Source of the DNA: Thermodesulfobacteriota bacterium
Lineage (GTDB): Bacteria > Desulfobacterota > Desulfobacteria > Desulfobacterales > JARGFK01
DNA: 64,000 nucleotides
Reading direction: 5' to 3'
Assembly: GCA_040757625.1 (NCBI GenBank)
Contig: JBFLWU010000015.1
Span: 7,684-71,683 of the forward strand
Position numbers and translations under genes: made by a program. The notes beneath the pieces are model-generated. The model had not been told where the DNA came from and did not search any database. It saw only the letters and a list, made by a program, of their open reading frames with translations. Positions 1 through 64,000 of this stretch are shown here, piece by piece; within the stretch, counting starts at the first letter, position 1, and the number at the start of each line of letters is the position of its first letter.

Positions 1-117
1 AAGATCGGTGATATCGACCCCCGCAAGGACAAGAGCTATTGCTATACGATTTCCGACAAGGCCAGAGCCATCGGCGGATCGGTGCTGGAGGCTATTCTGA
101 GGGTGTATAATGTCTAG
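1..117 (+). CDS. 3' end of an unidentified CDS entering from upstream (last 38 codons ...GGSVLEAILRVYNV*)
   Basis: Frame 1 is open from position 1 to TAG at 115-117. The fragment is too short to assign a family. Confidence 0.3.
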   Translation, partial: KIGDIDPRKDKSYCYTISDKARAIGGSVLEAILRVYNV

Positions 118-367
118 AAGTCATTTCAAAACCCCGTCTAAGGCCCGATAGCCGCGTTGCAAGCCTCTTCAAAATGCTCACATCCTTTCATGTATGCTGC
201 GTTTTCATCGGCTTGCGCCTGGCTCTCAGCCCTTATCCGGGATTTTGAAACGACTTCCCTGTTAGAGCAGGGAAGACGGATTGATTGCGTGTTGCGGGTA
301 CGCGTTGCGGCTTCCGGTTTCCGCTTACGCCATAGAATCCTGGAACCCTTTACCTGGATTTCAAACC

Positions 368-1147
368 ATGATTTCTCTGCGGGAAGGACTGCAGCTGAGG
401 AAGGGCGGTGTCGTCTGTTTCGTCGGCGCCGGCGGCAAAACCAGCCTGATGTTCCGTCTGGCACGGGAGCTTTCGGCCGGGAGCGATTCAGTTCTGACCA
501 CGACCACGACAAAAATTCGAATGCCCGCCCGGGACCAGTCGGAAACCATCGTGATTTCTTCGCAAAGGGAAGAAATTATCAGCCGGGCCGGCCGGTTTCC
601 TGCAACCGGCTTCCATTTTACGGCAGTCGCGGAAATATTAAGCTCTCAGAACAAACTGAAAGGGTACCTTCCCGAGTTTGTCGATGAATTGTGGGAAAGC
701 CGCCGTTTTACCTGGATTCTGGTGGAGGCCGACGGCGCCGCCGGCAAATCTTTAAAGGCCCCGGCCGGGCATGAGCCCGTTATCCCATCTTCGGCCAAAC
801 GGATCATCGGGCTTGCGGGGCTGGACGTGTTCGGGAAGCCGTTTGACGAACACTCGGTTTTCAGACCGGAGGTGTTCGCGAAGCTGACCGGACTTGCTTT
901 GGGAAAGGCGGTTTGCGCCTCGGCCATCGCGGCATCTTTCATCCATGCGGAAGGGATTTTCAGGGGGAGCCCTGAGACTGCCGGTCGTTATATATTTTTA
1001 AACAAGGCCGAACACCCTCGGGAAATTGAAGCGGGGCGTGAAATTGCGAAAATCGTCAAGAAAGCGGCCCCCGCCGGGATCAAACGAATCCTCATCGGCA
1101 GTGTTTTGAAAAGCCCGCCGGTATTGGACCAGTTTGATATACCATAA
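368..1147 (+). CDS. yqeC: YqeC-like accessory protein (selenium-dependent molybdenum hydroxylase maturation family)
   Basis: ORF 281..1147 trimmed to ATG 368 (MISLREGLQL). It has the N-terminal nucleotide-binding-like motif VCFVGAGGKTSLMF and the ~260 aa length typical of YqeC. An XdhC-family gene follows directly. Confidence 0.7.
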   Translation: MISLREGLQLRKGGVVCFVGAGGKTSLMFRLARELSAGSDSVLTTTTTKIRMPARDQSETIVISSQREEIISRAGRFPATGFHFTAVAEILSSQNKLKGYLPEFVDELWESRRFTWILVEADGAAGKSLKAPAGHEPVIPSSAKRIIGLAGLDVFGKPFDEHSVFRPEVFAKLTGLALGKAVCASAIAASFIHAEGIFRGSPETAGRYIFLNKAEHPREIEAGREIAKIVKKAAPAGIKRILIGSVLKSPPVLDQFDIP

Positions 1148-1271
1148 ACAAAATGAAATACGGTTGTTCGGGAATTTCCAGTTCAACCTTTGGCCCCACT
1201 CCTAATCGGATTCTGTGCGGGGGAAATGAATTGTGGGATCATAAGCAAATTCTTATTGCAAGGAGAGACAC

Positions 1272-2342
1272 ATGAACAATTTTTTCCTTGACTTGGATAA
1301 ACTATTGGCGGCGGGCAAAAAGGTCGTGATTGCCCGCATTATTTACCAGAAAGGTTCGGCCCCGCGTTCCATCGGAACCAAGTGCATCATCCTTGAAAGC
1401 GGCGAAATCCTTGGGACCATCGGCGGCGGCGCCCTGGAATATCAGGTGATCGAAAAGTCCAAAGATGTTTTCAAAGCGGGCAAATCCGCTACGATCCATT
1501 TTCAGCTGACGGGCACGGATGTGGCCGATACGGACATGCTATGCGGCGGGATTGTGGATGTTTTCCTGGAACCGGTATTTCCGGACAATCCGGCTGCCGG
1601 AGAGATATACGCAAAGACCCGGGCGCTCGTGATGAAGGGCAGCGGAAATGGAACGCTCCTGACCCTGATTGCGGACGGAATTTCGCATGGCCGGCAGGAC
1701 CGGCACGCCCTGATGATTGAAGACGCTTCCGGCAGGGAGGTGATCGGCCGGATCGCCGGCGCTGTTGATCTCGGCGCAGACTCGCGCTTAAAGGTTAAAG
1801 AACCTCAATTGATAAAATTAAAAGCCGAAGGGCAATCCGTCTTTGCGGAACCGATTCAAGCCGCCGATGTCCTCTACATTTTCGGCGCCGGCCATATTTC
1901 CACCTTTCTCAGCCCGCTGGCCAAACTGGTGGGATTCTGCGTCGTTGTCATCGATGATCGCGAGGAATTTGCCAATCGAAAGCGTTTCCCCGACGCCGAT
2001 GAAATCCTGGTGACGCCGCTGTCGCAAGCGTTTGACGGGATTGTCGTTACACATTCCGCCTATATTGCCGTTATCACCCGGGGGCACATCCATGATCACG
2101 CCGTTCTCCGGGAAGCCCTGAAACATCAACCCGCCTATATCGGCATGATCGGAAGCAGAAGAAAAAGAGAGATGATTTATCAGGCGTTAATGAAAGAAGG
2201 CATGCCGCAGACAATCCTTCAAACCGTGCATTCACCCATCGGGCTTGCCATCGGGGCTGAGACACCCGAGGAGATCGCCGTCAGCATTGTTGCCGAACTG
2301 ATCCAGGAAAGAGATCGTTTGAATAAAAAGCTTGCCGGGTAA
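1272..2342 (+). CDS. xdhC: XdhC/CoxI-family molybdenum-cofactor insertion/maturation protein
   Basis: 356 aa. N-terminal motif GSAPRSIGTKCII...GTIGGGALE and C-terminal Rossmann-like LYIFGAGHIS...VVVIDDREEF. AAGGAGAG lies upstream of the ATG. Confidence 0.85.
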   Translation: MNNFFLDLDKLLAAGKKVVIARIIYQKGSAPRSIGTKCIILESGEILGTIGGGALEYQVIEKSKDVFKAGKSATIHFQLTGTDVADTDMLCGGIVDVFLEPVFPDNPAAGEIYAKTRALVMKGSGNGTLLTLIADGISHGRQDRHALMIEDASGREVIGRIAGAVDLGADSRLKVKEPQLIKLKAEGQSVFAEPIQAADVLYIFGAGHISTFLSPLAKLVGFCVVVIDDREEFANRKRFPDADEILVTPLSQAFDGIVVTHSAYIAVITRGHIHDHAVLREALKHQPAYIGMIGSRRKREMIYQALMKEGMPQTILQTVHSPIGLAIGAETPEEIAVSIVAELIQERDRLNKKLAG

Positions 2343-2465
2343 AGCGGGAGAATTTGCCGGAGGCCGGTTCGAAAATAGGCAGAATCGGTTCGATCGGCTG
2401 AGAAGGCGGTGCTTCAGATGGAAAACAAATCAGCGGCCGGCCTCCGGCAAAACTGTTAGGCCTTG

Positions 2466-4076
2466 TTACACTTTCACGCGCAGTTTGGCCTGGTTTTCAC
2501 CATTGATGAAATGATCGCCTTTCAGGGCACGTTCGGCTTCCAGTTCCAGTTCCTCATCCCACTGGCCCAGGGAGTATCCGAACCAGGGCGGCTGCGGCGT
2601 CAGCGCAGGCAGGCCCAATTCCTCCCAGATCTTTCGGGCGTTTTCCATGTACTTCTTTTTCGGAAGCGAAATCGGCGGATACGGTTCTTTTAAAATGGCG
2701 TTGACCAGCAGGGCGGACTCGTCGGCCGGATCATGCTGAGACGCAATGTCCGTGCTGACGCTGGCGCCGCCGAAGGGGGGCGCATGACCTTTTTCAAGTC
2801 CCTTCAGAATCTGAACATCTAGATGGGGCTTCATCCGGTAACACATGGCCCACATGACGGCATCCAGGTTTTCGGGATCGATATCGGTGTCCACCGCCAC
2901 CAGAATTTTTCCGACCCCCTGATGAAGGGACACGGTGGCATACAGGGCCCGCCACACTTCCGATTCGCTGGGTTTGTCCATCTGGATGACGATGAATTTT
3001 CGCAGGTTGGTGAGGGGCTCGTGCAGGTATACCCGTTTGACGCACTTGATACTGTATACGTTTTTCAGGTGGTTGATAAACAGAGGCTCATATCCGACCT
3101 TCTTGACTACCGAGCTTTCGCTGGGGGTCACCTGGCTGATCCAGGAAACATAGGTGGCTTTCTTTTTGTGGGTAATGCAGGTGACTTCCATGTACGGATT
3201 GGTCTGGCGCGGATGCATATAGCCGTGGGACTCGCCGAAAGGCCCTTCCGGTTCCAGATATTCGGTCGACATTTTGCCTTCGATGACGATTTCCGCATCC
3301 GCCGGAACTAAAATATCCACGGTTTTACATTTGACCACCGGGATCGGTTCGCCCACCAGGCCGCCGGCAACGGTGATTTCATCAACATCGCGGGGTACTT
3401 TTTGAACGGCCGCATAGGAAACAGCCGGCGGAGCGCCGATGACCAGAGCGGCCTCCAGGGGAACTCCTTTGGCCTTGGCCTTTTCCCAATGTACCTGGAT
3501 GTCCTGCCCCAGGCCGCTGGGGAAGCACCCCACTTTGCGGCGCTGTTTCATCTGGCCCCGGTAATTACCGATATTTTGAATGCCGGTTTCAATATCTTTT
3601 GTAAACCAGTGAGAGCAGGTGGAATAGGGAGCGTTGTCAAAACCGGGCGTTGAAATGGGGACCGGAAAGCGATCGGTGCCGTTGCCTTCCTTGTCCAAAT
3701 CATTTCCCTTGATGACGACTTCCTGGCAGGGCGCTTTATCCACAATAACGGGATCAATCCGATTGGCAAGAGCTTTTTGCCAGATCGTGTTGACCTCTTC
3801 GGGTTTGCAGCCCACGCCGGTGAAATAAATTTCCGGGTTGGCCGCCAGTGCGCCCACAACCACCGGCATGTCATATTTTTTGCCTTTGGCGTCAACTACG
3901 TTTTCAAACAAAAATGCCTTGCGGTCTTTTTCGGCAATGCCGCCGCGGTATTGCCATCTTACCAGCGGATGGAGCTCCGTGTCTTTATTGATTTCTCTTT
4001 TGACACGAACCAGCAGCCCTTTTTTCTCCAGGGTTTTCAGGTGTTGGTTGAGAGTTTTATACCTTTTTGTTGCCAT
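2466..4076 (-). CDS. UbiD-family (prFMN-dependent) decarboxylase, long form L1 (536 aa)
   Basis: ORF 2466..4142 trimmed to the ATG at 4076 (MATKRYKTLNQHL), which has AGGAGGAAGG just upstream. UbiD-like blocks include PVPISTPGFDNAPY, EGPFGESHGYMHPR and GKILVAVDTDIDP. It has an acidic C-terminal extension, GYSLGQWDEELELEAE. Confidence 0.9.
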   Translation of the reverse strand: MATKRYKTLNQHLKTLEKKGLLVRVKREINKDTELHPLVRWQYRGGIAEKDRKAFLFENVVDAKGKKYDMPVVVGALAANPEIYFTGVGCKPEEVNTIWQKALANRIDPVIVDKAPCQEVVIKGNDLDKEGNGTDRFPVPISTPGFDNAPYSTCSHWFTKDIETGIQNIGNYRGQMKQRRKVGCFPSGLGQDIQVHWEKAKAKGVPLEAALVIGAPPAVSYAAVQKVPRDVDEITVAGGLVGEPIPVVKCKTVDILVPADAEIVIEGKMSTEYLEPEGPFGESHGYMHPRQTNPYMEVTCITHKKKATYVSWISQVTPSESSVVKKVGYEPLFINHLKNVYSIKCVKRVYLHEPLTNLRKFIVIQMDKPSESEVWRALYATVSLHQGVGKILVAVDTDIDPENLDAVMWAMCYRMKPHLDVQILKGLEKGHAPPFGGASVSTDIASQHDPADESALLVNAILKEPYPPISLPKKKYMENARKIWEELGLPALTPQPPWFGYSLGQWDEELELEAERALKGDHFINGENQAKLRVKV

Positions 4077-4269
4077 TTCCTTCCTCCTGTTGTGGGTTAA
4101 AGACCGGTCGGCATATTTTGTAAAAAAATGAACAATACCCAAGAAGGTTCATCATTCGGATTGCGAAAAAACAAACCAATTCCGGCTTACCAAGGATTAG
4201 AGAAGTCGCAGCATCACTGAAGCCGAAGGATTGCAGCTATTTTTCGATGCGGCCGAATTAACTACAATA

Positions 4270-4306
4270 TAGTCACAATGTAACTATAATCGTTTGGGGA
4301 TGTCAA
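4270..4306 (-). promoter_or_regulatory. sigma70-like promoter with operator A (TAGTCAC-AAT-GTAACTA) upstream of UbiD L1
   Basis: On the minus strand: a T-tract, TTGACA (4306..4301), an 18-nt spacer and TACATT. The 17-bp pseudo-palindrome at 4270..4286 overlaps the -10. Confidence 0.5.
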
Positions 4307-4372
4307 GAAAAAAAACAGCCGCTTTAAGTCTATCCGTTTCTGCCGAAAACATCCTGAAATAATTGAATAGAA

Positions 4373-5080
4373 TTAATCCCACAAAACGCCGGCCCTGCGA
4401 CCTTTTTCCAGATAATATTCCCAAACTTTTTTGATGCTTACGGATGGCAGGTAGGTTTTAGCGGCTGCGCGTTTGATCTGTTCCGGCGAAAGCGGCCGGG
4501 GGGTGCCGAGGATGGAGGATTCCACCAGCAGGCGGGCGTTTTCTTCCAGATACAGACAGGCCACAAAAGTTGCCTCGATGGAGGATTCAGCCACCACCGC
4601 ACCGTGTCCTTTCATAATAACGGCGCGTGAGCTGCCCAGCGCGTTGGCCAGTCCGTCTGCCTCTTCAAAGGTGGTGATTTTCTCCGCCTCGGAATAAACC
4701 GGGACCACCGCCCCGAAAATGCTGCCGTGATGGCAGACGGGGACCAGGTCCTTTCCGGCAATGCTGGGCAGAATCGCGTAATGGCAATGGATGTGAGCCA
4801 CGCTGTTGACATCGGGCCTGGCCCGATAAACAGCGGCGTGAATGGGGAGCTCTTGGGGCGGCTCATGCCTGCCGCCGACCCATTCGCCGGTCAACGAGAC
4901 TTCCGGCAGATCGTCCGGGATCACCGCCTCGCGGGAAATCCGCATGGGGTTTATAAAGAAGGTCTTCAGGCCCGGCGCCCGGACGCTGATATGCCCGGAA
5001 TAATCCAGCAGCCCCGCCAGGGTCAGGAGGCGGCAGGCCCGCGCCGCATTGTCTTTCGAGATCTGGATGTCTTTGTCCAT
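4373..5080 (-). CDS. class II aldolase/adducin-fold protein
   Basis: 235 aa. Metal-binding His cluster VAHIHCHYAILPS. The N-terminus LAGLLDYSGHISVR is typical of the family. Confidence 0.85.
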   Translation of the reverse strand: MDKDIQISKDNAARACRLLTLAGLLDYSGHISVRAPGLKTFFINPMRISREAVIPDDLPEVSLTGEWVGGRHEPPQELPIHAAVYRARPDVNSVAHIHCHYAILPSIAGKDLVPVCHHGSIFGAVVPVYSEAEKITTFEEADGLANALGSSRAVIMKGHGAVVAESSIEATFVACLYLEENARLLVESSILGTPRPLSPEQIKRAAAKTYLPSVSIKKVWEYYLEKGRRAGVLWD

Positions 5081-5093
5081 GAAATGCTGCTCC

Positions 5094-5486
5094 TCATTTG
5101 CTGATGGTTATCTCAACAACGTCGCCGTCATGCAACCCTAAGGTTTCCTTCAGGCATACCGGCGAAATAATTTCTATGATATGTCTTGCATGAATCCGGA
5201 CATTCTCGGCAGGGATGATGATCGCTCCCATAACGCCTTTTATGTTAACAGGAAATGTCCGGGCGCAGCAGAATTGAGGGTCCGGCGGCACCAGGGCCAG
5301 ACTGTCGATACCCCTCAGGGAATTCAGTTTGGCGGTGTCCGATTCGGCGATTTCCAGGTTCAGGGTTCCGGGATAAGGCTTAAACCCCAATTTCTCTTCG
5401 CACTGCTCCTGCACCCAGTCCAATTGCGTGAAAAAAGCGGCCTGGCGCGCTCCGCTTACAATTCTGCCGGTTAATGTATCGCTCAT
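5094..5486 (-). CDS. ribK: CTP-dependent riboflavin kinase (archaeal RibK-type domain)
   Basis: 130 aa. GRIVSGARQAAFF...LGFKPYPGTLNLEI matches the PYPGTLN signature of archaeal-type riboflavin kinases. Confidence 0.7.
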   Translation of the reverse strand: MSDTLTGRIVSGARQAAFFTQLDWVQEQCEEKLGFKPYPGTLNLEIAESDTAKLNSLRGIDSLALVPPDPQFCCARTFPVNIKGVMGAIIIPAENVRIHARHIIEIISPVCLKETLGLHDGDVVEITISK

Positions 5487-5525
5487 GTTCTTGACGCTTT
5501 CCGGGCATAGGGTTTTCAGCCGGAT

Positions 5526-5846
5526 CTATTTTTGAAACCATTTCTTGAATTGAAAGTCATTCGGCGATTGGATGGAAGTATCGCTTAATATGGATTTCAG
5601 ACTGACTACATGTTCATGGGTTTCACCCAGCGCAGCGGCCAGGGACCGGGCAGCTCGGCCCAGGGTGCCGTCCAGCGGCGCCTGAAATTTTTCTTTGGCA
5701 TCAGGCGGAAGGTGTTGATACGCGCTGACAATATTTCGGACCCAGTTGGACAGCTCGTCGGGATTTAAGTCCTTTTTACCATATACGTACCCTTCAAATG
5801 CTCCGACAGTCGCTGCGAATTCATAAATTTTCGCATATAGATGCAT
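5526..5846 (-). CDS. hypothetical protein (106 aa)
   Basis: Strong RBS GGAGGAAG lies 5 nt before the ATG at 5846. It is the first gene of the ribK-aldolase operon. No family recognised. Confidence 0.55.
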   Translation of the reverse strand: MHLYAKIYEFAATVGAFEGYVYGKKDLNPDELSNWVRNIVSAYQHLPPDAKEKFQAPLDGTLGRAARSLAAALGETHEHVVSLKSILSDTSIQSPNDFQFKKWFQK

Positions 5847-6081
5847 CAGGCTTCCTCCATTAAAGATTGAAACCGAGAAAAGATATTCGCAGCATAAAGG
5901 GGACGCCCCGATTTGTCAACGGTCCAGAAAGGGTTGGGCGGCAGTGGCAAGGAGCCGGTTTTGATTTGACATCCACTCAAACCGCGTGATACCTGAATCA
6001 TGCAAAAAACATGAAAGCTTCCGGCGCGTGTAATATTCAGATAAAGCGCACAACTATCAACCCATCCATGAACGGTTGAAA

Positions 6082-6954
6082 ATGGCCGCTGTCTACGCGA
6101 TTCTTTCAGCATTTTTGTATGCCGTTGCGAATGTTTATACCAAAAAGGGATTCGCACACACCAATATCCTGTCTGCTTTCATCATCAGCATTATTTCATG
6201 CTTTATTTCTTCTCTGGCGATTTGCCTGTTTCTGTTTTCATTCGAGCGGTATTTTGATCGGGCTGTCTGGTTTTTCATCGCGGCGGGTCTTGTCGGCCCT
6301 TTCCTGGGAAGGGCCCTTTTGTATGAAGCGATCGATCGCGTGGGCGCATCGGTGGCCTGCACCGTATTTGAAGCCAAGCCGATTTTTTCCGTCGTAATCG
6401 CCGTGCTTGTGCTGGAGGAACGGCTAAGCATTTCCATTCTGTTCGGGGTCCTATTGATGATGCTGGGAACCGTGATTATCAGCCGGGAAAGCTCCGGCGG
6501 CGATATTGTAAAAAAATGGACCCGCAGGGATTTGATTCTGCCGCTGTTTGCCGGCGCATGCTATGGGGGCTCTCACGTATTGAGAAAAATAGGAATTAAT
6601 TTGACGCCCGAACCTTTTATGGCGGTGATGTGGCAAAATGCCGGTGCGCTGATTTGTTCGCCTTTCCTTATCTGGGCCTATCGCAACAATCAGCAGGTAA
6701 CTTTTCACAATCAAAAGGCCTGGTTTGTTTTCGGCGTAGCCGGGATATTGCAGGTGGCGGCCCAATGGTGCCTCTTTGCGGCATTGGAATACGGCACCGT
6801 TGTAGTGGTGTCTCCGCTGACTTCGTTGTCCACGCTGTTCGTTCTGTTGCTGGCGGCGTTTCTTCTGAAGAAAGTCGAACGCATCACCTGGAAGATCGTA
6901 ACCGGCGCACTGTTGATTATCGGCGCTACGGTTGTATTGACGCTGTTTCCATAG
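6082..6954 (+). CDS. EamA/DMT-family membrane transporter
   Basis: About 10 predicted hydrophobic helices in two repeated halves. ATG at 6082 chosen over the TTG at 6076. Confidence 0.85.
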   Translation: MAAVYAILSAFLYAVANVYTKKGFAHTNILSAFIISIISCFISSLAICLFLFSFERYFDRAVWFFIAAGLVGPFLGRALLYEAIDRVGASVACTVFEAKPIFSVVIAVLVLEERLSISILFGVLLMMLGTVIISRESSGGDIVKKWTRRDLILPLFAGACYGGSHVLRKIGINLTPEPFMAVMWQNAGALICSPFLIWAYRNNQQVTFHNQKAWFVFGVAGILQVAAQWCLFAALEYGTVVVVSPLTSLSTLFVLLLAAFLLKKVERITWKIVTGALLIIGATVVLTLFP

Positions 6955-7022
6955 ACACCGGCCGAATCCGTCACATCGATTCGGCGCATCATTATTTCTC
7001 TTTCATCGCACTAAAATACCTC

Positions 7023-7078
7023 TTGACATTACCTATAATGAATGTATAAAAACTTAGCATATAGCTATAATTTAGCTA
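7023..7078 (+). promoter_or_regulatory. sigma70-like promoter (TTGACA-16-TATAAA) with operator B (TAGCTAT-AAT-TTAGCTA)
   Basis: -35 at 7023..7028 and -10 at 7045..7050. The 17-bp pseudo-palindrome at 7062..7078 lies just downstream, with an extra TAGCATA half-site at 7055. Confidence 0.55.
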
Positions 7079-7421
7079 GTTTCTTCCGTTTAAGATTTTC
7101 CCCGATAATTCCTCTTCGCTTTGGAGAGGAATTACTTCAAATATCAGCCCAACGTGCGCGATTTTGTTGCAGTTTGTTCGATAATAAACTGGTTCGACGA
7201 TAAATTGATCCGATATTAAAAGCTGGACCGTAGTTTAATTACTTTTCCCTGTATCTTTCAACAGGCGTATATATGAGCCGGTATTGATCGATACTTTCCG
7301 ATCAAATAGCGACCTGAAGAAATAATTATATTGCGATACCTGTTAATGAGTCAGTGGCCGGGAAAGTCGGTTCCCTGTTGCACGCTATTTCATTAAACTT
7401 AAAGCCGAATGAGGTGCTGCA

Positions 7422-8420
7422 ATGAAAACGAAATTGGTATTACTGATTATCGCATTTGTGTTGGCATGGATGCCCATAACGAACGGACATGCCACACCTT
7501 TCTATGAAGGGAAGGTCATCCAGTTGATCGTTTCAACAAAACCGGGAGGCGGTTTCGACTCCTATGCCCGTCTACTGGCCGGCACGATGGAGAAGTACCT
7601 GCCGGGCTGTACCATCATCGTAAAGAATGTTCCCGGTGCCGGCCATATCATTGGAACCAACCTGATTTATTCCGCGAAACCGAACGGGTTGACGTTCGGT
7701 ATTTTTGAAAGGTCGCTGGTCGCCACCCAGGTTGCCGGTTTGAAAGGCGTCAAATTCGATCTGAGCAAAATGAGCTGGCTGGGTTCGCCGGCATCCGACC
7801 CGCGTTCCTTTGTTGTGGCCAAGCATACGCCTTATCAGACCCTTGATGATGCGCTTAAGTCGAAACAGCGGATTAGGTTTGCGGCATCCGGAATCGGTAC
7901 TGCCGATTATCTGGATCCGGTTTTGATGGGAAAAATGCTTGGGGCGGAAAACTGGCAGATCAGTACGGGTTATGCCGGGCAGGAAGACCAGCTGGCAATG
8001 ATGCGGGGAGAGATTGATGCCGTAATTACTTCATGGAGCAACGGCAAGGGGTTTGTCGAAAGCGGGGAAGGACGGGTGCTGATGTTCAACAGCGACAAAC
8101 CGATACCGGGATACGAGCAATTGCCTTTGCTGAAAGATATCGTCTCAAAAGAGTATCAGCCCCTTATCGATCTGCTGCTCTTTATGGTGATGTTCAATCG
8201 GCCGTTTGCGGGACCGCCGGATATTCCGGCCGATCGCCTGGGGATATTGCGGGAAGCCTTCAAAAAGTCATGGAATGATCCGGAAATGCTTAAAAAAGCC
8301 GAGCTGATGAAACGGCCCGTCAATTACATCGGTTACGCCGAAGGTGAAAAACTGATCAAAAACGCGTTAAATCAACCGCCCGAGGTCGTCAAGCTGATTA
8401 AGGAGGCCTTTGGACAATAG
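7422..8420 (+). CDS. tctC: TctC-family (Bug) periplasmic solute-binding protein of a tripartite tricarboxylate transporter
   Basis: 332 aa. Signal peptide MKTKLVLLIIAFVLAWMPITNGHA and the motif KPGGGFDSYARL. Confidence 0.9.
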   Translation: MKTKLVLLIIAFVLAWMPITNGHATPFYEGKVIQLIVSTKPGGGFDSYARLLAGTMEKYLPGCTIIVKNVPGAGHIIGTNLIYSAKPNGLTFGIFERSLVATQVAGLKGVKFDLSKMSWLGSPASDPRSFVVAKHTPYQTLDDALKSKQRIRFAASGIGTADYLDPVLMGKMLGAENWQISTGYAGQEDQLAMMRGEIDAVITSWSNGKGFVESGEGRVLMFNSDKPIPGYEQLPLLKDIVSKEYQPLIDLLLFMVMFNRPFAGPPDIPADRLGILREAFKKSWNDPEMLKKAELMKRPVNYIGYAEGEKLIKNALNQPPEVVKLIKEAFGQ

Positions 8421-8620
8421 TCGAACCTGTCTCAAAAACCCAACCGGCGTCCGATGGCGGCGTTATCGGCCGGTTCAATATACTCACACCCGAGCAGGAC
8501 GGCCGCGGGTCGCCTTGCCCTCGAACAGCCTCTGTATTTTTGAAACAGGTTCTAATCAATTGGGGAGTGCCGGGAGTCGAAAACAAGGGAATTATCATTA
8601 CATCTGGAGGTCAATGGGAG

Positions 8621-9163
8621 ATGAATCCACAAAGTGATGCCGGAGAAATCAAGTGGGAGATGTGGCAAAAAAAAAGGGTATTTGTGCGGGAACTTTCGGG
8701 AAAATATGCCGAGATCTATGAAAATCTACTAAAACAGCCCAGGGTCTATAAAAGCAAGGAAATACCCTTTAAAGGCGGGCCGATTTTCTTTCACAAGCGC
8801 GCCGTTGATCCGAAAACCACCGCAATCACTCAGACAATCGAGTCACACATCGATGTGCTGGCCCCTGGCGGTTACGGCCAAAAACACGGCCATATGAACA
8901 GCGCACTTTTTTACATCCTGGATGGCAAAGGCTATGATATTCACGAAAAGATCCGCTATGACTGGGAGGCGGGAGATGTCTGCATCGTGGAAAACGGCTG
9001 CGTTCATCAGCATTTCAATGATGAATCCGAAAGGCCGGCGCGCTATATCGTTTTCAAGGCTAAACCGTTGTTTCTGTTTTTTCATCTGATGTTTCAGAAA
9101 AATGTGACCTATCCATCCGCGGAGCCTAAGCCGGGATGGGAAAATTTCCAGGCGGAAGATTAA
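8621..9163 (+). CDS. monocupin, gentisate-1,2-dioxygenase-like, type A (3-His pattern)
   Basis: ORF 8540..9163 trimmed to ATG 8621 (GGAGG upstream). Cupin motifs GQKHGHMNSALFYILDG and GDVCIVENGCVHQHFN. The canonical Glu of motif 1 is absent. Confidence 0.75.
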   Translation: MNPQSDAGEIKWEMWQKKRVFVRELSGKYAEIYENLLKQPRVYKSKEIPFKGGPIFFHKRAVDPKTTAITQTIESHIDVLAPGGYGQKHGHMNSALFYILDGKGYDIHEKIRYDWEAGDVCIVENGCVHQHFNDESERPARYIVFKAKPLFLFFHLMFQKNVTYPSAEPKPGWENFQAED

Positions 9164-9177
9164 AGGGGAGGAACCTC

Positions 9178-9729
9178 ATGCAGTACGAAGAAGCGAAAAA
9201 AGCGGTGAAAGGCGATAAACACGCCAATTACTATCAGGAGTTTCTTGAGCAGTCAAAAGCGTTTCGAGCAGATTACCGGAATCGCAAGAATGTCGTCAAG
9301 GCCGAGGAGATGCCCTGGGATGATTCCGTACAGGGACGCATCAAGCATATGGTGAATGAAAAGATGAATACGCGTGAATGCGCCATCGACCTGTATCAGC
9401 AGTTTCTGAAGCCGGGAGGCGCCAGCGGCAAACACCGTCACATGTCTGAAGAAATATTATATGTGCTGGAAGGAAAAGGATATGATCTGCATTGGGATGT
9501 TAAATTCGAATGCACGGAAACCTATGCCTGGGACTGGGAAAAAGAACCCAAAAAATTTGAATGGGAAGAAGGCGATTACGTTTATATCCCACCTTATACG
9601 ACCCATCAGCATTTTAATGCTGATAAAGAAAGACCAGTCCGGTTTATTTCTGCAACCAATCGCGTTGTAAAGAGCATGGGTTTTGACTGGATGGAACAGG
9701 TAGCGCCGGCTCCGGACTACAAACCATAA
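9178..9729 (+). CDS. monocupin, gentisate-1,2-dioxygenase-like, type B (HxH..E..H pattern)
   Basis: ORF trimmed to ATG 9178 (GGGGAGG upstream). Motif 1 is GASGKHRHMSEEILYVLEG and motif 2 is GDYVYIPPYTTHQHFN. Confidence 0.8.
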   Translation: MQYEEAKKAVKGDKHANYYQEFLEQSKAFRADYRNRKNVVKAEEMPWDDSVQGRIKHMVNEKMNTRECAIDLYQQFLKPGGASGKHRHMSEEILYVLEGKGYDLHWDVKFECTETYAWDWEKEPKKFEWEEGDYVYIPPYTTHQHFNADKERPVRFISATNRVVKSMGFDWMEQVAPAPDYKP

Positions 9730-9796
9730 TTTGGATTTTGATAAACATTGGCGCCGCGGAACAAAAACCGTGGGGATGACTTGGAGGTGATCTGAG

Positions 9797-11221
9797 ATGC
9801 ACAAGGACCTGAGAGAATGGATAGAAAAAGCGGATAAGATGGGCCGGGTGGTTCGAATTACGGGCGCCCACTGGGATAAGGAAATGGGGACCCTGGCTGA
9901 ATTGTTTTGCACGAAAAAAGGGCTGGAAACCCCCACATTATTATTTGAAAACGTTAAAGGCTGCGCCAAAGGGTACCGGGTGTTGTTTCATGAATTGATC
10001 ACCCCATGGGCGGTGGCGCTCACCATGGATTTCCCCTTGGAATATGAATCCCTGGTGGATCTGGTAAAGGTCGTACATCAAAAGGTCGAGAATATCAAAC
10101 CCATTCCCATTAAAAAGGTTAAAAAAGGACCGGTTCAGGAAAACATTCAGCAGGGTGATGAAGTCAATCTACTGAAATTCCCGGTACCGCTTTTTTCGGT
10201 ATTTGATGGCGGCCGCTATATCGGGACATCGGATGTCGTCATCATGAAAGACCCTGACATAGGATATATTAATCTGGGGACCTACCGCATGCAGCTTTAT
10301 GATGAGAAATCCGCGGCGCTTTTTATCTCCCCTGGAAAACACGCCAATATCATCCGGCAAAAATATTGGGAAAAGGGGCAGCCGTGCCCGGTGGCGGTGA
10401 GCCTCGGCCAGGATCCCTGCCTGGCGCTGTTTGCCGGAAACGAAGTTCCCTTCGGGATCAGCGAATATGAACTGGTGGGCGGTTTGAAAGGCAAACCCGT
10501 CGAAGTAGTCGAAGCTCCGGAAACCGGCCTTCCGGTCCCGGCAAATTCAGAGATTGTCATCGAAGGTTACTGTTATCCCGATGACAATCAGCCCGAAGGG
10601 CCTTTTCCGGAGTGGACCGGTTATTACGGCAGTTCCAGCAGAAAAGAGCCGGTGATGCGGGTCAAAACAGTCCTGCATCGCAACGATCCCATCCTGACGG
10701 CCCGGCATGAAATCCGCAACAAGGCGTTTGATTTCCGGTCCTTGATGCGTTCCGCCCTTCTCTGGAAGGAACTGGAGACCGCCGGGATTCCGGAGGTTAA
10801 AGGCGTCTGGCGCTATGAACAGGCAGGGTCTCGATACTTTAATGTGATATCGATCAAACAGCGCTATTACGGACATGCCCGCCAGGTGCTGCACGTGGCG
10901 GCCCAGACCACGGCCGGCGCCTATGCCGGCCGATGGGTGGTGGTGGTGGACGACGATATCGATCCGGCCAATATTCATGAAGTGTTGTGGGCCATGGCCA
11001 CCCGCTGCCAGCCGGCCACAGACATTGAATTCATCAACCGGTCGCGTAGCACCCCGCTTGACCCGTTGTGCTTTGATAAGAACAAAAACTACTATACTTC
11101 CCTGGCCCTGGTGGATGCGTGCATTCCTTATGAAGAAAAGGATAACTTTCCCCGGGCGACCGGTGCGCCGGCGGAATACGCCAGGAAAATTTACCAGAAA
11201 TGGCGTAAACTTTTCAAGTAA
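9797..11221 (+). CDS. UbiD-family decarboxylase/carboxylase, 474 aa, phenylphosphate-carboxylase-like class (U2)
   Basis: GGAGGTGA RBS. Blocks FDGGRYIGT, EGPFPEWTGYY, IKQRYYGHARQ, VVVVDDDIDP and STPLDP...VDACIPYE. Confidence 0.9.
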   Translation: MHKDLREWIEKADKMGRVVRITGAHWDKEMGTLAELFCTKKGLETPTLLFENVKGCAKGYRVLFHELITPWAVALTMDFPLEYESLVDLVKVVHQKVENIKPIPIKKVKKGPVQENIQQGDEVNLLKFPVPLFSVFDGGRYIGTSDVVIMKDPDIGYINLGTYRMQLYDEKSAALFISPGKHANIIRQKYWEKGQPCPVAVSLGQDPCLALFAGNEVPFGISEYELVGGLKGKPVEVVEAPETGLPVPANSEIVIEGYCYPDDNQPEGPFPEWTGYYGSSSRKEPVMRVKTVLHRNDPILTARHEIRNKAFDFRSLMRSALLWKELETAGIPEVKGVWRYEQAGSRYFNVISIKQRYYGHARQVLHVAAQTTAGAYAGRWVVVVDDDIDPANIHEVLWAMATRCQPATDIEFINRSRSTPLDPLCFDKNKNYYTSLALVDACIPYEEKDNFPRATGAPAEYARKIYQKWRKLFK

Positions 11222-11457
11222 ATCACGGTACTGTCTGCTCCAAACAGGTAATCAAGGCGCTACATTTCAAAGCATTTCTGGGGACAACCCGCCGGCATGT
11301 GCGGATAAAATTTGTTTTGCAGACGGATCCGAAAAGTCATTTTGGCCGACACCTGAATTTTGAACGAACAGATTGAAGGATGGAGTCGTTTTTCTTCGAT
11401 TATCATCAAGTTTCAGGTGGCAAGAATTGCGATAACCATTTAAAAGGAGGGGGGGGT

Positions 11458-12429
11458 ATGAGAAGAAAAAGCTGGCAAGTATTCCTGGTTGGAGGTCTGG
11501 CATTGATGTTAATGGCTTCGGCAATCAACACCCATGAGGCTTACGCTGAAAACTATCCGGAAAAGGACATCCTTTGGATTATACCCTTGCGGGCCGGCGG
11601 TGGATATGACACCTATTCGAGAAGAATTGCGCCGGTTATGTCGAAATATCTTCCCAACAAAGTCAATGTGGGGGCAAAAAACATTACAGGGGCGGGTGGC
11701 GTCACAGGCGTCAGCACGGTCTTTAAATCCAAACCGGATGGTTACACTATTGGTCTGGCGGCCTATCCCGGACTGGCGGTTGCAAGCATGACCATGGATA
11801 TCGGCTTTGATCCCAACCAACTGACCCCTCTTGCACAGATTGCGGTGAGCGAGCAGGCGCTGTTCGTTTCGAGCAAATCAAAGCTGAAATCTCTGGATGA
11901 CCTCAAGAAGACCAAGGGCGTCCGCCTGGGGACGACCTCACGGGGGGCGTCCATGTTTTCTTTCTCGCTGGTAGCCAGCAAGACGCTGGGGATTGACTCC
12001 GAACTGGTAACCGGATACGGCGGGACTTCCGATATTATACCGGCAATCATGCGGGGGGATGTTGACGGTGCCGTACTGAATCTGACACAGCTGAAAAAAT
12101 ATATCGAGAGCGGTGATTTAAAACCGCTTTTTACGTTTACCTCCAAACGGCATGAACTGACTCCGGATGTGCCCTGCGTGTCCGAACTGGGTGTCCCGGA
12201 AGCAACGGTTGTCCAGGACTACAAGATGCTGTTTGCCCCGCCGGGACTGCCGAAAGACCGGCTGGACATTCTGAAAAAAGCGCTAGTCGATTCATTTAAC
12301 GACAAGGAGTTGCTGGAATGGTCAAAGAAATCTAGCATGCCGCTGGAATTGAAAATGGATGCGGAAATGAAAGCTGAAATCGACAAAATGACCAAGGTTT
12401 ACGGGCAGTATAAGGAACTACTGAAATAG
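11458..12429 (+). CDS. tctC: TctC-family solute-binding protein (second one in this operon)
   Basis: ORF trimmed to ATG 11458 (AAGGAGGGGGG upstream). Signal peptide MRRKSWQVFLVGGLALMLMASA and the motif RAGGGYDTYSR. Confidence 0.9.
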   Translation: MRRKSWQVFLVGGLALMLMASAINTHEAYAENYPEKDILWIIPLRAGGGYDTYSRRIAPVMSKYLPNKVNVGAKNITGAGGVTGVSTVFKSKPDGYTIGLAAYPGLAVASMTMDIGFDPNQLTPLAQIAVSEQALFVSSKSKLKSLDDLKKTKGVRLGTTSRGASMFSFSLVASKTLGIDSELVTGYGGTSDIIPAIMRGDVDGAVLNLTQLKKYIESGDLKPLFTFTSKRHELTPDVPCVSELGVPEATVVQDYKMLFAPPGLPKDRLDILKKALVDSFNDKELLEWSKKSSMPLELKMDAEMKAEIDKMTKVYGQYKELLK

Positions 12430-12440
12430 ATGGAAAGCAT

Positions 12441-12473
12441 CGCGGAGGGGACTCTCCTTCCGCGGTGATTTTT
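12441..12473 (+). terminator. intercistronic hairpin plus T5 (partial terminator/attenuator) between tctC and tctA
   Basis: 10-bp stem CGCGGAGGGG/TCCTTCCGCG with loop ACTC, followed by GTGATTTTT. Confidence 0.45.
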
Positions 12474-12489
12474 CTCAAGGGGGGCGCAT

Positions 12490-13989
12490 ATGGGGTTGTT
12501 CGAGGCCATGACGGTTGCTTTATTCAAAGCCTTTGAGCTGCAGAATCTGTTATATGTTTCCCTGGGAACGATTATCGGCCTGGTGTTCGGCTGTCTTCCC
12601 GGTCTCTCAAGCGTGGTGGGCCTTAGTCTGCTGCTTCCGCTGACATTCGGCATGGATCCGATGTCGGGCATGTTCCTTTATGCCGGCGTCATGGGCGCCA
12701 ACCCGTTCGGGGGGTCCATCAGCGCTATTTTAATCAATACTCCCGGAACGGCAGTCAATGTCGCCACCTGCTTTGATGGATATCCCATGACCCAGCGGGG
12801 CGAAGCCGGCCGGGCCCTGGGGATTTCAGCTACTGCTTCCGGCCTGGGAGCGGTTTTCGGTCTGGTGATATTGATTCTATTAATTCCGGTGGTTCGACAG
12901 ACAATTATGCTGTTCGGGCCGCCGGAGTTTTTGATGTTTATCCTGTTCGGTCTGAGTTCCATCGTGGTTGCATCCCGCGGCAATATGATCAAGGGGCTTC
13001 TGGGCGGCGGGCTGGGTATGCTGGTCGCCTGCGTGGGACGAAGCCCCATTACCGGGGCGATCCGCTTCAGCCGCGACATACAATATTTCTGGGACGGCAT
13101 CGAGCTGATTCCGTTTGTAATCGGAATGTTTGCCCTGTCTGAAGTGATTCATCTTACCGTAACGGGGAAGACCAAGATCGCCACCCGCAAAATTGAAGGC
13201 AAGATCAGCGGTGTGTGGGAAGGCGTCAAAGATGTATTCCGCTATAAACTCTGTTTTTTCAGAAGTTCGGCCATCGGCACCCTGATCGGGATCATTCCGG
13301 GCATCGGCGGTGCGACGGCCAATTTTATCGCCTACACGGTTGCCATGCAGACATCCAGACATCCCGAAAAGTTCGGTACCGGAACTCCCGAAGGGGTCGT
13401 TGCTGCCGAGTCGGCCAATAATGCCAAGGAAGGCGGCTCCCTGCTGCCCACCGTGGGCTTCGGCATCCCGGGTAGCGTGGAAATGGCGGTGTTGCTGGGT
13501 GCTTTTATCCTGCATGGCTTGGTCCCCGGGCCGCTTCTGATAAAGGAAAACCTTGATATCGTTTGGGCGATTATCTGGGGGTTGGTCATTTCCAATGTGC
13601 TGGCATCCACGTTCGGATTGCTGGCCGCAAAGATCCTTGTCAGGGTTTCTTTTATCGAAGTATCCATCATCATCCCTGTGGTCGCAGCGATATCACTGAC
13701 CGGCGCTTATGCCAACAGGGGCAGTATTATCGACATGCTGATGGCTGTGATATTCGGGTTTTTCAGCTATTTTATGCGACGCAACGGATTTCCGGTGATC
13801 ACGCTGGTGATCGGTTTTGTGCTGGGCAAACTGGCGGAAGTCTCCTTTTTCCAGTCCCTGATGGTTTCGCGGGGCGATTATTTCGTATTCTTCAAAAGGC
13901 CGCTTCCCCTTACCCTGTTTCTTCTCCTGCTGGTGGTTCTGGTTCTTCCCTTTATCCGCCAAAAAGGAAGGCAAAAGGAAAGCTCATGA
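12490..13989 (+). CDS. tctA: TctA large permease subunit
   Basis: 499 aa polytopic membrane protein with TctA blocks GxxPGLS, INTPGT and GIPGS. Confidence 0.95.
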   Translation: MGLFEAMTVALFKAFELQNLLYVSLGTIIGLVFGCLPGLSSVVGLSLLLPLTFGMDPMSGMFLYAGVMGANPFGGSISAILINTPGTAVNVATCFDGYPMTQRGEAGRALGISATASGLGAVFGLVILILLIPVVRQTIMLFGPPEFLMFILFGLSSIVVASRGNMIKGLLGGGLGMLVACVGRSPITGAIRFSRDIQYFWDGIELIPFVIGMFALSEVIHLTVTGKTKIATRKIEGKISGVWEGVKDVFRYKLCFFRSSAIGTLIGIIPGIGGATANFIAYTVAMQTSRHPEKFGTGTPEGVVAAESANNAKEGGSLLPTVGFGIPGSVEMAVLLGAFILHGLVPGPLLIKENLDIVWAIIWGLVISNVLASTFGLLAAKILVRVSFIEVSIIIPVVAAISLTGAYANRGSIIDMLMAVIFGFFSYFMRRNGFPVITLVIGFVLGKLAEVSFFQSLMVSRGDYFVFFKRPLPLTLFLLLLVVLVLPFIRQKGRQKESS

Positions 13990-14477
13990 AAAAGAAAGAA
14001 GGCATCGTTTTTTCGGCGTTGCTGTGCTGTCTGGTAGGGGTGGCGCTTGTCAGCAGCTTTTCATATAATCTGAAAACCCGGATGGTGCCGGTGATCGTGG
14101 GAAGCGGCAGCCTGATACTGAGCGTCATGATTCTGCTGGGGGAACTCATCCCGAGGTTCAGGCAGTTATTTGAGGTCGATCTATTCACCCGGGACAAGAT
14201 CGTCTCACGTGAAAAATTACCGGGAAAATGGGATGAGAAAAAAGGGCTGTCCATCGCTGTTTTCTGGGTGCTGCTTTTTGCGGTGCTGTTGTTTCTGGCA
14301 GGGTTTAATGTGGCCGTTCCGGTCTGCGTGCTGATTTATGTCCGGGCTTTCGGCCGACAGTCCTGGCCGGCGTCTCTAACGGTAACGGCAATGGTCTGGG
14401 TTTTTATCTTTGGATTGTTTCAAATCATTATGGATTATAAACTGTTTGAAGGGATATTGTTCGGGGGGATTGTCTGA
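13986..14477 (+). CDS. tctB: TctB small membrane subunit
   Basis: ATG 13986 overlaps the tctA stop (ATGA coupling). 163 aa with 4 hydrophobic helices. Confidence 0.75.
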   Translation: MKKKEGIVFSALLCCLVGVALVSSFSYNLKTRMVPVIVGSGSLILSVMILLGELIPRFRQLFEVDLFTRDKIVSREKLPGKWDEKKGLSIAVFWVLLFAVLLFLAGFNVAVPVCVLIYVRAFGRQSWPASLTVTAMVWVFIFGLFQIIMDYKLFEGILFGGIV

Positions 14478-14632
14478 CACATTACTGCAAGCCGAGTCTT
14501 GGAATGCCAACATGCACGGACAGGTGATGGTTGTTGGCAGCCGTACTGTCACCCCATATCTAAATCCGTCCATTGCTACAAGTTCTAAGTACGGATATTT
14601 TCGGGTGTGCAATTCGCAAAAGGGGGCCGGTG

Positions 14633-15400
14633 ATGTTGATTGATTTAAAAGGGAAATCCGGAATCATTACGGGCGGCGGGCACGGCATCGGGCGGGCGTA
14701 TTGTATCGGCATGGCAAAGGCCGGTGCGAAAGTGGTCGCGGCTGACATTGACTTTGATGCCGCACAGGAAACGATCAGACTGGTTGAAGAAGGAGGCGGC
14801 GAGGGGATTGCCGTGCAAGTGGACGTGGCCGATGAGCTAAGCACGACCCATATGGCACAGGCAGCCATAAAAGCATACGGACAGATTGATTTTCTGGTAA
14901 ACAATGCTGCTGTTTTTGCGACAATCCCCATTTCGCGGGTTCCTTTTGACGAGGTCTCCCTGGACGAATGGGACAGGCTGATGAACGTGAATCTGAAGGG
15001 GACCTGGCTTTGCTGCCGTGCGGTCGCGCCGCAGATGAAAAAACAGAAATCGGGGAAGATCATCAATATTTCGTCCGGTTCTGTTTATTCCGGGACCGGG
15101 ATGCGCATTCATTATGTTACTTCGAAAGCCGGCATTATCGGTTTTACCCGAACACTGGCGCGGGAACTCGGCGACTATAACATCACCGTCAATGCCTTGG
15201 CCCCGGGGTCGACCTTGAGCGAAAAACCGGAAGATCCCAACGCAATCGAATACCGGAAGAAGGCGCTGGGTAAAAGATGCCTGAAGCGGCTGCAGTTTCC
15301 CGAGGATCTAGTCGGAACCATGGTGTTTTTATGTTCGAATGCCAGCGACTTTATGACCGGCCAGACGATGGTCGTGGACGGCGGCGCCATGATGATATAG
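14633..15400 (+). CDS. short-chain dehydrogenase/reductase (SDR)
   Basis: ORF trimmed to ATG 14633. TGGGHGIGRAY glycine motif, NNAA, and the Y..K catalytic pair in YVTSKAG. Confidence 0.9.
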   Translation: MLIDLKGKSGIITGGGHGIGRAYCIGMAKAGAKVVAADIDFDAAQETIRLVEEGGGEGIAVQVDVADELSTTHMAQAAIKAYGQIDFLVNNAAVFATIPISRVPFDEVSLDEWDRLMNVNLKGTWLCCRAVAPQMKKQKSGKIINISSGSVYSGTGMRIHYVTSKAGIIGFTRTLARELGDYNITVNALAPGSTLSEKPEDPNAIEYRKKALGKRCLKRLQFPEDLVGTMVFLCSNASDFMTGQTMVVDGGAMMI

Positions 15401-15490
15401 GGGCATGCGGATTCAGCTGCGATGATGCCCCCGAAAAATCTCGGAATACGATTCAATATTATTGCGGCTTACGCGGCGGCAGTAATATTT

Positions 15491-16441
15491 TCACCTGGCT
15501 GATTTGCCGGGATCGGTTAGCGGCGCCAAACCAAGGAGCCGGGCCGGGTTGACGCATGCCATGGTCTTTAAGCTCTCTTCAGGGATCCCTGAAACCAGCA
15601 GGCGTCCGATGAACATCCGAAGGAACTCCGGTCCGGGAGGCGTCCATTCCATAAACGTGTCGGTACTGAGGATGCAATGCGCAGGTCCCAGTTCGTCAAT
15701 AAAATCAAGCATCCTGTCAAGTACACTGCCGTAGAAAATATTAATGGCGGCCAGTTCGACATAGGCGCCCCGTCTGGTCATTTCTTTTGTCTGTTCCAAT
15801 GTGGCGCCCACGCCGCTGGAGAGGGGATGGGTGAAGATCAGATTTGAATAACCGATGCGTTCGGCTTCCTGGGCCACCGCCAAGCTTTCTTCCGGAGAAA
15901 TATGGCCGGTGCAAAGGACCAAATCCATCTCTTTAGCCAGTCGGACAATGCTCTGCACGTCCGCTGTTACTTTCCCGGAAGAATTGACACAGCATAATCC
16001 GGGTTCGAATTGAAGCGAAGGGAACCATGTTTTCATCATTGCGGCAAAACCGCCCTGACCCAATTTGTAGCTTGAACTCCAGGTGGGCAACCAGACCACC
16101 TTGGCCCCCTGCCGGGCAGCGGCTTCAACCACCCAGGGGTTAAGGCCGCCCGTTACCGAGTTTAAAACAATACTGCTGAAGCACTCAATACCCGGAATCA
16201 TCCGGCGCAAATGATATACCCGTCCGATACTGGGCCACATCTGGGATTTGATGACGATCCCGCGCATCCCCATATCCAGGGCCATTTGGAGTATTTCCAC
16301 ATCTTCCAGGCGGGCCTTTACACCCAGTGTGATTTCAGGATAGCCATGGTAATGCATATCGATGGCGCCCTGCATCAGGGGGCCGACGCTTTTGGTTTCG
16401 GCAACCTTTGCGATGTTTTCCCGATTCATGCTTTTTGACAT
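15491..16441 (-). CDS. amidohydrolase-superfamily TIM-barrel protein (function unknown)
   Basis: Trimmed to ATG 16441 (GGAGGAG RBS, 14 nt after the upstream SDR stop). HxH metal motif DMHYHG near the N-terminus. 316 aa. Confidence 0.65.
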   Translation of the reverse strand: MSKSMNRENIAKVAETKSVGPLMQGAIDMHYHGYPEITLGVKARLEDVEILQMALDMGMRGIVIKSQMWPSIGRVYHLRRMIPGIECFSSIVLNSVTGGLNPWVVEAAARQGAKVVWLPTWSSSYKLGQGGFAAMMKTWFPSLQFEPGLCCVNSSGKVTADVQSIVRLAKEMDLVLCTGHISPEESLAVAQEAERIGYSNLIFTHPLSSGVGATLEQTKEMTRRGAYVELAAINIFYGSVLDRMLDFIDELGPAHCILSTDTFMEWTPPGPEFLRMFIGRLLVSGIPEESLKTMACVNPARLLGLAPLTDPGKSAR

Positions 16442-16455
16442 AGGGGCTCCTCCAT

Positions 16456-17247
16456 TTAATGCAACATATCCCCGCCGTCGACGCAAATGCTCTGGCCGGT
16501 CATGAAATCGCTGTCCGATGAGGCCATGAAGATGACGGTGCCGACAAGGCTGTCGGGGTACTGGACGCGCTTGATGCAGCGCTTCGGCAGCAAGACTTCC
16601 TCGAACCGTTTCAGACGGCGTTCCATGGCTTCCTTTTCGTTGGGATCTTCCGTAACGGTTGCCCCCGGCAGCAGACAGTTCACATTGATGTTGTAGCTGC
16701 CCAGTTCACGGGCCAATGTGCGGGTCAGGCCGATGATGCCTGACTTGCTGGCGACGTAATGCACATAATTGGTGCTGCCAAAGAGAACGGTTGAAGAAGA
16801 GATATTGATGATCTTGCCGCTCTGTTGGGCCTTCATCTGCGGAAAGACCGCCCGGCAGCAAAGCAGCGTGCCCCTGAGGTTGACGGCAAAGACCCGGTCC
16901 CATTCTTCCAGATCCAGTTCATAGAAGGGTACCCGCGTTAATTTTACCCGGCCGAAAATGGCGGCATTGTTGACCAGGATGTCGATACGGCCGAATTGCG
17001 CTTGCGTCCGGCGGGCCATTTCATTGACGCTCGTTTCACTGGCCACATCGGTTTGAAGCGGCAGGGCTTCTCCGCCGGCGGTCTGAATGTCGTCGGCGGT
17101 TTTGCGGGCGGTATCCATATTAATATCGGCAATAACGACCTTGGCCCCTTCCTCGGCCATTCCCATGGCGTAGGCCCTTCCAAGACCGTATCCGCCTCCC
17201 GTTACAATGGCGATCCTGTCTTTAAGTCTCAGTCTTTCAGCGGACAT
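16456..17247 (-). CDS. short-chain dehydrogenase/reductase (SDR)
   Basis: 263 aa with TGGGYGLGRAY, NNAA and YVASKSG. Paralogous to 14633..15400. Confidence 0.9.
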   Translation of the reverse strand: MSAERLRLKDRIAIVTGGGYGLGRAYAMGMAEEGAKVVIADINMDTARKTADDIQTAGGEALPLQTDVASETSVNEMARRTQAQFGRIDILVNNAAIFGRVKLTRVPFYELDLEEWDRVFAVNLRGTLLCCRAVFPQMKAQQSGKIINISSSTVLFGSTNYVHYVASKSGIIGLTRTLARELGSYNINVNCLLPGATVTEDPNEKEAMERRLKRFEEVLLPKRCIKRVQYPDSLVGTVIFMASSDSDFMTGQSICVDGGDMLH

Positions 17248-17371
17248 GGCGGGTTACCTCCTCTCAAGCGGGTTCGGGTTGCTTTCATATCAAAAAAAAT
17301 GGATCGGATTCAGACAGGCCGGATGAAATTATCCGTAGTGCAAAAAGGGGCCTTGACGTTGTTTAAAAAAT

Positions 17372-17400
17372 CTATTAGCTACATTTTAGCTGAATTTCAA
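17372..17400 (-). promoter_or_regulatory. sigma70-like promoter (TTGAAA-17-TAATAG, minus strand) with operator C in the spacer
   Basis: Operator TAGCTAC-ATT-TTAGCTG at 17376..17392. A + strand TTGACG at 17353..17358 is also present. Confidence 0.45.
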
Positions 17401-17494
17401 TAATTATTTTTCAAGTCGGCAACAAAATTAACAAGACATTCAGGCGATACCGACGCGATATTGCCGAACCTTCTATGTGAACGCGGCGTTTAGC

Positions 17495-17523
17495 TTGACA
17501 CCCGGATGCTGTCTTTCTATACT
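17495..17523 (+). promoter_or_regulatory. near-consensus sigma70 promoter TTGACA-17-TATACT
   Basis: -35 at 17495..17500 and -10 at 17518..17523, about 80 nt upstream of the GTG start at 17603. Confidence 0.55.
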
Positions 17524-17602
17524 GCCCGGAAATCATTTCCTGCCCGTCAAATGGTATCGTTGCGGCTGTTGCCTGGAATCCCGTCACCGTAAGGAGGGCT
17601 CC

Positions 17603-18592
17603 GTGAAACATGTCCATCTCAGTGTTGCAATCAGCGATTACGACCATGTACGCGATTTTCTGGACGGAACCGTCAGGGCGGAGGGGATTGAAATAACCTA
17701 TCTGAACCTGGTTCACGAGGAGATATTCTACCGCTTTATAAAGTTCAGAGAGTGGGATGTTTCCGAAATATCGTTCGCCAAGTATGTTTCACTGGTTTCG
17801 CAGGGCGACAACAGCCTGGTCGCCATACCCGTATTCCCTTCGCGCGCATTTCGCTTGAGTTCGATCTATATTCACCGTGACGGCGGCATCAGCCGACCGC
17901 AAGACCTGGCCGGCAAAAAGATCGGCATACCCGAGTGGGCCCAGACCGCGTCCGTGTATACCCGCGGATATCTTGTGCACCAGATCGGCATTGCGCTGGA
18001 GAAGATCGCCTGGTACCAGGCCGGCGTCAATGCCCCGGGCCGGGCCGAGAAGGTTGCATTGAAAATCCCGGCCGGGGTGCGATACACGCCGGTGCCCGAC
18101 CGCTCCTTAACGGATATGCTGCTTTCAAAAGACTTGGATGCGGTGATGACGGCCCGCCCGCCCCAGGCCTTTGTTGACGGCAGCCCTGAAATCGTTCGCC
18201 TGTTTCCGGATTTTATTACTGTGGAAGAAGCCTACTGGCGGGATACGGGCATATTTCCCGTCATGCATGTAATCGTCATCCGGGCGGAAGTCCTGCAGCG
18301 ACATCCCTGGGTGGCAATGAATTTATACAAGGCGCTGGAAGAGGCCAAGCGGCGAAGCATCGAACGGGCGCTGGATGTAGCCGCTGTGCGCTTTCCGATT
18401 CCCTGGGGATATGAATATGCCGGCCGCGCCGTCAGGATTTTCGGAGAGGATTTCTGGCCGTATGGGATCGAGCCGAACCGCAGGACCCTTGAGGCTTTCC
18501 TGCAGTATGCCCATGAGCAGGGGGTCTGTCATCGCCGCTTAAAACCGGAGGAACTTTTTCCGGAGACGGTGCAGAGCAGGTTTGTCGTATGA
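17603..18592 (+). CDS. 4,5-dihydroxyphthalate decarboxylase-like protein (solute-binding-protein fold, no signal peptide)
   Basis: GTG start at 17603 with AAGGAGGG 5 nt upstream. Blocks ISDYDHVRDF, FREWDVSEISFAKY, VAIPVFPSRAFR and GKKIGIPEW resemble the PhtD/Pht5 family. Confidence 0.65.
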   Translation: MKHVHLSVAISDYDHVRDFLDGTVRAEGIEITYLNLVHEEIFYRFIKFREWDVSEISFAKYVSLVSQGDNSLVAIPVFPSRAFRLSSIYIHRDGGISRPQDLAGKKIGIPEWAQTASVYTRGYLVHQIGIALEKIAWYQAGVNAPGRAEKVALKIPAGVRYTPVPDRSLTDMLLSKDLDAVMTARPPQAFVDGSPEIVRLFPDFITVEEAYWRDTGIFPVMHVIVIRAEVLQRHPWVAMNLYKALEEAKRRSIERALDVAAVRFPIPWGYEYAGRAVRIFGEDFWPYGIEPNRRTLEAFLQYAHEQGVCHRRLKPEELFPETVQSRFVV

Positions 18593-18825
18593 TCAAGGGT
18601 AATAGGGGGCTGGGATTCAAGGGTTCATGGGGAAAAAAAACAATGGCCGGGAAGCTCGGAGGCAAAAGCAGCAGGCCGTAAGCAGTAGGCAGAAGATAGA
18701 AGTCGGAAGGCAGGGACATTCTAATTCTGACACTTGAATCCCTGGCCTCTTGACCCCTGGAATCCTTTTCCCAAGGTGCTGGAAAAAGACAGACATCCAA
18801 TCTTTTTCACCAAAGAGGGCATAAC

Positions 18826-19410
18826 ATGATCAAAAAACAAGCAGTGTATTTTGAACGCGGCGGAAGTGAAAATACCGAGGCCGTTATTGATATCGTTTAC
18901 GAACGCCTTCAGGAGGGCGATATCAAGAGCGTGGTGGTGGCAAGCTCCCGGGGGGCCACCGGCCTGAAGTTTGCCAAACGGATGGCAACGGAAACCAACC
19001 TGGTGATCGTGTCTTCCCACCCCGGGCGCAGCAAGCCGGGGGTGTGGGACTTTGACCGGCAAATACTGAAGGAACTGGAGGAGATGAAGTGCCCGGTGAT
19101 CCGGCAGACCCACGTACTGTCGGGGCTGGACCGGAGTTTCAGCCAGAAGTTTTCAGGTGTTTCCCACACCGAGATTTTAGCTGAGTGTTTGCGGACCCTT
19201 TTCGGCACCGGCATTAAAGTTGCCGTTGAATGCGCGATCATGGCGGCGGACGGGGGCGCGATCCCCATCGAGAAAACCATCGCCGTGGGAGGCACCTCGG
19301 CCAAGGGAAGAGGGTCTGATTGCGCCATTGTCTGCCTGCCGGCCCATGCCAGTAATTTTTTTGATTTCAGAGTGCTGGAACTACTGGCCAAACCGTTTCG
19401 CAGAGATTAG
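18826..19410 (+). CDS. pyruvate kinase alpha/beta (C-terminal)-domain-like protein
   Basis: 194 aa. N-terminus AVYFERGGSENTEAVIDIVYERL..IKSVVVASSRGATG is typical of stand-alone PK_C-like proteins. Confidence 0.65.
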   Translation: MIKKQAVYFERGGSENTEAVIDIVYERLQEGDIKSVVVASSRGATGLKFAKRMATETNLVIVSSHPGRSKPGVWDFDRQILKELEEMKCPVIRQTHVLSGLDRSFSQKFSGVSHTEILAECLRTLFGTGIKVAVECAIMAADGGAIPIEKTIAVGGTSAKGRGSDCAIVCLPAHASNFFDFRVLELLAKPFRRD

Positions 19411-19615
19411 AAACAGCTCAAGGACATTAACGCCTTGAAGCCATCCTCGGCTTACAGCTGAAGGGAACACAGAATGTAGGTCCAGCACGCTATTGTGATA
19501 TATTGATTTAACGTGCTTTACGGAACAATTCGCCGGCTGGGGTATGCAATGTGAGTTTTTCTGACAGGCGGTCAATATTTCAACATCGTACGCTATGAAA
19601 GAATGGGGAGCGCAA

Positions 19616-20110
19616 ATGAATGACATCGGCATATTAGAAAATAAGAAGATCTTACTTGTGGATGATGAACCGGATGTACTGGAGACCATTAAGGAACTGC
19701 TGTATATGTGTGTCATTGACGCGGCAATGAGTTTTGAGACAGCCGAAATTCTTCTAAACCGAAATACATATGATGTTGCGGTGTTGGATATAATGGGTGT
19801 CAAGGGGTACGATCTTCTAGAGATCGCCAATCAGAAAGGCATCCCTGCGCTGATGCTGACGGCCAACGCCCTCAGTCCTGATAATTTCAGCAGATCCATC
19901 ATGGCGGGGGCAAAAGCTTACATCCCTAAAGAGAAAATGTCGGAAATTGCCGTTTATCTGGCGGATTTCCTGAGATATCAGTCGGGACAGCAGAAACATT
20001 TCCACTGGTTTTTTCAGCTGAGGGCGTTTTTTGAATCGCAGTTCGGAAAGGACTGGATAGAAAAATATGAAGAATTAAAGGCTAAGTATGGACTGTCCGA
20101 CGATGAATAA
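19616..20110 (+). CDS. receiver-domain-only response regulator (CheY-like)
   Basis: ATG 19616 (GGGGAG RBS). KILLVDDEPDV...LDIMGV...LTAN...K receiver pattern. No DNA-binding output domain. Confidence 0.8.
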   Translation: MNDIGILENKKILLVDDEPDVLETIKELLYMCVIDAAMSFETAEILLNRNTYDVAVLDIMGVKGYDLLEIANQKGIPALMLTANALSPDNFSRSIMAGAKAYIPKEKMSEIAVYLADFLRYQSGQQKHFHWFFQLRAFFESQFGKDWIEKYEELKAKYGLSDDE

Positions 20111-20161
20111 GTGCTTTTTTTGTTTAGGCCAATCCATCATTATTTCTGATAAGGAGGCACG

Positions 20162-21805
20162 ATGGCCGATAGAAGGTATACAAACTTAGGCGAACACCTT
20201 CAGATACTGGAACAAAAAGGGTTGCTGGTCAGGGTCGCCCGGGCAATCAATAAGGACACGGAACTGCATCCGCTGGTGCGGTGGCAGTTCCGCAGCAGCC
20301 TGCCGGAGTCCCAGCGCAAGGGGTTTCTCTTTGAAAACGTGGTCGATGCCAAGGGAAGGCATTATGATTTTCCGGTGGCCGTGGGCGTGCTGGCCTCCAA
20401 TCCGGAGATATACGCTGCCGGGCTTCAGTGCCGCGTGGAGGAAATCGTTACCAGATGGGAAAAAGCCATGGCAAACCCGATCGAACCGGTCGAGGTGAAA
20501 TCGGGTCCGGTGCAGGATGTGGTTTATGAAGGGGGGGCGCTGGATGCTGTCGGGGGACTGGGCATGCTGCCGGTGCCGATTTCAACGCCGGGCTTTGACA
20601 ATGCGCCCTATACCACCTGCTCCCACTGGATGACCAAAGACCTTGAGACCGGCATTCAGAACTCTGGCAACTATCGCGGTCAGATCAAGGGGCCCCGTAA
20701 AATCGGGTGCTATAATCAGCCCGGCCAGCATTTTACCCTTCACCTGGAAAAGTATAAGGAAAAGGGTATTCCCATGGACGCCGCCCTGGTTATCGGCGGC
20801 CCGCCGGTGGTGTCCTATGCCACGGTTCAGAAAGTTCCTTACGGCGTCAATGAAATGGCCGTTGCCGGTGCACTGGCCGGTGAGCCGATCCACATGGTTC
20901 GCTGCAGGACCGTCGACCTGCTGGTGCCGTCCGAGGCAGAGCTGGTCATCGAGGGAAAAGTCAATACCGAATTCTATGAACCCGAGGGACCCTTCGGCGA
21001 ATCCCACGGCCATATGCACCCGCGGGAGCTCAGCCCCTTCATGGACGTTACCGCCATTACCCATCGAAAGGGGATGGTGTATGTTTCCTTTATCAGCCAG
21101 GTGACGCCCAGCGAAAGCAGTGTGATTAAAAAAGTCGGTTATGATCCCCTGTTTCTGCATTTTCTGCGGAATCAGGCCGGCATCAAGAATGTCGTTCGCG
21201 TTAAGATGCATGAGGAAATGACCAATCTGCGCAAGGTGATTTTTATTCAGATGCGCGCGCCTTCCGAAGCCGAGGCCTGGCGGGCATTGATGCTGGCGGC
21301 GGGGTTTCATCAGGGGGTCGGTAAAATCCTGGTGGCCGTGGATGAGGACATCAACGTGGACGACATGGATGCGCTGCTCTGGGCGATCAGCTATCGCTGT
21401 ACTCCCCATAAGGATATTCAGATCATTACCGGCCAGGAAAAAGGGCATGCGCCGCCGTTTGATTATTTTAAGGGATTGACGGAAGACCGGGTCGTTTTCC
21501 AGGAACCTGCGGATGACAGCTCCGTGCTGATCAATGCGGTGTTAAAACGACCGTTTCCGCCGGTTTCGCTTCCCAGGAGAGAATTTATGGAGCGTGCCGC
21601 CCGGATATGGGAAGAGCTGGGGCTGCCGAAAATCGAAAAAAAATACCCCTGGTACGGCTATTCCCTCGGACAATGGGACGAAGAGCTCGAAGAGGAAGCC
21701 GAACTGGCGCTCAAGGGCGAGCACTATCAGACCGGCAATAAGCTGGCGCAAAACAAGGTAAAAATGTCAAAAAAGAAAAGCCCCCTGGCCGGCTCTTATA
21801 AATGA
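20162..21805 (+). CDS. UbiD-family decarboxylase, long form L2 (547 aa), paralog of L1
   Basis: AAGGAGG RBS. Alignable with L1 along its full length (MA.RRY..L..HL..LE.KGLLVRV.R.INKDTELHPLVRWQ..., same GYSLGQWDEELE tail). Confidence 0.9.
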   Translation: MADRRYTNLGEHLQILEQKGLLVRVARAINKDTELHPLVRWQFRSSLPESQRKGFLFENVVDAKGRHYDFPVAVGVLASNPEIYAAGLQCRVEEIVTRWEKAMANPIEPVEVKSGPVQDVVYEGGALDAVGGLGMLPVPISTPGFDNAPYTTCSHWMTKDLETGIQNSGNYRGQIKGPRKIGCYNQPGQHFTLHLEKYKEKGIPMDAALVIGGPPVVSYATVQKVPYGVNEMAVAGALAGEPIHMVRCRTVDLLVPSEAELVIEGKVNTEFYEPEGPFGESHGHMHPRELSPFMDVTAITHRKGMVYVSFISQVTPSESSVIKKVGYDPLFLHFLRNQAGIKNVVRVKMHEEMTNLRKVIFIQMRAPSEAEAWRALMLAAGFHQGVGKILVAVDEDINVDDMDALLWAISYRCTPHKDIQIITGQEKGHAPPFDYFKGLTEDRVVFQEPADDSSVLINAVLKRPFPPVSLPRREFMERAARIWEELGLPKIEKKYPWYGYSLGQWDEELEEEAELALKGEHYQTGNKLAQNKVKMSKKKSPLAGSYK

Positions 21806-21936
21806 GGACTTTGAAAACGGTCCGATTTTTTGTCGTGCTGATTCGAATCCGGACACCTGGGCGCCATAGGGTTCATGCCGGCCGAATCCAAAATACGGCC
21901 GCGACTTTTATAAGTTATTTCCGGGACGCAACACTA

Positions 21937-22629
21937 TCAGGGTTGCGCCAACCGGCGCACATAATAGTTCCAGAACTCCTGGATATTTTTGGAATAGAAA
22001 ACCTGTTCGCCCTTGCCGGCCGACTCACTGGCGCCGGTAGCGGTTAAGGCCCCGATTTGCATCGCCGTGACCTGCAGCTTTGCCGCTCTTTCCAGCAGGG
22101 CGGCATAAACGGTCGCCTCTTCAACGGACGTTCCCGCCACCACCACACCGTGATTCTGCATGAGAAGGGCCCGGTGCCCGCCGAGAGCTCCGGCCACTTT
22201 GCCCCCGAGCTCAACGGAGCGGATCAGAAGGGTTGTTTCCTTAAAAACCGGAATGTTGCTGAACAGGCTGCCCTCATGGCTGATGGTTTGAATGGTATGG
22301 CCGGCAGCGGACAAAGCGATGCAGTAGAACGGATGGGTATGGATAACGCAATGGATATGGGGGTTCTTTTTGTAAATTTCAGTATGAATCGGAAATTCCG
22401 AATGTTTACGACCGGCGCCGGCAAGCTGGTTGCCCTCAAAATCGATGAGGATCATATCCTCGGGCGTCATCTCTTCCAGGCCGAGATCATGCGGGTTCAT
22501 GTGTAAAAAATCATCTCCGGGCCGACGCGCGGTGATATGTCCCATGGTAAGGTTCCCATGACCGGTCATCACCAGAATTTTACAGGCCAGAGCCAGTTTT
22601 CGTGACAATTCGGTATCAATCTGCATCAT
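21937..22629 (-). CDS. class II aldolase/adducin-fold protein
   Basis: Trimmed to ATG 22629 (AAGGAGGAAC upstream). VIHTHPFYCIALS His cluster. Confidence 0.85.
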   Translation of the reverse strand: MMQIDTELSRKLALACKILVMTGHGNLTMGHITARRPGDDFLHMNPHDLGLEEMTPEDMILIDFEGNQLAGAGRKHSEFPIHTEIYKKNPHIHCVIHTHPFYCIALSAAGHTIQTISHEGSLFSNIPVFKETTLLIRSVELGGKVAGALGGHRALLMQNHGVVVAGTSVEEATVYAALLERAAKLQVTAMQIGALTATGASESAGKGEQVFYSKNIQEFWNYYVRRLAQP

Positions 22630-22799
22630 GCTGTTCCTCCTTGTGAAGCGAAAGGGTTTGTCGGCCGACTTCATAAATAGTCAAATTAAGGATCTTTCAT
22701 TAAATGTCATCTCAAAAAAAACATGTCTAATTGATTAAGAGGAAGTGGAAAAAAATATCTATGGAGTGAACCGTCGTCACTTCACAGTTTGCCGGCGCT

Positions 22800-23069
22800 C
22801 CGGCCTGGGATAGCCCCTCCCCCAGTGGGAGCCGTAATCAGAGATTACTGATCCCTATCACGTTCCCTGACCCTTGCGCTGATCCGGAACAGGCAGCGAC
22901 GATCATCATCGTCGCGGCTGTCAGCCTGTGAGGCTGGATCAATGGAACTTGAGCGGGATCGCTGCCGGGCAGTAATGATTCGATAAATACTGATGATTAC
23001 GGCTCCCGGGCCGGAACGGAGAACATGTAAAATAGTCAGCGCCTCCTGAAATAATTATATTTTTTTGAG
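22800..23069 (+). repeat. conserved intergenic element with predicted secondary structure, copy 1 (possible ncRNA or MITE-like element)
   Basis: A perfect 14-bp closing stem (22827..22840 with 22994..23007) encloses core blocks shared with copies 2 and 3: AGATT, TTGCGCTG, GAACAGGCAG, CAATGGAACTTGAGCG, GCTGCCGGG, TTCGATA. The tail ends in TATTTTTTTGAG. Confidence 0.7.
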
Positions 23070-23298
23070 ATAGCTTTTAAATAAACGGTTACCTCAAAAA
23101 ATAAAAGAAAAAAATGCAAGCCGGACCAACGTACCGCCGTGTTCAATCCGAAATCGTCACCACGAGACCATGAGTGCAATTTTTCAATTGATTTTGGAGT
23201 CGTTTTTGAGTAATTTTTTACACATATTAGCCCCCATCTGAATTTGAACCTCTCAAGACTTCCACGTATAAAAAGCGGACGACTGAATGATATTTTCC

Positions 23299-23353
23299 TT
23301 GACAATTTAAAATGCCTTTGGCAATAGTTACAAAGTAGCTAATATGTAGTTAC
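23299..23353 (+). promoter_or_regulatory. sigma70-like promoter (TTGACA, extended TG-n-CAATAG) with operator D (TAGTTAC-AAA-GTAGCTA) plus an extra half-site
   Basis: -35 at 23299..23304, operator at 23325..23341, third TAGTTAC at 23347..23353. It lies about 150 nt upstream of the UbiD ATG at 23498. Confidence 0.5.
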
Positions 23354-23497
23354 ATATATCTTGGCCCGGCGGATCGGTGACATCCCAAAAATCCACTTCA
23401 ATGATCTTTTATTATATTAATCGGTATCAGTTGGCAGGGGCTCTAAAAGTCACCCGTTTTTTATCATCAATATAAGCAATCAGAGGAGGTCAATTCG

Positions 23498-25042
23498 ATG
23501 GCAAATGAACATCTCAGAAGTTTAAGGTCAACCCTGGATTGGTTGAAGAAAGACGGTCTGGTTCTGGAAACGGACCGCGAGGTTGATCCCAAATGCGAAA
23601 TGACGGCCTTGCAGAAACGCATGGACGGCGGCCCGCCCATGGTCTTTAACAAGGTCAAGGGGTATGACAATGCCCGGCTGGCGACCAACGTATTCGGTTC
23701 GGATAAAATCGTAGCGAAAATGTTCGGCTGCAAGGACCGCAAGGAATTAAAATTCAAGATCCATGAGGGCATTCTCAACCCCATGGAGCCGCGGATCGTC
23801 GAAGATGCTCCCTGCCAGGAAGTTGTCATTGATAAGAACATCGACGTCTGGCCGGTGATTCCCATGATCCAGCACACTCTCAAAGATCCCGGCCGCACCC
23901 TCGGCGCCGGCAAAACCCTGGCCGGCCCCAAACAGTTCTGGGGCGGCTGGCATATTTCATACAACCGCATGAGCTTTCGGGAAGATTTGCACTGGAAAGA
24001 CAAATCCACCTTTCAGATTTCGCCGGGATCCCATACCGACCAGATCGCCACCCATTTCTACAAAAAAGAACCGATTCCCTTCAGCATCAACATCGGCATC
24101 CCGCCGGCCGCCACCCTGATGGCCGGGGCCGGTTTCATGTACACGATCATTCCCCGGGGTTTCAATGAACTGGGGATCGGTGCGCGCATGCAGGGCTTCC
24201 CGATCGATGTGGTGAAATGCAAGACCGTCGATGCCTATGCCATTGCCGAGGCGGAATACGTCATCGAAGGCTACCTGGATACCACCAAGAAATTGTGGGA
24301 AAGCCCGCTGGCTGAAAAAGATCAGATGCAGGGGGTTTATCCCTTCCATCCGGAATGGTCCGGGTATTTCGGGAAAGCCTATCGTACCTGGCAGTTCAAC
24401 GTTACGGGGATCACCCATCGGAAGAAGAAACCGATCTACGACCCGCTGTGCGTCCACAGTTATGACGACCACAACATCGACGTGCTGGTTCGGGAAGCCT
24501 GCTTTTTCGAACTGGCCGAGCGGGTCAGTCCCGGCTTCTGCGTCGACACCCATATTCCCATGTGTATTCCGGACTGGGGCGGGGTTCTGTTCCAGGTCAA
24601 GAAACGCCGGGCGCGCGACGAGGGGTATCCGCGCAATATACTGGCGGCGGCGCTTTCCTGCTCGCTGGGCGCCAGGTTTGCCATGGTGGTCGATCCGGAC
24701 ATCAACCTGTATTCCATGGATGACATCATGTGGGCCATGTCCACCCGGGTGGACGCCAATGACGACATCATGGTGGTGGCGCCGGGCGGCATGGGGCAGA
24801 CCTTTCAGCCGGCGGAAAGAAGTTCGGCCGGGGAAAAACAATGGACTCAGAGCAATATCCGATTTTCCGGAGCCATCGGCATCGACGCGACGGTGCCCTA
24901 TCAGTATCAGGATGCGTTTGAACGCGCCAGCTACCCCATCGAGCTGGTCAAACTGGAAGACTGGTTTACGAAAGATCAGATCAAGCTGGCCCAGTCTTAT
25001 CAGGAAGCTTACGCCAAGTGGTTCTCTGAATCCGGAATTTAG
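23498..25042 (+). CDS. UbiD-family decarboxylase, 514 aa (U3); candidate aryl-dicarboxyl-CoA (phthaloyl-CoA-type) decarboxylase
   Basis: GAGGAGG RBS. UbiD blocks FAMVVDPDIN and IMWAMSTR. The substrate inference rests only on synteny with two family III CoA-transferases, SucCD and UbiX. Confidence 0.85.
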   Translation: MANEHLRSLRSTLDWLKKDGLVLETDREVDPKCEMTALQKRMDGGPPMVFNKVKGYDNARLATNVFGSDKIVAKMFGCKDRKELKFKIHEGILNPMEPRIVEDAPCQEVVIDKNIDVWPVIPMIQHTLKDPGRTLGAGKTLAGPKQFWGGWHISYNRMSFREDLHWKDKSTFQISPGSHTDQIATHFYKKEPIPFSINIGIPPAATLMAGAGFMYTIIPRGFNELGIGARMQGFPIDVVKCKTVDAYAIAEAEYVIEGYLDTTKKLWESPLAEKDQMQGVYPFHPEWSGYFGKAYRTWQFNVTGITHRKKKPIYDPLCVHSYDDHNIDVLVREACFFELAERVSPGFCVDTHIPMCIPDWGGVLFQVKKRRARDEGYPRNILAAALSCSLGARFAMVVDPDINLYSMDDIMWAMSTRVDANDDIMVVAPGGMGQTFQPAERSSAGEKQWTQSNIRFSGAIGIDATVPYQYQDAFERASYPIELVKLEDWFTKDQIKLAQSYQEAYAKWFSESGI

Positions 25043-25068
25043 TCTTCCGGTTTGAAATAGCAAGAAGA

Positions 25069-25104
25069 ATCTGCCGCGCATCCCGGCTGAGATGCGCGGC
25101 AGAT
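25069..25104 (+). terminator. 14-bp perfect hairpin after U3 (attenuator/processing site; no T-tract)
   Basis: ATCTGCCGCGCATC - CCGGCTGA - GATGCGCGGCAGAT. Confidence 0.35.
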
Positions 25105-25242
25105 CTTACGTTCTGTAACAATTTGTTCTTCCGGTATAACGTATTATTGAAGAACGTTCCTGCAGCTCCTTTTCGGTATTACCTGAAAGCATTTTTCAGG
25201 GTCTGTCCAATCAATTTTTTTCACTAAACAAAGGACAACCAA

Positions 25243-26496
25243 ATGGAAGAAAAAAAGAAATTACTGGATAATTGTCGGGTTCTGGATTTTAGCAATCAGC
25301 TCGGGTTTCTATGCGGCAAGATATTCGGCGATTTGGGCGCGGATGTCATCAAGGTCGAAAAACCCGGCGGGGACGAGTCTCGAAATGCCGGCCCGTATTA
25401 CAAGGACATTCCGGATCCGGAAAAGAACCTTTACTGGTTTGCCTACAATCACAACAAACGCGGGATTACCCTGGATATCGAGAAAAAAACCGGCCGGGAG
25501 ATTCTAAAGAAGCTGATCGAAAAAACGGATATCCTGATTGAAACATTCGCGCCGGGATATCTGGCCGGACTGGGGCTTGATTATGAAGACCTGGCCAAAA
25601 TCAATCCCAAACTGGTGATGTGTTCCATCACCCCCTTCGGTCGGACCGGCCCCTATAAGGATTATGACGGTTCGGATCTGATCTATATGGCCATGAGCGG
25701 TTTCATGTCCCTGGTGGGGGACCCGGACCGGCCGCCGGTGCGGGTGACCCTGCCGCAGTCCTATATGTGGACCAGCATGCACGCGGCCGCAGGCGCCATG
25801 ATGGCGTATTATCATCGTGGCCTTACCGGTGAAGGGCAGCATGTGGATGTCTCCGCCCAGGCCGGTGTCTTGTGGGCCTGTTCAATTTCGCCGTCCTTCT
25901 ATGATTATAACAAAGAACTTCCCGGCCGGGCGGGGGTGTTCATCACCGGCCGGAGCATTACCGGCGCAAAGATGCGGGCCGTTGAACCCTGTAAGGACGG
26001 GTATGTGAATTATATTATTTACGGCGGACCGGCGGGCATCCGCACCAACATGCAGATGACGGAATGGATGGACAGAAAGGGCAAGGCCCCCGATTATCTG
26101 AAAAATAAAGACTGGAAGAAATTCAACATCGCCACGGTCACCCAGGAGGAGATTGATCAGATTGAAGATGCCAACAATACATTTCTGAAGGGCGTTACCA
26201 AAAAAGAGTTTTTTGACACGTGTCTTGAAAAGGACATGCTGGGGTACCCGGTGGCCACCTCCCAGGATACCATGGAAGATGAACAGCTCAAAGCCAGGGG
26301 ACTCTGGAAAGAAATCGAACATGAAGACCTGGGGGCTAAAATCACCTATCCCTCGTTTTTTACGAAGTTTTCTACGCTGGCGTGCGACCTGTGGCGCAGA
26401 GCCCCTTTGATCGGGGAGCACAACGAAGAGGTTTACGCTGAACTGGGCTATACCAATGAAGATTTATTAAACCTCATGCGGGCCAATGTAATTTAA
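25243..26496 (+). CDS. family III (CaiB/BaiF) CoA-transferase, subunit 1
   Basis: 417 aa. N-terminus RVLDFSNQLGFLCGKIFGDLGADVIKVEKPGGD is typical of the family. Confidence 0.9.
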   Translation: MEEKKKLLDNCRVLDFSNQLGFLCGKIFGDLGADVIKVEKPGGDESRNAGPYYKDIPDPEKNLYWFAYNHNKRGITLDIEKKTGREILKKLIEKTDILIETFAPGYLAGLGLDYEDLAKINPKLVMCSITPFGRTGPYKDYDGSDLIYMAMSGFMSLVGDPDRPPVRVTLPQSYMWTSMHAAAGAMMAYYHRGLTGEGQHVDVSAQAGVLWACSISPSFYDYNKELPGRAGVFITGRSITGAKMRAVEPCKDGYVNYIIYGGPAGIRTNMQMTEWMDRKGKAPDYLKNKDWKKFNIATVTQEEIDQIEDANNTFLKGVTKKEFFDTCLEKDMLGYPVATSQDTMEDEQLKARGLWKEIEHEDLGAKITYPSFFTKFSTLACDLWRRAPLIGEHNEEVYAELGYTNEDLLNLMRANVI

Positions 26497-26538
26497 TCGA
26501 AAATCATTGCAGCGGAAAAAATATCAGGAGATGAAAGC

Positions 26539-27765
26539 ATGAAAAAGGGTGTATTTGAAGGAATAAAAGTGGCTGAGTTTGCTGCGATCGCCGCAGGACC
26601 GCTGATCGGCAAATTCATGGCCGATCACGGCGCCACGGTCGTCCATGTGGAGTCCTATGCCAGACCGGATGGCTTCAGATCCAACTATCCTCCTTACAAA
26701 GACAACAAGCCCGGCCTGAACCGCTCGGGTTCCTTTGCCATCTGCAACAACAATAAGCTGGGGGTTACCATTAATTTAAAGGCCCCCGGGGCCATCGACG
26801 TTGCCAGGAAGCTGGTACAGTGGGCGGATGTGGTGACCGAAAATTTCACGCCCGGGACGATGGATAAGCTGGGGCTGGGTTACGAAGACCTCAAAAAGGT
26901 CAAGCCGGATATCATCATGCTGAGCACCTGCAACCAGGGACAAACCGGCCCGCATGCCCAGCATCCGGGGTTTGGATCACACCTGTCGTCGCTGTGCGGT
27001 TTTACCTATGTAACCGGCTATAAGGACTGCGAGCCCTCTATCCTGTACGGACCCTACGTGGATCATATCGGGGTGGGATACGGCGTCATTGCGGTTACGG
27101 CCGCGTTGGAGCATAAACGCCGCACCGGCGAAGGCCAGCTGATCGATTCGGCCCAGTACGAAGGCGGCGTGCAATTCATGATGCCGGCACTGCTGGAATA
27201 TACCGTCAATAACCGGGTGATGGAGCGCGACGGCAACCGTCACGCCTATGCCGCCCCCCACAATGTTTATCCCTGCAAGGGCCAAGACCGCTGGTGCGCC
27301 ATCAGTGTGTTTACCGACGCGGAGTGGGGCCGCCTGTGCAAGGTCATCGGAAAGGTGCACCTCACGGCCGACCCGCGTTTTGCCACCGTGCTGGCCCGGA
27401 AACGGCATGAGGAAGCGGCCGATCGGGAGATCGCCGAATGGACCTCCCGGCAGACCGCCGAAGAAGCCTTTAAACTGCTTCAGGATAACGGCGTAAAGGC
27501 CGGGGTCGTTCAGACCATCGCGGACCTGTTTATCGATCCGCAGCTGGCGCACCGGGGCATATTCGCGCCGGTGGAGCATCCGGTGGTGGGCCGGACCCAT
27601 GCCGAGGGGCCGCCGTTTGCTTTTTCCAAAACGCCGTTTCAGATCGACCGCCCCTCGCCCTGCATCGGCGAACATAACCGTCTGGTTTTCACGGAGTATC
27701 TGGGATATTCTGAAGAAGAATTCAAGACATTTCATGAGGTGGGGATTATCGACGCTCCGAAATAA
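26539..27765 (+). CDS. family III (CaiB/BaiF) CoA-transferase, subunit 2
   Basis: 408 aa. IKVAEFAAIAAGPLIGKFMADHGATVVHVE. Paralog of the preceding gene. Confidence 0.9.
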   Translation: MKKGVFEGIKVAEFAAIAAGPLIGKFMADHGATVVHVESYARPDGFRSNYPPYKDNKPGLNRSGSFAICNNNKLGVTINLKAPGAIDVARKLVQWADVVTENFTPGTMDKLGLGYEDLKKVKPDIIMLSTCNQGQTGPHAQHPGFGSHLSSLCGFTYVTGYKDCEPSILYGPYVDHIGVGYGVIAVTAALEHKRRTGEGQLIDSAQYEGGVQFMMPALLEYTVNNRVMERDGNRHAYAAPHNVYPCKGQDRWCAISVFTDAEWGRLCKVIGKVHLTADPRFATVLARKRHEEAADREIAEWTSRQTAEEAFKLLQDNGVKAGVVQTIADLFIDPQLAHRGIFAPVEHPVVGRTHAEGPPFAFSKTPFQIDRPSPCIGEHNRLVFTEYLGYSEEEFKTFHEVGIIDAPK

Positions 27766-27952
27766 TGCCTGAGCGGAGCATTATATTGAAGAACCCTGCA
27801 GCAAGCTGCGGGGAAAGCGCTCGCTGTCGCGGTTCAGGCAAGGCCCGAATATCGAGGCGCAACGTTTGAATTTCGCGTTCCGAAACAAAAACCTGGGTTT
27901 TCGGTAAACTGCTAAACAATCCGGCTTTCGTAAGCGCATAGGGGATGGAGTT

Positions 27953-29116
27953 ATGAAAATTCATGAATATCAGGCCAAGGAGCTGTTTAAAAAGTTCGGC
28001 ATCCCGGTTCCCAAAGGGGCGGTCGCCTTCAGCCCGGCGGAGGCCCAGGCGGTCGCCCGGGATATCGGCACCTTGCCGGTGGTGGTCAAAGCCCAGATTC
28101 ACGCCGGCGGCAGGGGCAAGGGCGGCGGGGTCAAGCTGGCCCGGACACTTGATGAAATCGGAAAGCTGGCAGAAGAAATTATCGGGATGAACCTTGTTAC
28201 CCATCAGACCGGGCCCGAGGGGAAAGAAGTCAAAAAAGTCCTCGTGGAACAGGGGCTTGGAATTGATAAGGAACTATATCTCAGCATCGTTCCGGATCGT
28301 TCCTCCGCCCGGATCGTCGTAATGGCCAGCGAGGCCGGAGGAATGGATATCGAGGCGGTGGCGGCCAAAACGCCTGAAAAAATCATCAAGGTCGGCATCG
28401 ATCCGCTGGCGGGCATCCAGCCCCATCACTGCCGCCAGGTTGCCTTCGGGCTGAAGTTTTCACCGGCCGCCCAGAAACAGTTTGTCCCGATGCTGAGCGC
28501 ACTTTACCGTTTGTTTATCGCTTATGATTGTTCGCTGGTTGAGATCAACCCGCTGGTTTTGACCAAGGATGAAACCCTGATCGCCCTGGATGCCAAAATC
28601 AATTTTGACGATAACGGCCTGTTTCGACATAAAGACGTTCTGGCGTACCGTGACCTTGACGAAGAAGATCCCCTGGAAGTCGAGGCATCCAAATTCAATA
28701 TCAATTACATCAAGATGGATGGAAACGTCGGCAACATGGTCAACGGCGCCGGCCTAGCCATGGCGACCATGGATATCATCAAACGCGCCGGGGCCGAGCC
28801 GGCCAATTTTCTTGATGTCGGCGGCGGCGCCAGCGCGGAAATGGTGGAAAACGGTTTTCGCATTATTTTAAGCGATAAGAACGTGAAGGCCATTTTGATC
28901 AATATTTTCGGCGGCATATTGCGCTGCGACGTCCTGAGCACCGGCGTGGTTGAGGCCGCCAAAAAGACGGGCATCCAGGTGCCGGTGGTGGTCCGGATGG
29001 AGGGCACCAATGTCGCGGAAGGACGCAGAATCCTGGCCGAATCCGGCCTCAATCTGATTTCCGCAAAAGACCTTAAGGATGCGGCCCAAAGGATTTCTGA
29101 AATCGTCAGGGCCTGA
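27953..29116 (+). CDS. sucC: succinate--CoA ligase (ADP-forming) beta subunit
   Basis: MKIHEYQAKELFKKFGIPVP..., GGRGKGGGVKL, and 387 aa length. Confidence 0.95.
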   Translation: MKIHEYQAKELFKKFGIPVPKGAVAFSPAEAQAVARDIGTLPVVVKAQIHAGGRGKGGGVKLARTLDEIGKLAEEIIGMNLVTHQTGPEGKEVKKVLVEQGLGIDKELYLSIVPDRSSARIVVMASEAGGMDIEAVAAKTPEKIIKVGIDPLAGIQPHHCRQVAFGLKFSPAAQKQFVPMLSALYRLFIAYDCSLVEINPLVLTKDETLIALDAKINFDDNGLFRHKDVLAYRDLDEEDPLEVEASKFNINYIKMDGNVGNMVNGAGLAMATMDIIKRAGAEPANFLDVGGGASAEMVENGFRIILSDKNVKAILINIFGGILRCDVLSTGVVEAAKKTGIQVPVVVRMEGTNVAEGRRILAESGLNLISAKDLKDAAQRISEIVRA

Positions 29117-29173
29117 GTGTCGATTGCTATCCCCTACACGTTGTGATAATCCTAATTCATCAAAGGTGTTGCT

Positions 29174-30046
29174 ATGAGCATATTCGTAAATAAAGATACG
29201 CGACTCGTCGTCCAGGGAATTACCGGCCGGGAAGGGCAGTTTCACGCCCGCCAGTGCGTTCTCTATGGCACCCAGGTGGTCGCCGGCGTGACTCCCGGAA
29301 AAGGGGGCCAGAAGATGGACGATGTGCCGGTATTCGACACCGTCAGGGAAGCGGTTAAACAAACCGGTGCCAATTGCAGCATGATTTTTGTGCCGCCGCC
29401 CTTTGCCGCCGATGCGATTTTTGAGGCGGCGGATGCAGGCCTTGCACTCGTGGTGGCCATCACCGACGGCATTCCGGTCCTGGATATGATGCGGGTAAAG
29501 GCCTATCTGCAGAAAACGCCGACACGGCTGATCGGGCCCAATTGCCCGGGCATTATAACACCCGGGGAGGCCAAGGTTGGGATTATGCCGGGACCCATCC
29601 ACAAGCCGGGGGGGCCCATCGGGGTCATCTCCCGTTCCGGAACCTTAACCTATGAAGTCGTCAACCAGTTGACCCTGAAAGGAATCGGGCAGACAACCTG
29701 CGTCGGAATCGGCGGCGATCCGATTGTGGGAACCGGCATGATCGATTGCCTGGCCGCTTTTGAAAAAGACCCGGACACCAAAGGGGTGGTCATGGTCGGC
29801 GAAATCGGCGGGACCGCCGAGGAAGAGGCCGCCCGGTTTATCAAAGCTCATTTGACCAAACCGGTGGTGAGCTTGATCGCGGGACTGACCGCTCCTCCCG
29901 GACGCCGCATGGGACATGCCGGCGCCATCATCGACGGTTCGGGCGGAACCGCCCAGGGCAAGATCGAGGCGTTGAAAGCCTGCGGGGTCCATGTGTGCGA
30001 GGATCTGGGATCCATCGGTGATTTTTGCAGCAGAATCTTTAAATGA
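29174..30046 (+). CDS. sucD: succinate--CoA ligase alpha subunit
   Basis: [21 protein letters not shown]..., SRSGTLTYE, and the phosphohistidine loop GHAGAI. Confidence 0.95.
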
Positions 30047-30236
30047 TGCGGCTGGCTCGAGCCTGAATCTCCCTGATTCGTCACTTCCGCAAAGGCGGAG
30101 GCCCGGGATCTGACGGAAATACCGGGTTTCCGCTTTCGTGCGAAAGACTCTAAAGGGGAAACAGCGACTTTTGCTACCGGCTCATCAACCGCTAACTTTG
30201 AACCCAAACGTTTTTAATTTAGTAAAAGGAAGTTGA

Positions 30237-30806
30237 ATGGAAAGAATAGTCGTGGGAATGTCGGGCGCATCAGGCGCCATTCTGGGCATCAGGCTGCTGG
30301 AAGTCCTGTCGGTGTCCGATTTTGAGGTCCACCTGGTGATTTCCGGTTCCGCCAAACGAACGATCGAACTGGAAACGGACTGGCAGCTAAAAGATGTGGA
30401 GGCCCTGGCCTCAAAGGTGCACGATTTCGACGACATCGGCGCCCCCATAGCCAGCGGATCATTCAGGACCAGGGGCATGGCCATTGTGCCGTGCTCCATC
30501 AAGACCCTGTCGGCGCTTGCAAATTCTTACAATACCAACCTGCTGATACGGGCGGCGGATGTTACCCTCAAAGAGCGCCGCCGGCTGGTGGTGGTCCCCC
30601 GGGAGGCGCCGCTGCATGCCGGTCATCTCGATTTGATGGCAAAGGTGGAGCGTCTCAGGGGGATGATTTTGCCGCCGTTTATGACGTTTTACCACCGCCC
30701 CAAAAACCTGGACGACATGATAAACCACCTCGTGGGCAAGGTTCTGGATTGTTTTCATATCGACAACAACCTGTTCCAGCGGTGGGGAGAAAAAAATAAA
30801 AAATGA
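30237..30806 (+). CDS. ubiX: UbiX flavin prenyltransferase (prFMN synthase)
   Basis: 189 aa. MERIVVGMSGASGAILGIRLLE, MAIVPCSIKTLSA, RRLVVVPREAPL. Confidence 0.95.
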   Translation: MERIVVGMSGASGAILGIRLLEVLSVSDFEVHLVISGSAKRTIELETDWQLKDVEALASKVHDFDDIGAPIASGSFRTRGMAIVPCSIKTLSALANSYNTNLLIRAADVTLKERRRLVVVPREAPLHAGHLDLMAKVERLRGMILPPFMTFYHRPKNLDDMINHLVGKVLDCFHIDNNLFQRWGEKNKK

Positions 30807-30819
30807 GAGGAACAGATTT

Positions 30820-32280
30820 ATGAAGCACCGAATTCCCTACGAAGACCTGAGAGGCTGGCTGGATCAGGCCCGCAAGCTGAACGAGGTCAAAGACGTCGAC
30901 GGCGCCAGCTGGCAGGAAGACATCGGCATGGCCACGGAATTGCTGCATCATTCGGATCCGGCGCCGGCTGCACTGTTTGACAATATTCCCGGCTATCCTC
31001 AAGGATACCGCGTTCTGACCAATTTTTTCGGCGCCAGACGCATGAACATGACCCTGGGATTTCCGACCGACTTGAGCCGGGTCGAGCTTTCCAACGCCTT
31101 TACCGAGGTCTATCAGTCCGTCAAACCGATTCCGCACGAATATGTCAAAGACGGCCCCATTTTTGAGAATATCCAGGAAGGCGATAATGTCAACGTGCTC
31201 TCTTTCCCGACCCCTTTCTGGCACGAACAGGATGGCGGCCGCTATATCGGCACCGGCAGTTACGACATCACCCGGGACCCGGACGAGAACTGGATCAACC
31301 TCGGGACCTACCGCGTAATGGTGCACGACGAAAAAAGCTTGGGATTTTATATCTCCCCCGGCAAACACGGGCGGGTCCATCGCGACAAATTCATGGCCCT
31401 GAAGCAGCCGATGCCGGTGGTCGTGGTGGTCGGCGGCGATCCTTTCCTTTATTTGATGGCCTGCAACGAAGTCCCTTACGGCATCTGCGAGTACGACCTG
31501 GCGGGCGGCTTCCGCGGCAAGCCCTATCCGGTCGTCAAGGGTCGGGTGACCGGCCTGCCGATACCGGCCCATGCCGAAATCGCCCTGGAGGGCTTTGTCG
31601 ATCCGCGCAAAAGGCGGCAGGAAGGACCCTTCGGTGAATGGACCGGGTATTACGCCAGCGGCGCGCGCGAAGAACCGGTGGTGGACGTCAAGGCGATTTA
31701 TCACCGCAACAATCCCATTATTCTGGGCTGTCCCCCCAACCGGCCGCCGGATGAAATCGCCCGCTACCGGGCGGTGGTCCGATCCGGCCTGCTGAAACAG
31801 CAGCTGCTCAACAGTGGCCTTTCCGGAATCAAAGCGGTCTGGGGCCATGAGGTGGGCAGTTCGCGTATGCTCCTGACCGTCGCCATCGAGCAGCGCTACG
31901 CCGGGCATGCCACCCAGGTGGGTCACGTCGCCTCGCAATGCCATGTGGGGGCTTATGCCGGCAAGTATGTCATCGTGGTGGACGACGATATCGACGTCTC
32001 CGATCTTGAAGCGGTCATGTGGGCCGTGGTTTCACGTTCGGATCCGGCCACGTCCATCGATATCATTCACAACGCCTGGTCGACGCATCTCGACCCGCGG
32101 ATCCCTCCGGAAGACAAGCACAAGGGGCAGCTGACCAACTCCCGCGCCATTATCGACGCGACCCGTCCCTTTGCCTGGAAAGAACAGTTTCCGCTGGTGA
32201 ACATGCCCAGCCCGGAAACCGCGCGGAAGGCCAGGGAAAAATTCGGTTACCTGCTCGACGGGTTCTGCAAGTCGCTTTAA
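30820..32280 (+). CDS. UbiD-family decarboxylase/carboxylase, 486 aa (U4)
   Basis: Starts 13 nt after the ubiX stop. Blocks QDGGRYIGT, EGPFGEWTGYY, EQRYAGHATQ, VIVVDDDID, SRAIIDATRPF. Confidence 0.9.
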   Translation: MKHRIPYEDLRGWLDQARKLNEVKDVDGASWQEDIGMATELLHHSDPAPAALFDNIPGYPQGYRVLTNFFGARRMNMTLGFPTDLSRVELSNAFTEVYQSVKPIPHEYVKDGPIFENIQEGDNVNVLSFPTPFWHEQDGGRYIGTGSYDITRDPDENWINLGTYRVMVHDEKSLGFYISPGKHGRVHRDKFMALKQPMPVVVVVGGDPFLYLMACNEVPYGICEYDLAGGFRGKPYPVVKGRVTGLPIPAHAEIALEGFVDPRKRRQEGPFGEWTGYYASGAREEPVVDVKAIYHRNNPIILGCPPNRPPDEIARYRAVVRSGLLKQQLLNSGLSGIKAVWGHEVGSSRMLLTVAIEQRYAGHATQVGHVASQCHVGAYAGKYVIVVDDDIDVSDLEAVMWAVVSRSDPATSIDIIHNAWSTHLDPRIPPEDKHKGQLTNSRAIIDATRPFAWKEQFPLVNMPSPETARKAREKFGYLLDGFCKSL

Positions 32281-32392
32281 ATCCATGATCGCTGTCAACG
32301 CTTGAGAGGTAAATGACGACGGTGAATCAAAGGAAGCGTTTATTAAAGAATTGAAAAACAAAAAAGAGAGCTGGACAACAGGAGATCAAAAC

Positions 32393-33829
32393 ATGGCACA
32401 TAAGGACTTGAGAGATTGGCTGAAAAAAGTTGAAAAGATGGGGCAGTTGAAAAAGGTTGATGGCGCCAACTGGGACCTGGAAATGGGGGCCATCACCGAG
32501 CTGATATACCAGGAGGGCAAGGGGACCCCCCCGGCCGTTTTGTTCGACCAGGTTCCCGGGTACCCGAAAGGCTTCCGGGCGCTCTTCGGGATGACCTGTT
32601 CGGTGGAAAGAATGGCCCTGACGTTGAACCTGCCGCCCGTTAAAACCGGCGTCGAACTGGTCCGGGCGTATCGTAACAAACTCAAGGATTTTAAACCGAT
32701 ACCCCCCCGATATGTAAAGGACGGCCCCATATTTGAAAATATCGACCGGGGCGACGACGTCAACGTCCTCAAGTTTCCGGTGCCGCTCCATCATGAACTC
32801 GACGGCGGCCGTTATATCGGTACGGGCTGTATGACCATGACCCGCGATCCGGAGGAGGGGTGGGTCAATTTCGGCGCCTACCGCGTCATGGTGCACGATG
32901 AAAAGACGATCGGCTTTTATATTTCGCCGGGCAAGCACGGCAACCTCCAGCGCCAGAAATATTTTGACAAGAACCAGCCCTGCCCGGCGGTGGTGTGCGT
33001 GGGGCAGGATCCGATGCTGTTCCTGGCTTCGGGCAACGAGGTCCCCTACGGCCTGTCCGAATACGATTACGCCGGCGGTTTTAAAGGCGAACCCATCGAC
33101 GTGGTCAAGGCCGAGTATACCGGATTCCCCATCCCGGCACATGCGGAAATCGTCCTGGAGGGCGAAGCGGTCCCCGGCGATGAAAAACTGGAAGGCCCCT
33201 TCGGCGAGTGGTCCGGCTATTACGCCAGCGACGCGAGGGTGGAGCCGGTGATCCGGGTCAAGAACGTTTATTACCGCAAGAATCCGATCCATACCTGCGC
33301 CCGTCCCGGAAGGCCGCCTTCGGACTACTCTTTCAGCAAATGCGTCGTCAAGTCGGCCATGATCTGGGATGAGCTGGAGAAGGCCGGCGTTCCCAACGTC
33401 AGGGGGGTCTGGTGCCACGAGGCCGGCGGCGGCAGGATGTTCAATATCGTCTCCATCAAGAACTCCTACCCGGGACACTCCCGCCAGGCCGGCATGATTA
33501 CCTCCCAGTGCCATGCCGGCGCTTACCTGGGAAGATATGTCGTGGTGGTGGATGACGATATCGATCCCTCCAACACCTTTGACGTTCTCTGGGCGATTGC
33601 CTCGCGTTCCGAACCGACCGAATCCATCGAAATCATCCGCAGCTGCTGGAGCGGACCGCTGGATCCCCGCATTCCCGAGGAGCGAAAGGGGCTCAATTCA
33701 CGGGCGATCATCGATGCCTGCCGTCCCTATCAGTGGCGCAAACGCTTTCCGGCCGTGGCGGAATCGAGTCCGGAGCTGAAGAAAAAGACGCTGAAGAAAT
33801 GGCACCGAACGATTTTTGACGGAAAATAA
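32393..33829 (+). CDS. UbiD-family decarboxylase/carboxylase, 478 aa (U5)
   Basis: ORF 32351 trimmed to ATG 32393 (AGGAG RBS). Blocks LDGGRYIGT, EGPFGEWSGYY, KNSYPGHSRQ, VVVVDDDIDP, SRAIIDACRPY. Confidence 0.9.
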   Translation: MAHKDLRDWLKKVEKMGQLKKVDGANWDLEMGAITELIYQEGKGTPPAVLFDQVPGYPKGFRALFGMTCSVERMALTLNLPPVKTGVELVRAYRNKLKDFKPIPPRYVKDGPIFENIDRGDDVNVLKFPVPLHHELDGGRYIGTGCMTMTRDPEEGWVNFGAYRVMVHDEKTIGFYISPGKHGNLQRQKYFDKNQPCPAVVCVGQDPMLFLASGNEVPYGLSEYDYAGGFKGEPIDVVKAEYTGFPIPAHAEIVLEGEAVPGDEKLEGPFGEWSGYYASDARVEPVIRVKNVYYRKNPIHTCARPGRPPSDYSFSKCVVKSAMIWDELEKAGVPNVRGVWCHEAGGGRMFNIVSIKNSYPGHSRQAGMITSQCHAGAYLGRYVVVVDDDIDPSNTFDVLWAIASRSEPTESIEIIRSCWSGPLDPRIPEERKGLNSRAIIDACRPYQWRKRFPAVAESSPELKKKTLKKWHRTIFDGK

Positions 33830-33873
33830 AAGCGCAATACCTTCGACCATTACGCTTAACAAAAGGAGATCAC

Positions 33874-34440
33874 ATGACCGGACAGGAAACAAAGGATTAC
33901 AGCGACATCTGGGCCGCCGGACAGGAGAAATATCAGAAGCAGCGGCTTTACGTGAGAGCGATCGCCGGTTTCAGCTACAGCATGGCGCAGCAGCTCAAGG
34001 AACTGCGGAGCGTCCCGCGCGTCATGAAGGCAAAAGATCTGAAATTCGCCAAGGGCCCGCAGTATTTCAACTGTACCATCCTCAGTCCCATCCGCAACAT
34101 GGCCCAGTCGATCTTTACGCACATGTGCGTCCTGACGCCGGAGGGCAAATCCCAGAAGCACGGGCACGTGAACGAGGCCATTTTCTTCATACTGGACGGC
34201 GAAGGATATGACATCCACGACGGAGAGCGGCAGGACTGGAAGGCCGGCGATATCGCCATTGTCCCGAATTCAACAGTGCATCAGCACTTCAATAAGAGCA
34301 AGGACAAACTGGCGCGGGTGCTGATCATCAAGACCAAGCCTTTCTATCATTTCATGAATATGTTTTTCCAGGAAGTGGTGGAACCGCAGCCGAAGACGCC
34401 TGTTCCCGGTTATGAGGATTTTAAGCCCAGCATTACCTAA
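33874..34440 (+). CDS. monocupin, gentisate-dioxygenase-like, type A (second pair)
   Basis: AAGGAG RBS. SQKHGHVNEAIFFILDG and GDIAIVPNSTVHQHFN. Paralog of 8621..9163. Confidence 0.75.
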   Translation: MTGQETKDYSDIWAAGQEKYQKQRLYVRAIAGFSYSMAQQLKELRSVPRVMKAKDLKFAKGPQYFNCTILSPIRNMAQSIFTHMCVLTPEGKSQKHGHVNEAIFFILDGEGYDIHDGERQDWKAGDIAIVPNSTVHQHFNKSKDKLARVLIIKTKPFYHFMNMFFQEVVEPQPKTPVPGYEDFKPSIT

Positions 34441-34475
34441 ACAGCCTGCTAATGTCGAAAGGGGAGGATAACGTT

Positions 34476-35027
34476 ATGGATTACGGAGAGAAAAAATATG
34501 CCCAGCCCAAGGCGCCCACGGCGACCTACTACCAGGATCGCCTGGTCGAGGTTCAGAAGGCCAAGACCGCCCATAAGCGATCGGTCGTTTCCGCCGAAGA
34601 GATGGAGTGGGAGCTTTGCCAGCAGGGTCACATCAAGCACCTGGTGAACGAAAAGATGGAAACCGCCTCCAATACCCTCGATATCTGCATGCAGGTTATT
34701 CCCGGCGGGAGCCGCTCGGGCAAGCATTGCCACATGGCCGAGGAATATATGTTCATCTTGGAGGGAAAGGGCTATTCGCTGCACTGGGATGTCGATTTCG
34801 AGTTGGGTGAAGCCTATTACTGGAAAGCCCAGGAAACGCCGTCCAAGTGGGAATGGGAGCGGGGCGACTCGGTTTACATCCCGCCCAATACGGTTCACCA
34901 GCACTTTAATTCCGATCCCAAAAACCCGGTTCGCTTTATTTCGGCGGAAAGCCGCATGTTCAAGTACATGGGGCTGGACACCCTGGAGCAGTTCGAGAAC
35001 GCTCCGGAATTCGACCGGAAGAAGTAA
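34476..35027 (+). CDS. monocupin, gentisate-dioxygenase-like, type B (second pair)
   Basis: ORF 34452 trimmed to ATG 34476 (GGGGAGGA 7 nt upstream). SRSGKHCHMAEEYMFILEG and GDSVYIPPNTVHQHFN. Paralog of 9178..9729. Confidence 0.8.
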   Translation: MDYGEKKYAQPKAPTATYYQDRLVEVQKAKTAHKRSVVSAEEMEWELCQQGHIKHLVNEKMETASNTLDICMQVIPGGSRSGKHCHMAEEYMFILEGKGYSLHWDVDFELGEAYYWKAQETPSKWEWERGDSVYIPPNTVHQHFNSDPKNPVRFISAESRMFKYMGLDTLEQFENAPEFDRKK

Positions 35028-35166
35028 GGATCCGGGTTCAGAGGGACCAAGTTCGAACCCAGGCCCGGCTGGCATGAGTTTGAGCCTTCAGCGGCATTAT
35101 TCGCTTGTCCGGTAAGTTGCGATGGTGAAACGGAATATCCATTAATCCGAATTTCGAGAGAATTTT

Positions 35167-36624
35167 ATGAGTCGAAACATTAAATACCACGATCTGAGAG
35201 AATTCCTGTCCATCGTGGATTCCTTCGGGGAGCTTAAGATCATCAGCCGTCTTCATTGGGACAGGGAAATGGGCGCCCTAACGGAGATGGTTTACCGTGA
35301 AAAACCGGTGGATTCTCCGGCCCTGCTGTTCAACAAGGTGCCGGGTTATCCGGATGGCTTTCAATGCCTTTACGGCATGCTGGCGTCTCCGCGCCGGTTC
35401 GGACTGGCGATGGGGCTTGACGTGAGCGGTGAAATTTCGCGGATGGACCTGCTGCAAGCCTATCGCGCCAGGATGAAAGGGATGACCCCGATCCCGCCCC
35501 GGGTCGTAAAGACCGGCGCTGTCATGGAAAATGTACTGGAGGGGGAGGCCGTCGACCTGCTGAAATTCCCCGTGCCGATTCATCACGAACTTGACGGCGG
35601 CCGCTATATCGGTACGGCCTGCGGCGTTATCACGCGGGATCCTGACGAAGGCTGGGTGAACGTGGGAACGTACCGGGTCCAGGTGATCGCCAAAGACCGG
35701 GCGACCGTCTACATCTCCCAGGGAAAGCAGGGCCGGATTCAGCGGGACAAATACCTGAAAAGCGGCCGGCCCTGCCCGGTGATGGTGGTGGTGGGCATCG
35801 ATCCCCTGCTGTACGTGGCCGCGCGCTACCAGGTCCCGCTGCGGTTGTCCGAGTTCGATTTCGCCGGCGGCATCGCCGGGGAACCCATCGAAGTCATCGA
35901 GGGGGAGTCTACCGGCCTGCCGTTTCCCGCCAATGCCGAAATCGTCATCGAAGGCGAGATCTCGCCGGACGAGAAGGTGCCGGAAGGCCCCTTCGGCGAA
36001 TGGAACGGCTATTACGCCGGTTCCCAAAAAACAGAATACGTGATGAAGGTCAAACGGATCCTGCATCGCCATGATCCCATCCTGACCTGCGCGGCTTCCC
36101 AGCGGCCGCCCCATTCCCATCTGTTTGAGCGCTGTTTTATCCGTTCCGCCGGTTTATGGGAAAAGCTAGAAAAGGCCGACTGCCCCAGCATCAAGGGCGT
36201 GTGGGTTCATGAAGCCGGTTCGGGACGGACCTTCAACGTCGTTTCCATCAAACAGGAGTACTACGGCCATTCACGCCAGGCCGCCCTGCTGGCGTCCCAA
36301 CTGCCGCCGGCCGGGTATGTCAACCGGTTTACCGTGGTGGTGGACGACGACATCGATCCTTCCTATCTTTACGACGTCATCTGGGCCATGGGGACCCGCT
36401 GCAACCCGGAGGCGGATATCGATATTCTGCGCAAAAACTGGAGCAGCCGCCTGGATCCCCTGACTTTCACCGATGCGCTCTATAATTCCCGTGCGGTCAT
36501 CGATGCCTGCATCCCTTATGAACATCGCGATGATTTTCCCAAAATCGCCCAGACATCGCCGGAGTATAAAAAGTTCATGATGGAAAAATACGGGAATCTG
36601 ATCAGGGAAATCCTAAGTAAATGA
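35167..36624 (+). CDS. UbiD-family decarboxylase/carboxylase, 485 aa (U6)
   Basis: Blocks LDGGRYIGT, EGPFGEWNGYY, KQEYYGHSRQ, TVVVDDDIDP, SRAVIDACIPYE. Confidence 0.9.
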   Translation: MSRNIKYHDLREFLSIVDSFGELKIISRLHWDREMGALTEMVYREKPVDSPALLFNKVPGYPDGFQCLYGMLASPRRFGLAMGLDVSGEISRMDLLQAYRARMKGMTPIPPRVVKTGAVMENVLEGEAVDLLKFPVPIHHELDGGRYIGTACGVITRDPDEGWVNVGTYRVQVIAKDRATVYISQGKQGRIQRDKYLKSGRPCPVMVVVGIDPLLYVAARYQVPLRLSEFDFAGGIAGEPIEVIEGESTGLPFPANAEIVIEGEISPDEKVPEGPFGEWNGYYAGSQKTEYVMKVKRILHRHDPILTCAASQRPPHSHLFERCFIRSAGLWEKLEKADCPSIKGVWVHEAGSGRTFNVVSIKQEYYGHSRQAALLASQLPPAGYVNRFTVVVDDDIDPSYLYDVIWAMGTRCNPEADIDILRKNWSSRLDPLTFTDALYNSRAVIDACIPYEHRDDFPKIAQTSPEYKKFMMEKYGNLIREILSK

Positions 36625-36649
36625 GAGGTCGGGGGACTAGGGGGTGATC

Positions 36650-36858
36650 CCCCTTTGGTTGCGGTCCGCCCGGGGCTATCCCCCGTGGGAGCCGTAACCA
36701 AAGATTCCTGTGCCCTGTACGCGCCCCCCCATAACCTTTGCGCTGTTACAGAACAGGCAGAGATGATCATCGCCGCCGGGGAAACCAGCCTGCTGGGGGT
36801 AGTTCAATGGAACTTGAGCGGGACCGCTGCCGGGCGGTCATGCTTCGATAGGAAGATG
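36650..36858 (+). repeat. conserved structured element, copy 2 (5' hairpin plus core), abutting the ATG of the next gene
   Basis: It has the same core blocks as copies 1 and 3. The 5' arm GGGAGCCGTAACCAAAG (36687..36703) pairs locally with the upstream CTTTGGTTGCGGTCC (36653..36667) rather than with a downstream arm. The core ends ...TTCGATAGGAAGATGAT-ATG. Confidence 0.7.
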
Positions 36859-36860
36859 AT

Positions 36861-37958
36861 ATGACCCTGTTTTTGAACAACGACGACGTCAGGCGCGTCC
36901 TCACCATGGAGCTGACCATCCGGGCCCTGGAGGAATCCTACACGCGCATGATCCAGGGCGAGGGGGTATGCCGTCCGCGGATCGACGTCCAGATCCCCAC
37001 CAGCGACCCGGCTAAAACCTACCGCTGGGGAACCATGGAGGGGGGCTCGGCCAGCGGGTATTTCGCCATCCGAATGAAATCGGACATCGCCTTTGAAAAA
37101 CGCTACAGCGGCAGCATCACCCTGGAAAAGTACTGCATGGTGCCGGGAACGTTTTGCGGGCTGATATTTCTGTTCCGGGTCGATACCGGCGAGCCCCTGG
37201 CCATTTTAAACGATGGCTATCTTCAGCATCTGCGCGTGGGGGCCGATTCGGCCCTGGGCGTCCGCTACATGGCCCGGGAGGATGCGGAAACGGTGGGAAT
37301 GTTCGGATCCGGCGGCATGGCCAGGAGCCACATGGAATCGTTTTGCCTGGTCAGAAACATCAAGCGGCTCAAGGTGTACAGTCCCACCCGAAAAAACCGC
37401 GAAGCCTATGTCCGCGAGATGGAAGCGACCTATGGGATAGAGGCCGTCGCCCTGGACAATCCTGAAGATGTGTACAAGGACGCCGACATCCTGTGCAGCT
37501 GCACCGACGCCAGCGTGCCGGTGATACGGGGGTGCCATGTCCGCAAGGGGACCCATATCACCTCCATCGGCGGCCGCCCCGATGCGGATACGTTTAAAAA
37601 GATCGACCGGTTTCTGCGCTTTGGCAACGCCACGCCGCCTTTCGGCTGCGACCAGCCGGTGGTGGATGAATTCCTGCGGTACGTTACCCCTAAAATGGGT
37701 GGCGGCATCAAGCGCGAACACTCCCATGCCCGGGGAGTCGTTGGGGCAATCGCCGGGGAACGGGTGGTCTATTTAAAGGATATTCTCGCTGGCAGGAAAG
37801 GCCGGCAGACACCGGACGACATTACTTACTCGGAGCGGGGAAATCTTCAGGGCGCTCAGTTTTACGCAGTTGCCGGAAAGGTCTATGAACTTGCCCGGCA
37901 GCAGGGTTTGGGCAGGGAAATACCAACGGAATGGTTTCTGCAGGATATCCGTGATTAG
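36861..37958 (+). CDS. ornithine cyclodeaminase/mu-crystallin-family NAD(P)-dependent enzyme
   Basis: 365 aa. N-terminus LFLNNDDVRRVLTMELTIRALEESY and the Rossmann segment VGMFGSGGMARSH. Confidence 0.8.
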   Translation: MTLFLNNDDVRRVLTMELTIRALEESYTRMIQGEGVCRPRIDVQIPTSDPAKTYRWGTMEGGSASGYFAIRMKSDIAFEKRYSGSITLEKYCMVPGTFCGLIFLFRVDTGEPLAILNDGYLQHLRVGADSALGVRYMAREDAETVGMFGSGGMARSHMESFCLVRNIKRLKVYSPTRKNREAYVREMEATYGIEAVALDNPEDVYKDADILCSCTDASVPVIRGCHVRKGTHITSIGGRPDADTFKKIDRFLRFGNATPPFGCDQPVVDEFLRYVTPKMGGGIKREHSHARGVVGAIAGERVVYLKDILAGRKGRQTPDDITYSERGNLQGAQFYAVAGKVYELARQQGLGREIPTEWFLQDIRD

Positions 37959-38009
37959 AAGCTGTCTCAAAATAATTATACTCTAAAGCCTGCTAAATAA
38001 TAAATGGTC

Positions 38010-38093
38010 GAGTGGCTGGGGCTGTCCCGGATTGGACCGGAGAGCATTTAAAATACCCTCCGACCCCTGTAATAGTGATATATTTTTTTTGAG
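38010..38093 (+). repeat. detached 3' arm remnant and tail of element copy 2
   Basis: GGCTGGGGCTGTCCCGG...GGACCGGAGAGCATTTAAAATA...ATATATTTTTTTTGAG is homologous to the tails of copy 1 (23001..23069) and copy 3 (55820..55930). Confidence 0.6.
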
Positions 38094-38137
38094 CCCGCTT
38101 ATAAAAGTCTTTCTAAGAGAATGGAGGAATCAAGCGA

Positions 38138-38833
38138 ATGAACGAAGACAAACTGCGAATAGAGGTTGCTACCTGCGTACGCTTGCTGGAATATCTGGGG
38201 CTGATTGATTTCAGCGGGCATGTCAGCGCCCGCATCCCGGGGACCGACACCATCCTGATCAATGCCTGGGGAGGCAAGGCCAGCCCGGAAAAGGTAACGC
38301 CGGCGGATATCATCAAGGCCGACCTGGACGGCAATCCCATTAGGGAAGGGGATCAGCTGCCGTCGGAAAAGTATATCCACACCTCCGTCTACCGGTACCG
38401 GCCGGACGTCCTGGCGGTGGCCCATACCCATCCGCCGGTGACAACGGCGGTGAGCGCCGCCGGAATTGAATATGTTCCGGTGATGCACCATGGCGCCATT
38501 TTTCATGCAGGGGTTTCGGTGTATGACGACTGCCGGCATGTAAACACCCGCGAAAAGGGGGATGCCGTGGCCGCCGCCCTGGGCCAGCTGCGGGCGACTC
38601 TGATCCGCGGACACGGCGCGGTGGTGGTGGCCGAAAGCGTCAAGGGGGTGTTTTTCGGGTCCGTCTATCTGGAAGACAACGCCAAGAAGCTGGCGGACAT
38701 CTATAAGATGGGGAGAAAGCCGATCGTGCTGCGCGCCGAAGAAAACGAAGCCTGTGCCCGCATCTGGCGCGAAAACCAGTTCCATAAAATCTGGAATTAT
38801 TATCAGGAAAAAAGCGGCGTTCGCTTTGATTGA
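38138..38833 (+). CDS. class II aldolase/adducin-fold protein
   Basis: GGAGGA RBS. 231 aa. VAHTHPPVTTAVS His cluster. Confidence 0.85.
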   Translation: MNEDKLRIEVATCVRLLEYLGLIDFSGHVSARIPGTDTILINAWGGKASPEKVTPADIIKADLDGNPIREGDQLPSEKYIHTSVYRYRPDVLAVAHTHPPVTTAVSAAGIEYVPVMHHGAIFHAGVSVYDDCRHVNTREKGDAVAAALGQLRATLIRGHGAVVVAESVKGVFFGSVYLEDNAKKLADIYKMGRKPIVLRAEENEACARIWRENQFHKIWNYYQEKSGVRFD

Positions 38834-38845
38834 GTATTTAGTCGA

Positions 38846-38885
38846 GAAAAAGACCGCCCGGTCAGGACCGGGCGGTCTTTTTTTT
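38846..38885. terminator. bidirectional rho-independent terminator between convergent operons
   Basis: AAAAA-GACCGCCCGG-TCAGGA-CCGGGCGGTC-TTTTTTTT. Perfect 10-bp GC-rich stem flanked by an A-tract and a T8 tract. Confidence 0.9.
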
Positions 38886-38926
38886 AGGGACGGTTCCCAG
38901 TTGGTCGGGAACCTAAAGGAGAAATA

Positions 38927-39481
38927 TTACAGTTGGGCCTGCAACAGCAGATCAAAGAGCAGGTAAAAGCCCGCGCATACGGATATGCCGAGAATGATGG
39001 AGCGCTTCCAGCTTTCCCCGGCTTCCATGCGGGTGGCAAATACCGTAAAGGCGCCCACGGCGATGAGGTAGTTGACATAGGCCAGCAGCAGGATAAACCC
39101 GGCCAGCCATAGAATGACCCGGAAAAGGCGCCACCATTCAGAACGGCTTTCGGTTTCTTCCTGAACAGCCGGTCGGCCGCTGCCGGCTGCCGGTTTTTTT
39201 GCGGCAGAACTTTCTTTCGGTTTGCTTTCGGTTTCGAGCAGGCTGCTCTGGCTGATGAATCGCAGCTTGCTTTTGAGTTTCGGGAAGGCGTCGGAAAGGA
39301 GCTGCATAAAAATCATGAAGCTTCCGATCAGGCCGAGTCCCAGGGGGATCGACCGCGCCCGGGGATTGTATTCCAGCGACATAATTGCCAGGAGCAGAAA
39401 AAACACGAACACCAGCAGGTCGAAAATAACCCGGTCGTTGATGATAAGCCTTTTTGGTTGTTGCTCAGTTGTCATGATCAA
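38927..39481 (-). CDS. tctB: TctB small membrane subunit (with a long hydrophilic central loop)
   Basis: 184 aa, four hydrophobic segments, located directly downstream of tctA. Its C-terminal half resembles the tail of the TctA-TctB fusion at 49094. Confidence 0.7.
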   Translation of the reverse strand: MIMTTEQQPKRLIINDRVIFDLLVFVFFLLLAIMSLEYNPRARSIPLGLGLIGSFMIFMQLLSDAFPKLKSKLRFISQSSLLETESKPKESSAAKKPAAGSGRPAVQEETESRSEWWRLFRVILWLAGFILLLAYVNYLIAVGAFTVFATRMEAGESWKRSIILGISVCAGFYLLFDLLLQAQL

Positions 39482-39597
39482 TCTAATCCCCCGGTTTGGA
39501 TTGGTTGGCTCCGCTTACCCGGAACCCCCCCGGTTTTTTATCGGCCCTGATCCCGTCCCGGCCAAATTGGGTTGAGAGCGGTATAGGGCGCTTTCGT

Positions 39598-41082
39598 TCA
39601 AGGGGCGGTCTTTTTTCGCATGGCGGCCTGAATATACGGCAGCAGCACCATCGTGACCGTAATGATGAAAAGCCCCAGGGAGATGGGGCGCACAAAAAAA
39701 CCTTTTACGCCCCAGAGCATCAGGGTTTGGTGAAAGGTTTTCTGGGCCAGCCGGCCCAGCACCAGCGCGATCACCACCGCCACCCGCGAAAAGCCGAAGC
39801 GTTTCATGGCGTATGCCAGCACGCCGAAAACCAGCGACAATACCACGTCGAAAATCATTCCATGTGTCAGGTAAGAACCGATCAGCGCAAGCATAAACAC
39901 GACAGGCGCCAGCAGGGTTGCGGGAACATACGTCAGCTTGACCATCACTCCGGCGCCGAACAAGCCGAAGAGCGACACCAGAATGTTTCCGGCCACCAAC
40001 ACGTAGATAAGAATTAAAACGGTTTCGGGATTTTCCATCATCATGCGGGGACCGGGTTCCAGCCCCAGGACAATCAGGGCGCCCAGCAGGACGGCCATTT
40101 CAATGCTGCCGGGAATGCCGAATATCAGCGTGGGAACCAGGGCGCCGCCGTCCTTGGAATTATTGGCCGACTCGGGCGCTATCACGCCGCGGATGTCCCC
40201 CTTGCCGAAGTTTTCCGGATTTTTGGACGATTGCAGCGCGTGACCGTAGGCAATAAAATTGGACACGGCGCCGCCGACGCCCGGGATGATACCGATGATG
40301 GTTCCAATGATGGAACAGCGGATAAAAAGCCCGAAGTTCTGAAAAACGGATTTTACGCCGGCGGAAATGTCAGAGATCTTGCCTTCATAGTCCACCTGGG
40401 CGATTTTCCCTTTTTTGAGAAACAGCTCAATGGCTTCGCCGATGGCAAAAAGGCCGATAAAGGCGGGCACCAAGCGGATGCCGTCCCAGAGATGGTCGGA
40501 GCCGAAAGTAAAACGCACGGAGCCAGTAACCGGATCGTATCCGATGGTTGAAAACATCAGCCCCAGACCCGCGGCGATCAGTCCTTTCCACAAGGAGCCC
40601 TTGGAAACCACCACGATTACGCTCAGGCCCATCAATGCCAACATGAAATATTCGGGATAGGAAAAAAGAAGCACCACCCGGCGGCCGATGGGCAGCAGGA
40701 CCGTCAAAACAATAGCCCCGAAAATGGCGCCAAGGCATGAGGCGGTCGCCGAAGCGCCGATGGCCATACCGGCCTTGCCCTGCTGGGCCAGGGGAAATCC
40801 GTCAAAACAGGTTGCCGCGCTTTGGCCGGTTCCCGGAGTGTTGATGAGGATCGCCGGTATGGATCCGCCGAAGGGAACCGCGGCCATGGCGCCGATGAGC
40901 AGCACCATGGCCAGGTTGATGTCCATGCCGTAGGTGATGGGAAGGAGCAGTGCCAGAACCTGGGGACCTCCCAGACCGGGCAGGATGCCGAATGTCATTC
41001 CCAACAATACACCCAAAAACAAATAAAGGGGCGCCGGCCATGTAAACAGTTCTATCAGGGCCGGCAGTGCGGATTCAAACAT
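39598..41082 (-). CDS. tctA: TctA large permease subunit
   Basis: 494 aa. GILPGLGG, INTPGTG and GIPGSIEMAVLLGA blocks. Confidence 0.95.
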   Translation of the reverse strand: MFESALPALIELFTWPAPLYLFLGVLLGMTFGILPGLGGPQVLALLLPITYGMDINLAMVLLIGAMAAVPFGGSIPAILINTPGTGQSAATCFDGFPLAQQGKAGMAIGASATASCLGAIFGAIVLTVLLPIGRRVVLLFSYPEYFMLALMGLSVIVVVSKGSLWKGLIAAGLGLMFSTIGYDPVTGSVRFTFGSDHLWDGIRLVPAFIGLFAIGEAIELFLKKGKIAQVDYEGKISDISAGVKSVFQNFGLFIRCSIIGTIIGIIPGVGGAVSNFIAYGHALQSSKNPENFGKGDIRGVIAPESANNSKDGGALVPTLIFGIPGSIEMAVLLGALIVLGLEPGPRMMMENPETVLILIYVLVAGNILVSLFGLFGAGVMVKLTYVPATLLAPVVFMLALIGSYLTHGMIFDVVLSLVFGVLAYAMKRFGFSRVAVVIALVLGRLAQKTFHQTLMLWGVKGFFVRPISLGLFIITVTMVLLPYIQAAMRKKTAP

Positions 41083-41168
41083 GACTTCCTTCTTTATTTT
41101 TGAAAATTAATGGTGCGAGCTGCTGTCCGCATCCCGAAAATCGTCGCAAAATAATATTCGAAAGGCCC

Positions 41169-42161
41169 TTATTTCTGGTATTTCAGAATCAGGTCCTTGA
41201 ACTTGGCGACCATGCCTATCCCTTGCTTGATCATCTTAGCGGTGTCTTCAGGCGTCATAGGCATGGCCGGTTCATTGGCGGCAATCATCTTTTTCTGGAA
41301 CTCCGGATCATTGGTCGCCTTCCAGAAGGCGTCATACCAGATTTTTTTGACATCGTCCGGAAGCCCCGGCGGCGCTCCCACGGGACGATACATGGTGACG
41401 ACATCCGTTAGATCGCCGTATCCCAATTCTTCAACCGTTGGGACATCCGGAAGGATTTTGGAGCGCTTTTTGGAATAGATCCAGAGCGGAATGAGGTCCT
41501 TTGAATCGACAATTGTTTTCTTTAAGGTTGCTATGGGATACTGCACCCAGTCAACGTCGCCGCGCATCGCGGCCAGAATGGCCTCGGTACTTCCGTCATG
41601 GGGGATCGGTTTCATTTTGACGCCCATGGCCTGGGCGGCGATAATGGTCCCCAACCCGGCAGTGGAGGACAGGCCGACCACCCCGGAGGTGACCTCCGGT
41701 GCTGCTTGAAGCTCCTTTAACGTTTTGTATTTGGATTTGGGGGAAACGCACATGACATAGGTGACTTCGCTGATGTTTCCCAGCCAGGTGACCTTGTTGA
41801 GATCAAATTCGGCGGTACCCAGGACCTGATTGACGGCATTGGCAGGCCAATTGAATATGCCGAAGGTATTCCCGTCCGGTTTGGATCGGTACATTTTGTT
41901 GATGCCGATATTCCACTCGCCGCCGGGGGTATTCTTAACGACAATATTGGGATTACCGGGTAAATACTTTTGAAGATAGGGGACCAGCATGCGCGAGAAC
42001 GTGTCAAACCCGCCACCGGGACTGACCGGAATGATAAAGGTCATGGTTTTTGCGGGAAATTTTGCTTCGGCGGCACCGGCCCCAAAGGCGGTTACCAGCA
42101 ATGCCGTGAGCAGGCATAGAACGGCAATGTTCCTTGCCTGATGCAGGGTATTTCTTTTCAT
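41169..42161 (-). CDS. tctC: TctC-family solute-binding protein
   Basis: Trimmed to ATG 42161 (GGAGGGAG RBS). Signal peptide ...LLVTAFGAGAAEA and the motif SPGGGFDTFSR. Confidence 0.9.
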   Translation of the reverse strand: MKRNTLHQARNIAVLCLLTALLVTAFGAGAAEAKFPAKTMTFIIPVSPGGGFDTFSRMLVPYLQKYLPGNPNIVVKNTPGGEWNIGINKMYRSKPDGNTFGIFNWPANAVNQVLGTAEFDLNKVTWLGNISEVTYVMCVSPKSKYKTLKELQAAPEVTSGVVGLSSTAGLGTIIAAQAMGVKMKPIPHDGSTEAILAAMRGDVDWVQYPIATLKKTIVDSKDLIPLWIYSKKRSKILPDVPTVEELGYGDLTDVVTMYRPVGAPPGLPDDVKKIWYDAFWKATNDPEFQKKMIAANEPAMPMTPEDTAKMIKQGIGMVAKFKDLILKYQK

Positions 42162-42241
42162 GGCTCCCTCCATTTATTTAATGAGTAAAGAGGCATCTCT
42201 TGATACCTCTGAATTTCAGCGGGCACCCTGTTGTCCAACAA

Positions 42242-43696
42242 TCAGATATCCGTCCAGCGCCCGTTGAATTTAGATTTCCATTTGTCAAAAACTTCCTGGC
42301 GCAGCTTTTCGCTATTTAATGAAGTCGGTGGAAATTCATTCATCCATTCATAGGGTTTGACTGCGTAGATAATGCCGTGGGAGTTGGTATAATCATTGGT
42401 CGGTTTGCGGATGCGGGGATCCAGCGGGCCGCTCCAGGACCGTTTGATGATATCCATTTCCTTGGGGTCCGAGCGGGTACAGATGGCCCACATGACGTCT
42501 TCCATGTCGTAGGGGTTGATATCTTCATCCACCACCACGACATACCGTCCGATGTAGGCACCGGCCCGGGTCTGGGAAGCGATATGACCGGCTTCGGTGG
42601 CATGGCCCGGGTAGCTCTGTTTAATGGAGACCACCGTAAAGAGACGGGAGCCGCCGAAAGCCGGGCACCACACCCCCCGGACTTCGGGGATGCCGGCCCG
42701 TTCGATTTCATTATATACCAGTGCCGAGCGCCAGACAGCCCGCCAGAAACCCTGGTCGCTGGCCAGGCCCTTTGAGGGCGGTGATCCCAACAGAATGGGG
42801 TTATTGCGGTAATATAAGGCTTCAACCTTGACAAACGGCTCCTCCCTGCCTTTACTGGCATACGTGCCGGTCCACTCACCGAAGGGTCCTTCAAACTTCT
42901 GATCGCCGGGATTGGCGATTCCCTCCAGAACGATTTCCGCATTTGCCGGAAACGGCAGGCCGGTCACTTTGCCTTTGATGACCGGAACGGGTTCCTCTCT
43001 GACGGCGCCCATGTAGTCCAGCTCGTAAATGCCGGTGGGGATTTCACTGGCGGAGAGGATATAGCTGAGGGGATCGAAGCCCACCACCATTACCACCGGG
43101 CATGGTTCGCCTCTCTGGAAGTATTTATCGCGGTGGATGCGGCTGTGCTTGCCGGGTGAGATGTAAAATCCGACATGCCGGCTGTCATGCAGCATGACCC
43201 GGTAGGTTCCCATATTGACGATGCCGGTATCAGGATCCCGGGTGATAACGCCGACGCCGGTGCCGATATATCTGCCGCCGTCATGCTCGTGCCAAAGGGG
43301 GACCGGAAATTTTTCGAGATCGACCTTGTCGCCTTCTTCAACATTTTCGAGAACCGGTCCGGAATCTACAACCCGGCAGGGAAAATCTTTGGCGGACTGC
43401 GCCCATTGGCCCGCTTTGGTTTTCAGCGTTTCAATCGTTTGCCGGATACTGTTTTCAACCGGCAGGCCGAAGGTCAGGTTGACGGTTCGGATATTGGCCA
43501 CTGAATTGGTGACGATCCGAAGTCCTTTCCGATATCCCTTCACCTCGTCGAATAAAAGCGCCGGACCCTGGTTGCGCCCGTTGATTTGGACCATGGTTCC
43601 GATTTCCAGATGAGGATCGGCACCTTCAACGACTTGTAATTCTCCGATATTTTCTACCTGTTTCAGCCATTCTCTCATGTCCTTGAAAGCGATCAT
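42242..43696 (-). CDS. UbiD-family decarboxylase/carboxylase, 484 aa (U7)
   Basis: Trimmed to ATG 43696 (MIAFKDMREWL), 1 nt after the upstream gene's stop. Blocks HDGGRYIGT, EGPFGEWTGTY, KQSYPGHATE, VVVVDEDINP. Confidence 0.9.
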   Translation of the reverse strand: MIAFKDMREWLKQVENIGELQVVEGADPHLEIGTMVQINGRNQGPALLFDEVKGYRKGLRIVTNSVANIRTVNLTFGLPVENSIRQTIETLKTKAGQWAQSAKDFPCRVVDSGPVLENVEEGDKVDLEKFPVPLWHEHDGGRYIGTGVGVITRDPDTGIVNMGTYRVMLHDSRHVGFYISPGKHSRIHRDKYFQRGEPCPVVMVVGFDPLSYILSASEIPTGIYELDYMGAVREEPVPVIKGKVTGLPFPANAEIVLEGIANPGDQKFEGPFGEWTGTYASKGREEPFVKVEALYYRNNPILLGSPPSKGLASDQGFWRAVWRSALVYNEIERAGIPEVRGVWCPAFGGSRLFTVVSIKQSYPGHATEAGHIASQTRAGAYIGRYVVVVDEDINPYDMEDVMWAICTRSDPKEMDIIKRSWSGPLDPRIRKPTNDYTNSHGIIYAVKPYEWMNEFPPTSLNSEKLRQEVFDKWKSKFNGRWTDI

Positions 43697-43697
43697 A

Positions 43698-44171
43698 TTA
43701 CTTGTTGTCCTTTTTTTCCTCTTTTTTCGGTTTTTCAAAAAAGTTCACCGGCGTTACCGCCAGCGGGTTATAGTCCGTGTCAGTGACCTGAATGGTATAG
43801 GCGCCTTTCTTAATCAGTTTTTTGCTGATATATCGACCCGCATTCCAGGTGGTCGACCATGTGCCGGTCTCGTCGGCTTTGGGTTCCGGCTCCAATTCCG
43901 ATCCGATATCGGTGAGGACGCCATCCACATCGGTAATCAGAAAGACGATTTCCTTCCCCGGCTCAAATCCTGTCCCCATCAGAATAACTTCGGTTTTCTT
44001 GTCCATGGCAACGTTCGGCGTAGCCGCAACGACTACGGGCTCAAGAACGCCCGGGCTTTTCGACGTATCGCCGGTGTCGGCTTCTTTGGCCTTCATGGTG
44101 GCGCAGCCGGTCAGGGCGATCAGGCTGATAGCAAGCGAGAGCGCCAGCAACTGAATAAGTGATTTTTTCAT
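43698..44171 (-). CDS. lipoprotein of unknown function with a Lys-rich C-terminal tail
   Basis: Signal peptide with lipobox LTGC (MKKSLIQLLALSLAISLIALTGC). The tail is FFEKPKKEEKKDNK. Paralog of 44512..44958. Confidence 0.7.
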   Translation of the reverse strand: MKKSLIQLLALSLAISLIALTGCATMKAKEADTGDTSKSPGVLEPVVVAATPNVAMDKKTEVILMGTGFEPGKEIVFLITDVDGVLTDIGSELEPEPKADETGTWSTTWNAGRYISKKLIKKGAYTIQVTDTDYNPLAVTPVNFFEKPKKEEKKDNK

Positions 44172-44511
44172 ATAAACCTCCTTGATAGATTTTAAATTAA
44201 CTGCTTTTGTCGTGAATTAAAAAGCAGGCAGATTGAAACGGCATTGACGATCTTGAACACTAAATAAAAAGGAAGCTCTAGATTGACACGGCGATGCACG
44301 AGTATTTCCTCCAAAAAAATCGCCAATCTATCACAGGCTTCCTTTTTTGGCGACGGCCGGGCGCGACATCGAACGAAAGCGGAAAAAAAACATAGCGTGC
44401 GGAAGTCGACGGAAAAATTTGATCGATACCGAAAAGTGTCAGCCATCTATAATATTCTGAACCAGCAGGTTCAGCCAACCTGTTTCCGTGATCGAATGCT
44501 GCGCGCGCGAA

Positions 44512-44958
44512 TTATTTCTTGTCTTTTTTGCCCTTGTCGTCTTTTTTTTCAGCTTTCTGGAAAAAGACAACGGTGTGGGCGACCGGATTGTATTCCCCAT
44601 CCGCTGCCGTTATTTTACAGGGGCCGGGTTTAATGATCTTCTTTTTGAGAAAGTCAGTGGCGTTCCAGGTGGTCGCCCAGGTGCCGGTTTCGTCGGCTTT
44701 GGGAAGCGGTTTCAGGGCATAGCCGATGTCGGTTTGCAATCCGCTGTCGTCATAAATAAGCAGTGAAACATCTTCACCGGGTTTAAATCCCGAACCCATA
44801 ATGACAACATCAACTTTTTTGCCTTCTTTCACTAGGGGTGTTCCCAAAGCCACTACCGGTCCCACATCGCCTGCCAGACAGGGGGCGCTGCTTCCGCTGA
44901 AACCGACTATACCGATCACAAAAAATACCGCAACTAGAAATCCAAAGCATCTTTTCAT
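44512..44958 (-). CDS. secreted protein of unknown function with a Lys-rich tail (paralog of the lipoprotein)
   Basis: N-terminal hydrophobic signal sequence. Shares the ADETGTW.TTWNA block with its paralog. The tail is FFQKAEKKDDKGKKDKK. Confidence 0.7.
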   Translation of the reverse strand: MKRCFGFLVAVFFVIGIVGFSGSSAPCLAGDVGPVVALGTPLVKEGKKVDVVIMGSGFKPGEDVSLLIYDDSGLQTDIGYALKPLPKADETGTWATTWNATDFLKKKIIKPGPCKITAADGEYNPVAHTVVFFQKAEKKDDKGKKDKK

Positions 44959-45233
44959 GTGAACCTCCTCTTTAGATTTGATAATAATACCCCATGGTTA
45001 ATAAAAAGGGTAATAAACAACCTATCGGAAAGTCATTTAAATCGACAGTCGATGCAACGAAAAAACCAAATGTGCCGGTAGTAGAGATTCTTCTATAAAC
45101 AGATAGCAGGTGCCCGCACTAAATTGAGGAGCAGCCAGGATTCTGAAAAAATGTCAGTGCTTGAAGTATAAACAAATGTTGATACACTCTCTCGTTTGAG
45201 CATCGTGAGAGGAAAGTTAATAGAACTGCAAAT

Positions 45234-45276
45234 TAGCTATAATGTGACTATAAAGAAGTGTGCGCCGCCATGTCAA
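45234..45276 (-). promoter_or_regulatory. sigma70-like promoter (T-tract, TTGACA-18-TATAGT, minus strand) with operator E
   Basis: -35 at 45276..45271 and -10 at 45252..45247. Operator TAGCTAT-AAT-GTGACTA at 45234..45250 overlaps the -10. The upstream T-tract plus cTTGACA is shared with site A. Confidence 0.55.
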
Positions 45277-45488
45277 GAAAAAAAAAGAATTTATAATGGT
45301 TTGAGATCCGGTTGTCCGCATGGCTGATTGCCCTTGAGGCAAATGAACGTCAAAACAAAACGCTATTATTGCCTTTTGACGATTACGGCATGAACAGTTA
45401 CATGCAGCTATCCGCAGCAGAGATAGCGCTGTTTGCCAGGGCGCTTGATTAAAATAATTTCTATCAAATAAAAAAAAGCCTGTCAATA

Positions 45489-47276
45489 TCACCGCGAAGC
45501 CGAAACAACATCCACCAGGGCCGGCAGCTTCCGGTTTTTAACGATGGCAAGCGCTTTTTCAAGCGCCGGCCGCAGTTCTTCCGCCCGGCGGATGGGGCCG
45601 GCGGCGTAGACGCCAAAACCTTCGGCGATTTTCTTGAAATTTACGGCCGGGTTGTCCACATGGGTCCCGATGCCGGCGTTCTCAATCGGGCGTGATCGGA
45701 ATTTTGCAATCTGGACGTTATGCTCTTCGGAATTATAGAAGGATTGATTGTTGTGCATCACAATCAGGAGCGGAATTTTATGATGCGCGGCGGTATACAA
45801 AGCACTGGCGGTCATTAGCAGATCGCCGTCGGACTGAATATCGACGCATATTTTGCCGCTGTTGCGATAGGCCAGGGCGGCTCCGATGGCGGCGCTCAAC
45901 CCATAGCCGATACCGGCGCCGCCGCTTTCGCCGATATACTGATAGGGCCGGGTCCAGTCCCAGAGTTTTCGCGCCCATTTTCTGGCGTCGCCGTTGACCA
46001 GAACCCAGTCTTCCTTGCTGATAACCGACCACAACTCCCGGGCTAGAAAAGCCGTCGATATGGTATCCGTTGGATTTTGCTGTGCCGCTGTCGACCATTT
46101 GTTTCTAAGAGCGACGTGATGCGCGGTTATGCGTTTAAATCGTGTTGCTGCGATTTTTGCGGCGGCACTGTCTTTTTTCAATAAACGCCGGCAAAGCCCG
46201 ATCAGCTCCGGCAGCGCGATGGATGTGTCCGCACAGATGGGGACATCCACCGCCTGTAGGGCATAACAGTCATTTGCCCAGCTGCGTATCAGCATATCGT
46301 TCAGGGATATATGAATAATCCGGGCCGACGGTTGGACGACAGGTTCGCAGATGCGGGTGGTGCGGTTCACCTGAACCAGCGAGCCGTAAAGATCCGGAAC
46401 ATCCAGCGCAAGAATGACGTCGGCCTTTTGTAAGAATTCCGCTGAACCGCCGGTGATGTCCAGGGGATGCGTATTGGGGAAATTAAAGCGGTTGCCCTTG
46501 TCGATAACCGGAATGGCCAGCAGTTCGGCCAGTTTTACCAGCTCGGCAACGGCACGGGGGGTGCGGCCGAGGTAATCGGCAATGATGACGGGCGTTTTGG
46601 AAGCGACCAGCAAACGGGCGGCCTGTTGCAATGCTTCACGGCTGGCTTGCAGCGGCGCCGGTGGATCATGCCGATGGACATCGGGGATCGGGATGGTCTC
46701 TTTCAGCTCATCTTCCTGAATGTCCGCGTCGAAGCAGATATAGACAGGGGCCTTCGGTTCGGTCGTGGCAATGCGATACCCGCGGATAAAAGCGTCCGGA
46801 ACGCTTCTGATGCTGAAAGGCTGGTCATCCCACTTGACATAATCGCGAACCTGGTTTCCCTGGACAAGCGCCGTGTGGACCCAGTCGGTGCGGGGGCGGC
46901 GACGGGTGGTGTCCATGGGGCCGGTTCCTCCCAGGACGATAACCGGCACCCGGTCGCACCAGGCGTTGAAAATGGCCATGCTGGCGTGCTGCAGGCCGAC
47001 AATGTCATGGGTGATCGCCGCCATCGGCTTGCCGGCGGCCTTTGCGTAGCCATGGGCGATCGCCACCGAGAATTCTTCGTGGCAGCAGAAAATGACCTCC
47101 GGATTATTATTGTCGCCGTAATTGATAATTGAATCGTGAATCCCGCGAAAGGTTGCACCGGGATTGAAGGCTGCGTATTCAATGTCAAGGGCCTTCATCA
47201 GATCCACGATCACATCGGAACCGTACCGGGGAATTCGTTTACGCCTATCTTTGTTATCAGGAGCCATCTCCGCCAT
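45489..47276 (-). CDS. thiamine-diphosphate-dependent enzyme (acetolactate-synthase-like superfamily)
   Basis: Trimmed to ATG 47276, overlapping the upstream gene's end. Three-domain ThDP architecture with a GDG...N motif (SDGDLLMTASAL...NN). Confidence 0.85.
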   Translation of the reverse strand: MAEMAPDNKDRRKRIPRYGSDVIVDLMKALDIEYAAFNPGATFRGIHDSIINYGDNNNPEVIFCCHEEFSVAIAHGYAKAAGKPMAAITHDIVGLQHASMAIFNAWCDRVPVIVLGGTGPMDTTRRRPRTDWVHTALVQGNQVRDYVKWDDQPFSIRSVPDAFIRGYRIATTEPKAPVYICFDADIQEDELKETIPIPDVHRHDPPAPLQASREALQQAARLLVASKTPVIIADYLGRTPRAVAELVKLAELLAIPVIDKGNRFNFPNTHPLDITGGSAEFLQKADVILALDVPDLYGSLVQVNRTTRICEPVVQPSARIIHISLNDMLIRSWANDCYALQAVDVPICADTSIALPELIGLCRRLLKKDSAAAKIAATRFKRITAHHVALRNKWSTAAQQNPTDTISTAFLARELWSVISKEDWVLVNGDARKWARKLWDWTRPYQYIGESGGAGIGYGLSAAIGAALAYRNSGKICVDIQSDGDLLMTASALYTAAHHKIPLLIVMHNNQSFYNSEEHNVQIAKFRSRPIENAGIGTHVDNPAVNFKKIAEGFGVYAAGPIRRAEELRPALEKALAIVKNRKLPALVDVVSASR

Positions 47277-48186
47277 GTTCCCTTTCTTTTTTCGGATCAT
47301 TTTTTGTGAGCAGGCCGTATTCCCCAAGAAGTGTTAAGGTTTCCTGAAGCGTTCCCCTGCGGGTGCCGTCTGCAGCAGCCTTGGCAAGGCCCAGGGCGGC
47401 AATCGATTCCAGAACCTTTCGCGTCGCCGGCGCCATTTCAGACGACAAGCCATAGTGTTGCAATGTCTGTTCGAGCTCAGCCATTTCCTGGGCCCGCCGA
47501 CCGGCATGAACCGGCAGGGCGCTGATTCCGCGGCCGACTTTTGCGACGAGTCCCGGAAAACGTTCATCATAACATTCGATCAATTGATCCAGCAGGTTCA
47601 AACGCTTTGCGCCTACCAACAGCTCCGTCAGCAGCCCCTGCAGCCCCTTGGTCAGGCCGGCATATATAATTTTAAAGGCGGAGGCCTGGCCGATTTCAGG
47701 ACCGAGTGTTCTTACGGAAAAGCCGTATGTTCTCAACCCCTCCATTTTATCTGCTTCCGGGCCTGATACATACAGAACGGTATCCCGCTGTAATTTGTCC
47801 GAAGACCCGATGATGCATCCGTCTATGAAGGCTACCGGAAGGTCGGCCAGCATGCACCGGATTTCTTTGGCGGTCATCGGTGAAATGGCATTTGCATCCA
47901 GAAAATACAAGCCTTCCGATTTTATGCCGGAGATGGCCGATCCCAGCTCGGCCGCCACCTGTCTGGCGGCGGAGGGAACAACCAGGGAGACGATCAGGTC
48001 GGAAGCCGAGACCAGCGCCGCCATTGAAGGAACGCAATTCACTCCGGCGTTGGCGGCACGTTGCCGTGTTAGCAAACTTCTGTTTTTATCGAAAGTGAGG
48101 ACCTCGACGTTGCTGTCCCTGAGCAGGCGGGCCCAGTGAAAACCCATTTCGCCGATGCTCAGAATGCCGATGCGTTTAAAGGTCAT
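47257..48186 (-). CDS. NAD(P)-binding 6-phosphogluconate/3-hydroxyisobutyrate-dehydrogenase-like oxidoreductase
   Basis: 309 aa. N-terminal Rossmann segment IGILSIGEMGFHWARLL. Confidence 0.75.
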   Translation of the reverse strand: MTFKRIGILSIGEMGFHWARLLRDSNVEVLTFDKNRSLLTRQRAANAGVNCVPSMAALVSASDLIVSLVVPSAARQVAAELGSAISGIKSEGLYFLDANAISPMTAKEIRCMLADLPVAFIDGCIIGSSDKLQRDTVLYVSGPEADKMEGLRTYGFSVRTLGPEIGQASAFKIIYAGLTKGLQGLLTELLVGAKRLNLLDQLIECYDERFPGLVAKVGRGISALPVHAGRRAQEMAELEQTLQHYGLSSEMAPATRKVLESIAALGLAKAAADGTRRGTLQETLTLLGEYGLLTKNDPKKEREHGGDGS

Positions 48187-48586
48187 TGCCGGCTCCTTAG
48201 GGGGGCCCCTGCGGGTGGGGATATTTTATAATATATAGGCATGCGCGCCCTGAATCGCAACAGACAGGGTATTGTCCGACCCCATATATGAGCGGGACTG
48301 CGGGGGTTGCGAGCGAATATGAGAAGTCCTTAAAGCTTGGAGATTTACTACTGAATTAAATCAGCGCTTTTAAGAATGGCTATTAACATAATAAAATAAC
48401 TATTGACAGCATTTTTAAAAAAACGATGTAATGTGAATAAAGGATCGTTGCCGACTTTTACAAAAGACCGGTGCTGGCCGCGAGAATCTGCGGTTGTGAT
48501 CTCCTGCGAAGGTGTCCCCCCCGGTGCTGCAGTCCCCCTGTCCGCACGTTCTGGATCGACATCCCCTTGAACGCTGAAATTTTTTA

Positions 48587-48633
48587 TTGACAAGCCTGTG
48601 TTGGTTTCGATATTCATAGTTATAATATAGCTG
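48587..48633 (+). promoter_or_regulatory. promoter-like TTGACA with operator F (TAGTTAT-AAT-ATAGCTG)
   Basis: -35 at 48587..48592 and operator at 48617..48633, which contains a TATAAT. It lies about 460 nt upstream of the TctA-B fusion gene. Confidence 0.45.
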
Positions 48634-49093
48634 AATTGTAATTAGATTTCAGGCGCGCGCATCCATATCTTCAACAATCTTTACTGGAAGCCTGCCCGGT
48701 GGTTTAAATCTTTATGGTGATCCAGAATGGTCTTTTACCGTCATGGTGATCCGATTCTGAAAGTTTGAAACTCACACATATGGGTGCGTCGGAGAAAGCC
48801 GGATCGAACCCGCAATGCGATCGTGCCGAAACGGTTTCAAAATGCGTTTTCAAATTTTATGCTGGGCAGCTGCTCATTTCAAGTTGAATTACGTCATATG
48901 TGCATGTTCTGGCGTTTCCGCGCTTTGAAGATAGAGCGTTTCTGACAATCAAAAATTTTTTACTGAACCGCCTGTACGCCGGTTTGTTTTAAGGCAAAAC
49001 CTGTAACCGGATGATCATTCGTTGAATCACTTTTTTGAAAAGACTGTACAAAGTCAAGGAGGGATAATTTAACAACGAAAGGGGACAAGGATA

Positions 49094-51088
49094 ATGCTTG
49101 AAGCTATCTGGCAGGGATTTTTGATGTCGATCAGCCCGAAGGTTTTGGGATTAATGGTCATAGCGTGCTTCATCGGAAACTTTTTCGGAGCGGTACCGGG
49201 CTTGGGCGGCAATCTAGCGTTGGCGCTTTTAATTCCGTTTGTCTTCGGCTGGGAACCATTTGCGGGTCTCGCATTTCTTCTGTCAATGCATGCAGTGGTC
49301 CATACCGGCGGGTCCATTCCCGGGATCCTGTTTGCCATTCCCGGCACCGGACCGACGGTTGCAACCATTGTGGACGGGTATCCCATGACCAAAATGGGTA
49401 AAGGCGGGCAGGCCATGGGCGCCCAACTGGCGGCATCAGGCTTGGGGGGAGTTATCGGCGCTTTTGTTCTGGCGCTTTTGATACCGGTGGTCAGACCCAT
49501 TGCGATCGCATTCGGTTCCCCCGAGGTACTCATGTTGATCGTTTTCGGTCTGACGTTTGTGGTTATCCTCAGCCGCGATTCCATCCCCAAGGGGTTCATG
49601 TCGGCCATGCTGGGGCTGCTGCTCAGTTCGGTGGGGCTCAATCCCCATACCGGTGTGGGGCGTTATACTTTTGACCAGTTATGGCTGTGGGACGGCATTC
49701 ACATTGTCACCCTAGTCTTGGGCCTTTTTGCCTTTGCCGAAATGATCGATCTGGGCGCCAGGGGCCGAGGCGGCCAGATCGCCCATGGCGAGGTCAAAAT
49801 GACCTGGTATCAGCTCTGGGAAGGGACCCTTGCGGTTTTCCAGAACTGGTGGCTGTCGCTGCGGACCGCCATAATCGGCACCTTTATCGGGATCATACCC
49901 GGTTTGGGCGGGGACGTGGCCACCTGGGTCTGTTACGGACATGCCGTACAAACCTGCAAAAATAATGAAAACTTCGGCAAGGGCGACATCCGTGGTGTTA
50001 TTGCGGTTGAGACCGCAAATAATGCCAAGGAAGGGGGGGCGCTGCTGCCGACAATTGTCTTCGGCATTCCCGGCAGCAGCGGTATGGCGCTTTTGCTGGG
50101 GGCTTTTCTGATACTCGGGATCACTCCCGGGCCGCAGCTCCTTACCAACCATCTGGATCTTGTCTGGGGGATGGTATGGGTACTGGTTATTTCCAACATT
50201 TTTGCAGCAATTTCCCTTTACCCCATCAGCGGATGGATGGGAAAACTGGCCTATATCCGGGGCAGCCTGTTGATTCCGCCGATCATGTTTCTGGCCGCCA
50301 TCGGCGCCTCTCTGATTCGGGGGCACTGGCAGGATTTTCTCTTCGTGGCCTTTACCGGCCTGCTGGGCTTCAGTATGAAGAAATGGAAATATCCCCGGCC
50401 GCCCATGATCCTGGGCTTTATATTGGGCCGCTTGGCCGAGGATTATTTGCATAAGTCTCTGGCCGCCTGGGGATTTGCCTTTTTACTGCGACCGGTCTGT
50501 TTCGGACTGCTGTTGCTGTCGATTGCATCCCTGGGTTATTCCATTTGGCATCAGCAACGTGAGCGCGCAAAAAAGAAGAAATCAATAAAAAATATTCCGG
50601 GGGAATTTTATTTCACCGTGTTCATGTTCGTTTTGTTTGTGCTGGGTTTTTATTTCTCGACCCGATGGGGTGTCAAGGCGCGGCTGTTCCCGCAGTTGGT
50701 CGTTATCATCGGCGGTGTGATTTCCCTGTGGCAGCTGTTTAAGATGAAAATTGTTGCAAAACAGGCCCGGGAAGCGGTTGAGATCGGCGATGAGGAAACA
50801 GAAAAGGCGCCGGGGGCCGTACGACAGATCTCGACACCCCGTAGCGAATGGACGATGATCCTGTGGGTTGCGCTCTTTTTTACCATGACCATCGTGCTGG
50901 GTTTCCATGTGTCGATGGTGCTCTATACGGTGATATTCCTTTATTTTTTTGGTCGCGAGAGTTGGAAAACCATCACGTTATTTACCATCAGCCTCTGGGT
51001 GGGTATTCATTTTACCTTTGAGGCATTTACGAAAACGACACTATACGGCGGGGTAATGGATTACTTGATTGAATATTTTTCGGGTTGA
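49094..51088 (+). CDS. tctA: TctA-TctB fusion permease (664 aa)
   Basis: The first ~500 aa are TctA-like (GAVPGLGG, GIPGSSGMALLLGA). After a KKKKS linker, the C-terminal ~150 aa resemble TctB (SEW..ILW...GESWK). Confidence 0.9.
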   Translation: MLEAIWQGFLMSISPKVLGLMVIACFIGNFFGAVPGLGGNLALALLIPFVFGWEPFAGLAFLLSMHAVVHTGGSIPGILFAIPGTGPTVATIVDGYPMTKMGKGGQAMGAQLAASGLGGVIGAFVLALLIPVVRPIAIAFGSPEVLMLIVFGLTFVVILSRDSIPKGFMSAMLGLLLSSVGLNPHTGVGRYTFDQLWLWDGIHIVTLVLGLFAFAEMIDLGARGRGGQIAHGEVKMTWYQLWEGTLAVFQNWWLSLRTAIIGTFIGIIPGLGGDVATWVCYGHAVQTCKNNENFGKGDIRGVIAVETANNAKEGGALLPTIVFGIPGSSGMALLLGAFLILGITPGPQLLTNHLDLVWGMVWVLVISNIFAAISLYPISGWMGKLAYIRGSLLIPPIMFLAAIGASLIRGHWQDFLFVAFTGLLGFSMKKWKYPRPPMILGFILGRLAEDYLHKSLAAWGFAFLLRPVCFGLLLLSIASLGYSIWHQQRERAKKKKSIKNIPGEFYFTVFMFVLFVLGFYFSTRWGVKARLFPQLVVIIGGVISLWQLFKMKIVAKQAREAVEIGDEETEKAPGAVRQISTPRSEWTMILWVALFFTMTIVLGFHVSMVLYTVIFLYFFGRESWKTITLFTISLWVGIHFTFEAFTKTTLYGGVMDYLIEYFSG

Positions 51089-51151
51089 TTGACGAGGACG
51101 TCAGTTGGATAATATCATATCTTTAACAATTATGACAAGGGGAGGGGAAGC

Positions 51152-52150
51152 ATGAGAAAAACAGCATTCTTAGCTTTACTTGCAATCTTGATTGTACTTG
51201 TATCGACAACCCATGGTGATGCCAAGCCTTATTATGAGGGCAAGGTCATCAAGATCATCGTTGCCACCAAGCCCGGCGGCGGATATGACTTCTGGGCCCG
51301 TCTGATCGGGACCTATATGGAAAAGAACCTTCCCGGCAGCACGATAATTGTCAAAAATGTCCCGGGGGCCGGCCATGTGATCGGAACCAATGAAACCTAT
51401 ATGGCCAAACCGGACGGACTGACCATCGGCACCTTCAACCGGGCGGTGGGTCTGACCCAACTGGTGGGAATGAAAGGGGTCAAGTTCGACTTTACCAAAT
51501 TCAATTGGCTGGGGTCTCCCAACTCGGAGATATACAGTTTCCTGGTGCGTTCCGATCTGTACAAGAACATAGATGATGTCCTCAAGGCGGATAACGTCCG
51601 GCTGGCAACCACCGGCCTGGGGGCCATATCCTATATCACCCCGCTGTTGTTTTATCAGGCCCTGGGAAAGAAGAATTATACCGTGGCCACCGGCTATTCC
51701 GGAGCGGAATCGGAGATGGCGGTGATGCGCAAGGAGATGGACGGTACATGGGGATCCATAGAAAGTCTGAAAACAATGTTGGATGGCGGCTTTGGAACCT
51801 GCGTCCTGCTTATCGGCAAGAAGCAGCCGGCCGGCCTGGAAAATGTACCGCTGCTGAAAGATTTTATTAAAGATGAAAAAAACAGACCGGTGGTGGAACT
51901 GCTGAACGGACTGAATATCGTCGGTCGGCCTTTTGCAGCCCCGCCAAAGGTTCCGGAAGACCGCCTCAAGATCCTTCAGGACGCCTTTTACAAAGCCTGC
52001 CACGATCCGGGATTCATTAAAGCCGTCCAAAAATCGGAAAAAACGGTAGACTTCGTGGGTCCTGATGAAGTTGACGCATGGGCCAAAAGCATGCTGAGCC
52101 TTCCGCCGGAGACGGTGAAACTCATTAAAAAAGCATATGGAATCGAATAG
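51152..52150 (+). CDS. tctC: TctC-family solute-binding protein
   Basis: Signal peptide MRKTAFLALLAILIVLVSTTHGDA. KPGGGYDFWARL. Close paralog of 7422..8420. Confidence 0.9.
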   Translation: MRKTAFLALLAILIVLVSTTHGDAKPYYEGKVIKIIVATKPGGGYDFWARLIGTYMEKNLPGSTIIVKNVPGAGHVIGTNETYMAKPDGLTIGTFNRAVGLTQLVGMKGVKFDFTKFNWLGSPNSEIYSFLVRSDLYKNIDDVLKADNVRLATTGLGAISYITPLLFYQALGKKNYTVATGYSGAESEMAVMRKEMDGTWGSIESLKTMLDGGFGTCVLLIGKKQPAGLENVPLLKDFIKDEKNRPVVELLNGLNIVGRPFAAPPKVPEDRLKILQDAFYKACHDPGFIKAVQKSEKTVDFVGPDEVDAWAKSMLSLPPETVKLIKKAYGIE

Positions 52151-52174
52151 TTTTTTTGCGTACAGGGAGGACAA

Positions 52175-53827
52175 ATGGCCAAAATGACCGGTGCCAGAGC
52201 GGTGGTCGAGGTTTTTAAGGAGGAAGGAATCCAGCATGTCTTTCACCTTCCAGGTTCCCAGATCATCGATATTCTGGACGAGATTTATCAGAGCCCGATC
52301 CGGGCCGTCATGACCCGCCACGAACAGGGGGCCGCTTTTATGGCAGAAGGATACGCGCGGGCGACCCGCGGGGTGGGCGTATGCCTGTCGACGGTCGGTC
52401 CGGGCGCCGTCAATTTGGTATCCGGCGTTGCCGCCTCCTACAAGGCCGGGACGCCGGTGATCGCCATCACCGGCGTCCATGACCAGAAAATGCTGGAGAA
52501 AGATTCGTTTCATGAGATCGATCAGGTGGGGGTCTTTAAACCCATTACCAAGTGGAGCGCCTATGTTCCGCAAAGCGAAAAAATTCCGGAGATGCTGCGC
52601 AAGGCGTTTCGCGTCGCCCTGAGCGGGCGTAGGGGGCCGGTGCACCTGGCGATACTGGATAATGCTTCGAAAGGGAGGGTCAACTTCCAGCACATTCCTC
52701 CGGCCAGGTATCGTGCCCAGACGCCGCCAACCTGCCCGGAAGAGACCATCGACCAAATGATCGGCCTGCTCCAAGGGGCGCGTTTCCCCTTTATACTGGC
52801 CGGGGTCGACACCCTGTGGTCGCGGTCGGGGGCCGACCTGATCGAGCTGGCTGAAGCTGCCGGAATCCCTGTGGGCACCTTGAGAGATTCCTGGGGGGCT
52901 TTCCCGGCTTCACATCCGCTGGGGGTTGGCTTGGTTGCCAAAGGCAGGGGCGAGGCCGGCAACCGGGCGATTCAACAAGCCGACCTGATCCTGGCGCTGG
53001 GTGTCAAATTTGATTTCCAGTCCACCCGTTATTCCTATGACGCCATACCGCATAAGGCTAAAATTATTCATGTCACGACCGATGCGGAAGAGGTCGGACG
53101 CATCTACCCGTTTGCAATCGGGGCGGTCTGCGATCCGGGACCGGTCATCAAGGCTCTTGCTGATAAAGTGAAGGCCAAGCATATTCGCTTTAATCTGATC
53201 GATACCATCAGCAAAATCAAGAAGGCGAGCAGGGACAAACTGGATGCCGAAGTTGACCTTAAGGCCGTTCCGCTTCAGCCGCAGGCGATTGTCCGTACGC
53301 TCAGAAAGACATTGCCGCCCGATACGATCATTGTGCTGGACGGCGGCAATTTTGCGAAACACGTGCGCCGGCAGTTTGATATTGTCGAACTGGACACCTA
53401 TCACTATCCGGATGATTTCGGCTCGGTGGGGGCCAGTTTTCCCATGGCCATGGGCGTCAAGCTCGCCCGTCCGGACCGGCCGGTGGTCTGCCTGAGCGGC
53501 GACGGCGCCTTTCTGTTGAACTCCCAGGAGCTTGAAACCGCCGTTCGGGAGAAGATCAACGTGCTCACGGTGGTGTTCAACGATTTTGGTTTCGGCAATG
53601 TGCGGGCTTATCAGAAAACGAAATTCGACTGCCGCTTCATGTGCGACCACGATAACCCGCCCTTTGACAAGATGGCGCGGTTGTTCAAGGCCGATGGGGC
53701 GCGCGCCGAAAGCCTGGACCAACTGGAACGGGCCGTAAAAAAAGGATTGGGCATAGGGAAACCCTATGTCGTCGATGTGATGATGACGCCTGAAGCACTG
53801 GAAAAGCCGGGGTTTGTTGGTAAATGA
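52175..53827 (+). CDS. thiamine-diphosphate-dependent enzyme (acetolactate-synthase-like)
   Basis: 550 aa. N-terminus GARAVVEVFKEEGIQHVFHLPG and ThDP motif GDGAFLLNSQELET...NN. Confidence 0.9.
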   Translation: MAKMTGARAVVEVFKEEGIQHVFHLPGSQIIDILDEIYQSPIRAVMTRHEQGAAFMAEGYARATRGVGVCLSTVGPGAVNLVSGVAASYKAGTPVIAITGVHDQKMLEKDSFHEIDQVGVFKPITKWSAYVPQSEKIPEMLRKAFRVALSGRRGPVHLAILDNASKGRVNFQHIPPARYRAQTPPTCPEETIDQMIGLLQGARFPFILAGVDTLWSRSGADLIELAEAAGIPVGTLRDSWGAFPASHPLGVGLVAKGRGEAGNRAIQQADLILALGVKFDFQSTRYSYDAIPHKAKIIHVTTDAEEVGRIYPFAIGAVCDPGPVIKALADKVKAKHIRFNLIDTISKIKKASRDKLDAEVDLKAVPLQPQAIVRTLRKTLPPDTIIVLDGGNFAKHVRRQFDIVELDTYHYPDDFGSVGASFPMAMGVKLARPDRPVVCLSGDGAFLLNSQELETAVREKINVLTVVFNDFGFGNVRAYQKTKFDCRFMCDHDNPPFDKMARLFKADGARAESLDQLERAVKKGLGIGKPYVVDVMMTPEALEKPGFVGK

Positions 53828-53858
53828 TTTAGAGCCGACCGGAAGGGAAGAGTGAACC

Positions 53859-55550
53859 ATGAACGAAAAAGAGCTTAAAAACGGAGCTGAAATTATTGTG
53901 GACTGTCTCAAAGCCGAGGGGGTGCGCCATGTCTTTGGCGTTATCGGCAGCAGCATCCTGGATTTGCTGGATGCCCTTTACCGCACCCCGGAAATCAAAT
54001 ATGTCCGCGCCCAGCACGAGCAGGGCGCCGCTTTTATGGCCGACGGTTATGCCCGCGCAACCGGAAAGCCCGGCGTTTGCACCGCCACCTGCGGCCCCGG
54101 CGTCACCAACATGGTGACCGGCATTGCCGGCGCCAACAACGAATCATCGCCGGTTGTTGCGATCCTGGGGGATATCCATACCAGACATTACGGCAAGGGC
54201 CCGGCGAATTTTCACGAGATCGACCAGGAAAACATGTTCCGGCCGATTACCAAGATGAGCAAGCGTATTGAAAGCACCGGCCGCATCGAAGAATTCATGC
54301 GGATGGCGTTTCGAACCGCCCAGAGCGGCCGCAAGGGGCCCGTTTATCTGGGCATACCGCGAAACGTGCAGAAGGAAAAAGCCCCAAGCACCATCTGGCC
54401 GAAGGAAAGCTACCGGTCGGAGGCGGTCGTCCTGGGAGATCCCAGAGCCATCAATCAGGCCTGCGAAATGCTGCAGGCGGCAAAATCCGCCGTGATGCTA
54501 GTGGGCGGCGGCGTGCGCTGGTCGCGGGCGGAAAAGGAAATATTGCAGCTGGCCGAAATGCTGGGAATTCCGGTTGCGGCCAGCCATAAGGGCTTTGTGA
54601 CCGAGGATCACCCTTGGTCGGTGGGCGTGGTGGGGATGACCGGCAACCCGGTGGCAATGGATGTGGTGGCCGCTGCCGACGTCATTCTGGGACTGGGGTG
54701 CACCTTTAACCAGGTGACCACCGCCAGCTATACGCACCGCGTCATACCGGAAACGGCCAAAATTATCCAGATCGATATCGACCCGCTGGAGATGGGCAGA
54801 AACTTTCCGATTGCGTTGGGGATTGTGGGGGATTTAAAATCCGTCCTGCAGGAGATGATCAACAAGATCGACCCGAAAGCGGCCCCACAAAAAGAAGAGC
54901 GTCTGAATCAGCTTCTGGCCGCCAAAGAAGCATTTGATCAGCGGCTGTTGTCCGAAGGGGCCGGGTCCGATGCGGCGCCCATCAACCGGCTGCGCCTGAT
55001 GCGGGATCTCGGCAAGGTCATCGACAAGAATGCGATTGTATCGGCTGAGTCCGGTTCCACCCACGGTTGGTTTTATTACGGTTTCAAGAGCTATACCCCC
55101 CTGCTGGAGCCCGGGGATCTGAGCTGTATGGGCAGCGGCTGGTGCATGGCAATGGGGGCCCATTTTGCGTTTCCGCAGCGGCAGGTGGTGTCTTTCATCG
55201 GAGACGGCGCTTTCATGATGACCCTCAACGAGCTGGCAACGGCGGTGGATCATAAGATTCCCATCGTGGTGGTGGTTGAGCACAACGGGGTATACGGCAA
55301 CGTGCGCCGCAAGCAGATCGAACATTTTGACAAGCGTTTTGCCGGCAGCGAGCTTTATATTCCGGATCTTGCCAAAGTGGCCCAGGCTTTCGGCGCTTAC
55401 GGCGAGCGGGTTGAAAAGCCGCAGGAAATCATCCCGGCCATGGAAAGGGCATTGTCATCCGGCCTACCGTCGGTTCTGGACGTTATTGTCGATAACTCCT
55501 GGGAGAGTCTGGAGCCCTCCGTCAAGCTTCGCGTTAAGGACCGGTATTAA
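53859..55550 (+). CDS. thiamine-diphosphate-dependent enzyme (acetolactate-synthase-like)
   Basis: 563 aa. GAEIIVDCLKAEGVRHVFGVIG and GDGAFMMTLNELATA...HNG. Confidence 0.9.
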   Translation: MNEKELKNGAEIIVDCLKAEGVRHVFGVIGSSILDLLDALYRTPEIKYVRAQHEQGAAFMADGYARATGKPGVCTATCGPGVTNMVTGIAGANNESSPVVAILGDIHTRHYGKGPANFHEIDQENMFRPITKMSKRIESTGRIEEFMRMAFRTAQSGRKGPVYLGIPRNVQKEKAPSTIWPKESYRSEAVVLGDPRAINQACEMLQAAKSAVMLVGGGVRWSRAEKEILQLAEMLGIPVAASHKGFVTEDHPWSVGVVGMTGNPVAMDVVAAADVILGLGCTFNQVTTASYTHRVIPETAKIIQIDIDPLEMGRNFPIALGIVGDLKSVLQEMINKIDPKAAPQKEERLNQLLAAKEAFDQRLLSEGAGSDAAPINRLRLMRDLGKVIDKNAIVSAESGSTHGWFYYGFKSYTPLLEPGDLSCMGSGWCMAMGAHFAFPQRQVVSFIGDGAFMMTLNELATAVDHKIPIVVVVEHNGVYGNVRRKQIEHFDKRFAGSELYIPDLAKVAQAFGAYGERVEKPQEIIPAMERALSSGLPSVLDVIVDNSWESLEPSVKLRVKDRY

Positions 55551-55607
55551 TAAATTTTTAATTATTTCAGGATTCAGAGAGTATTTTATACGTTCTTCGA
55601 TCCGGTC

Positions 55608-55930
55608 TGGGACAGCCTTCAGGCCCCGTGAGGCCGGAATCAAAGATTGCTGATCTCCGTTCACGCCCCCTGACCGTTGCGCTGCTCCGGAACAGGCAGA
55701 GACGGTCATTGTCGCCGGGGGAATCAGCCCTTTGGAGCTGGTTCAATGGAACTTGAGCGTGATTGCTGCCGGGTGTTAATGATTCGATAAGATGGTTCCG
55801 GCTCTCACGGGGCGTGGGGGCTGTCCCAGGCCGGGCCGCCGGCAAACGGTGAGGAAACGACGGCATACTTCATAGAAGATTATAATTTAACTCTCCGACC
55901 TTTCACTCATTTAGAGTCTATTTTTTTGAG
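55608..55930 (+). repeat. conserved structured element, copy 3 (most complete closing helix)
   Basis: Outer stem CTGGGACAGCC (55608..55618) pairs with GGCTGTCCCAG (55820..55830). Inner stem CCCCGTGAGGCCGGAATCA pairs with TGGTTCCGGCTCTCACGGGG. Same core blocks and TATTTTTTTGAG tail as the other copies. Confidence 0.7.
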
Positions 55931-55968
55931 ATGAATAATTGATAGATACAAACCAGGGGGAGCACGTT

Positions 55969-56613
55969 ATGAGTGATGAGAAAAAGCAACCGGCAGAAGA
56001 AGAAAAGAACGGGTGGGGAATCGAAAAAATCCCTTACCCTAAGGGTGTCGCCTATATTTCCGCGCGCTGGGATGTCTGCGTCGGCTGCGGCGCTTGTGAG
56101 ATGGCCTGTTCCATGTTTCATTACGGCACCGTCAACCGGGAACTCTCCCGGATCCGGATCTACCGTTACCTGTTGCCGCTGCCGAAATCCGTTCAGAATG
56201 TCTGTTCGCAGTGTCCGGAAAAAGAGAGAGAGTGTCAGAAAGCATGCCCGGAAGATCCCCCTGTGATTCATTATGACCCCGAGCGGCAGCATATGGTCGT
56301 TGACGAAGACCGCTGCCTGGGGTCCGGCTGCGGCCAGTGTCGGGACGCGTGTCCGGCCCAGGTGCCGCGGTTTTATCCGCCGGAGCAGGATGTGTCGATG
56401 GTCTGCGATCTGTGTGAAAAAGACGGCCGGCGGCGGCCCCAGTGCGTCGAGATTTGCCCCACCCAGGCCCTGGAGTTTATTTCGCCCAAAATTCCGCACC
56501 ATCTGGAGCGGATTCATCCGGATGAAAAAGCGGCCAGCCTGGCCAATCGGCTCTATCCGCTGCCAAAGGGCAGGGTGATTCGAATGCCCGAAGAAATCTG
56601 GGGAGGCAAATGA
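55969..56613 (+). CDS. poly-ferredoxin-like 4Fe-4S cluster protein (electron-transfer partner of AOR)
   Basis: Trimmed to ATG 55969. Four Cys clusters: CVGCGACEMAC, CSQCP..CQKACP, CLGSGCGQCRDACP, CDLC..CVEICP. Confidence 0.85.
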   Translation: MSDEKKQPAEEEKNGWGIEKIPYPKGVAYISARWDVCVGCGACEMACSMFHYGTVNRELSRIRIYRYLLPLPKSVQNVCSQCPEKERECQKACPEDPPVIHYDPERQHMVVDEDRCLGSGCGQCRDACPAQVPRFYPPEQDVSMVCDLCEKDGRRRPQCVEICPTQALEFISPKIPHHLERIHPDEKAASLANRLYPLPKGRVIRMPEEIWGGK

Positions 56614-56614
56614 C

Positions 56615-58408
56615 ATGAGAGATAAAAAGTTTAAACTGCTGGAAGTGGATTTGAGCAATGAAAAAATTCAAACGGTGGATGTCACCTCAGAAGTGCGCCG
56701 GTTCGTCGGCGGGCGTTCACTGGGCGCAAAACTTTTGTGGGACCGGGTACCGCCAAAAGCAGACCCCCTGAGTGCGGAGAATGTCCTTTATTTTGGAATC
56801 GGTCCCATGACGGGATTGTTGGGATCGGTCACCAATGTCAGCGCCAAGTCACCCCTGACGCATTTGAGGGGCCAATCCAATATGAACGGACATTTCGGCG
56901 TGGAGTTCATCTACGCCGGTTATAATTCCGGCGTTATTTTTACCGGGAAAGCTTCCCGGCCGGTATATCTGTTTATAAAAGACTCCCAGGTGGAAATTCG
57001 GGACGCTTCCCATCTTTCCGGAAAATCCGGCATTGAAACCCAGAATCTGCTTACAGAAGAATTAAAAAAAGAGATTGACGATCAGAACATCCGGGTTGCG
57101 GCCATCGGTCCGGCCGGGGAGAACATGGTGAGAAATGCGGATATCTGTCACGATTTCTACCATCATGCCGCCCGGTTGGGTATGGGTACGGTGATGGGCT
57201 CCAAAAAGCTTAAAGCCGTCGTAGTAAAGGGAACCCGATCACCGGACTACGCCCATCCGGACAAAGTTCTTGAGATTATGAAAAAATGGCTTCACGCCGG
57301 GCGGTTGTACCGGATCCAGAACCGGCGCTGGGGACATACCCAGTCGATGTCCGGCCGCTATTATAAAACCGTCGAGGGCATTAAAAATAAGCAGAAGGGC
57401 TGGGATGACATGTGCGATTTATTTAATCCCGTCCTTTTAGAGCAGCGTTATAAAATCTGGGGGGATGCCTGCCACGGTTGCCCGGTTGCCTGCAAAGTGC
57501 CGTATTTTATGATGGGGCCGCCCCTGGGGCCGTTTGCCGGCGAGCTGCGTCATGACAATGCCGGGGGCTGGAGCGCCAATGTCATGATTCCGGGTTATGA
57601 GCTCCAGGGATATCTGTGCTCCTATGTGGATTATCTGGGTCTGGACGGCGAGGATGTTTCCGGCGTTGTTGCCTGGATGATGGAATGCTATGAAAAAGGA
57701 CTGGTCACCAAAGAGGATCTGGGCGGGATCGATCTGACATGGGGCAATGTGGAGGCTATCTGCGCGCTTTTAAAAAAGATTGCCCATCGTGAGGGTATCG
57801 GCGATGCCCTAGCCGACGGCCTGAAATTTGCGCCGGCCAAAATTGGGAAGGGGACCGAAAAATTCGCCATTACCGGCAAAGGCGTTGCGATTACGTCCTA
57901 TGAACCCCGCGGCAGCATGAAGGATGCATTGGAGCTGGCCGGGACGGCCGTCGGTGAAATTCATGGCGCTAGAGGAAATCCGGACCGGATCATGTTTGAT
58001 TCTTTGACCGGCTGTTCCTTCTGGCGCTCAACCGTTCAGGATATATACGGAAGTATTGCCGACTGGGCGATCCAGGGACTCCATGCCACCTGCGACTGGA
58101 AGTTAAGCCAAGAGGACTGGCGGCTGCTGGAACTGCGGGGAGCCACCATGGAACGGTGCTATTCCATTCGCGAAGGTCATTATGTTCCGGAGCGGGATGA
58201 TGTTATGCCGGAACGGTTTTTTCAGGAGACCATCTACAATAAATACAATGAGCCCAAGAAACTCAATAAGGAAGAATTTCTTGCGAAGAGAAAAGAGCTT
58301 TACCGCTCCTACGGCTTGAAAGACGATGGAACGCCTTCACCGGAGTTTCTTGAACAACTCGGGCTGGAATTTGCCATTCCGGTGATGGAAGAAACGTTAA
58401 AGTCGTAA
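56615..58408 (+). CDS. aldehyde:ferredoxin oxidoreductase family (tungsten/molybdopterin) enzyme
   Basis: 597 aa. Starts 1 nt after the ferredoxin stop. AOR N-terminal block LLEVDLSNEKIQ...GGRSLGAKLLW and the central Cys motif CHGCPVAC. Confidence 0.9.
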   Translation: MRDKKFKLLEVDLSNEKIQTVDVTSEVRRFVGGRSLGAKLLWDRVPPKADPLSAENVLYFGIGPMTGLLGSVTNVSAKSPLTHLRGQSNMNGHFGVEFIYAGYNSGVIFTGKASRPVYLFIKDSQVEIRDASHLSGKSGIETQNLLTEELKKEIDDQNIRVAAIGPAGENMVRNADICHDFYHHAARLGMGTVMGSKKLKAVVVKGTRSPDYAHPDKVLEIMKKWLHAGRLYRIQNRRWGHTQSMSGRYYKTVEGIKNKQKGWDDMCDLFNPVLLEQRYKIWGDACHGCPVACKVPYFMMGPPLGPFAGELRHDNAGGWSANVMIPGYELQGYLCSYVDYLGLDGEDVSGVVAWMMECYEKGLVTKEDLGGIDLTWGNVEAICALLKKIAHREGIGDALADGLKFAPAKIGKGTEKFAITGKGVAITSYEPRGSMKDALELAGTAVGEIHGARGNPDRIMFDSLTGCSFWRSTVQDIYGSIADWAIQGLHATCDWKLSQEDWRLLELRGATMERCYSIREGHYVPERDDVMPERFFQETIYNKYNEPKKLNKEEFLAKRKELYRSYGLKDDGTPSPEFLEQLGLEFAIPVMEETLKS

Positions 58409-58666
58409 GTCCTGAAAATATGAAGCATCGGACTTGCTTTTGAATGGCAATTGAGCCGGTTGCCTAACGGTCGATTAACAGATTATGGGTCAGTCAACAA
58501 TCTGTTTCTCGGCCGTTTTATTTTTTGCGGCACGGAAACGACGTGTAGCAGGCTGCTAGATCCGTTCGTACCGGCTGGTCTCCTTTAGTTGCATGAATTT
58601 AGTTTCCTTTTTGTTGGTCCGTCCGTGTAATGGCATTCGTTCGGTACTCAGTCGTCAACATTTTCC

Positions 58667-58711
58667 TTGACAAGCGAGATTATATATTACTATATAGAAC
58701 CATAGTAATTT
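58667..58711 (+). promoter_or_regulatory. sigma70 promoter TTGACA-18-TATATA with shared 22-nt motif CTATATAGAACCATAGTAATTT
   Basis: -35 at 58667..58672 and the motif at 58690..58711. 21 of 22 positions are identical to 62493..62514. Confidence 0.6.
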
Positions 58712-58843
58712 ATTTGTATCCAGCATCTTAACCGGCAAGGTATTACTATCCATAACACCTTCCCGACGAGTTCTATCCGCCCATGGCAATACTTCCATGG
58801 AGTCGTCGTCGGGTGTGTCGCTAAAGGAAAGGAAAACACGGTC

Positions 58844-59788
58844 ATGGCAGCCACCAAACTCGTATTAAAAACCGCTATCGGCAATTACGGAAATACCAAG
58901 GCTCTGAAAGACGGGGCCGCTTCTGCGGCCGGAATAACATTCGACTTTGTTGAAGTCAGCCCCATCTATAAAGCCTTTCTGGCGATGATCCAGCGTTCGG
59001 AGTTCGACGTATCCGAGATGGCCTTTACAACTTTCCTGGTGGCCAAATCTTTTAATAAGCCGCTCACCCTGCTTCCGATTGTTCTCGTCCGGATATTCCA
59101 TCATGGCACCATCCTGTGCAATGTTAATTCCGGGATTCGCGAACCCAAGGATCTGGAGGGTAAGAAAGTGGGGCTGAGGGCCTACGCCCAGACCGGTCCG
59201 ACCTGGAGCCGCGGAATTCTCCACAGCGAGTACGGGGTGGACCTCAACAAGGTAACCTGGGTGACCTACGAGGGCTCGCACGTCGAGGAGTTTCAGGACC
59301 CGGAGAATGTCGTCCGGGCGCCCGAAGGCAAAAAGATGAACGACATGCTGGTCGCCGGCGAGATCGATGCGGCTATCAGTCCCTATAAATTTGTTGCTCC
59401 GGAGGTTAAACCGCTGTTTGAAAATGCTCCGGAAGCTGAAGCCAACTGGTACCGGAAGACCGGTATTTATCCGGTCAATCATATGGTGGTGGTCAAGACC
59501 GACTTGGCCTTGTCTCATCCGGAGATCTTGCGCGAGCTTTACGAGGCCTTTAAGAAAGCGAAAGCGCTTTATCTGGATCGTCTCAAAACCAATGGGCCAT
59601 CGTCCGCCGACGATGAATTAAAGCTCCGGCTGATGGCGATCGTCGGCAGCGATCCTCTGCCATATGGCATTCGCAAAAACCGTAAAGGGCTCGAGGCCAT
59701 GGTGCGGTTTGCCTTCGAGCAGAAGATGCTGCCCCGGCATTATCGCCTAGAGGAAATATTCGATCCCGCCGTTCTGGATTTTGACTAA
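58844..59788 (+). CDS. 4,5-dihydroxyphthalate decarboxylase-like / SBP-fold protein, second paralog (no signal peptide)
   Basis: 314 aa. SEFDVSEMAFTTF, LLPIVLVRIFHHG and GKKVGLRAYAQTG parallel the blocks of 17603..18592. Confidence 0.6.
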   Translation: MAATKLVLKTAIGNYGNTKALKDGAASAAGITFDFVEVSPIYKAFLAMIQRSEFDVSEMAFTTFLVAKSFNKPLTLLPIVLVRIFHHGTILCNVNSGIREPKDLEGKKVGLRAYAQTGPTWSRGILHSEYGVDLNKVTWVTYEGSHVEEFQDPENVVRAPEGKKMNDMLVAGEIDAAISPYKFVAPEVKPLFENAPEAEANWYRKTGIYPVNHMVVVKTDLALSHPEILRELYEAFKKAKALYLDRLKTNGPSSADDELKLRLMAIVGSDPLPYGIRKNRKGLEAMVRFAFEQKMLPRHYRLEEIFDPAVLDFD

Positions 59789-59789
59789 G

Positions 59790-60046
59790 ACCCTAATTGA
59801 GCGAAAGTTGAGGCTGCCCAGTTTCAAGGCGTCAAAGGGCGAAGCCGTAGTCAGCTACTGCGAGCCCTTTGCAACGCAGAAGATGGGACAGCATCGGCTT
59901 TCCCAATGGGTAAACAAAACAGAGAGATTTTTTTATAAAGATATCTCACTTGCAAAAGAATGATGGGAACAGGCAAATATTGATAAAAAAGAAACTATTT
60001 TAAAATGTTAATATGGCTCTCCGTTTTGTTTACGCTCATTTAGGGT
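59790..60046. repeat. nested inverted-repeat element (MITE-like or structured RNA)
   Basis: The 30-nt right arm (60017..60046) pairs with two separated left segments, 59910..59926 (16/17) and 59790..59803 (13/14). The ~106-nt insert between them folds on itself (59829..59840 with 59864..59877). Confidence 0.5.
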
Positions 60047-60108
60047 AAGACATTCAACAGATAAAGGGCCTGTTGTTACACAGCCGGCCTGGGAAAGGAA
60101 CATTCATA

Positions 60109-61503
60109 ATGGCAACTTACTCGCAAAAGCTGGCAGAGTTTGTCTGCGATTTAAAATTCAAAGATCTGCCGGAGGAAATCCTTCGGCTTGCCCGCTGCAG
60201 CACCATTGACAGCATCGGGGTTATTCTCGCCGGTCATCAGACGGAGTCGGCCCGAATCGCCGTGGATGTCGTCAGATCAAATGGAGGCACGCCCGAAAGC
60301 ACCATTTTCGGATACAAAAGTAAGTTTCCTGCCCACGCTTCGGCCTTCGCCAATGCCGTGGCGGCCCACTCCACCGAGCTCGATGACCATATCGCCCATA
60401 CACGCTCACTCAATCATCCGGGGGTGGTCACTTTTCCGGCCGCTTTCGCCATGGCTGAAAAAGTCGGGGCCAGCGGCGAACAGTTCATGGTCAGCGTTGT
60501 CGCAGGCTATGAGATAAACTCGCGCCTGAACGGTGCCGCCAATCGCGGCATCTACGACCGGGGGTTTCACGGCACCGGTGTTTGCGGTCCCTTTGGTGCT
60601 GCGGCCGCCGCCGCACCCCTGCTCGGGCTGAATCCGGAGCAGCTCGCCAATGCTTTTGGGATTTGCGGCAGCATGGCCGCCGGCTTATCCGAATACCATG
60701 CATCAGGTGCGTGGACCAAGCGGATGCACCCGGGCTGGGCCTGCCAAGGGGGGATTACCGCCGTGGAACTGGCCCGGCGCGGCTATACCGGCCCCCCAAC
60801 GATCCTGGAAGGCAACTACGGTCTTTACAAAGCCTATGCGGGTGAAGGCAATTACGATCTGGATTCGTTGACGACAAACCTCGGCCGCGACTTTGAATTC
60901 AGTTTCATTATCTACAAGCCCTTTGCCTGTGCAGGACAGCTGCATTCGCCGCTGACTGCCGCGCAGCAGTTGTTGAAAGAACACACGATAGATCCGTCGC
61001 AAATCGAGAAGGTGACCGTAAAGACCCGAAGGGAATTGATCCGCCGGTTTACGCTTCCCAGGGAAAACAAACTCCATCCTAAAACCAGCGTGGACGGTCA
61101 ATTCAGTCTTCTGTATTCGCTGGCCGCCTTCCTTTATTTCGGTCGGGCCTTTTTAGAGGAATTCGGCGAAAAAGGCATCAACAACCCCGATGTGCTGGAT
61201 CTGGCCGCTCGAATCGACTGCATCGAAGATCCGGAAATGGATAAACGCTTTCCACAGGAAGAACCGTCTGAAATTACAGTACAGCTTAAAGACGGCGCAA
61301 CCTACAGGGCCTCCGTCAATTTTGCCAAGGGCTCGTTGGGCAACCCCTTGACCGAGGAAGAGCTGCGAGACAAGTTCCGCATCCTTGCCGGCAACGTTTT
61401 GTCCCGGGCAACCGTGGAAAGCATCATCGACAGCGTGTCAAATCTGGAGAAACTTCACAATATCGGGGAACTGACCGGACTGATCACCCCGTTGCAGCAC
61501 TGA
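60109..61503 (+). CDS. MmgE/PrpD-family protein (2-methylcitrate dehydratase-like)
   Basis: Trimmed to ATG 60109 (MATYSQKLAEFV). Family-typical length of 464 aa and blocks DSIGVILAG and HSTELDD. Confidence 0.85.
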   Translation: MATYSQKLAEFVCDLKFKDLPEEILRLARCSTIDSIGVILAGHQTESARIAVDVVRSNGGTPESTIFGYKSKFPAHASAFANAVAAHSTELDDHIAHTRSLNHPGVVTFPAAFAMAEKVGASGEQFMVSVVAGYEINSRLNGAANRGIYDRGFHGTGVCGPFGAAAAAAPLLGLNPEQLANAFGICGSMAAGLSEYHASGAWTKRMHPGWACQGGITAVELARRGYTGPPTILEGNYGLYKAYAGEGNYDLDSLTTNLGRDFEFSFIIYKPFACAGQLHSPLTAAQQLLKEHTIDPSQIEKVTVKTRRELIRRFTLPRENKLHPKTSVDGQFSLLYSLAAFLYFGRAFLEEFGEKGINNPDVLDLAARIDCIEDPEMDKRFPQEEPSEITVQLKDGATYRASVNFAKGSLGNPLTEEELRDKFRILAGNVLSRATVESIIDSVSNLEKLHNIGELTGLITPLQH

Positions 61504-61610
61504 TGACGACGGACGGCATTCGCAGGTCGAAACAGGGTTGGATTGCCGGCTTTCAGATCAGCCCATATGCACCAGTCTTGATGTAATCGTTCTCAATCGG
61601 CGACCATCCG

Positions 61611-62222
61611 TCATTCTTCTCTGCTGATGTTGAAGATGTCGGTCGTTCGGCAATAAGCTTTTCCTCTTCCTCCCAAGCGGGCGATGAGTTTTAATTTGGA
61701 TGCGTCGATTTGGTTTTCAACGATAACGTCATCCCTGATATGAATTCGGACAACCTCACCGATGATGAAATCATTTTTTCGCGGGCCGTCGTACAGGTGT
61801 AAAATCTGCAGCAACCGGCATTCCATGTTGACGGGCGATTCCGATACCAGGGGCGCGGCCACGATGTCTGCCGGCACCGGCGTTAAGCTAGCTTCTTTAA
61901 ACTCATCCACATGGATCGGGTAAGCAGCCGCGGATTTGATCATGGGACCGGCAAGGGCTTCGGTAACCACGCCGACGACAAACTCCTTGCACTCTTCGAT
62001 ATTGACCAGCGTATCTTTTTTCTGCCCGTTGGCTTTTCTGGCGACGGAAAAGCCGAGGATCATGGGTTGATTGCACATGGGAGTAAAATACGAATACGGG
62101 GCAAGATTGTATATGCCGTCTGCACCGATGGTCGCGACCCATGCAATCGGTCGCGGTGCTACCAGATCGGTTAGCAGATCATGAGATTTGTGCCAGTTTA
62201 ATTCCTTGGGATCGATTTTCAT
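61611..62222 (-). CDS. flavin reductase-like (FMN-binding split-barrel) protein
   Basis: 203 aa. VAPRPIAWVATIGADGIYNLAPYSYF is typical of the flavin reductase domain. Confidence 0.85.
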   Translation of the reverse strand: MKIDPKELNWHKSHDLLTDLVAPRPIAWVATIGADGIYNLAPYSYFTPMCNQPMILGFSVARKANGQKKDTLVNIEECKEFVVGVVTEALAGPMIKSAAAYPIHVDEFKEASLTPVPADIVAAPLVSESPVNMECRLLQILHLYDGPRKNDFIIGEVVRIHIRDDVIVENQIDASKLKLIARLGGRGKAYCRTTDIFNISREE

Positions 62223-62470
62223 CGCTGAGCCTCCGTTTCGCTTTAAGTTCTTGTACGTTGTTTTGATAATTTAAATAAGCATATTGCTTCATTCCAAACG
62301 CGTCAACCGTCATAGGGCGGCCGCGTCGGGTTTTTTCGATTGAAACGAAGGCGACCGGCGGCTGAAACTGCGTATTATGATTTCGGCAAACGACCCAGAT
62401 AGCCCGCGCAACAGCGCCTGGACCTATCAATCGGTTGACATGACCTGTCATGAAACGGTTCTGTTTTTGC

Positions 62471-62514
62471 TTGACACCTAAATAATATCATTCTATATAG
62501 AACCATATTAATTT
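62471..62514 (+). promoter_or_regulatory. sigma70 promoter TTGACA-17-TATATA with shared 22-nt motif CTATATAGAACCATATTAATTT
   Basis: -35 at 62471..62476, -10 at 62494..62499, motif at 62493..62514. Confidence 0.6.
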
Positions 62515-62663
62515 CATTTCCGTTAGTCGAATATAGCTGAAGAAGCAGGATCCAAAAACATCATATCAAAACTTGCGGTGTTGTGTAACGACATGATTCC
62601 TGATTTTTGTATTTAAATCAATAGAACAGCCAAATTAGAAAGTTGAAAAGTGAGGTGCGAACC

Positions 62664-63908
62664 ATGAATTTCAAGCTTACAGATTTACAGAGGCGGATGC
62701 TGGACGGAGAAATGGGTGAACCGGTCCGGCAGGGGATGGAGCTGACGGTGCAGCTGGCCAAGTTCTGGGAGGCCCCCAGTCTGATCCCGGTTCAGAGCGT
62801 CCACATGCCGGGGGCATCCGCCAAGACCGCCCGGCGCGCCGGAAGAAAATACATCAGTTGGGCTGCGGATGCGGGCGGGCGATTTGTGACGACGACCACG
62901 CTGAATCCGGGAGCTGCGGATTTGACGGGTTTCGAAATCGGGATAACCCCGGAAACCATGGCCCAACAAATGGAAATAACCGAATCCTATAAACGCATGG
63001 GGGCCATTGCCTGCCATACCTGCACCCCTTATCTCGTCGGGAATGTACCCAAAATCGGCGAGCATGTGTGTTGGGGCGAATCGTCGGCGGTGGTGTACTG
63101 CAATTCAGTGCTGGGGGCAAGGACCAACCGCGAGGGCGGGCCGGCGGCCCTGGCAACGGCCCTGACGGGCTTCACCGCCGGTTACGGCCTGCATCTGAAG
63201 GAAAAACGCCTGGCGACCATTCACGCCGCCGTCGACTACCCTCTGGCCGACGGCTGTGATTTCGGCTGCGCCGGTTACTACCTGGCCAAAAATTATCCGG
63301 ATGCGCTTCCGGTTTATACCGGATTGCCGGAGCGCTGCCCGACATTCGGTTTAAAAGCGATCGCTGCCGCTACAGCGACCTCCGGATCAGTGTCCATGTT
63401 CCATGCGGTAGGAATTACACCGGAGGCTCCCACGCTGGAGGCGGCTTCGGGCGGCAAGAAGCTTGAAACCATTAAAATCGGGAAAAAAGAGATTGAAGAA
63501 ACCAGGCAATATTTGAACCGCACCAATGATTCCAAAGAGGTCGACTGCGTCTTCATCGGCTGTCCGCATTTGGACTATGAAGAGATCGAGCGGCTGGGAA
63601 AACTGTTGAAAGGGCGCAAAGTTAAGGCGGATGTAAAACTATGGCTTTTTGCGGCCAATAGCGTCTGGAACAGCTGCGAACGCTCCGGACTGACGCAGGT
63701 TTTAAAGGATTCCGGCGCTGTTCTGGTTTCGGACACATGCCCCAATATTACCATATTCAAGGAAGTGATTGCTTCCAGAAATTTACGGTCCGGTGCGGTG
63801 GATTCGGCAAAGCTTGCCCACTATCTGCCCTCATGGGGACTGAAGATGCATTACGGAACAACGGCCGACTGCATAGATGCGGCTGTGACAGGGAAATGGA
63901 GGGTTTAA
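62664..63908 (+). CDS. aconitase X (AcnX, DUF521) catalytic large subunit
   Basis: ATG 62664 (GAGGTG RBS). LTDLQRRMLDGEMGEPVRQGME... N-terminus and ~415 aa length. A DUF126-like gene follows. Confidence 0.8.
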   Translation: MNFKLTDLQRRMLDGEMGEPVRQGMELTVQLAKFWEAPSLIPVQSVHMPGASAKTARRAGRKYISWAADAGGRFVTTTTLNPGAADLTGFEIGITPETMAQQMEITESYKRMGAIACHTCTPYLVGNVPKIGEHVCWGESSAVVYCNSVLGARTNREGGPAALATALTGFTAGYGLHLKEKRLATIHAAVDYPLADGCDFGCAGYYLAKNYPDALPVYTGLPERCPTFGLKAIAAATATSGSVSMFHAVGITPEAPTLEAASGGKKLETIKIGKKEIEETRQYLNRTNDSKEVDCVFIGCPHLDYEEIERLGKLLKGRKVKADVKLWLFAANSVWNSCERSGLTQVLKDSGAVLVSDTCPNITIFKEVIASRNLRSGAVDSAKLAHYLPSWGLKMHYGTTADCIDAAVTGKWRV

Positions 63909-63911
63909 TCA

Positions 63912-64000
63912 ATGGGATCGGTTATAGAAATCAAAGGTTCGGGCGTCGGCAAAGGGATTGTCAAGGGTGAAGCGCTGGTTACGAAAGAGCCGATCAGTTT
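63912..64000 (+). CDS. aconitase X swivel-domain small subunit (DUF126), 5' fragment truncated by the window end
   Basis: MGSVIEIKGSGVGKGIVKGEALVTKEPISF is a typical DUF126 N-terminus. It starts 3 nt after the AcnX stop. Confidence 0.65.
   Translation, partial: MGSVIEIKGSGVGKGIVKGEALVTKEPIS

Follow-up and report, generated by a model that had tools for sequence, protein, structure and literature searches.

An island of eight UbiD-family genes in a Thermodesulfobacteriota genome, probably a modular prFMN-dependent system for the catabolism of aromatic or heteroaromatic acids

What might an uncultured bacterium of the Thermodesulfobacteriota, resembling the Desulfobacterales, do with eight UbiD-family genes gathered around a single UbiX? 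We analyzed a stretch of 64,000 nt (referred to as the window here), in which the UbiD genes occupy an island of ∼41 kb (Table 1). An earlier sequence-only reading had placed eight UbiD genes of three size classes (long forms, a 514-aa form, and forms of 474 to 486 aa) at these positions, together with one UbiX and one archaeal-type ribK, and our homology searches agree with it in each respect. All eight full-length open reading frames (ORFs) match the Pfam UbiD model (PF01977; E values of 1e-30 to 1e-65), with UbiD_C detected in all of them and UbiD_N in most, and a tblastn search of the whole window with the paralogs returned exactly eight loci and no UbiD fragments. Chance cannot account for eight homologues of one family within 41 kb. 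With ATG start codons, UbiD1 comprises 536, UbiD6 478, and UbiD8 484 aa; the first two are closer in length to their homologues when read this way than as longer ORFs starting at TTG, and the start of UbiD8 was accepted without orthologues for comparison. The RibK-like protein scores 78 bits with the ribK_Meth model, below its cut-off of 168. Its gene also adjoins a long-form UbiD gene in loci L025 and L031, and the small ORF upstream of it has an orthologue in the same position in L025 (55% identity).

Table 1. Features of the window, with coordinates, strand, and supporting evidence.
Feature	Coordinates	Strand	Evidence or remark
YqeC + XdhC, molybdenum hydroxylase maturation factors	281..2342	+	convergent with UbiD1
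UbiD1, long form, 536 aa	2466..4076	-	Pfam UbiD 1.5e-53; acidic C-terminal extension
Class II aldolase/adducin-fold protein, first of three	4373..5080	-	PF00596 2e-34
RibK-like CTP-dependent riboflavin-kinase-domain protein	5094..5486	-	PF01982 1e-30
Small conserved ORF, 106 aa, upstream of RibK	5526..5846	-	no Pfam match
Orphan TctC-type solute-binding protein	7422..8420	+	PF03401
Cupin A, pair 1	8540..9163	+	Cupin_2; HxH...HQH metal motif
Cupin B, pair 1	9136..9729	+	Cupin_2; same HxH...HQH motif
UbiD2, PhdA-like, 474 aa	9797..11221	+	Pfam UbiD 6e-64
TctC-TctA-TctB set 1	11380..14477	+	Pfam; TctB from 13986
UbiD3, long form, 547 aa	20162..21805	+	Pfam UbiD
Class II aldolase-fold protein, second of three	21937..22674	-	PF00596 1.6e-45
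UbiD4, phthaloyl-CoA decarboxylase type, 514 aa	23498..25042	+	PDB 8OZ5/8PMK match
Two family-III CoA-transferase genes, candidate succinyl-CoA:phthalate CoA-transferase subunits	25243..27765	+	PF02515 1e-85, 8e-107
SucC/SucD-type succinyl-CoA synthetase	27953..30046	+	Pfam
UbiX flavin prenyltransferase, sole copy in window	30237..30806	+	NF004685 250 bits vs cut-off 188; single tblastn match
UbiD5, PhdA-like, 486 aa	30820..32280	+	13 nt downstream of UbiX
UbiD6, PhdA-like, 478 aa	32393..33829	+	PhdA match 362 bits
Cupin A + cupin B, pair 2	33874..35027	+	between UbiD6 and UbiD7
UbiD7, PhdA-like, 485 aa	35167..36624	+	Pfam UbiD; Gln at His ligand position
Ornithine cyclodeaminase/mu-crystallin-family protein (OCD-like)	36861..37958	+	PF02423
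Class II aldolase-fold protein, third of three	38138..38833	+	Pfam
TctC-TctA-TctB set 2, downstream of UbiD8	38927..42173	-	Pfam
UbiD8, PhdA-like, 484 aa	42242..43696	-	Pfam UbiD
TctCAB set 3	49094-52150	+	Pfam
Companion block with the same set 3 (TctA/TctC), two TPP enzymes, 4Fe-4S protein, aldehyde:ferredoxin oxidoreductase (AOR)	49094..58408	+	

Two of the paralogs deviate at the canonical His metal ligand, with Asp in UbiD1 and Gln in UbiD7 (UbiD3 retains His), and one could suppose that most of the eight are decaying or redundant duplicates without a distinct function. We find this barely credible, since every one is an unbroken ORF of a length usual for the family, and both ligand changes recur in relatives, the Asp in 103 of 120 long-form homologues and the Gln in the UbiD7 orthologue of L007. 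Apart from this ligand, the catalytic and metal-binding residues are conserved: every paralog keeps the Glu-Arg-Glu network and, among the metal ligands, Asn and Glu. N175, R180, E241, and E285 of Escherichia coli UbiD are invariant, and D290 is replaced by Glu, in all eight as well as across 240 homologues. The identities of 62% between the long forms (UbiD1 versus UbiD3), 42 to 53% among the ∼480-aa forms, and 24 to 30% between clades imply that the paralogs are ancient, and they fall into three clades of long-standing separation. Five of them (UbiD1, UbiD4, UbiD5, UbiD6, and UbiD7) have closer homologues in other genomes (63 to 95%) than among the window paralogs. UbiD6, for example, has orthologues at 77 to 94% in other lineages, a Firmicute included, and the 77 to 82% shared with the Firmicute and other MAGs exceeds its identity to any window paralog, again indicating ancient paralogy. 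None of the eight is thus a decaying copy.

The clearest assignment concerns UbiD4, which aligns colinearly over residues 7 to 498 with the solved phthaloyl-CoA decarboxylase (PCD; PDB 8OZ5/8PMK) of Thauera (518 bits, E value of 2e-154, 48% identity), including the PCD-specific insertion between the two catalytic Glu residues. Downstream come two CoA_transf_3 genes, SucCD, and UbiX, an order kept in related MAGs; family-III CoA-transferase genes adjoin PCD in 15 of 18 PCD loci, and SucCD is kept in L001, L005, L007, and L009. The CoA-transferase-linked module was the one that the sequence-only reading had thought recognizable, and its PCD match and neighbors indeed identify it, as far as sequence can tell, as the known anaerobic o-phthalate module. 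PCD, family-III CoA-transferases, and UbiX are shared with Thauera chlorobenzoica, Aromatoleum aromaticum, and Azoarcus sp. PA01, whereas the Thermodesulfobacteriota lineage of the host, the built-in SucCD, and the seven additional UbiD genes around the module set the window apart. According to a 2026 review (PMC13040137), a CoA ligase takes the place of the CoA-transferase in the sulfate reducer examined to date. As in the known route, o-phthalate would be taken up by TTT or other importers and converted with succinyl-CoA to phthaloyl-CoA by the two CoA-transferase subunits, with the dedicated SucCD regenerating succinyl-CoA, and UbiD4 would decarboxylate phthaloyl-CoA to benzoyl-CoA. Since UbiD4 and the characterized enzyme share no more than 48% identity and a second, equidistant PCD-like clade exists in L017, L026, and L027 (47 to 48% identical to UbiD4), the substrate could also be a phthaloyl-CoA analogue.

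The other seven paralogs belong to large, uncharacterized enzyme groups. None of them reaches any NCBIfam equivalog cut-off, and our literature search found no characterized match for their modules, in keeping with the earlier statement that no other module resembles a characterized UbiD system. The five ∼480-aa forms had been called phenylphosphate carboxylase-like, a label that we do not retain. They score best with the PpcB model but miss the equivalog cut-offs (277 to 320 versus 469 bits and 165 to 197 versus 565 bits; UbiD2 reaches 320 of the 469 bits for phenyl_P_beta), and their closest solved relative, with UbiD2 and UbiD6 as queries, is PhdA (7PDA; 335 and 362 bits, respectively). The motif blocks noted earlier (GGRYIGT, EGPF.EW.GYY, Y.GH..Q, VVVDDDID, and SRAIIDAC) are present in all five, although UbiD8 and UbiD2 deviate slightly. 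PhdA, the phenazine-1-carboxylic acid decarboxylase of Mycolicibacterium fortuitum, aligns colinearly with UbiD2 and UbiD6 over the full length, and the positions of its catalytic Arg and Glu269 are kept in the ∼480-aa forms. However, these forms are highly divergent from PhdA, have no phenazine-related genes in their context, and, unlike PhdA, are accompanied by TTT importers and cupin pairs. The identities among the five copies imply that they act on different substrates.

Adjacent paralogs such as UbiD5, UbiD6, and UbiD7 might alternatively be subunits of one large complex that, after the model of naphthalene, benzene, or phenylphosphate carboxylase, carboxylates an unsubstituted aromatic compound. 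Several UbiD-like genes also lie close together in the naphthalene carboxylase cluster of the anaerobe N47 (four in 8.9 kb; PMC12016498) and in the clusters of benzene carboxylase (AbcAD) and phenylphosphate carboxylase (PpcABCD), adjacent UbiD runs recur in L023/24, and the best-scoring model of the five forms, PpcB, would fit such a function. Yet all family cut-offs are missed by wide margins, each paralog has a complete catalytic set and occurs separately elsewhere (L001 has UbiD6 without UbiD5 or UbiD7), and the Pfam-scanned ORFs of the window include no small Ppc-gamma-like or HAD delta subunit (phosphatase), phenylphosphate synthase, or aryl-CoA ligase, just as tblastn found no UbiD fragment. 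The adjacent transporters are carboxylate importers, pointing to carboxylate substrates in contrast to those clusters. We therefore regard a carboxylase complex as highly improbable.

The two long forms share the acidic C-terminal tail GYSLGQWDEELE described earlier, which proves to be family-wide (119 of 120 homologues). Their best solved match, with UbiD3 as the query, is HmfF (about 160 bits), the 2,5-furandicarboxylate decarboxylase (6H6V/6H6X), whose heteroaromatic dicarboxylate substrate fits the dicarboxylate import context found here. The relationship is distant, however: the long forms carry an extra C-terminal extension of roughly 60 to 100 residues (GYSLGQWDEELE...), their homologues mostly have Asp for the His metal ligand, and no hmf genes are nearby. 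UbiD1 orthologues at 95% and 82% identity have the same neighbors; L031 and L025 share the YqeC/XdhC arrangement, complete Mo-hydroxylase genes adjoin long-form orthologues in L032 and L033, and isochorismatase and OCD genes associate with long forms as well. Such genes are typical of N-heterocycle catabolism. The proximity to Mo-hydroxylase genes thus hints no less at N-heteroaromatic acids than at benzene polycarboxylates.

The cupin pairs raise the possibility of an oxygen-dependent hybrid, in which UbiDs would form gentisate- or salicylate-type compounds from hydroxy-dicarboxylates and the cupins would cleave them with O2. Gentisate and 5-aminosalicylate 1,2-dioxygenases are indeed their best sequence matches, and each of the four cupins, like 70 homologues, keeps the His-rich metal motif. 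We nevertheless consider this improbable, because the scores are far below the family cut-offs (24 to 38 versus 442 to 650 bits), a structural search gave only generic Mn-cupin matches, and the cupins are not bicupins but separate monocupin genes of ∼190 aa, always in an A/B pair. Furthermore, no maleylpyruvate-processing or oxygenase genes occur among the Pfam-scanned ORFs, and the hosts appear to be anaerobes, as judged from the tungsten-type AOR and PCD of the window and from a related island in Paradesulfitobacterium aromaticivorans, a strict anaerobe. Cupin pairs are also found in other genomes without any UbiD.

With moderate confidence, we favor the interpretation that the window carries a catabolic island of mix-and-match modules, in which prFMN-dependent enzymes act on aromatic or heteroaromatic carboxylic acids. 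The single UbiX would supply prenylated FMN to eight UbiD decarboxylases of three clades. Beside the phthalate module, the five PhdA-like and two long forms would be free-acid decarboxylases with a substrate each, candidates being imported aromatic or N-heteroaromatic di- or tricarboxylates or hydroxy-carboxylates. They would act next to autonomous heteromeric metal cupins, aldolase-fold enzymes, OCD-like reductases, and pairs of TPP decarboxylase and AOR. UbiD reactions are reversible, so the sequence leaves room for carboxylation as well.

The earlier proposal of a single platform for stepwise decarboxylation goes further: free-acid UbiDs would trim benzene tri- or tetracarboxylates or hydroxy-phthalates to o-phthalate, which the PCD module would channel to benzoyl-CoA. 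This remains plausible by gene content, as importers of the tricarboxylate type are interleaved with the UbiD genes, the array at 23498-38833, which starts with PCD and ends with the third aldolase-fold gene, is co-directional with gaps of 11 to 236 nt, and uncharacterized UbiD clades and cupin pairs lie directly beside PCD and CoA-transferases in the window, L001, L026, and L027 (three phyla), compatible with funneling into phthalate. As one dedicated pathway, we still hold it to be doubtful. PCD stands alone in L006 and L009, which, together with the cupin pairs lacking UbiD, makes a single linear pathway conjectural; no PCD lies within 10 kb of the UbiD6-centered islands of L021 and L023/24; and the long forms keep company with Mo-hydroxylase, isochorismatase, and OCD genes. 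Benzene polycarboxylates are electron-poor, we know of no free-acid UbiD that acts on them, and our literature search found no paper describing such activity. The related claim that each module has its own carboxylate uptake system needs correction: TTT importers are interleaved with the UbiD genes, but there are three TctCAB sets, an orphan TctC, and an EamA gene, with no TTT system adjacent to UbiD1, UbiD3, or UbiD4 among the Pfam-scanned ORFs.

The favored modular reading agrees with the distribution of the parts in other anaerobes. Long and PhdA-like UbiDs, paired cupins, TTT, class II aldolase-fold, and OCD-like proteins recur across phyla (L001, L021, L023/24, L026, L027, and L032), often with PCD and CoA-transferases, suggesting an undescribed toolbox, used in varied combinations, rather than a one-off. 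The gene density, earlier thought unusual, is not unique either, as four UbiD genes per 13 to 21 kb with the same companions are found in Paradesulfitobacterium, Thermoleophilia, and other MAGs. OCD-like genes occur in L021, L023/24, L026, and L032, and TPP and AOR neighbors, resembling the 49094..58408 block, accompany related UbiD/cupin loci in L017 and L026. Among the aldolase-fold proteins, the first reaches no NCBIfam cut-off and keeps its position in L031, the second has pyruvic oxime dioxygenase entries as its best solved matches, and the third has a 67% identical orthologue in L001.

The sequence-only reading had placed eight UbiD genes in the window, and all eight were found as open reading frames matching the Pfam UbiD model (PF01977) at 107 to 221 bits, against a cutoff of 23.3 (E values of 1e-30 to 1e-65). 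Each also carries a UbiD_C domain (55 to 104 bits), and most carry the N-terminal UbiD domain. The ATG starts assigned to UbiD1 and UbiD6 give lengths that agree with those of homologues, and alignment bore out the division into three size classes, the presence of an acidic tail, and the motifs quoted in that reading. A tblastn search of the whole window with the paralogs recovered the eight UbiD loci and no UbiD fragments, together with UbiX and the PF01982 riboflavin kinase homologue, each present only once, as had been claimed. Pairwise identity is 62% between the two long forms (UbiD1 and UbiD3), 42 to 53% among the five forms of ∼480 amino acids (UbiD2 and UbiD5 to UbiD8), and 24 to 30% between clades. 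Judged by pairwise identity and solved relatives, the eight paralogs are assigned to three ancient clades. Orthologues of UbiD6 from other phyla are 77 to 82% identical to it, versus 42 to 53% for its paralogs in the window, which argues that the duplications are old. The NCBIfam equivalog cutoffs (models for UbiD, MqnL-type, VdcC, PpcA, PpcB, and BagN) were reached by none of the eight. Each of the two uncharacterized clades (the ∼480-amino-acid and the long forms) has at least about 8,000 database matches at an E value of <1e-30, a level that most UbiD-family proteins may reach; the best 120 of these matches per clade are 60 to 95% identical, and none has a functional name. To our knowledge, just a handful of UbiD enzymes have established substrates.

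Features of the window and of comparison loci in other genomes (L numbers)
Locus	Feature	Position	Strand	Remarks
Window	YqeC and XdhC	281-2342		Mo-hydroxylase maturation; flank UbiD1
Window	UbiD1	2466-4076	-	536 aa
Window	RibK homologue	5094-5846 (with small upstream ORF)	-	Bacterial, stand-alone, archaeal CTP-dependent type; adjoins long-form UbiD
Window	ORF	5846-6157	-	Probably spurious
Window	EamA gene	6076-6954		
Window	Cupin pair	8540-9729		
Window	UbiD2	9797-11221		
Window	Solute-binding-protein-like ORF	17477-18592		Weak NMT1/phosphonate-binding matches; upstream of UbiD3
Window	UbiD3	20162-21805		547 aa
Window	UbiD4	23498-25042		514 aa
Window	Two family III CoA-transferase genes (CoA_transf_3)	25243-27765	As UbiD4	
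Window	SucC/SucD	27953-30046	As UbiD4	Between CoA-transferase genes and UbiX
Window	UbiX	30237		
Window	UbiD5	30820-32280		
Window	UbiD6	32393-33829		
Window	Cupin pair	33874-35027		
Window	UbiD7	35167-36624		
Window	UbiD8	42242-43696	-	
Window	TPP enzyme gene(s)	45489-47327	-	
Window	TPP enzyme gene(s), 4Fe-4S protein, AOR	52175-58408	+	
Window	PrpD/MmgE-like and AcnX (aconitase X) genes	60073-63908		Right edge
L001	Desulfobacterales MAG			PCD, CoAT, CoAT, SucCD, UbiX, UbiD6, cupin, cupin, aldolase-fold, TctB
L021	Paradesulfitobacterium aromaticivorans			Cultured; related gene set
L023/24	Metagenome contig			Four UbiD genes in 21 kb
L025	RibK homologue	5762-6501 (with small upstream ORF)		Adjoins long-form UbiD
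L026	MAG			TPP, AOR, PCD-like, CoAT x2, long UbiD, aldolase-fold, cupin pair, TctCAB, OCD
L027	Thermoleophilia MAG			Four UbiD genes in 13 kb, cupin pair, CoAT x2
L031	Desulfobacterales MAG (UbiD1 95%)			RibK, aldolase-fold, UbiD1, XdhC, YqeC, matching left end of window
L031	RibK homologue	111-512		Adjoins long-form UbiD
L032	Full xanthine dehydrogenase-family hydroxylase genes	2976-6851		Beside long-form orthologue
L033	Full xanthine dehydrogenase-family hydroxylase genes	15466-17727		Beside long-form orthologue
PCD, phthaloyl-CoA decarboxylase; CoAT, family III CoA-transferase; TctCAB, tricarboxylate-type importer; OCD, ornithine cyclodeaminase-like; AOR, aldehyde:ferredoxin oxidoreductase.

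Loss of catalytic residues or decay of some copies, which the sequence-only reading had named as a point to check, is not seen. We scored the Glu-Arg-Glu/Asp network and the metal ligands of the family (PMC5818171) by equating E277/R173/E282 of Aspergillus niger Fdc1 with E285/R180/D290 of Escherichia coli UbiD. In the alignment with the latter (its numbering), N175, R180, E241, and E285 are invariant in UbiD1 to UbiD8 and all of them have Glu in place of D290, so that the network is complete in every paralog; it is kept likewise in 240 database homologues, and its PhdA counterparts are R159 and E269 (PMC10850782). In the family, the phosphate of prFMN is anchored by an Mn2+/Fe2+ ion with Asn, His, and Glu as its ligands. 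All eight paralogs have the Asn and the Glu, and the His, 23 residues past the Asn and scored on the PGKH column, is found in six of them. UbiD1 has Asp at this position, as do 103 of 120 long-form homologues, and UbiD7 has Gln, which is kept in a 67%-identical orthologue (L007). A C-terminal extension with GYSLGQW followed by an acidic stretch is present in 119 of the 120 long-form homologues. We read the Asp, the Gln, and the extension as conserved variants rather than lesions, and the replacement of His may reflect a different metal or a different geometry of cofactor anchoring.

The clearest functional assignment concerns UbiD4, whose best solved relative is the phthaloyl-CoA decarboxylase (PCD) of Thauera chlorobenzoica (8OZ5/8PMK; 518 bits; E value of 2e-154; 48% identity, colinear over residues 7 to 498). 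K+/Fe2+-dependent activity on phthaloyl-CoA is a defining property of PCDs. Alone among the eight, UbiD4 has an insertion between the two catalytic Glu residues that aligns without gaps to the Thauera PCD; its use as a mark of PCDs is a working criterion drawn from our alignments, with no published definition behind it. The UbiX gene scores above its cutoffs (NF004685, 249.6 bits versus 188; TIGR00421, 244 bits versus 109), and the order PCD, CoA-transferase, CoA-transferase (SucCD, UbiX) also occurs in related Thermodesulfobacteriota MAGs. As published for anaerobic o-phthalate degradation, succinyl-CoA donates its CoA to the acid, and prFMN-dependent decarboxylation to benzoyl-CoA follows (PMC13040137; PMC9516798); the predicted module of UbiD4, two CoA-transferases, and UbiX matches this route. 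SucCD would regenerate the succinyl-CoA donor locally, so that phthalate activation would effectively be driven by ATP. No benzoyl-CoA pathway genes were found in the window. The SucCD pair is kept within the PCD module in L001, L005, L007, and L009.

A second PCD-like clade, 47 to 48% identical to UbiD4, was seen in L017, L026, and L027, with cupin pairs in all three and its own CoA-transferases in L026 and L027; its substrate may be another aryl-dicarboxyl-CoA. Homologues (42%) of the solute-binding-protein-like ORF upstream of UbiD3 lie directly upstream of PCD in the MAGs L003, L008, and L018.

The ∼480-amino-acid forms had been labeled phenylphosphate carboxylase-like, a label that we trace to a sub-threshold profile match. 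Identity with PpcA/PpcB was rejected on the scores of the UbiDs (beta model TIGR02724, 277 to 320 bits versus 469; alpha model TIGR02723, 165 to 197 bits versus 565), and the genes for Ppc gamma, Ppc delta (HAD phosphatase), and phenylphosphate synthase were all missing among the window ORFs scanned. The best solved relative of UbiD2 (335 bits) and UbiD6 (362 bits) is instead 7PDA, identified as PhdA via PMC10850782, yet this match is distant and the gene context is unrelated to phenazines. For UbiD3, the closest solved structure is HmfF (6H6V/6H6X), with about 160 bits from an alignment confined to the core; orthology was rejected, given this score, the extra C-terminal extension, and the absence of hmf-type oxidase/dehydrogenase genes near the long form among the window ORFs.

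Naphthalene and benzene carboxylase clusters are compact and encode, besides UbiD-like subunits, small subunits and an aryl-CoA ligase. The island differs from them in gene content, having neither the ligase nor the small subunits; ORF scanning and tblastn found no AMP-binding ligase or UbiD fragments in the window. That its UbiDs form a multisubunit carboxylase like that of N47, whose cluster holds four UbiD-like genes in 8.9 kb (PMC12016498), is unlikely, since the accessory subunits and the CoA ligase are absent and every paralog is catalytically complete.

The genes are arranged in several runs. One is codirectional and comprises UbiX, UbiD5 (13 nucleotides on), UbiD6, a cupin pair, UbiD7, an ornithine cyclodeaminase-like gene, and a class II aldolase-fold gene. 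The other cupin pair lies upstream of UbiD2, which is followed by a tricarboxylate-type (TTT) importer, TctCAB, and UbiD8 is the first gene of a minus-strand operon with another TctCAB set. The sequence-only reading gave each module its own uptake system. Three TctCAB sets, one orphan gene for the solute-binding protein TctC, and an EamA gene are indeed present, but no TTT importer adjoins UbiD1, UbiD3, or UbiD4. An assignment of substrates from TctC was abandoned as uninformative, with BugD and terephthalate-binding proteins tied at about 72 bits.

At the left end, a minus-strand run consists of a small ORF, RibK, an aldolase-fold gene, and finally UbiD1, which is convergent with YqeC and XdhC. 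The RibK-like protein matches PF01982 (107 bits versus 25) and lies below the archaeal equivalog ribK_Meth (78 bits versus 168). A possible role is to provide FMN, or some other phosphorylated precursor, for prFMN synthesis. The kinase gene keeps its place beside the long form in two related MAGs, L025 and L031. An Rfam scan of the whole window, including for an FMN riboswitch near ribK, gave nothing at gathering thresholds. The small ORF upstream of RibK is conserved in L025, and the L031 contig begins at the kinase gene. The ORF overlapping the EamA gene starts with GTG, is of atypical composition, and is probably spurious.

Xanthine dehydrogenase-type Mo-hydroxylase genes or their maturation factors lie beside long forms in the window, L025, L031, L032, and L033. 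This context hints at N-heteroaromatic acids as substrates of the long forms, and the Mo-hydroxylase may be encoded directly beyond the left end of the window. L032 also contains isochorismatase-like hydrolases and an ornithine cyclodeaminase-like gene.

Among the companion proteins, all four cupins in the window and 70 homologues have an HxH...HQH metal motif, and the pairs consist of A and B types of ∼190 amino acids that are 41 to 66% identical across phyla, in a family of about 1,500 database clusters. In three cupin-centered neighborhoods (L028 to L030), the A/B pair was always present, UbiD was absent from two, and one had TTT transporters only. Because pairs also occur with no UbiD nearby, we rejected them as UbiD subunits and consider the pair an autonomous enzyme; cupin A/B would constitute an uncharacterized family of heteromeric metalloenzymes. 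Sequence matches point weakly to gentisate-type dioxygenases. Gentisate 1,2-dioxygenase is a bicupin of about 350 amino acids, and identity with it was rejected for these separate ∼190-amino-acid monocupins (TIGR02272, 24 to 29 bits versus 442). With an AlphaFold model of moderate confidence (pLDDT 70), Foldseek returned only generic Mn-cupins, e.g., TM1459. An O2-dependent cupin step is unlikely, given that the hosts are apparently anaerobes. The aldolase-fold proteins were rejected as aromatic decarboxylases (3,4-dihydroxyphthalate decarboxylase model, 81 to 101 bits versus a cutoff of 200); since this score is below threshold and the best solved matches are to pyruvic oxime dioxygenase, the fold is not diagnostic.

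The nearest relatives of the island are found in Desulfobacterales MAGs (88% for UbiD4 and 95% for UbiD1), and the exact UbiD4 sequence has no database record. Such a density of UbiD genes had been presented as a rarity, but it recurs, e.g., in L023/24 and L027. Given that the same parts occur in other genomes, combined differently each time, high UbiD density is a recurrent feature.

The island is best read as a prFMN-dependent toolbox that would serve both aromatic and heteroaromatic carboxylates and whose putative members share one UbiX. The seven UbiDs other than UbiD4 are most likely free-acid decarboxylases acting on imported di- and tricarboxylates. The stepwise pathway from polycarboxylates to phthalate proposed at the outset would fit the frequent adjacency to PCD, but the data do not require a single pathway of this kind, because the modules also occur apart. 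We consider it possible, if rather improbable, that the island and its counterparts in other anaerobes encode an anaerobic pathway for polycarboxylated aromatics that has yet to be described. In it, free-acid prFMN decarboxylases of the two uncharacterized clades would trim benzene polycarboxylates (from oxidized pyrogenic or humic carbon), pyridine-type dicarboxylates, or both, down to intermediates at the level of phthalate or benzoate. Such a route would add new substrate classes to the UbiD family and imply an oxygen-independent role for gentisate dioxygenase-like cupin heteromers. The literature searched held nothing relevant on UbiD islands with cupins or TTT importers, on UbiD sequence networks, or on UbiD and benzene polycarboxylates, and anaerobic terephthalate degradation remains unresolved according to a 2026 review (PMC13040137). 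A portable, conserved gene set ties the two clades to the anaerobic phthalate pathway, TTT importers, and Mo-hydroxylase genes and so yields a testable substrate shortlist, for which the cultured Paradesulfitobacterium aromaticivorans offers a host. Plastic-monomer and CO2-fixation biocatalysis would benefit from new reversible decarboxylases acting on aromatic di- and tricarboxylates; such enzymes could also explain the turnover of carboxyl-rich aromatic matter in anoxic aquifers and sediments.

The region to the right of UbiD8 contains genes for three TPP enzymes, a ferredoxin-like protein, and an aldehyde:ferredoxin oxidoreductase (AOR), as well as PrpD-like and AcnX genes. The TPP enzymes and AOR could convert aryl-2-oxoacids via aldehydes to acids; NCBIfam cutoffs were not reached by the TPP enzymes, SDRs, AOR, or DUF6282. 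TPP and AOR genes again neighbor related UbiD/cupin loci in L017 and L026, and PrpBCD-like genes lie beside a long-form UbiD in L033. Finally, a chromosome labeled Thermoplasmata archaeon (L016; CP070751.1) has an 81% match to a deltaproteobacterial-type PCD over residues 1 to 344 only, which may be a truncated gene, a misbinned contig, or an assembly chimera.

What the first reader, a model, noticed from the sequence alone, without database searches (positions are those of the whole stretch)
8621..9729. Duplicated split gentisate-dioxygenase-like cupin pairs, each directly upstream of a UbiD gene
Two pairs of ~180-aa monocupins (8621-9163 with 9178-9729, and 33874-34440 with 34476-35027) are clear A/B paralog sets. 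Type A keeps HxH...H but lacks the motif-1 Glu, giving a 3-His pattern like the catalytic domain of gentisate or salicylate 1,2-dioxygenases. Type B keeps the full G-x5-HxH-x3-E-x6-G motif. Together each pair looks like a bicupin dioxygenase split into two genes. Each pair precedes a Ppc-like UbiD (9797 and 35167). An O2-dependent ring-cleaving dioxygenase would be out of place among AOR, prFMN and CoA-thioester chemistry. The pairs may instead act as metal-dependent isomerases or decarboxylases, or as non-catalytic partners of the adjacent UbiD.
Basis: partly seen in the sequence, partly recalled or inferred. Interest (0 to 1): 0.65.

Follow-up and report, generated by a model that had tools for sequence, protein, structure and literature searches.

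The report
Split cupin enzyme beside UbiD decarboxylases
Two pairs of adjacent small genes encode the two halves of an uncharacterised metal-binding double-barrel (bicupin-like) enzyme that sits inside aromatic-acid decarboxylase operons in sediment anaerobes; the same gene pair is common in oxygen-breathing bacteria that lack those decarboxylases, so it is not a decarboxylase subunit and its chemistry is still unknown.

Summary
cupA1/cupB1 (8621-9163, 9178-9729) and cupA2/cupB2 (33874-34440, 34476-35027) are Cupin_2 proteins forming two A/B paralogue sets. Each lies on the same strand 67 or 139 nt upstream of a UbiD gene. Type A has invariant HxH...H with Ala at the canonical Glu position (121 sequences). 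Type B has invariant HxH-x3-E...H (122 sequences).

The A->B gene pair is an old, tightly coupled unit (median gap about 9 nt). It is found in at least 508 species representatives, most of them aerobic Proteobacteria or Terriglobia. Genuine single-chain A-B fusions exist, and one models confidently as a bicupin (pTM 0.88). The "split bicupin" reading is therefore supported.

UbiD linkage is real but restricted to one group: 12 of 16 Desulfobacterota-type loci, against 0 of 89 A genes elsewhere within 6 kb (one at about 7 kb). The pairs are not ordinary gentisate dioxygenases. HMM scores are 24-29 bits against a cutoff of 442, and the Arg that anchors the substrate is replaced by an invariant Phe. 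They are also unlikely to be obligate UbiD partners.

Best reading: a catalytic heteromeric metalloenzyme acting on imported hydroxy- or N-(hetero)aromatic carboxylates, probably without O2 in this host. The reaction itself is inferred, not shown.

The parts
8621..9163 (+). cupA1: type-A monocupin (180 aa). It has a 3-His site and no canonical Glu, and is a divergent lineage.
   Evidence: Cupin_2 E=6.3e-11. Motifs. About 52% identity to family members and 42% to A2. Long branch in the NJ tree.
9178..9729 (+). cupB1: type-B monocupin (183 aa), with a 3-His-1-Glu site and a 17-residue beta-hairpin insert.
   Evidence: Cupin_2 E=1.7e-12. 50% identity to B2. Starts 14 nt after the cupA1 stop and has a strong SD sequence.
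9797..11221 (+). UbiD-family decarboxylase of the PhdA-like subgroup, 67 nt downstream of cupB1.
   Evidence: TIGR00148 265 bits. Phenylphosphate carboxylase beta model 320 bits, below its 469 cutoff. Closest PDB entry 7PDA (PhdA), E=8e-99. GTYR and EGPFPE catalytic motifs present.
7422..8420 (+). TctC-type periplasmic binding protein, 200 nt upstream of cupA1.
   Evidence: tblastn relatives lie next to cupA/B in many loci. PDB hits to Bug27 and the terephthalate-binding protein are weak.
11380..13989 (+). TctC (11380-12429) and TctA (12490-13989) of a tripartite tricarboxylate transporter, downstream of the module-1 UbiD.
   Evidence: ORFs. Homologues flank cupA/B in other loci.
4373..5080 (-). 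Class II aldolase-family protein resembling 3,4-dihydroxyphthalate decarboxylase (module 1).
   Evidence: Pfam Aldolase_II E=2e-34. NCBIfam PhtC model 82 bits, below its 200 cutoff.
6076..6954 (+). EamA-type membrane transporter upstream of module 1.
   Evidence: Pfam EamA E=6e-34. EamA genes also follow cupB in aerobic TTT-type loci.
30237..30806 (+). UbiX (prFMN synthase), first gene of module 2.
   Evidence: ORF. Synteny of UbiX-UbiD-UbiD-cupA-cupB-UbiD is conserved in L084, L085 and L088 at 89-94% identity.
30820..33829 (+). Two PhdA-like UbiD genes (30820-32280 and 32351-33829) directly upstream of cupA2.
   Evidence: NCBIfam results. Catalytic motifs present. Synteny.
33874..34440 (+). 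cupA2: type-A monocupin (188 aa). H96/H98/H136 form a 3-His site, with A102 at the Glu position and F104 at the SDO Arg127 position.
   Evidence: 1476 homologues.
34476..35027 (+). cupB2: type-B monocupin (183 aa) with ligands H84/H86/E90/H141.
   Evidence: Identical to database protein P0121.
35167..36624 (+). PhdA-like UbiD, 139 nt downstream of cupB2.
   Evidence: (7PDA, E=7e-103).
36861..37958 (+). Ornithine cyclodeaminase/mu-crystallin family protein (imine reductase or cyclodeaminase type) in module 2.
   Evidence: Pfam OCD_Mu_crystall E=1e-29. Syntenic in L086 and L088 and L093. 49% identical homologue near cupA/B in L056.
38138..38833 (+). Class II aldolase-family protein (module 2).
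   Evidence: Pfam E=1.4e-31. Its best NCBIfam hit is the PhtC 3,4-dihydroxyphthalate decarboxylase model (83 bits, below cutoff). Syntenic in L004, L088 and L093.
38927..43738 (-). Convergent (opposite-strand) unit downstream of module 2: small membrane protein (38927-39481; TctB-like by position only), TctA (39598-41082), TctC (41169-42173) and a fifth PhdA-like UbiD (42242-43738).
45489..47327 (-). ThDP enzyme of the PRK08327 type. Its homologues (up to 46% identity) lie within 7 kb of cupA/B in 17 non-anaerobe loci.

Best explanation
Each cupA/cupB pair encodes the two subunits of a heteromeric "split bicupin" metalloenzyme. The family is large, unnamed and distantly related to gentisate/salicylate/5-nitrosalicylate-type cupins. 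Subunit A carries a 3-His metal site and subunit B a 3-His-1-Glu site, and both are under strict conservation. The pair is a self-contained catalytic unit that travels with uptake systems for organic acids (TTT or ABC transporters). In Desulfobacterota-type anaerobes such as this host, it has been built into operons with PhdA-like prFMN (UbiD) decarboxylases, class II aldolase-type decarboxylase-like proteins and sometimes an OCD-type imine reductase. Inferred mechanism: an imported hydroxy- or amino/N-(hetero)aromatic polycarboxylate, or the product of the neighbouring UbiD, chelates the metal of subunit A. It is then converted in an O2-independent step such as isomerisation or tautomerisation, ortho-decarboxylation, or hydrolytic or lyase-type ring opening. 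Subunit B provides a second metal site and the partner barrel. Shown here: the gene pair, its conservation, the fusions, the bicupin model and the clade-restricted UbiD linkage. Inferred: heteromer formation, the substrate class and O2 independence.
For: - **Pairing.** B lies immediately downstream of A in 14 of 14 anaerobe-type and 64 of 76 other A genes with enough flank, and the order is reversed in 4 more. The estimated gap has a median of 9 nt (n=78). L093 and L094 add two more A->B cases.
- **Fusions.** P0253, P0288, P0314 and P0246 are single chains with natural linkers. The best 50%-cluster representatives for A2 are chains of 351-373 aa with two or three matched stretches.
- **Model.** AlphaFold2 of fusion P0288 gives pLDDT 86.7 and pTM 0.88. 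Foldseek finds bicupins: OxdC TM 0.58, MncA 0.58 and GDO 3bu7 0.52.
- **Catalytic sites kept.** A has H96, H98, H136 and H138 in 121 of 121 sequences. B has H84, H86, E90, H141 and H143 in 122 of 122. More than 40 further invariant residues are shared by anaerobe and aerobe members.
- **Context in anaerobes.** The synteny UbiX-UbiD-UbiD-A-B-UbiD(-TctC-OCD-AldII) is conserved in sediment contigs. UbiD lies within 6 kb in 12 of 16 anaerobe-type loci, alongside a DMSO-reductase-type or XDH-type molybdoenzyme in L001 and L094.
- **Host type.** AOR, prFMN and CoA-thioester genes are present, and the closest relatives are Desulfobacterales MAGs.
- **Substrate hints.** The adjacent UbiDs are closest to phenazine-1-carboxylate decarboxylase. 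RidA, NicX-like and isochorismatase genes lie next to fused forms. AldII proteins hit the 3,4-dihydroxyphthalate decarboxylase model.
Against: - No member of the family has been characterised, and no paper links cupins to UbiD.
- The only characterised relatives detectable by sequence are O2-dependent ring-cleaving dioxygenases.
- A 3-His iron site is the hallmark of such dioxygenases (PMC10306065).
- Most family members live in aerobes, some next to Rieske oxygenase and reductase genes.
- The substrate hints are individually weak, and they point both to hydroxyphthalate-like and to N-heteroaromatic acids.
Confidence: 0.5

Rival explanations
1. The pairs are genuine O2-dependent, Fe(II) ring-cleaving dioxygenases of the gentisate / 5-substituted-salicylate class that happen to be two-subunit. 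The sediment anaerobe would use them under micro-oxic conditions to cleave a hydroxy-aromatic acid produced or spared by the decarboxylases.
For: The best sequence matches are 5-aminosalicylate and gentisate 1,2-dioxygenase models and GDO 3bu7 (E=2e-13). The A ligands H96/H98/H136 have the same positions as in the monocupin 5-nitrosalicylate dioxygenase, which also lacks Arg127 (it has Tyr104). S. pomeroyi GDO has two metal sites, and hydroquinone dioxygenases are two-subunit. The family is centred in aerobes, some with Rieske oxygenase, Fer2-FAD reductase and EutA-like or COG0523 metal-handling genes nearby.
Against: HMM scores are 20-38 bits against equivalog cutoffs of 442-650. SDO Arg127, essential there, is an invariant Phe in A and Met/Ile in B. 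The genes lie inside operons with prFMN decarboxylases in Desulfobacterota-type genomes that also carry AOR and anaerobic-type molybdoenzymes. No downstream maleylpyruvate-type isomerase or hydrolase was seen among recurrent neighbours.
Confidence: 0.27
2. The cupins are accessory, non-catalytic or maturation partners of the adjacent UbiD enzymes. They might act as small subunits, as substrate-delivery proteins, or as factors that oxidatively mature prFMN without O2.
For: Both pairs are in the same operon and immediately next to UbiD genes in the window. This arrangement recurs in 12 of 16 anaerobe-type loci, always with the PhdA-like UbiD subgroup. How anaerobes mature prFMN is an open question (own knowledge).
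Against: None of 89 A genes outside the anaerobe group has a UbiD within 6 kb, yet these proteins are 50-58% identical and keep all conserved residues. There are two pairs for eight UbiD genes in the window. In L001, L002 and L008 transporters separate the pair from UbiD. In Paraburkholderia and Limnohabitans the pair sits with transporters and other cupins only.
Confidence: 0.08
3. The pair is a ligand-binding, non-enzymatic module, such as a sensor or a sequestering protein for the transported acid or for a metal.
For: Some cupins only bind ligands: auxin-binding protein 1 is the best PDB sequence hit of B2, although weak (E=0.005). The pair is consistently adjacent to transporters.
Against: There is no DNA-binding or signalling domain. 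More than 40 residues around two metal sites are strictly conserved across phyla, and the pair has operon positions typical of enzymes.
Confidence: 0.05

Closest known systems
Gentisate / salicylate 1,2-dioxygenases (GDO, SDO; bicupin, 3-His Fe(II))
   Same: Cupin fold. They are the only characterised family detected by sequence (3bu7 E=2e-13, both domains match). Type A has the same 3-His motif, with Ala at the Glu position and a His at the SDO His162 position. The two barrels together give a bicupin. S. pomeroyi GDO also has two metal sites.
   Different: Two genes rather than one chain. TIGR02272 scores 24-29 bits against a cutoff of 442. SDO Arg127 is replaced by an invariant Phe. The B subunit keeps a Glu ligand and a 17-residue insert. 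The genes occur in anaerobes within prFMN decarboxylase operons.
Monocupin 5-nitrosalicylate 1,2-dioxygenase (5NSDO/NaaB) and 5-aminosalicylate 1,2-dioxygenase (MabB)
   Same: Size is about 190-210 aa, with an N-terminal extension followed by one barrel. The iron ligands H96/H98/H136 have the same numbering as in A2, and an aromatic residue sits at position 104 instead of Arg. MabB is the best NCBIfam hit for all four proteins.
   Different: 5NSDO is a homotetramer of one subunit type. Here there are two distinct, co-conserved subunit types. Sequence similarity is marginal (8ch4 E=0.048; NF049978 20-38 bits against a cutoff of 650).
Oxalate decarboxylase OxdC / MncA-type bicupins with two Mn sites
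   Same: Best structural matches of the fused-family model (TM 0.58). Both have two metal sites, one per barrel. OxdC shows that a bicupin can be a decarboxylase.
   Different: Sequence identity is 14-17%. OxdC has 3-His-1-Glu in both barrels, whereas type A lacks the Glu. TM of about 0.55 with high rmsd indicates only generic bicupin similarity.
Two-subunit hydroquinone 1,2-dioxygenases (PnpCD/HapCD type)
   Same: A precedent for a cupin ring-cleavage enzyme built from two different subunits.
   Different: No sequence match was found in the PDB searches at E<=1. Their subunits are unequal in size (own knowledge), whereas A and B are about equal and homologous to each other.
Small partner subunits of UbiD enzymes (VdcD, phenylphosphate carboxylase gamma/delta)
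   Same: Small genes co-transcribed with UbiD-family genes in anaerobic aromatic catabolism (own knowledge).
   Different: Those partners are not cupins and travel with UbiD. The cupA/B pair occurs overwhelmingly without UbiD.

Membership tests
Cupin superfamily (Pfam Cupin_2, PF07883) | Score above the Pfam gathering threshold | tested here: met
   42.3, 47.3, 45.9 and 42.4 bits against 27.2.
Cupin superfamily (Pfam Cupin_2, PF07883) | Two conserved motifs, G-x5-HxH-x3,4-E-x6-G and G-x5-PxG-x2-H-x3-N | tested here: met
   The full motif is present in B. A has the motif with Ala in place of Glu. Motif 2 reads ...HQHFN in both.
Gentisate 1,2-dioxygenase (TIGR02272) / class III ring-cleaving dioxygenases | Equivalog HMM score above the cutoff | tested here: not met
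   24.3 and 28.8 bits (A1, A2) against 442.1, and no hit for B.
Gentisate 1,2-dioxygenase (TIGR02272) / class III ring-cleaving dioxygenases | Three-histidine Fe(II) site in the catalytic barrel | tested here: met
   H96, H98 and H136 are invariant in 121 A sequences and align with the GDO ligands. Metal identity was not tested.
Gentisate 1,2-dioxygenase (TIGR02272) / class III ring-cleaving dioxygenases | Substrate-anchoring Arg127 and His162 (SDO numbering; Arg127 essential in SDO) | tested here: not met
   The Arg127 position is the invariant F104 in A and M/I92 in B. The His162 position is H138/H143 and is conserved.
Gentisate 1,2-dioxygenase (TIGR02272) / class III ring-cleaving dioxygenases | Single-chain bicupin of about 350 aa | tested here: not met
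   There are two genes of 180-188 aa. Related single-chain forms exist elsewhere.
Gentisate 1,2-dioxygenase (TIGR02272) / class III ring-cleaving dioxygenases | O2-dependent fission of a hydroxy-aromatic acid | not testable with these tools
   Needs an enzyme assay.
5-aminosalicylate 1,2-dioxygenase MabB (NF049978) | Equivalog HMM score above the cutoff | tested here: not met
   20-38 bits against 650.
Oxalate decarboxylase-type bicupin | 3-His-1-Glu Mn site in both barrels | tested here: not met
   Type A has an invariant Ala at the Glu position. Structural TM is 0.58 only.
Heteromeric (split) bicupin | The two barrel genes are co-conserved, adjacent and fused in some lineages | tested here: met
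   A->B in 78 of 90 cases, median gap 9 nt, genuine fusions, and a fusion model with pTM 0.88.
Heteromeric (split) bicupin | Physical A-B complex | not testable with these tools
A2 alone models poorly (pLDDT 53), but from a shallower alignment.
UbiD accessory subunit | Co-occurrence with UbiD throughout the family | tested here: not met
   12 of 16 anaerobe-type loci have a UbiD within 6 kb, but 0 of 89 other A genes do.

The most novel reading that the evidence does not exclude
A GDO-like 3-His / 3-His-1-Glu heteromeric cupin catalyses an O2-independent step (ring opening, ortho-decarboxylation or tautomerisation) on a hydroxy- or N-heteroaromatic polycarboxylate. It would work in concert with PhdA-like prFMN decarboxylases and define a new anaerobic route for such acids in sulfate-reducer-type sediment bacteria. 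The same chemistry would then run unrecognised in thousands of aerobic bacteria.
Probability: 0.3. Interest if true: 0.8.

Novelty: new variant of a known kind. Interest (0 to 1): 0.5.

Why it matters
The pair belongs to a very large family: more than 7000 database proteins and at least 508 species representatives. It has no name, no HMM and no characterised member, and its closest relatives are oxygen-dependent ring-cleaving enzymes. It is fully conserved inside prFMN decarboxylase operons of strict-anaerobe-type bacteria. That means one of two things. Either these organisms keep an oxygenase within an anaerobic pathway, or the 3-His cupin scaffold performs chemistry without oxygen that has not been described. 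Both outcomes bear on how hydroxylated or N-containing aromatic acids are degraded in anoxic sediments. Cultured aerobic carriers exist, so the substrate is experimentally reachable.

Tried and rejected
- **Exact-sequence look-ups** of A2, B1 and P0121 found no contig, so the source record stays unknown.
- **Plasmid collection** (tblastn with A2) gave only distant cupins.
I used a natural fusion instead.
- **MAFFT** twice aligned A and B singles onto the wrong half of the fusions. Alignment A6 was checked before use.
- **A2 alone** gave a poor model (pLDDT 53), so no fold search was run on it.
- **Database "fusions"**: several (P0241-P0245, P0247, P0250) carry Arg/Pro-rich junk linkers, and I discounted them as frameshift merges.
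- **Sequencing-run search** found only two sediment metagenomes holding 5% of the words and no RNA, so co-transcription could not be tested.
- **Promoter and terminator scan** was at background level.
- **TctC against PDB** did not discriminate between ligands.
- **Six literature searches** (of seven; the seventh was only to identify PDB entry 7PDA) found no characterised member and no cupin-UbiD link (one malformed).
- **prFMN maturation factor, and subunits of a multi-UbiD carboxylase**: both ideas were considered and rejected as the main reading, because the family mostly lacks UbiD and all five PhdA-like UbiDs keep their own catalytic motifs.
- **Oxalate metabolism** was considered (OxdC-like fold, ThDP enzymes, family III CoA-transferases). 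It is not supported: the CoA-transferases sit in a phthaloyl-CoA-decarboxylase-like module, and the ThDP enzyme tested by NCBIfam is PRK08327 / benzoylformate-decarboxylase-like.
Full report
**1. Observation**

The four ORFs are present exactly as described: cupA1 8621-9163, cupB1 9178-9729, cupA2 33874-34440 and cupB2 34476-35027, all on the + strand. Each start is preceded by a good Shine-Dalgarno sequence. The cupB2 start is the one used by the public gene call (P0121). All four exceed the Pfam Cupin_2 threshold.

A1/A2 are 42% identical, B1/B2 50%, and A against B 28-32%. So there are two types, each present twice.

- Type A reads HGHxN(E/S)A...HQHFN. It has three His and an Ala where the canonical motif-1 Glu would be.
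- Type B reads G-x5-HxH-x3-E-x6-G...HQHFN and carries a 17-residue insert.

Both pairs are followed on the same strand by a UbiD gene, after 67 and 139 nt. cupA2 is also preceded by a UbiD after 44 nt.

**2. The family**

None has a functional name beyond automatic "cupin" or "gentisate/quercetin dioxygenase-like" labels. NCBIfam gives only far sub-threshold hits to 5-aminosalicylate and gentisate 1,2-dioxygenases (20-38 bits against 442-650). The best solved structure by sequence is S. pomeroyi GDO (E=2e-13), with both of its barrels matching. B2 has essentially no PDB relative.

Across 121 type-A sequences, H96, H98, H136 and H138 are invariant and so is A102 at the Glu position. Across 122 type-B sequences, H84, H86, E90, H141 and H143 are invariant. 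More than 40 further positions are invariant in A across anaerobe- and aerobe-derived members. Both subunits therefore look like functional metal sites, which argues against a degenerate, non-catalytic role.

**3. Split bicupin**

A scan of one genome per species found at least 508 loci encoding an A relative.

- In the 80 best loci plus metagenome loci, B lies directly downstream of A in 14 of 14 anaerobe-type cases and in 64 of 76 other cases with enough flank. The order is reversed in 4. In 8 cases A is followed by a 372-aa paralogous bicupin.
- The estimated gap from the A stop to the B start has a median of 9 nt.
- Several database "fusions" are frameshift artefacts, but P0253, P0288, P0314 and P0246 have natural linkers.
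- In the 50%-clustered library, the top representatives for A2 are single chains of 351-373 aa.
- AlphaFold2 of fusion P0288, using an alignment I verified for correct half-placement, gave pLDDT 86.7 and pTM 0.88.
- Foldseek returned bicupins: oxalate decarboxylase TM 0.58, MncA 0.58, quercetinase 0.53 and GDO 0.52. This is generic bicupin architecture and not specifically GDO.
- A2 alone modelled poorly, with disordered N- and C-terminal extensions. That is compatible with partner dependence, but the alignment was shallower.

I conclude that A and B are the two halves of one enzyme. A physical complex remains inferred.

**4. Link to UbiD**

The operon UbiX-UbiD-UbiD-cupA-cupB-UbiD, often continued by TctC, OCD and AldII, recurs at 78-94% identity in five sediment contigs. 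Looser versions occur in Desulfobacterales, "Deltaproteobacteria", Syntrophales and Thermodesulfobacteriota MAGs. UbiD lies within 6 kb in 12 of 16 such loci, and it is always the subgroup represented by 9797, 30820, 32351 and 35167.

These UbiDs are closest to phenazine-1-carboxylate decarboxylase PhdA (7PDA, E about 1e-100). They keep the GxYR and EGPF(G/P)E catalytic motifs, so they look like independent enzymes.

Outside this group, none of 89 A genes has a UbiD within 6 kb. One betaproteobacterial locus has one at about 7 kb. The other carriers include Limnohabitans, Comamonadaceae, Paraburkholderia fungorum, Ramlibacter, Actibacterium, Woeseiaceae and Terriglobia. By general knowledge these are aerobes.

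In an NJ tree the A2 lineage forms a 10-member clade made up only of anaerobe-type loci. A second anaerobe group is separate, and A1 is a long orphan branch. The UbiD association is therefore real, recurrent and lineage-specific. It is not a property of the family, and only two pairs accompany the eight UbiD genes of the window.

**5. Context and function**

The window is a catabolic island containing:

- eight UbiDs and UbiX;
- a CTP-dependent riboflavin kinase;
- three class II aldolase-family proteins, whose best or near-best NCBIfam hit is 3,4-dihydroxyphthalate decarboxylase (sub-threshold);
- at least four TTT transporters;
- a module resembling phthaloyl-CoA decarboxylase plus CoA-transferase plus SucCD;
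- three ThDP enzymes, an AOR and MmgE/PrpD;
- YqeC/XdhC accessory genes for molybdenum hydroxylases.

Recurrent neighbours of cupA/B in other phyla are uptake systems (TTT, or an FbpABC-like ABC transporter), EamA, a PRK08327-type ThDP enzyme (17 loci; 46% identical to window 45489-47327), AldII, an OCD-type protein, an NMT1-like protein, a paralogous bicupin, and EutA-like or COG0523 metal-handling proteins. Fused forms sit next to RidA, or next to NicX-like and isochorismatase genes. L094 has an XDH-family molybdoenzyme directly after cupB, plus an aryl-CoA-ligase-like gene and an Amidohydro_2 gene. L001 has a DMSO-reductase-family enzyme.

The common theme is the uptake and stepwise decarboxylation or hydroxylation of aromatic or N-heteroaromatic (poly)carboxylates. 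The exact substrate cannot be named.

**6. Mechanism**

The GDO class binds an ortho-hydroxy-carboxylate to a 3-His iron. In SDO, Arg127 and His162 hold the carboxylate, and Arg127 is essential (PMC10306065). In type A the ligands align (H96/H98/H136, the same numbering as 5-nitrosalicylate dioxygenase) and the His162 equivalent is kept. Arg127, however, is an invariant Phe. Chelation of a hydroxy-aromatic acid is plausible, but recognition differs from GDO and SDO.

Proteins that are 50-70% identical, with identical conserved residues, serve both aerobes and Desulfobacterota-type anaerobes. In the anaerobes they are embedded in operons with anaerobic-type enzymes. I therefore favour, at about 0.5, an O2-independent metal-assisted step: tautomerisation or isomerisation, ortho-decarboxylation, or hydrolytic or lyase-type ring opening. 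The main rival, at about 0.27, is a true two-subunit dioxygenase used micro-oxically. A UbiD-accessory or prFMN-maturation role (about 0.08) and a pure binding role (about 0.05) fit the distribution poorly.

**7. Comparison and novelty**

The pair works like, and is distantly related to, GDO/5NSDO-type cupins. It fails the membership tests for those families on HMM cutoffs, chain architecture and Arg127. It is best filed as a new variant of a known kind: a heteromeric, two-metal-site split bicupin of an uncharacterised family, recruited into prFMN decarboxylase operons in anaerobes. No literature on it was found.

**8. Verdict**

- Interest is moderate (0.5).
- The finding opens a tractable question about a very large unknown enzyme family and about what a dioxygenase-like cupin does in anaerobes, but the function remains unknown.

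Noticed in passing
window 2466-4142(-), 9797-11221, 20162-21805, 23498-25042, 30820-32280, 32351-33829, 35167-36624, 42242-43738(-): There are eight UbiD-family genes in 64 kb. Five are PhdA-like and 42-52% identical to each other. Two form a pair at 62% identity. One is divergent and lacks the simple GxYR / EGPFGE pattern match.
   Followed up: partly
window 23498-30806: A divergent UbiD, two family III CoA-transferases, SucC/SucD and UbiX lie together. The layout resembles the anaerobic o-phthalate module (succinyl-CoA:phthalate CoA-transferase plus phthaloyl-CoA decarboxylase). This assignment rests on domain content only.
   Followed up: partly
window 5094-5486(-): A CTP-dependent (archaeal-type) riboflavin kinase lies next to a class II aldolase-family gene in a bacterial decarboxylase island. 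It may supply FMN for prFMN.
   Followed up: no
window 281-2342: YqeC and XdhC-type accessory genes for (seleno-)molybdenum hydroxylases sit at the left edge. The hydroxylase itself would lie outside the window. L094 has an XDH-family large subunit directly after cupB.
   Followed up: no
window 45489-47327(-); loci L011, L015, L020, L043 and others: A PRK08327-type ThDP enzyme co-occurs with cupA/B in 17 non-anaerobe loci, with up to 46% identity to the window copy. In Woeseiaceae it carries a Tat-like signal peptide.
   Followed up: partly
window 17477-18592: This 371-aa ORF has no Pfam hit. It is 39% identical to an NMT1/phosphonate-binding-like protein that recurs near cupA/B in aerobic TTT-type loci.
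   Followed up: partly
loci L033, L035, L040-L045, L080 and others (Burkholderiales): A->B is followed by a 372-aa paralogous bicupin whose N-terminal barrel has lost HxH. An EutA-like ATPase with long His-rich tails occurs in 25 loci, and COG0523 GTPases in L078 and L081. This suggests dedicated metal handling or reactivation.
   Followed up: partly
L091 (P0288) and L092 (P0314): Genuine single-chain A-B fusions sit next to NicX-like, isochorismatase and LUD-domain genes (L091), or next to IclR, TctCAB and a RidA-family deaminase (L092). Both hint at N-containing substrates.
   Followed up: partly
proteins P0241-P0245, P0247, P0250: These database "bicupins" of this family have Arg/Pro-rich nonsense linkers. 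They are most likely frameshift merges of adjacent A and B genes in error-prone assemblies.
   Followed up: yes
window 14573-17247: Two short-chain dehydrogenases flank a DUF6282 protein between module 1 and the next UbiD. Their roles were not examined.
   Followed up: no

What the first reader, a model, noticed from the sequence alone, without database searches (positions are those of the whole stretch)
22800..23069. Unclassified conserved intergenic element with predicted structure, present three times on the + strand
Copies lie at 22800-23069, 36650-36858 (plus tail 38010-38093) and 55608-55930. They share invariant blocks in the same order: AGATT, TTGCGCTG, GAACAGGCAG, CAATGGAACTTGAGCG, GCTGCCGGG, TTCGATA. 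These blocks are separated by hairpins whose sequences differ while pairing is kept. One hairpin reads CGACGAT/ATCGTCG in copy 1 and GACGG/TTGTC in copy 3. Another reads CAGCC/GGCTG, CAGC/GCTG and CCAG/CTGG in the three copies. A long closing helix joins the 5' and 3' ends and shows compensatory changes: copy 1 CCGTAATCA:TGATTACGG, copy 3 CCGGAATCA:TGGTTCCGG, copy 2 CCGTAACCA:TGGTTGCGG. No ORF is conserved across the copies. I cannot match the element to any riboswitch or ncRNA class I know. Compensatory substitutions argue for a functional RNA or a hairpin-recognising DNA process rather than random repeats.
Basis: seen in the sequence. Interest (0 to 1): 0.8.

Follow-up and report, generated by a model that had tools for sequence, protein, structure and literature searches.

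The report
Mobile palindromic intergenic repeat (MITE-like)
The three "structured elements" are copies of a roughly 390-bp non-coding palindromic repeat that has inserted between genes of a Desulfobacterales catabolic gene island, so it looks like an ordinary small mobile DNA element and not a new riboswitch or RNA gene.

Summary
The repeat is real, but it is larger than described and of a different kind.

**Anatomy.** Each full copy is a ~385-395 bp imperfect palindrome. It has ~24-26 nt terminal inverted repeats (consensus TTAGAAGCTATCTCAAAAAAATA), two unequal arms, ~40-nt inner inverted repeats and a ~150-nt core.

**Copies.** The window holds two full copies (22695-23085; ~55551-55937), one truncated copy fused to a gene start (36625-36860) and one core-less, internally deleted copy (37955-38104). 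I found one further copy, in a metagenome contig (L031).

**Evidence for insertion.**
- Four relatives with the same operon (79-91% identical enzyme) have only 35-58 nt where the window has 418 nt.
- The L031 copy also splits a gene pair that overlaps in relatives.

**Evidence against a specific RNA.**
- Flanking genes differ between copies.
- There is no Rfam match.
- Covariation is not above shuffled controls.
- There is no consistent strand bias in folding energy.

**Unexpected features.**
- The core of copy 1 is inverted relative to its arms.
- A 14-codon mini-ORF is conserved in all four cores.
- A 17-nt block is invariant.

**Verdict.** This is most likely a new MITE-like family (confidence ~0.6). 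A regulatory or RNA role after insertion is not excluded. The target-site duplication and the partner transposase are unresolved.

The parts
22695..23085 (.). Copy 1, full length (391 bp). The long arm is on the left and the short arm on the right, so the arms are reversed relative to copy 3 while the core is in the same + orientation.
   Evidence: Inverted termini. BLAST and arm markers. nhmmer.
22695..22720 (.). Copy 1 left terminal inverted repeat (TTTCATTAAATGTCATCTCAAAAAAA)
   Evidence: I1: 26 nt, 81% complementary to 23060-23085. Termini alignment.
23060..23085 (.). Copy 1 right terminal inverted repeat (TTTTTTTGAGATAGCTTTTAAATAAA). On the minus strand it carries a promoter-like TTTAAA-16-TATAAT reading inward.
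22741..22797 (-). Copy 1 long-arm marker segment, in reverse orientation relative to copy 3 (55835-55909)
   Evidence: local alignment score 25, against a shuffle maximum of 14
22827..22840 (.). Copy 1 inner inverted repeat, 5' strand of the closing helix (GGGAGCCGTAATCA)
   Evidence: I2: 14 nt, 100% complementary to 22994-23007
22994..23007 (.). Copy 1 inner inverted repeat, 3' strand of the closing helix (TGATTACGGCTCCC)
   Evidence: I2
22841..22993 (+). Copy 1 core (~150 nt). It contains the invariant 17-mer TCAATGGAACTTGAGCG at 22939-22955.
22942..22986 (+). Copy 1 mini-ORF: ATG, 13 further codons, then TAA (MELERDRCRAVMIR). GAGG lies 8 nt upstream.
   Evidence: and direct reading
36625..36860 (+). 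Copy 2, truncated. It has a degenerate left arm, the inner 5' arm and the core. It has no terminal repeats and no 3' arm. It ends inside the 3' strand of the closing helix, exactly at the start codon of the OCD/mu-crystallin-family gene (36861).
36653..36703 (.). Copy 2 local hairpin, CTTTGGTTGCGGTCCGCCCGGGG / CCCCGTGGGAGCCGTAACCAAAG.
   Evidence: I2: 23 nt, 78% complementary, 5 nt between the arms
36807..36851 (+). Copy 2 mini-ORF (MELERDRCRAVMLR, stop TAG). Its stop overlaps AGGAAG and lies 9 nt before the ATG of the OCD-like gene.
37955..38104 (.). Core-less, internally deleted copy (150 bp). It keeps both termini (37955-37980 / 38079-38104), the outer long arm, part of the inner 3' arm and the short arm.
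   Evidence: I1: 26 nt, 81%. Also.
55551..55937 (.). Copy 3, ~385 bp, with the short arm left and the long arm right. The left terminus is shortened. It is inserted directly after the stop codon of the TPP-enzyme gene (55550) and upstream of the ferredoxin gene RBS and ATG (55969).
55602..55632 (.). Copy 3 inner inverted repeat, left
   Evidence: I1: 31 nt, 87% complementary to 55804-55834
55804..55834 (.). Copy 3 inner inverted repeat, right
   Evidence: I1
55746..55790 (+). Copy 3 mini-ORF (MELERDCCRVLMIR, stop TAA). GGAG lies 8 nt upstream.
55835..55909 (+). Copy 3 long-arm marker segment. It matches L031 in the same position and copy 1 in reverse.
55559..55605 (-). Copy 3 short arm, the reverse complement of the short arm of copy 1 (23011-23060)
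   Evidence: score 27, against a shuffle maximum of 15

Best explanation
The element is a member of a small family of non-autonomous, palindromic (foldback) mobile DNA repeats, that is, a MITE-like element.

**Shown**
- It is a ~390-bp non-coding unit bounded by ~24-nt terminal inverted repeats.
- It has long complementary arms.
- It has been inserted into AT-rich spacers right at gene boundaries. Orthologous sites in relatives lack it.
- It exists as full, truncated and internally deleted copies.

**Inferred**
- A transposase encoded elsewhere recognises the termini and moves it as DNA.
- Arm complementarity is kept either because master copies need it or through arm-to-arm correction. That would explain the 'compensatory' changes in the closing helix without any RNA function.
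- The core, the 14-codon ORF and its Shine-Dalgarno-like box may be a remnant of the 5' region of the parent insertion sequence.
- The central segment can flip by recombination or template switching between the inner inverted repeats, as seen in copy 1.
- After insertion the element is co-transcribed with the host operon. Its long hairpin, T-run and promoter-like short-arm terminus may alter processing or expression of neighbouring genes, as reported for Correia and ERIC elements.
For: **Insertion polymorphism**
- In the window, the TPP-enzyme stop and the ferredoxin ATG are 418 nt apart.
- In relatives with 91, 87, 87 and 79% identical TPP enzyme and the same gene order, the gap is 35, 39, 58 and 41 nt.
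- Homologs of the archease gene next to the L031 copy (81% and 78% identical) overlap their upstream gene by 8 nt in relatives.

**Termini and arms**
- Terminal inverted repeats are shared by independent loci.
- The left arm of copy 1 equals the reverse complement of the right arm of copy 3, 71% over 157 nt.

**State of the copies**
- There are full, truncated and internally deleted copies.
- Flanking genes are unrelated.
- The core is no better conserved than the arms: 76-82% against 71-83% identity.

**Tests that gave no support for an RNA**
- No Rfam hit.
- No covariation above controls.
- No consistent plus/minus folding asymmetry.
- No canonical terminator and no consistent promoter.

**Precedent**
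Promoters, small ORFs, inversion, truncated copies and insertion within operons are all reported for prokaryotic MITEs (review PMC10969869).
Against: - No consistent target-site duplication. CCTTA flanks L031 and AATAA flanks copy 3, but copy 1 and the deleted copy show none at the same boundary, and the flanks are AT-rich.
- No transposase, integrase or reverse transcriptase is encoded in the 64-kb window, and no autonomous partner was found.
- Only five copies are known. One exact-pattern scan of each collection found only L031.
- An invariant 17-mer and clustered conserved blocks (P=0.003-0.006) point to some site-specific constraint.
- The mini-ORF keeps its start, frame and stop in all four cores.
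- The three copies that sit inside + strand gene strings are all co-oriented with them (n=3, not significant).
Confidence: 0.6

Rival explanations
1. The element is a cis-acting structured RNA, either a leader/attenuator with a translated 14-codon upstream ORF or a riboswitch-like sensor. It would be transcribed on the + strand and control the downstream catabolic genes. A ribosome reaching the ORF's stop codon, 2-7 nt before the 3' strand of the closing helix, would modulate formation of the long helix.
For: - MFE z-scores of -3.2 and -5.7.
- An invariant 17-mer and clustered conserved blocks.
- The mini-ORF has a GGAG-like box 8 nt upstream, keeps frame and stop (TAA/TAA/TAA/TAG), and has 6 of 11 variable sites at third codon positions (and reading).
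- In copy 2 its stop overlaps the Shine-Dalgarno sequence of the OCD-like gene, 9 nt before the ATG.
- Predicted helix 3 keeps several G-U pairs on the + strand in all copies.
- The core is co-oriented with the downstream gene in all four copies.
Against: - The element is absent from orthologous operons of close relatives, so it is not a conserved regulatory part of these genes.
- Downstream genes are unrelated.
- No Rfam match.
- Covariation equals the shuffled controls and the RNAalifold covariation term is unfavourable.
- The strand preference of the fold differs between copies.
- The first five codons are invariant even at third positions, which points to a nucleotide-level constraint and not a coding one.
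- The third-position excess is not significant (binomial P about 0.12, my own estimate).
- No terminator-like hairpin plus T-run was found by the scan.
Confidence: 0.13
2. The element is an invertible DNA switch (inverton). A recombinase flips the ~150-210 bp core between the ~40-nt inner inverted repeats. This changes whether transcription from the promoter-like short-arm terminus runs sense or antisense through the core and into neighbouring genes.
For: - The core of copy 1 is inverted relative to its arms when compared with copy 3 and L031. Long-arm and short-arm markers score 21-34 against shuffle maxima of 12-15.
- Inner inverted repeats of 14-41 nt at 85-100% complementarity flank the core.
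- A TATAAT with a -35-like hexamer reads inward from the short-arm terminus in copy 1 and in L031.
- Inversion of Correia elements has been reported (PMC10969869).
Against: - Only one inversion event is needed to explain the data, and any long inverted repeat can flip its spacer occasionally.
- No recombinase gene is in the window.
- No read-level evidence of both orientations at one locus is available.
- The whole 390-bp unit, not just the switch, is missing from the relatives' sites.
- Promoter-like matches are inconsistent between copies.
Confidence: 0.07
3. The element is a host-maintained intergenic palindrome of the REP/BIME or ERIC type. Its main role would be at the mRNA level, as an RNase III/E processing site, a stabiliser or a partial terminator that sets relative expression within long catabolic operons. 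It would spread rarely, by recombination and not by a dedicated transposase.
For: - Copy 3 and L031 lie exactly at cistron boundaries inside operons, and the downstream RBS is kept intact.
- Near-perfect 30-45 bp helices are plausible RNase III substrates.
- A few more double changes occur in the arms than I would expect by chance: 2-3 between copy 3 and L031, against about 0.6 expected by my own rough estimate.
- There is no transposase nearby and the copy number is low.
Against: - The conserved terminal inverted repeats at independent loci, and the clean presence/absence pattern, fit transposition better.
- Copy 1 lies between divergent genes, where operon processing is not relevant.
- Nothing about processing can be tested here.
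Confidence: 0.12

Closest known systems
Correia repeat-enclosed elements (CREE/NEMIS) of Neisseria
   Same: - Non-coding, with ~26-nt terminal inverted repeats.
- Inserted next to or between genes and co-transcribed.
- Folds into a long hairpin.
- Some subtypes carry sigma-70-like promoters.
- Inversion of the element has been reported, as has RNase III cleavage at the paired termini (PMC10969869).
   Different: - Correia elements are 100-200 bp, have a TA duplication and an IHF site, and occur in over 100 copies per genome.
- This element is ~390 bp with a 150-nt conserved core, unequal arms and inner inverted repeats.
- Only five copies are known and the TA duplication is unproven.
- There is no sequence similarity.
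ERIC / RU-type enterobacterial palindromic repeats
   Same: - An imperfect palindrome found in intergenic spacers of operons.
- Presence/absence polymorphism between related genomes.
- Small ORFs have been described inside them.
- Their effects on mRNA decay depend on orientation (PMC10969869; PMC2759123, listed).
   Different: - ERIC is 127 bp and found in Gammaproteobacteria.
- This element is three times longer and comes from a Desulfobacterales-like organism.
- There is no sequence similarity.
Chunjie MITE of Geobacter uraniireducens
   Same: - A MITE in a deltaproteobacterial-type genome, inserted within an operon without destroying it.
- The family includes full-length, shortened and partial copies that lack termini (PMC10969869).
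   Different: - Chunjie is 178-235 bp, has clear direct repeats and occurs in dozens of copies.
- Here the direct repeats are inconclusive and few copies are known.
Riboswitches and other cis-regulatory RNAs (Rfam)
   Same: - Intergenic, upstream of genes on the same strand.
- A multi-helix predicted fold with conserved single-stranded blocks.
   Different: - No Rfam family matches.
- It is not conserved at orthologous positions.
- The downstream genes are unrelated.
- Covariation is not above controls.
- It carries terminal inverted repeats and arms 100-150 nt long.
Invertible promoters (fimS, Bacteroides fin regions)
   Same: A ~150-210 bp segment flanked by inverted repeats, found in both orientations relative to its flanks when copies are compared.
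   Different: - No recombinase is nearby.
- Both orientations were not observed at any one locus.
- The inverted repeats are embedded in a larger mobile palindrome.

Membership tests
MITE (non-autonomous transposable element) | Short (under ~600 bp) and without a transposase gene | tested here: met
   Copies are 385-395 bp. The only conserved ORF is 14 codons. The six-frame translations found no protein homolog at E<=10.
MITE (non-autonomous transposable element) | Terminal inverted repeats shared between copies | tested here: met
   24-26 nt termini, 81-83% complementary within a copy and alignable between loci. Consensus TTAGAAGCTATCTCAAAAAAATA. The left terminus of copy 3 is shortened and copy 2 lacks termini.
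MITE (non-autonomous transposable element) | Target-site duplication flanking each copy | tested here: inconclusive
   CCTTA flanks L031 and AATAA flanks copy 3. Nothing is found at the equivalent boundary of copy 1 or of the deleted copy. TA or TTA at every end may simply be part of the repeat. The flanks are AT-rich.
MITE (non-autonomous transposable element) | Presence/absence polymorphism at orthologous sites (evidence of insertion) | tested here: met
   Copy 3: the gap is 418 nt, against 35-58 nt in four relatives. L031: relatives have the two genes overlapping by 8 nt.
MITE (non-autonomous transposable element) | Multiple dispersed copies in one genome | tested here: met
   There are four loci within 64 kb. 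The genome-wide copy number could not be tested because the source genome is not in the searchable collections.
MITE (non-autonomous transposable element) | An autonomous partner (insertion sequence) with the same termini | not testable with these tools
   No transposase is in the window. The collections could be scanned only once each, by exact pattern.
Riboswitch / cis-regulatory RNA | Match to a curated RNA family | tested here: not met
   There are 0 hits at the gathering threshold over the window. Only noise appears at E<=10.
Riboswitch / cis-regulatory RNA | Conserved association with one class of genes, and conserved position in orthologous loci | tested here: not met
   Downstream genes are UbiD-like, OCD-like, ferredoxin/AOR and archease. 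The element is absent from the orthologous loci.
Riboswitch / cis-regulatory RNA | Covariation supporting the internal helices | tested here: inconclusive
   The covariation score is 0.134 against 0.124 +/- 0.016 in shuffles, with 151/500 at least as high. The 2 pairs with double changes both lie in the closing helix. With only four sequences the power is very low.
Invertible promoter (inverton) | Segment bounded by inverted repeats and found in both orientations at one locus | not testable with these tools
   Inverted repeats are present. The two orientations are seen only between different copies. No reads are available.
Invertible promoter (inverton) | Cognate site-specific recombinase | tested here: not met
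   Pfam found none among ~54 window ORFs. One could be encoded elsewhere.
Integron attC / gene cassette | 57-141 bp site with RYYYAAC ... GTTRRRY core sites, next to an integron integrase | tested here: not met
   The element is ~390 bp and its termini are TTAGAAGC.... No integrase is present. The core-site consensus is from my own knowledge.

The most novel reading that the evidence does not exclude
The element is a mobile regulatory cassette and not inert selfish DNA. On this reading:
- a promoter in the short-arm terminus drives a structured leader;
- the leader contains a translated 14-codon ORF (MELERDRCRAVMIR);
- the ~150-nt core can be flipped between the inner inverted repeats;
- insertion therefore places neighbouring anaerobic aromatic-acid catabolic genes under a switchable, translation-coupled control module that can spread between operons and between organisms.
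Probability: 0.08. Interest if true: 0.65.

Novelty: new member of a known kind. Interest (0 to 1): 0.3.

Why it matters
As a MITE-like repeat, it is mainly useful for annotation.
- It explains three unusually long, strongly folding intergenic regions in a UbiD-rich catabolic island.
- It warns against calling them riboswitches.
- It gives a marker of recent genome change in an uncultured Desulfobacterales lineage.

It also adds an example of a mobile palindrome inserted inside operons with the downstream RBS intact. In L031 a start codon appears to have been recruited from the terminal repeat.

If the conserved core, the mini-ORF or the core inversion proved functional, it would be a rare case of a transposable regulatory module in anaerobic degraders. 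The present evidence does not show that.

Tried and rejected
**Known RNA and tRNA classes**
- Rfam gathering scan of the whole window, plus E<=10 scans of two copies, gave only noise (STnc300, snoRNA and miRNA models far below threshold).
- ARAGORN found no tRNA or tmRNA in the window, so the element is not tRNA-derived.
- Sigma-54 promoter pattern: none inside the elements, and fewer matches than in shuffles.

**Searches for more copies**
- Genome-collection scan with AATGGAACTTGAGCGN{3,8}GCTGCC gave 3 hits, all chance matches in other sequence.
- Metagenome scan gave 30 loci, of which only L031 is a true homolog.
- Two viral-contig scans gave nothing real.
- blastn against the plasmid and phage collections gave no match.
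- Concatenated six-frame translations of the element against 5.8 billion proteins, meant to catch spurious ORFs called over other copies, gave none at E<=10.
- A 21.7-kb locus from a more distant relative (L107) holds no copy. Its 284-nt spacer at the same junction is unrelated.
- The N-terminally extended archease P0127 has an extension unrelated to the element.

**Ideas considered and dropped**
- Circular permutation of copy 2. The upstream segment is simply the normal 5' arm, alignable to the left arm of L031.
- A core element nested inside an arms-only element. The deleted copy still carries part of the inner 3' arm.
- Integron attC, retron, diversity-generating retroelement. The size is wrong and no integrase or reverse transcriptase is present.
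- Group II intron domain V. GAGCCGTA...TACGGCTC is a superficial resemblance and there is no Rfam hit.
- Type I toxin-antitoxin locus. There is no conserved hydrophobic ORF.

**Did not work**
- Exact look-up of the window's OCD-like protein: not on record.

Full report

Yes. The three + strand copies share the listed blocks in the same order. A profile built from the cores finds them, and nothing else, in the window at E = 1e-55 to 1e-59. Their minimum free energies lie 3.2 and 5.7 standard deviations below dinucleotide shuffles. The 17-nt run TCAATGGAACTTGAGCG is longer than expected from the overall column conservation (P = 0.006).

**2. The element is larger than described.**

Inverted-repeat and BLAST analysis show each full copy to be a ~385-395 bp imperfect palindrome. 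From the outside in it has:
- ~24-26 nt terminal inverted repeats, consensus TTAGAAGCTATCTCAAAAAAATA (copy 1: 22695-22720 and 23060-23085);
- two arms of unequal length, a long one of ~150 nt and a short one of ~95-110 nt;
- inner inverted repeats of 14-41 nt at 85-100% complementarity (copy 1: 22827-22840 / 22994-23007; copy 3: 55602-55632 / 55804-55834);
- a ~150-nt core.

The window holds four loci.
- Copy 1 (22695-23085) is full length.
- Copy 3 (~55551-55937) is full length with a shortened left terminus.
- Copy 2 (36625-36860) has no termini and no 3' arm. It ends inside the 3' strand of the closing helix, exactly at the ATG (36861) of an ornithine-cyclodeaminase/mu-crystallin-family gene.

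**3. Relatives elsewhere.**

One exact-pattern scan of the genome collection found only chance matches. One scan of the metagenome collection gave 30 loci, of which a single one, L031 (a 1055-bp contig), is a true full-length homolog. It is 75% identical to copy 3 over 390 nt. Two viral-contig pattern scans and blastn against the plasmid and phage collections found nothing. A search with six-frame translations against 5.8 billion proteins also found nothing. The source genome is not in the collections, so its total copy number is unknown.

**4. Insertion polymorphism: the key result.**

Copy 3 lies between a TPP-enzyme gene (stop at 55550) and a ferredoxin/aldehyde-oxidoreductase pair. By homology the ferredoxin ATG is at 55969, so the gap is 418 nt. 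Four metagenomic relatives have the same gene order and much smaller gaps:

| TPP-enzyme identity | Gap |
|---|---|
| 91% | 35 nt |
| 87% | 39 nt |
| 87% | 58 nt |
| 79% | 41 nt |

The last ~35 nt before the window's ATG align with the whole spacer of the closest relative. The extra ~385 bp therefore sits immediately after the stop codon.

L031 tells the same story. The archease gene next to its copy overlaps its upstream gene by 8 nt in the two nearest relatives, which are 81% and 78% identical. So the element was inserted at two independent sites, in two organisms, and is not a conserved part of either operon.

Genes next to the copies are unrelated: UbiD-like decarboxylase, OCD-like, class II aldolase, ferredoxin/AOR and archease. 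No transposase, integrase or reverse transcriptase is encoded in the window.

**5. RNA tests.**

- No Rfam family matches at the gathering threshold, or meaningfully at E<=10.
- RNAalifold gives an unfavourable covariation term: +1.94 on four cores and +5.24 on three cores with their inner arms.
- Pairs changed on both sides number 2 of 46 and 6 of 74. Four of the six lie in the closing helix and inner arms.
- Counting pairs on the consensus structure gives a covariation score of 0.134, against 0.124 +/- 0.016 in shuffles. 151 of 500 shuffles reach it.
- The stability of the + strand fold against the - strand fold differs in sign between copies: -133.8/-139.5, -167.4/-149.5 and -160.9/-175.0 kcal/mol.
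- The core is hardly better conserved than the arms: 76-82% against 71-83% identity.

With four sequences these tests have little power. They give no support for a specific RNA structure beyond a long palindrome. Compensatory change in a long DNA palindrome can also arise from arm-to-arm correction. That last point is inference.

**6. Unexpected features.**

(a) *Core inversion.* The long-arm marker lies on the right in copy 3 and L031 but on the left, reversed, in copy 1. The short-arm marker does the opposite. Alignment scores are 21-34 against shuffle maxima of 12-15. The core is + in all copies, so the core has been inverted relative to the arms at least once.

(b) *A conserved mini-ORF.* All four cores carry a 14-codon ORF at 22942-22986, 36807-36851, 55746-55790 and in L031. 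The peptides are MELERDRCRAVMIR, MELERDRCRAVMLR, MELERDCCRVLMIR and MELERACCRAVMIR.
- A GGAG-like box lies 8 nt upstream.
- The stops are TAA, TAG, TAA and TAA, in the same order as the peptides above.
- There are no indels.
- 6 of 11 variable sites are at third codon positions (and reading).
- The first 14 nt are invariant even at third positions.
- In copy 2 the stop overlaps AGGAAG, 9 nt before the OCD-like ATG.

(c) *A promoter-like terminus.* The short-arm terminus carries a -35-like hexamer, a 15-16 nt spacer and TATAAT, reading inward, in copy 1 and L031. Promoter-like matches are otherwise inconsistent between copies, and no canonical terminator was found.

(d) *A recruited start codon.* In L031 the archease ATG lies inside the right terminal repeat (GAAATGACTTCTAA, against the consensus GAGATAGCTTCTAA). 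Relatives use a TTG that overlaps the upstream stop codon.

**7. Target-site duplication.**

CCTTA flanks L031 and AATAA flanks copy 3. Copy 1 and the deleted copy show none at the equivalent boundary. The TA/TTA found at every end may belong to the repeat itself. This feature is inconclusive.

**8. Interpretation.**

The best-supported reading is a MITE-like family (confidence 0.6). It rests on the non-coding 390-bp unit, the shared terminal inverted repeats, the insertion at gene boundaries with empty orthologous sites, the mix of full, truncated and deleted copies, and the unrelated neighbours.

Every unusual feature has a precedent in prokaryotic MITEs, according to the review PMC10969869:
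- promoters in the element, RNase III cleavage of the paired termini and inversion (Correia);
- small ORFs inherited from a parent insertion sequence (ERIC and others);
- insertion into an operon without destroying it, with many partial copies (Chunjie in Geobacter).

Still inferred, not shown:
- mobilisation by a transposase encoded elsewhere;
- the origin of the core and mini-ORF;
- any effect on transcripts.

Rivals kept open are a leader or attenuator RNA with a translated upstream ORF (0.13), a host-maintained operon-processing palindrome (0.12) and an invertible switch (0.07).

**9. Verdict.**

This is a real feature and a new member of a known kind. It is not a riboswitch. Interest is 0.3. 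The clustered conservation, the mini-ORF and the core inversion deserve a look if more copies or transcript data become available.

Noticed in passing
window 58669-58711 and 62472-62514: Two + strand genes (58844.., NMT1-like; 62643..) are each preceded by cTTGACA followed by a shared AT-rich motif, CTATATAGAACCATA(G/T)TAATTT. The repeat family is 85% identical over 33 nt. This is probably a common promoter and operator for one regulator.
   Followed up: partly
window 1-64000: The window is a dense catabolic island. It holds eight UbiD-like (de)carboxylase genes, a UbiX-like flavoprotein (30237-30806), cupins, three TctABC-type transporter sets, two family III CoA-transferases, a succinyl-CoA-synthetase-like pair, four TPP enzymes, an aldehyde:ferredoxin oxidoreductase and four class II aldolases. 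This suggests anaerobic degradation of aromatic carboxylic acids. The nearest named relatives are Desulfobacterales MAGs.
   Followed up: partly
window 55939-56613: The mechanical ORF starts at TTG 55939. By homology with four relatives (214 aa, conserved MSDE... N-terminus and RBS), the ferredoxin gene starts at ATG 55969.
   Followed up: yes
L031 649-701 (minus strand of the contig): The archease start codon lies inside the right terminal repeat of the element. Two substitutions relative to the repeat consensus create ATGAC. Relatives start at a TTG that overlaps the upstream ADH stop codon. The terminal repeat appears to have been recruited as a start codon.
   Followed up: partly
L107 11696-11978: A more distant relative (GCA_012974985.1, 73% identical TPP enzyme) has an unrelated 284-nt spacer at the same TPP/ferredoxin junction, with a spurious 76-aa minus-strand ORF called over it. 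The junction seems to be a recurrent site of insertion or expansion.
   Followed up: partly
window 36640-36652: A short GC hairpin, GGGGGTGATCCCC, followed by CTTTGGTT lies just after the UbiD-like stop codon (36624). The scan flagged it as terminator-like. It sits within the degenerate left arm of copy 2.
   Followed up: no
window 21937-22674 (minus strand): The class II aldolase gene more likely starts at 22629, where GGAGGA lies 5 nt upstream, than at the longest-ORF ATG at 22674. That would leave ~65 nt between its start and the left end of copy 1.
   Followed up: no
window 2836-3307 vs 42474-42951: The minus-strand UbiD-like genes 2466-4142 and 42242-43738 share 75-81% identical stretches. 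They are paralogs in addition to the tandem + strand set at 30820-36624.
   Followed up: no
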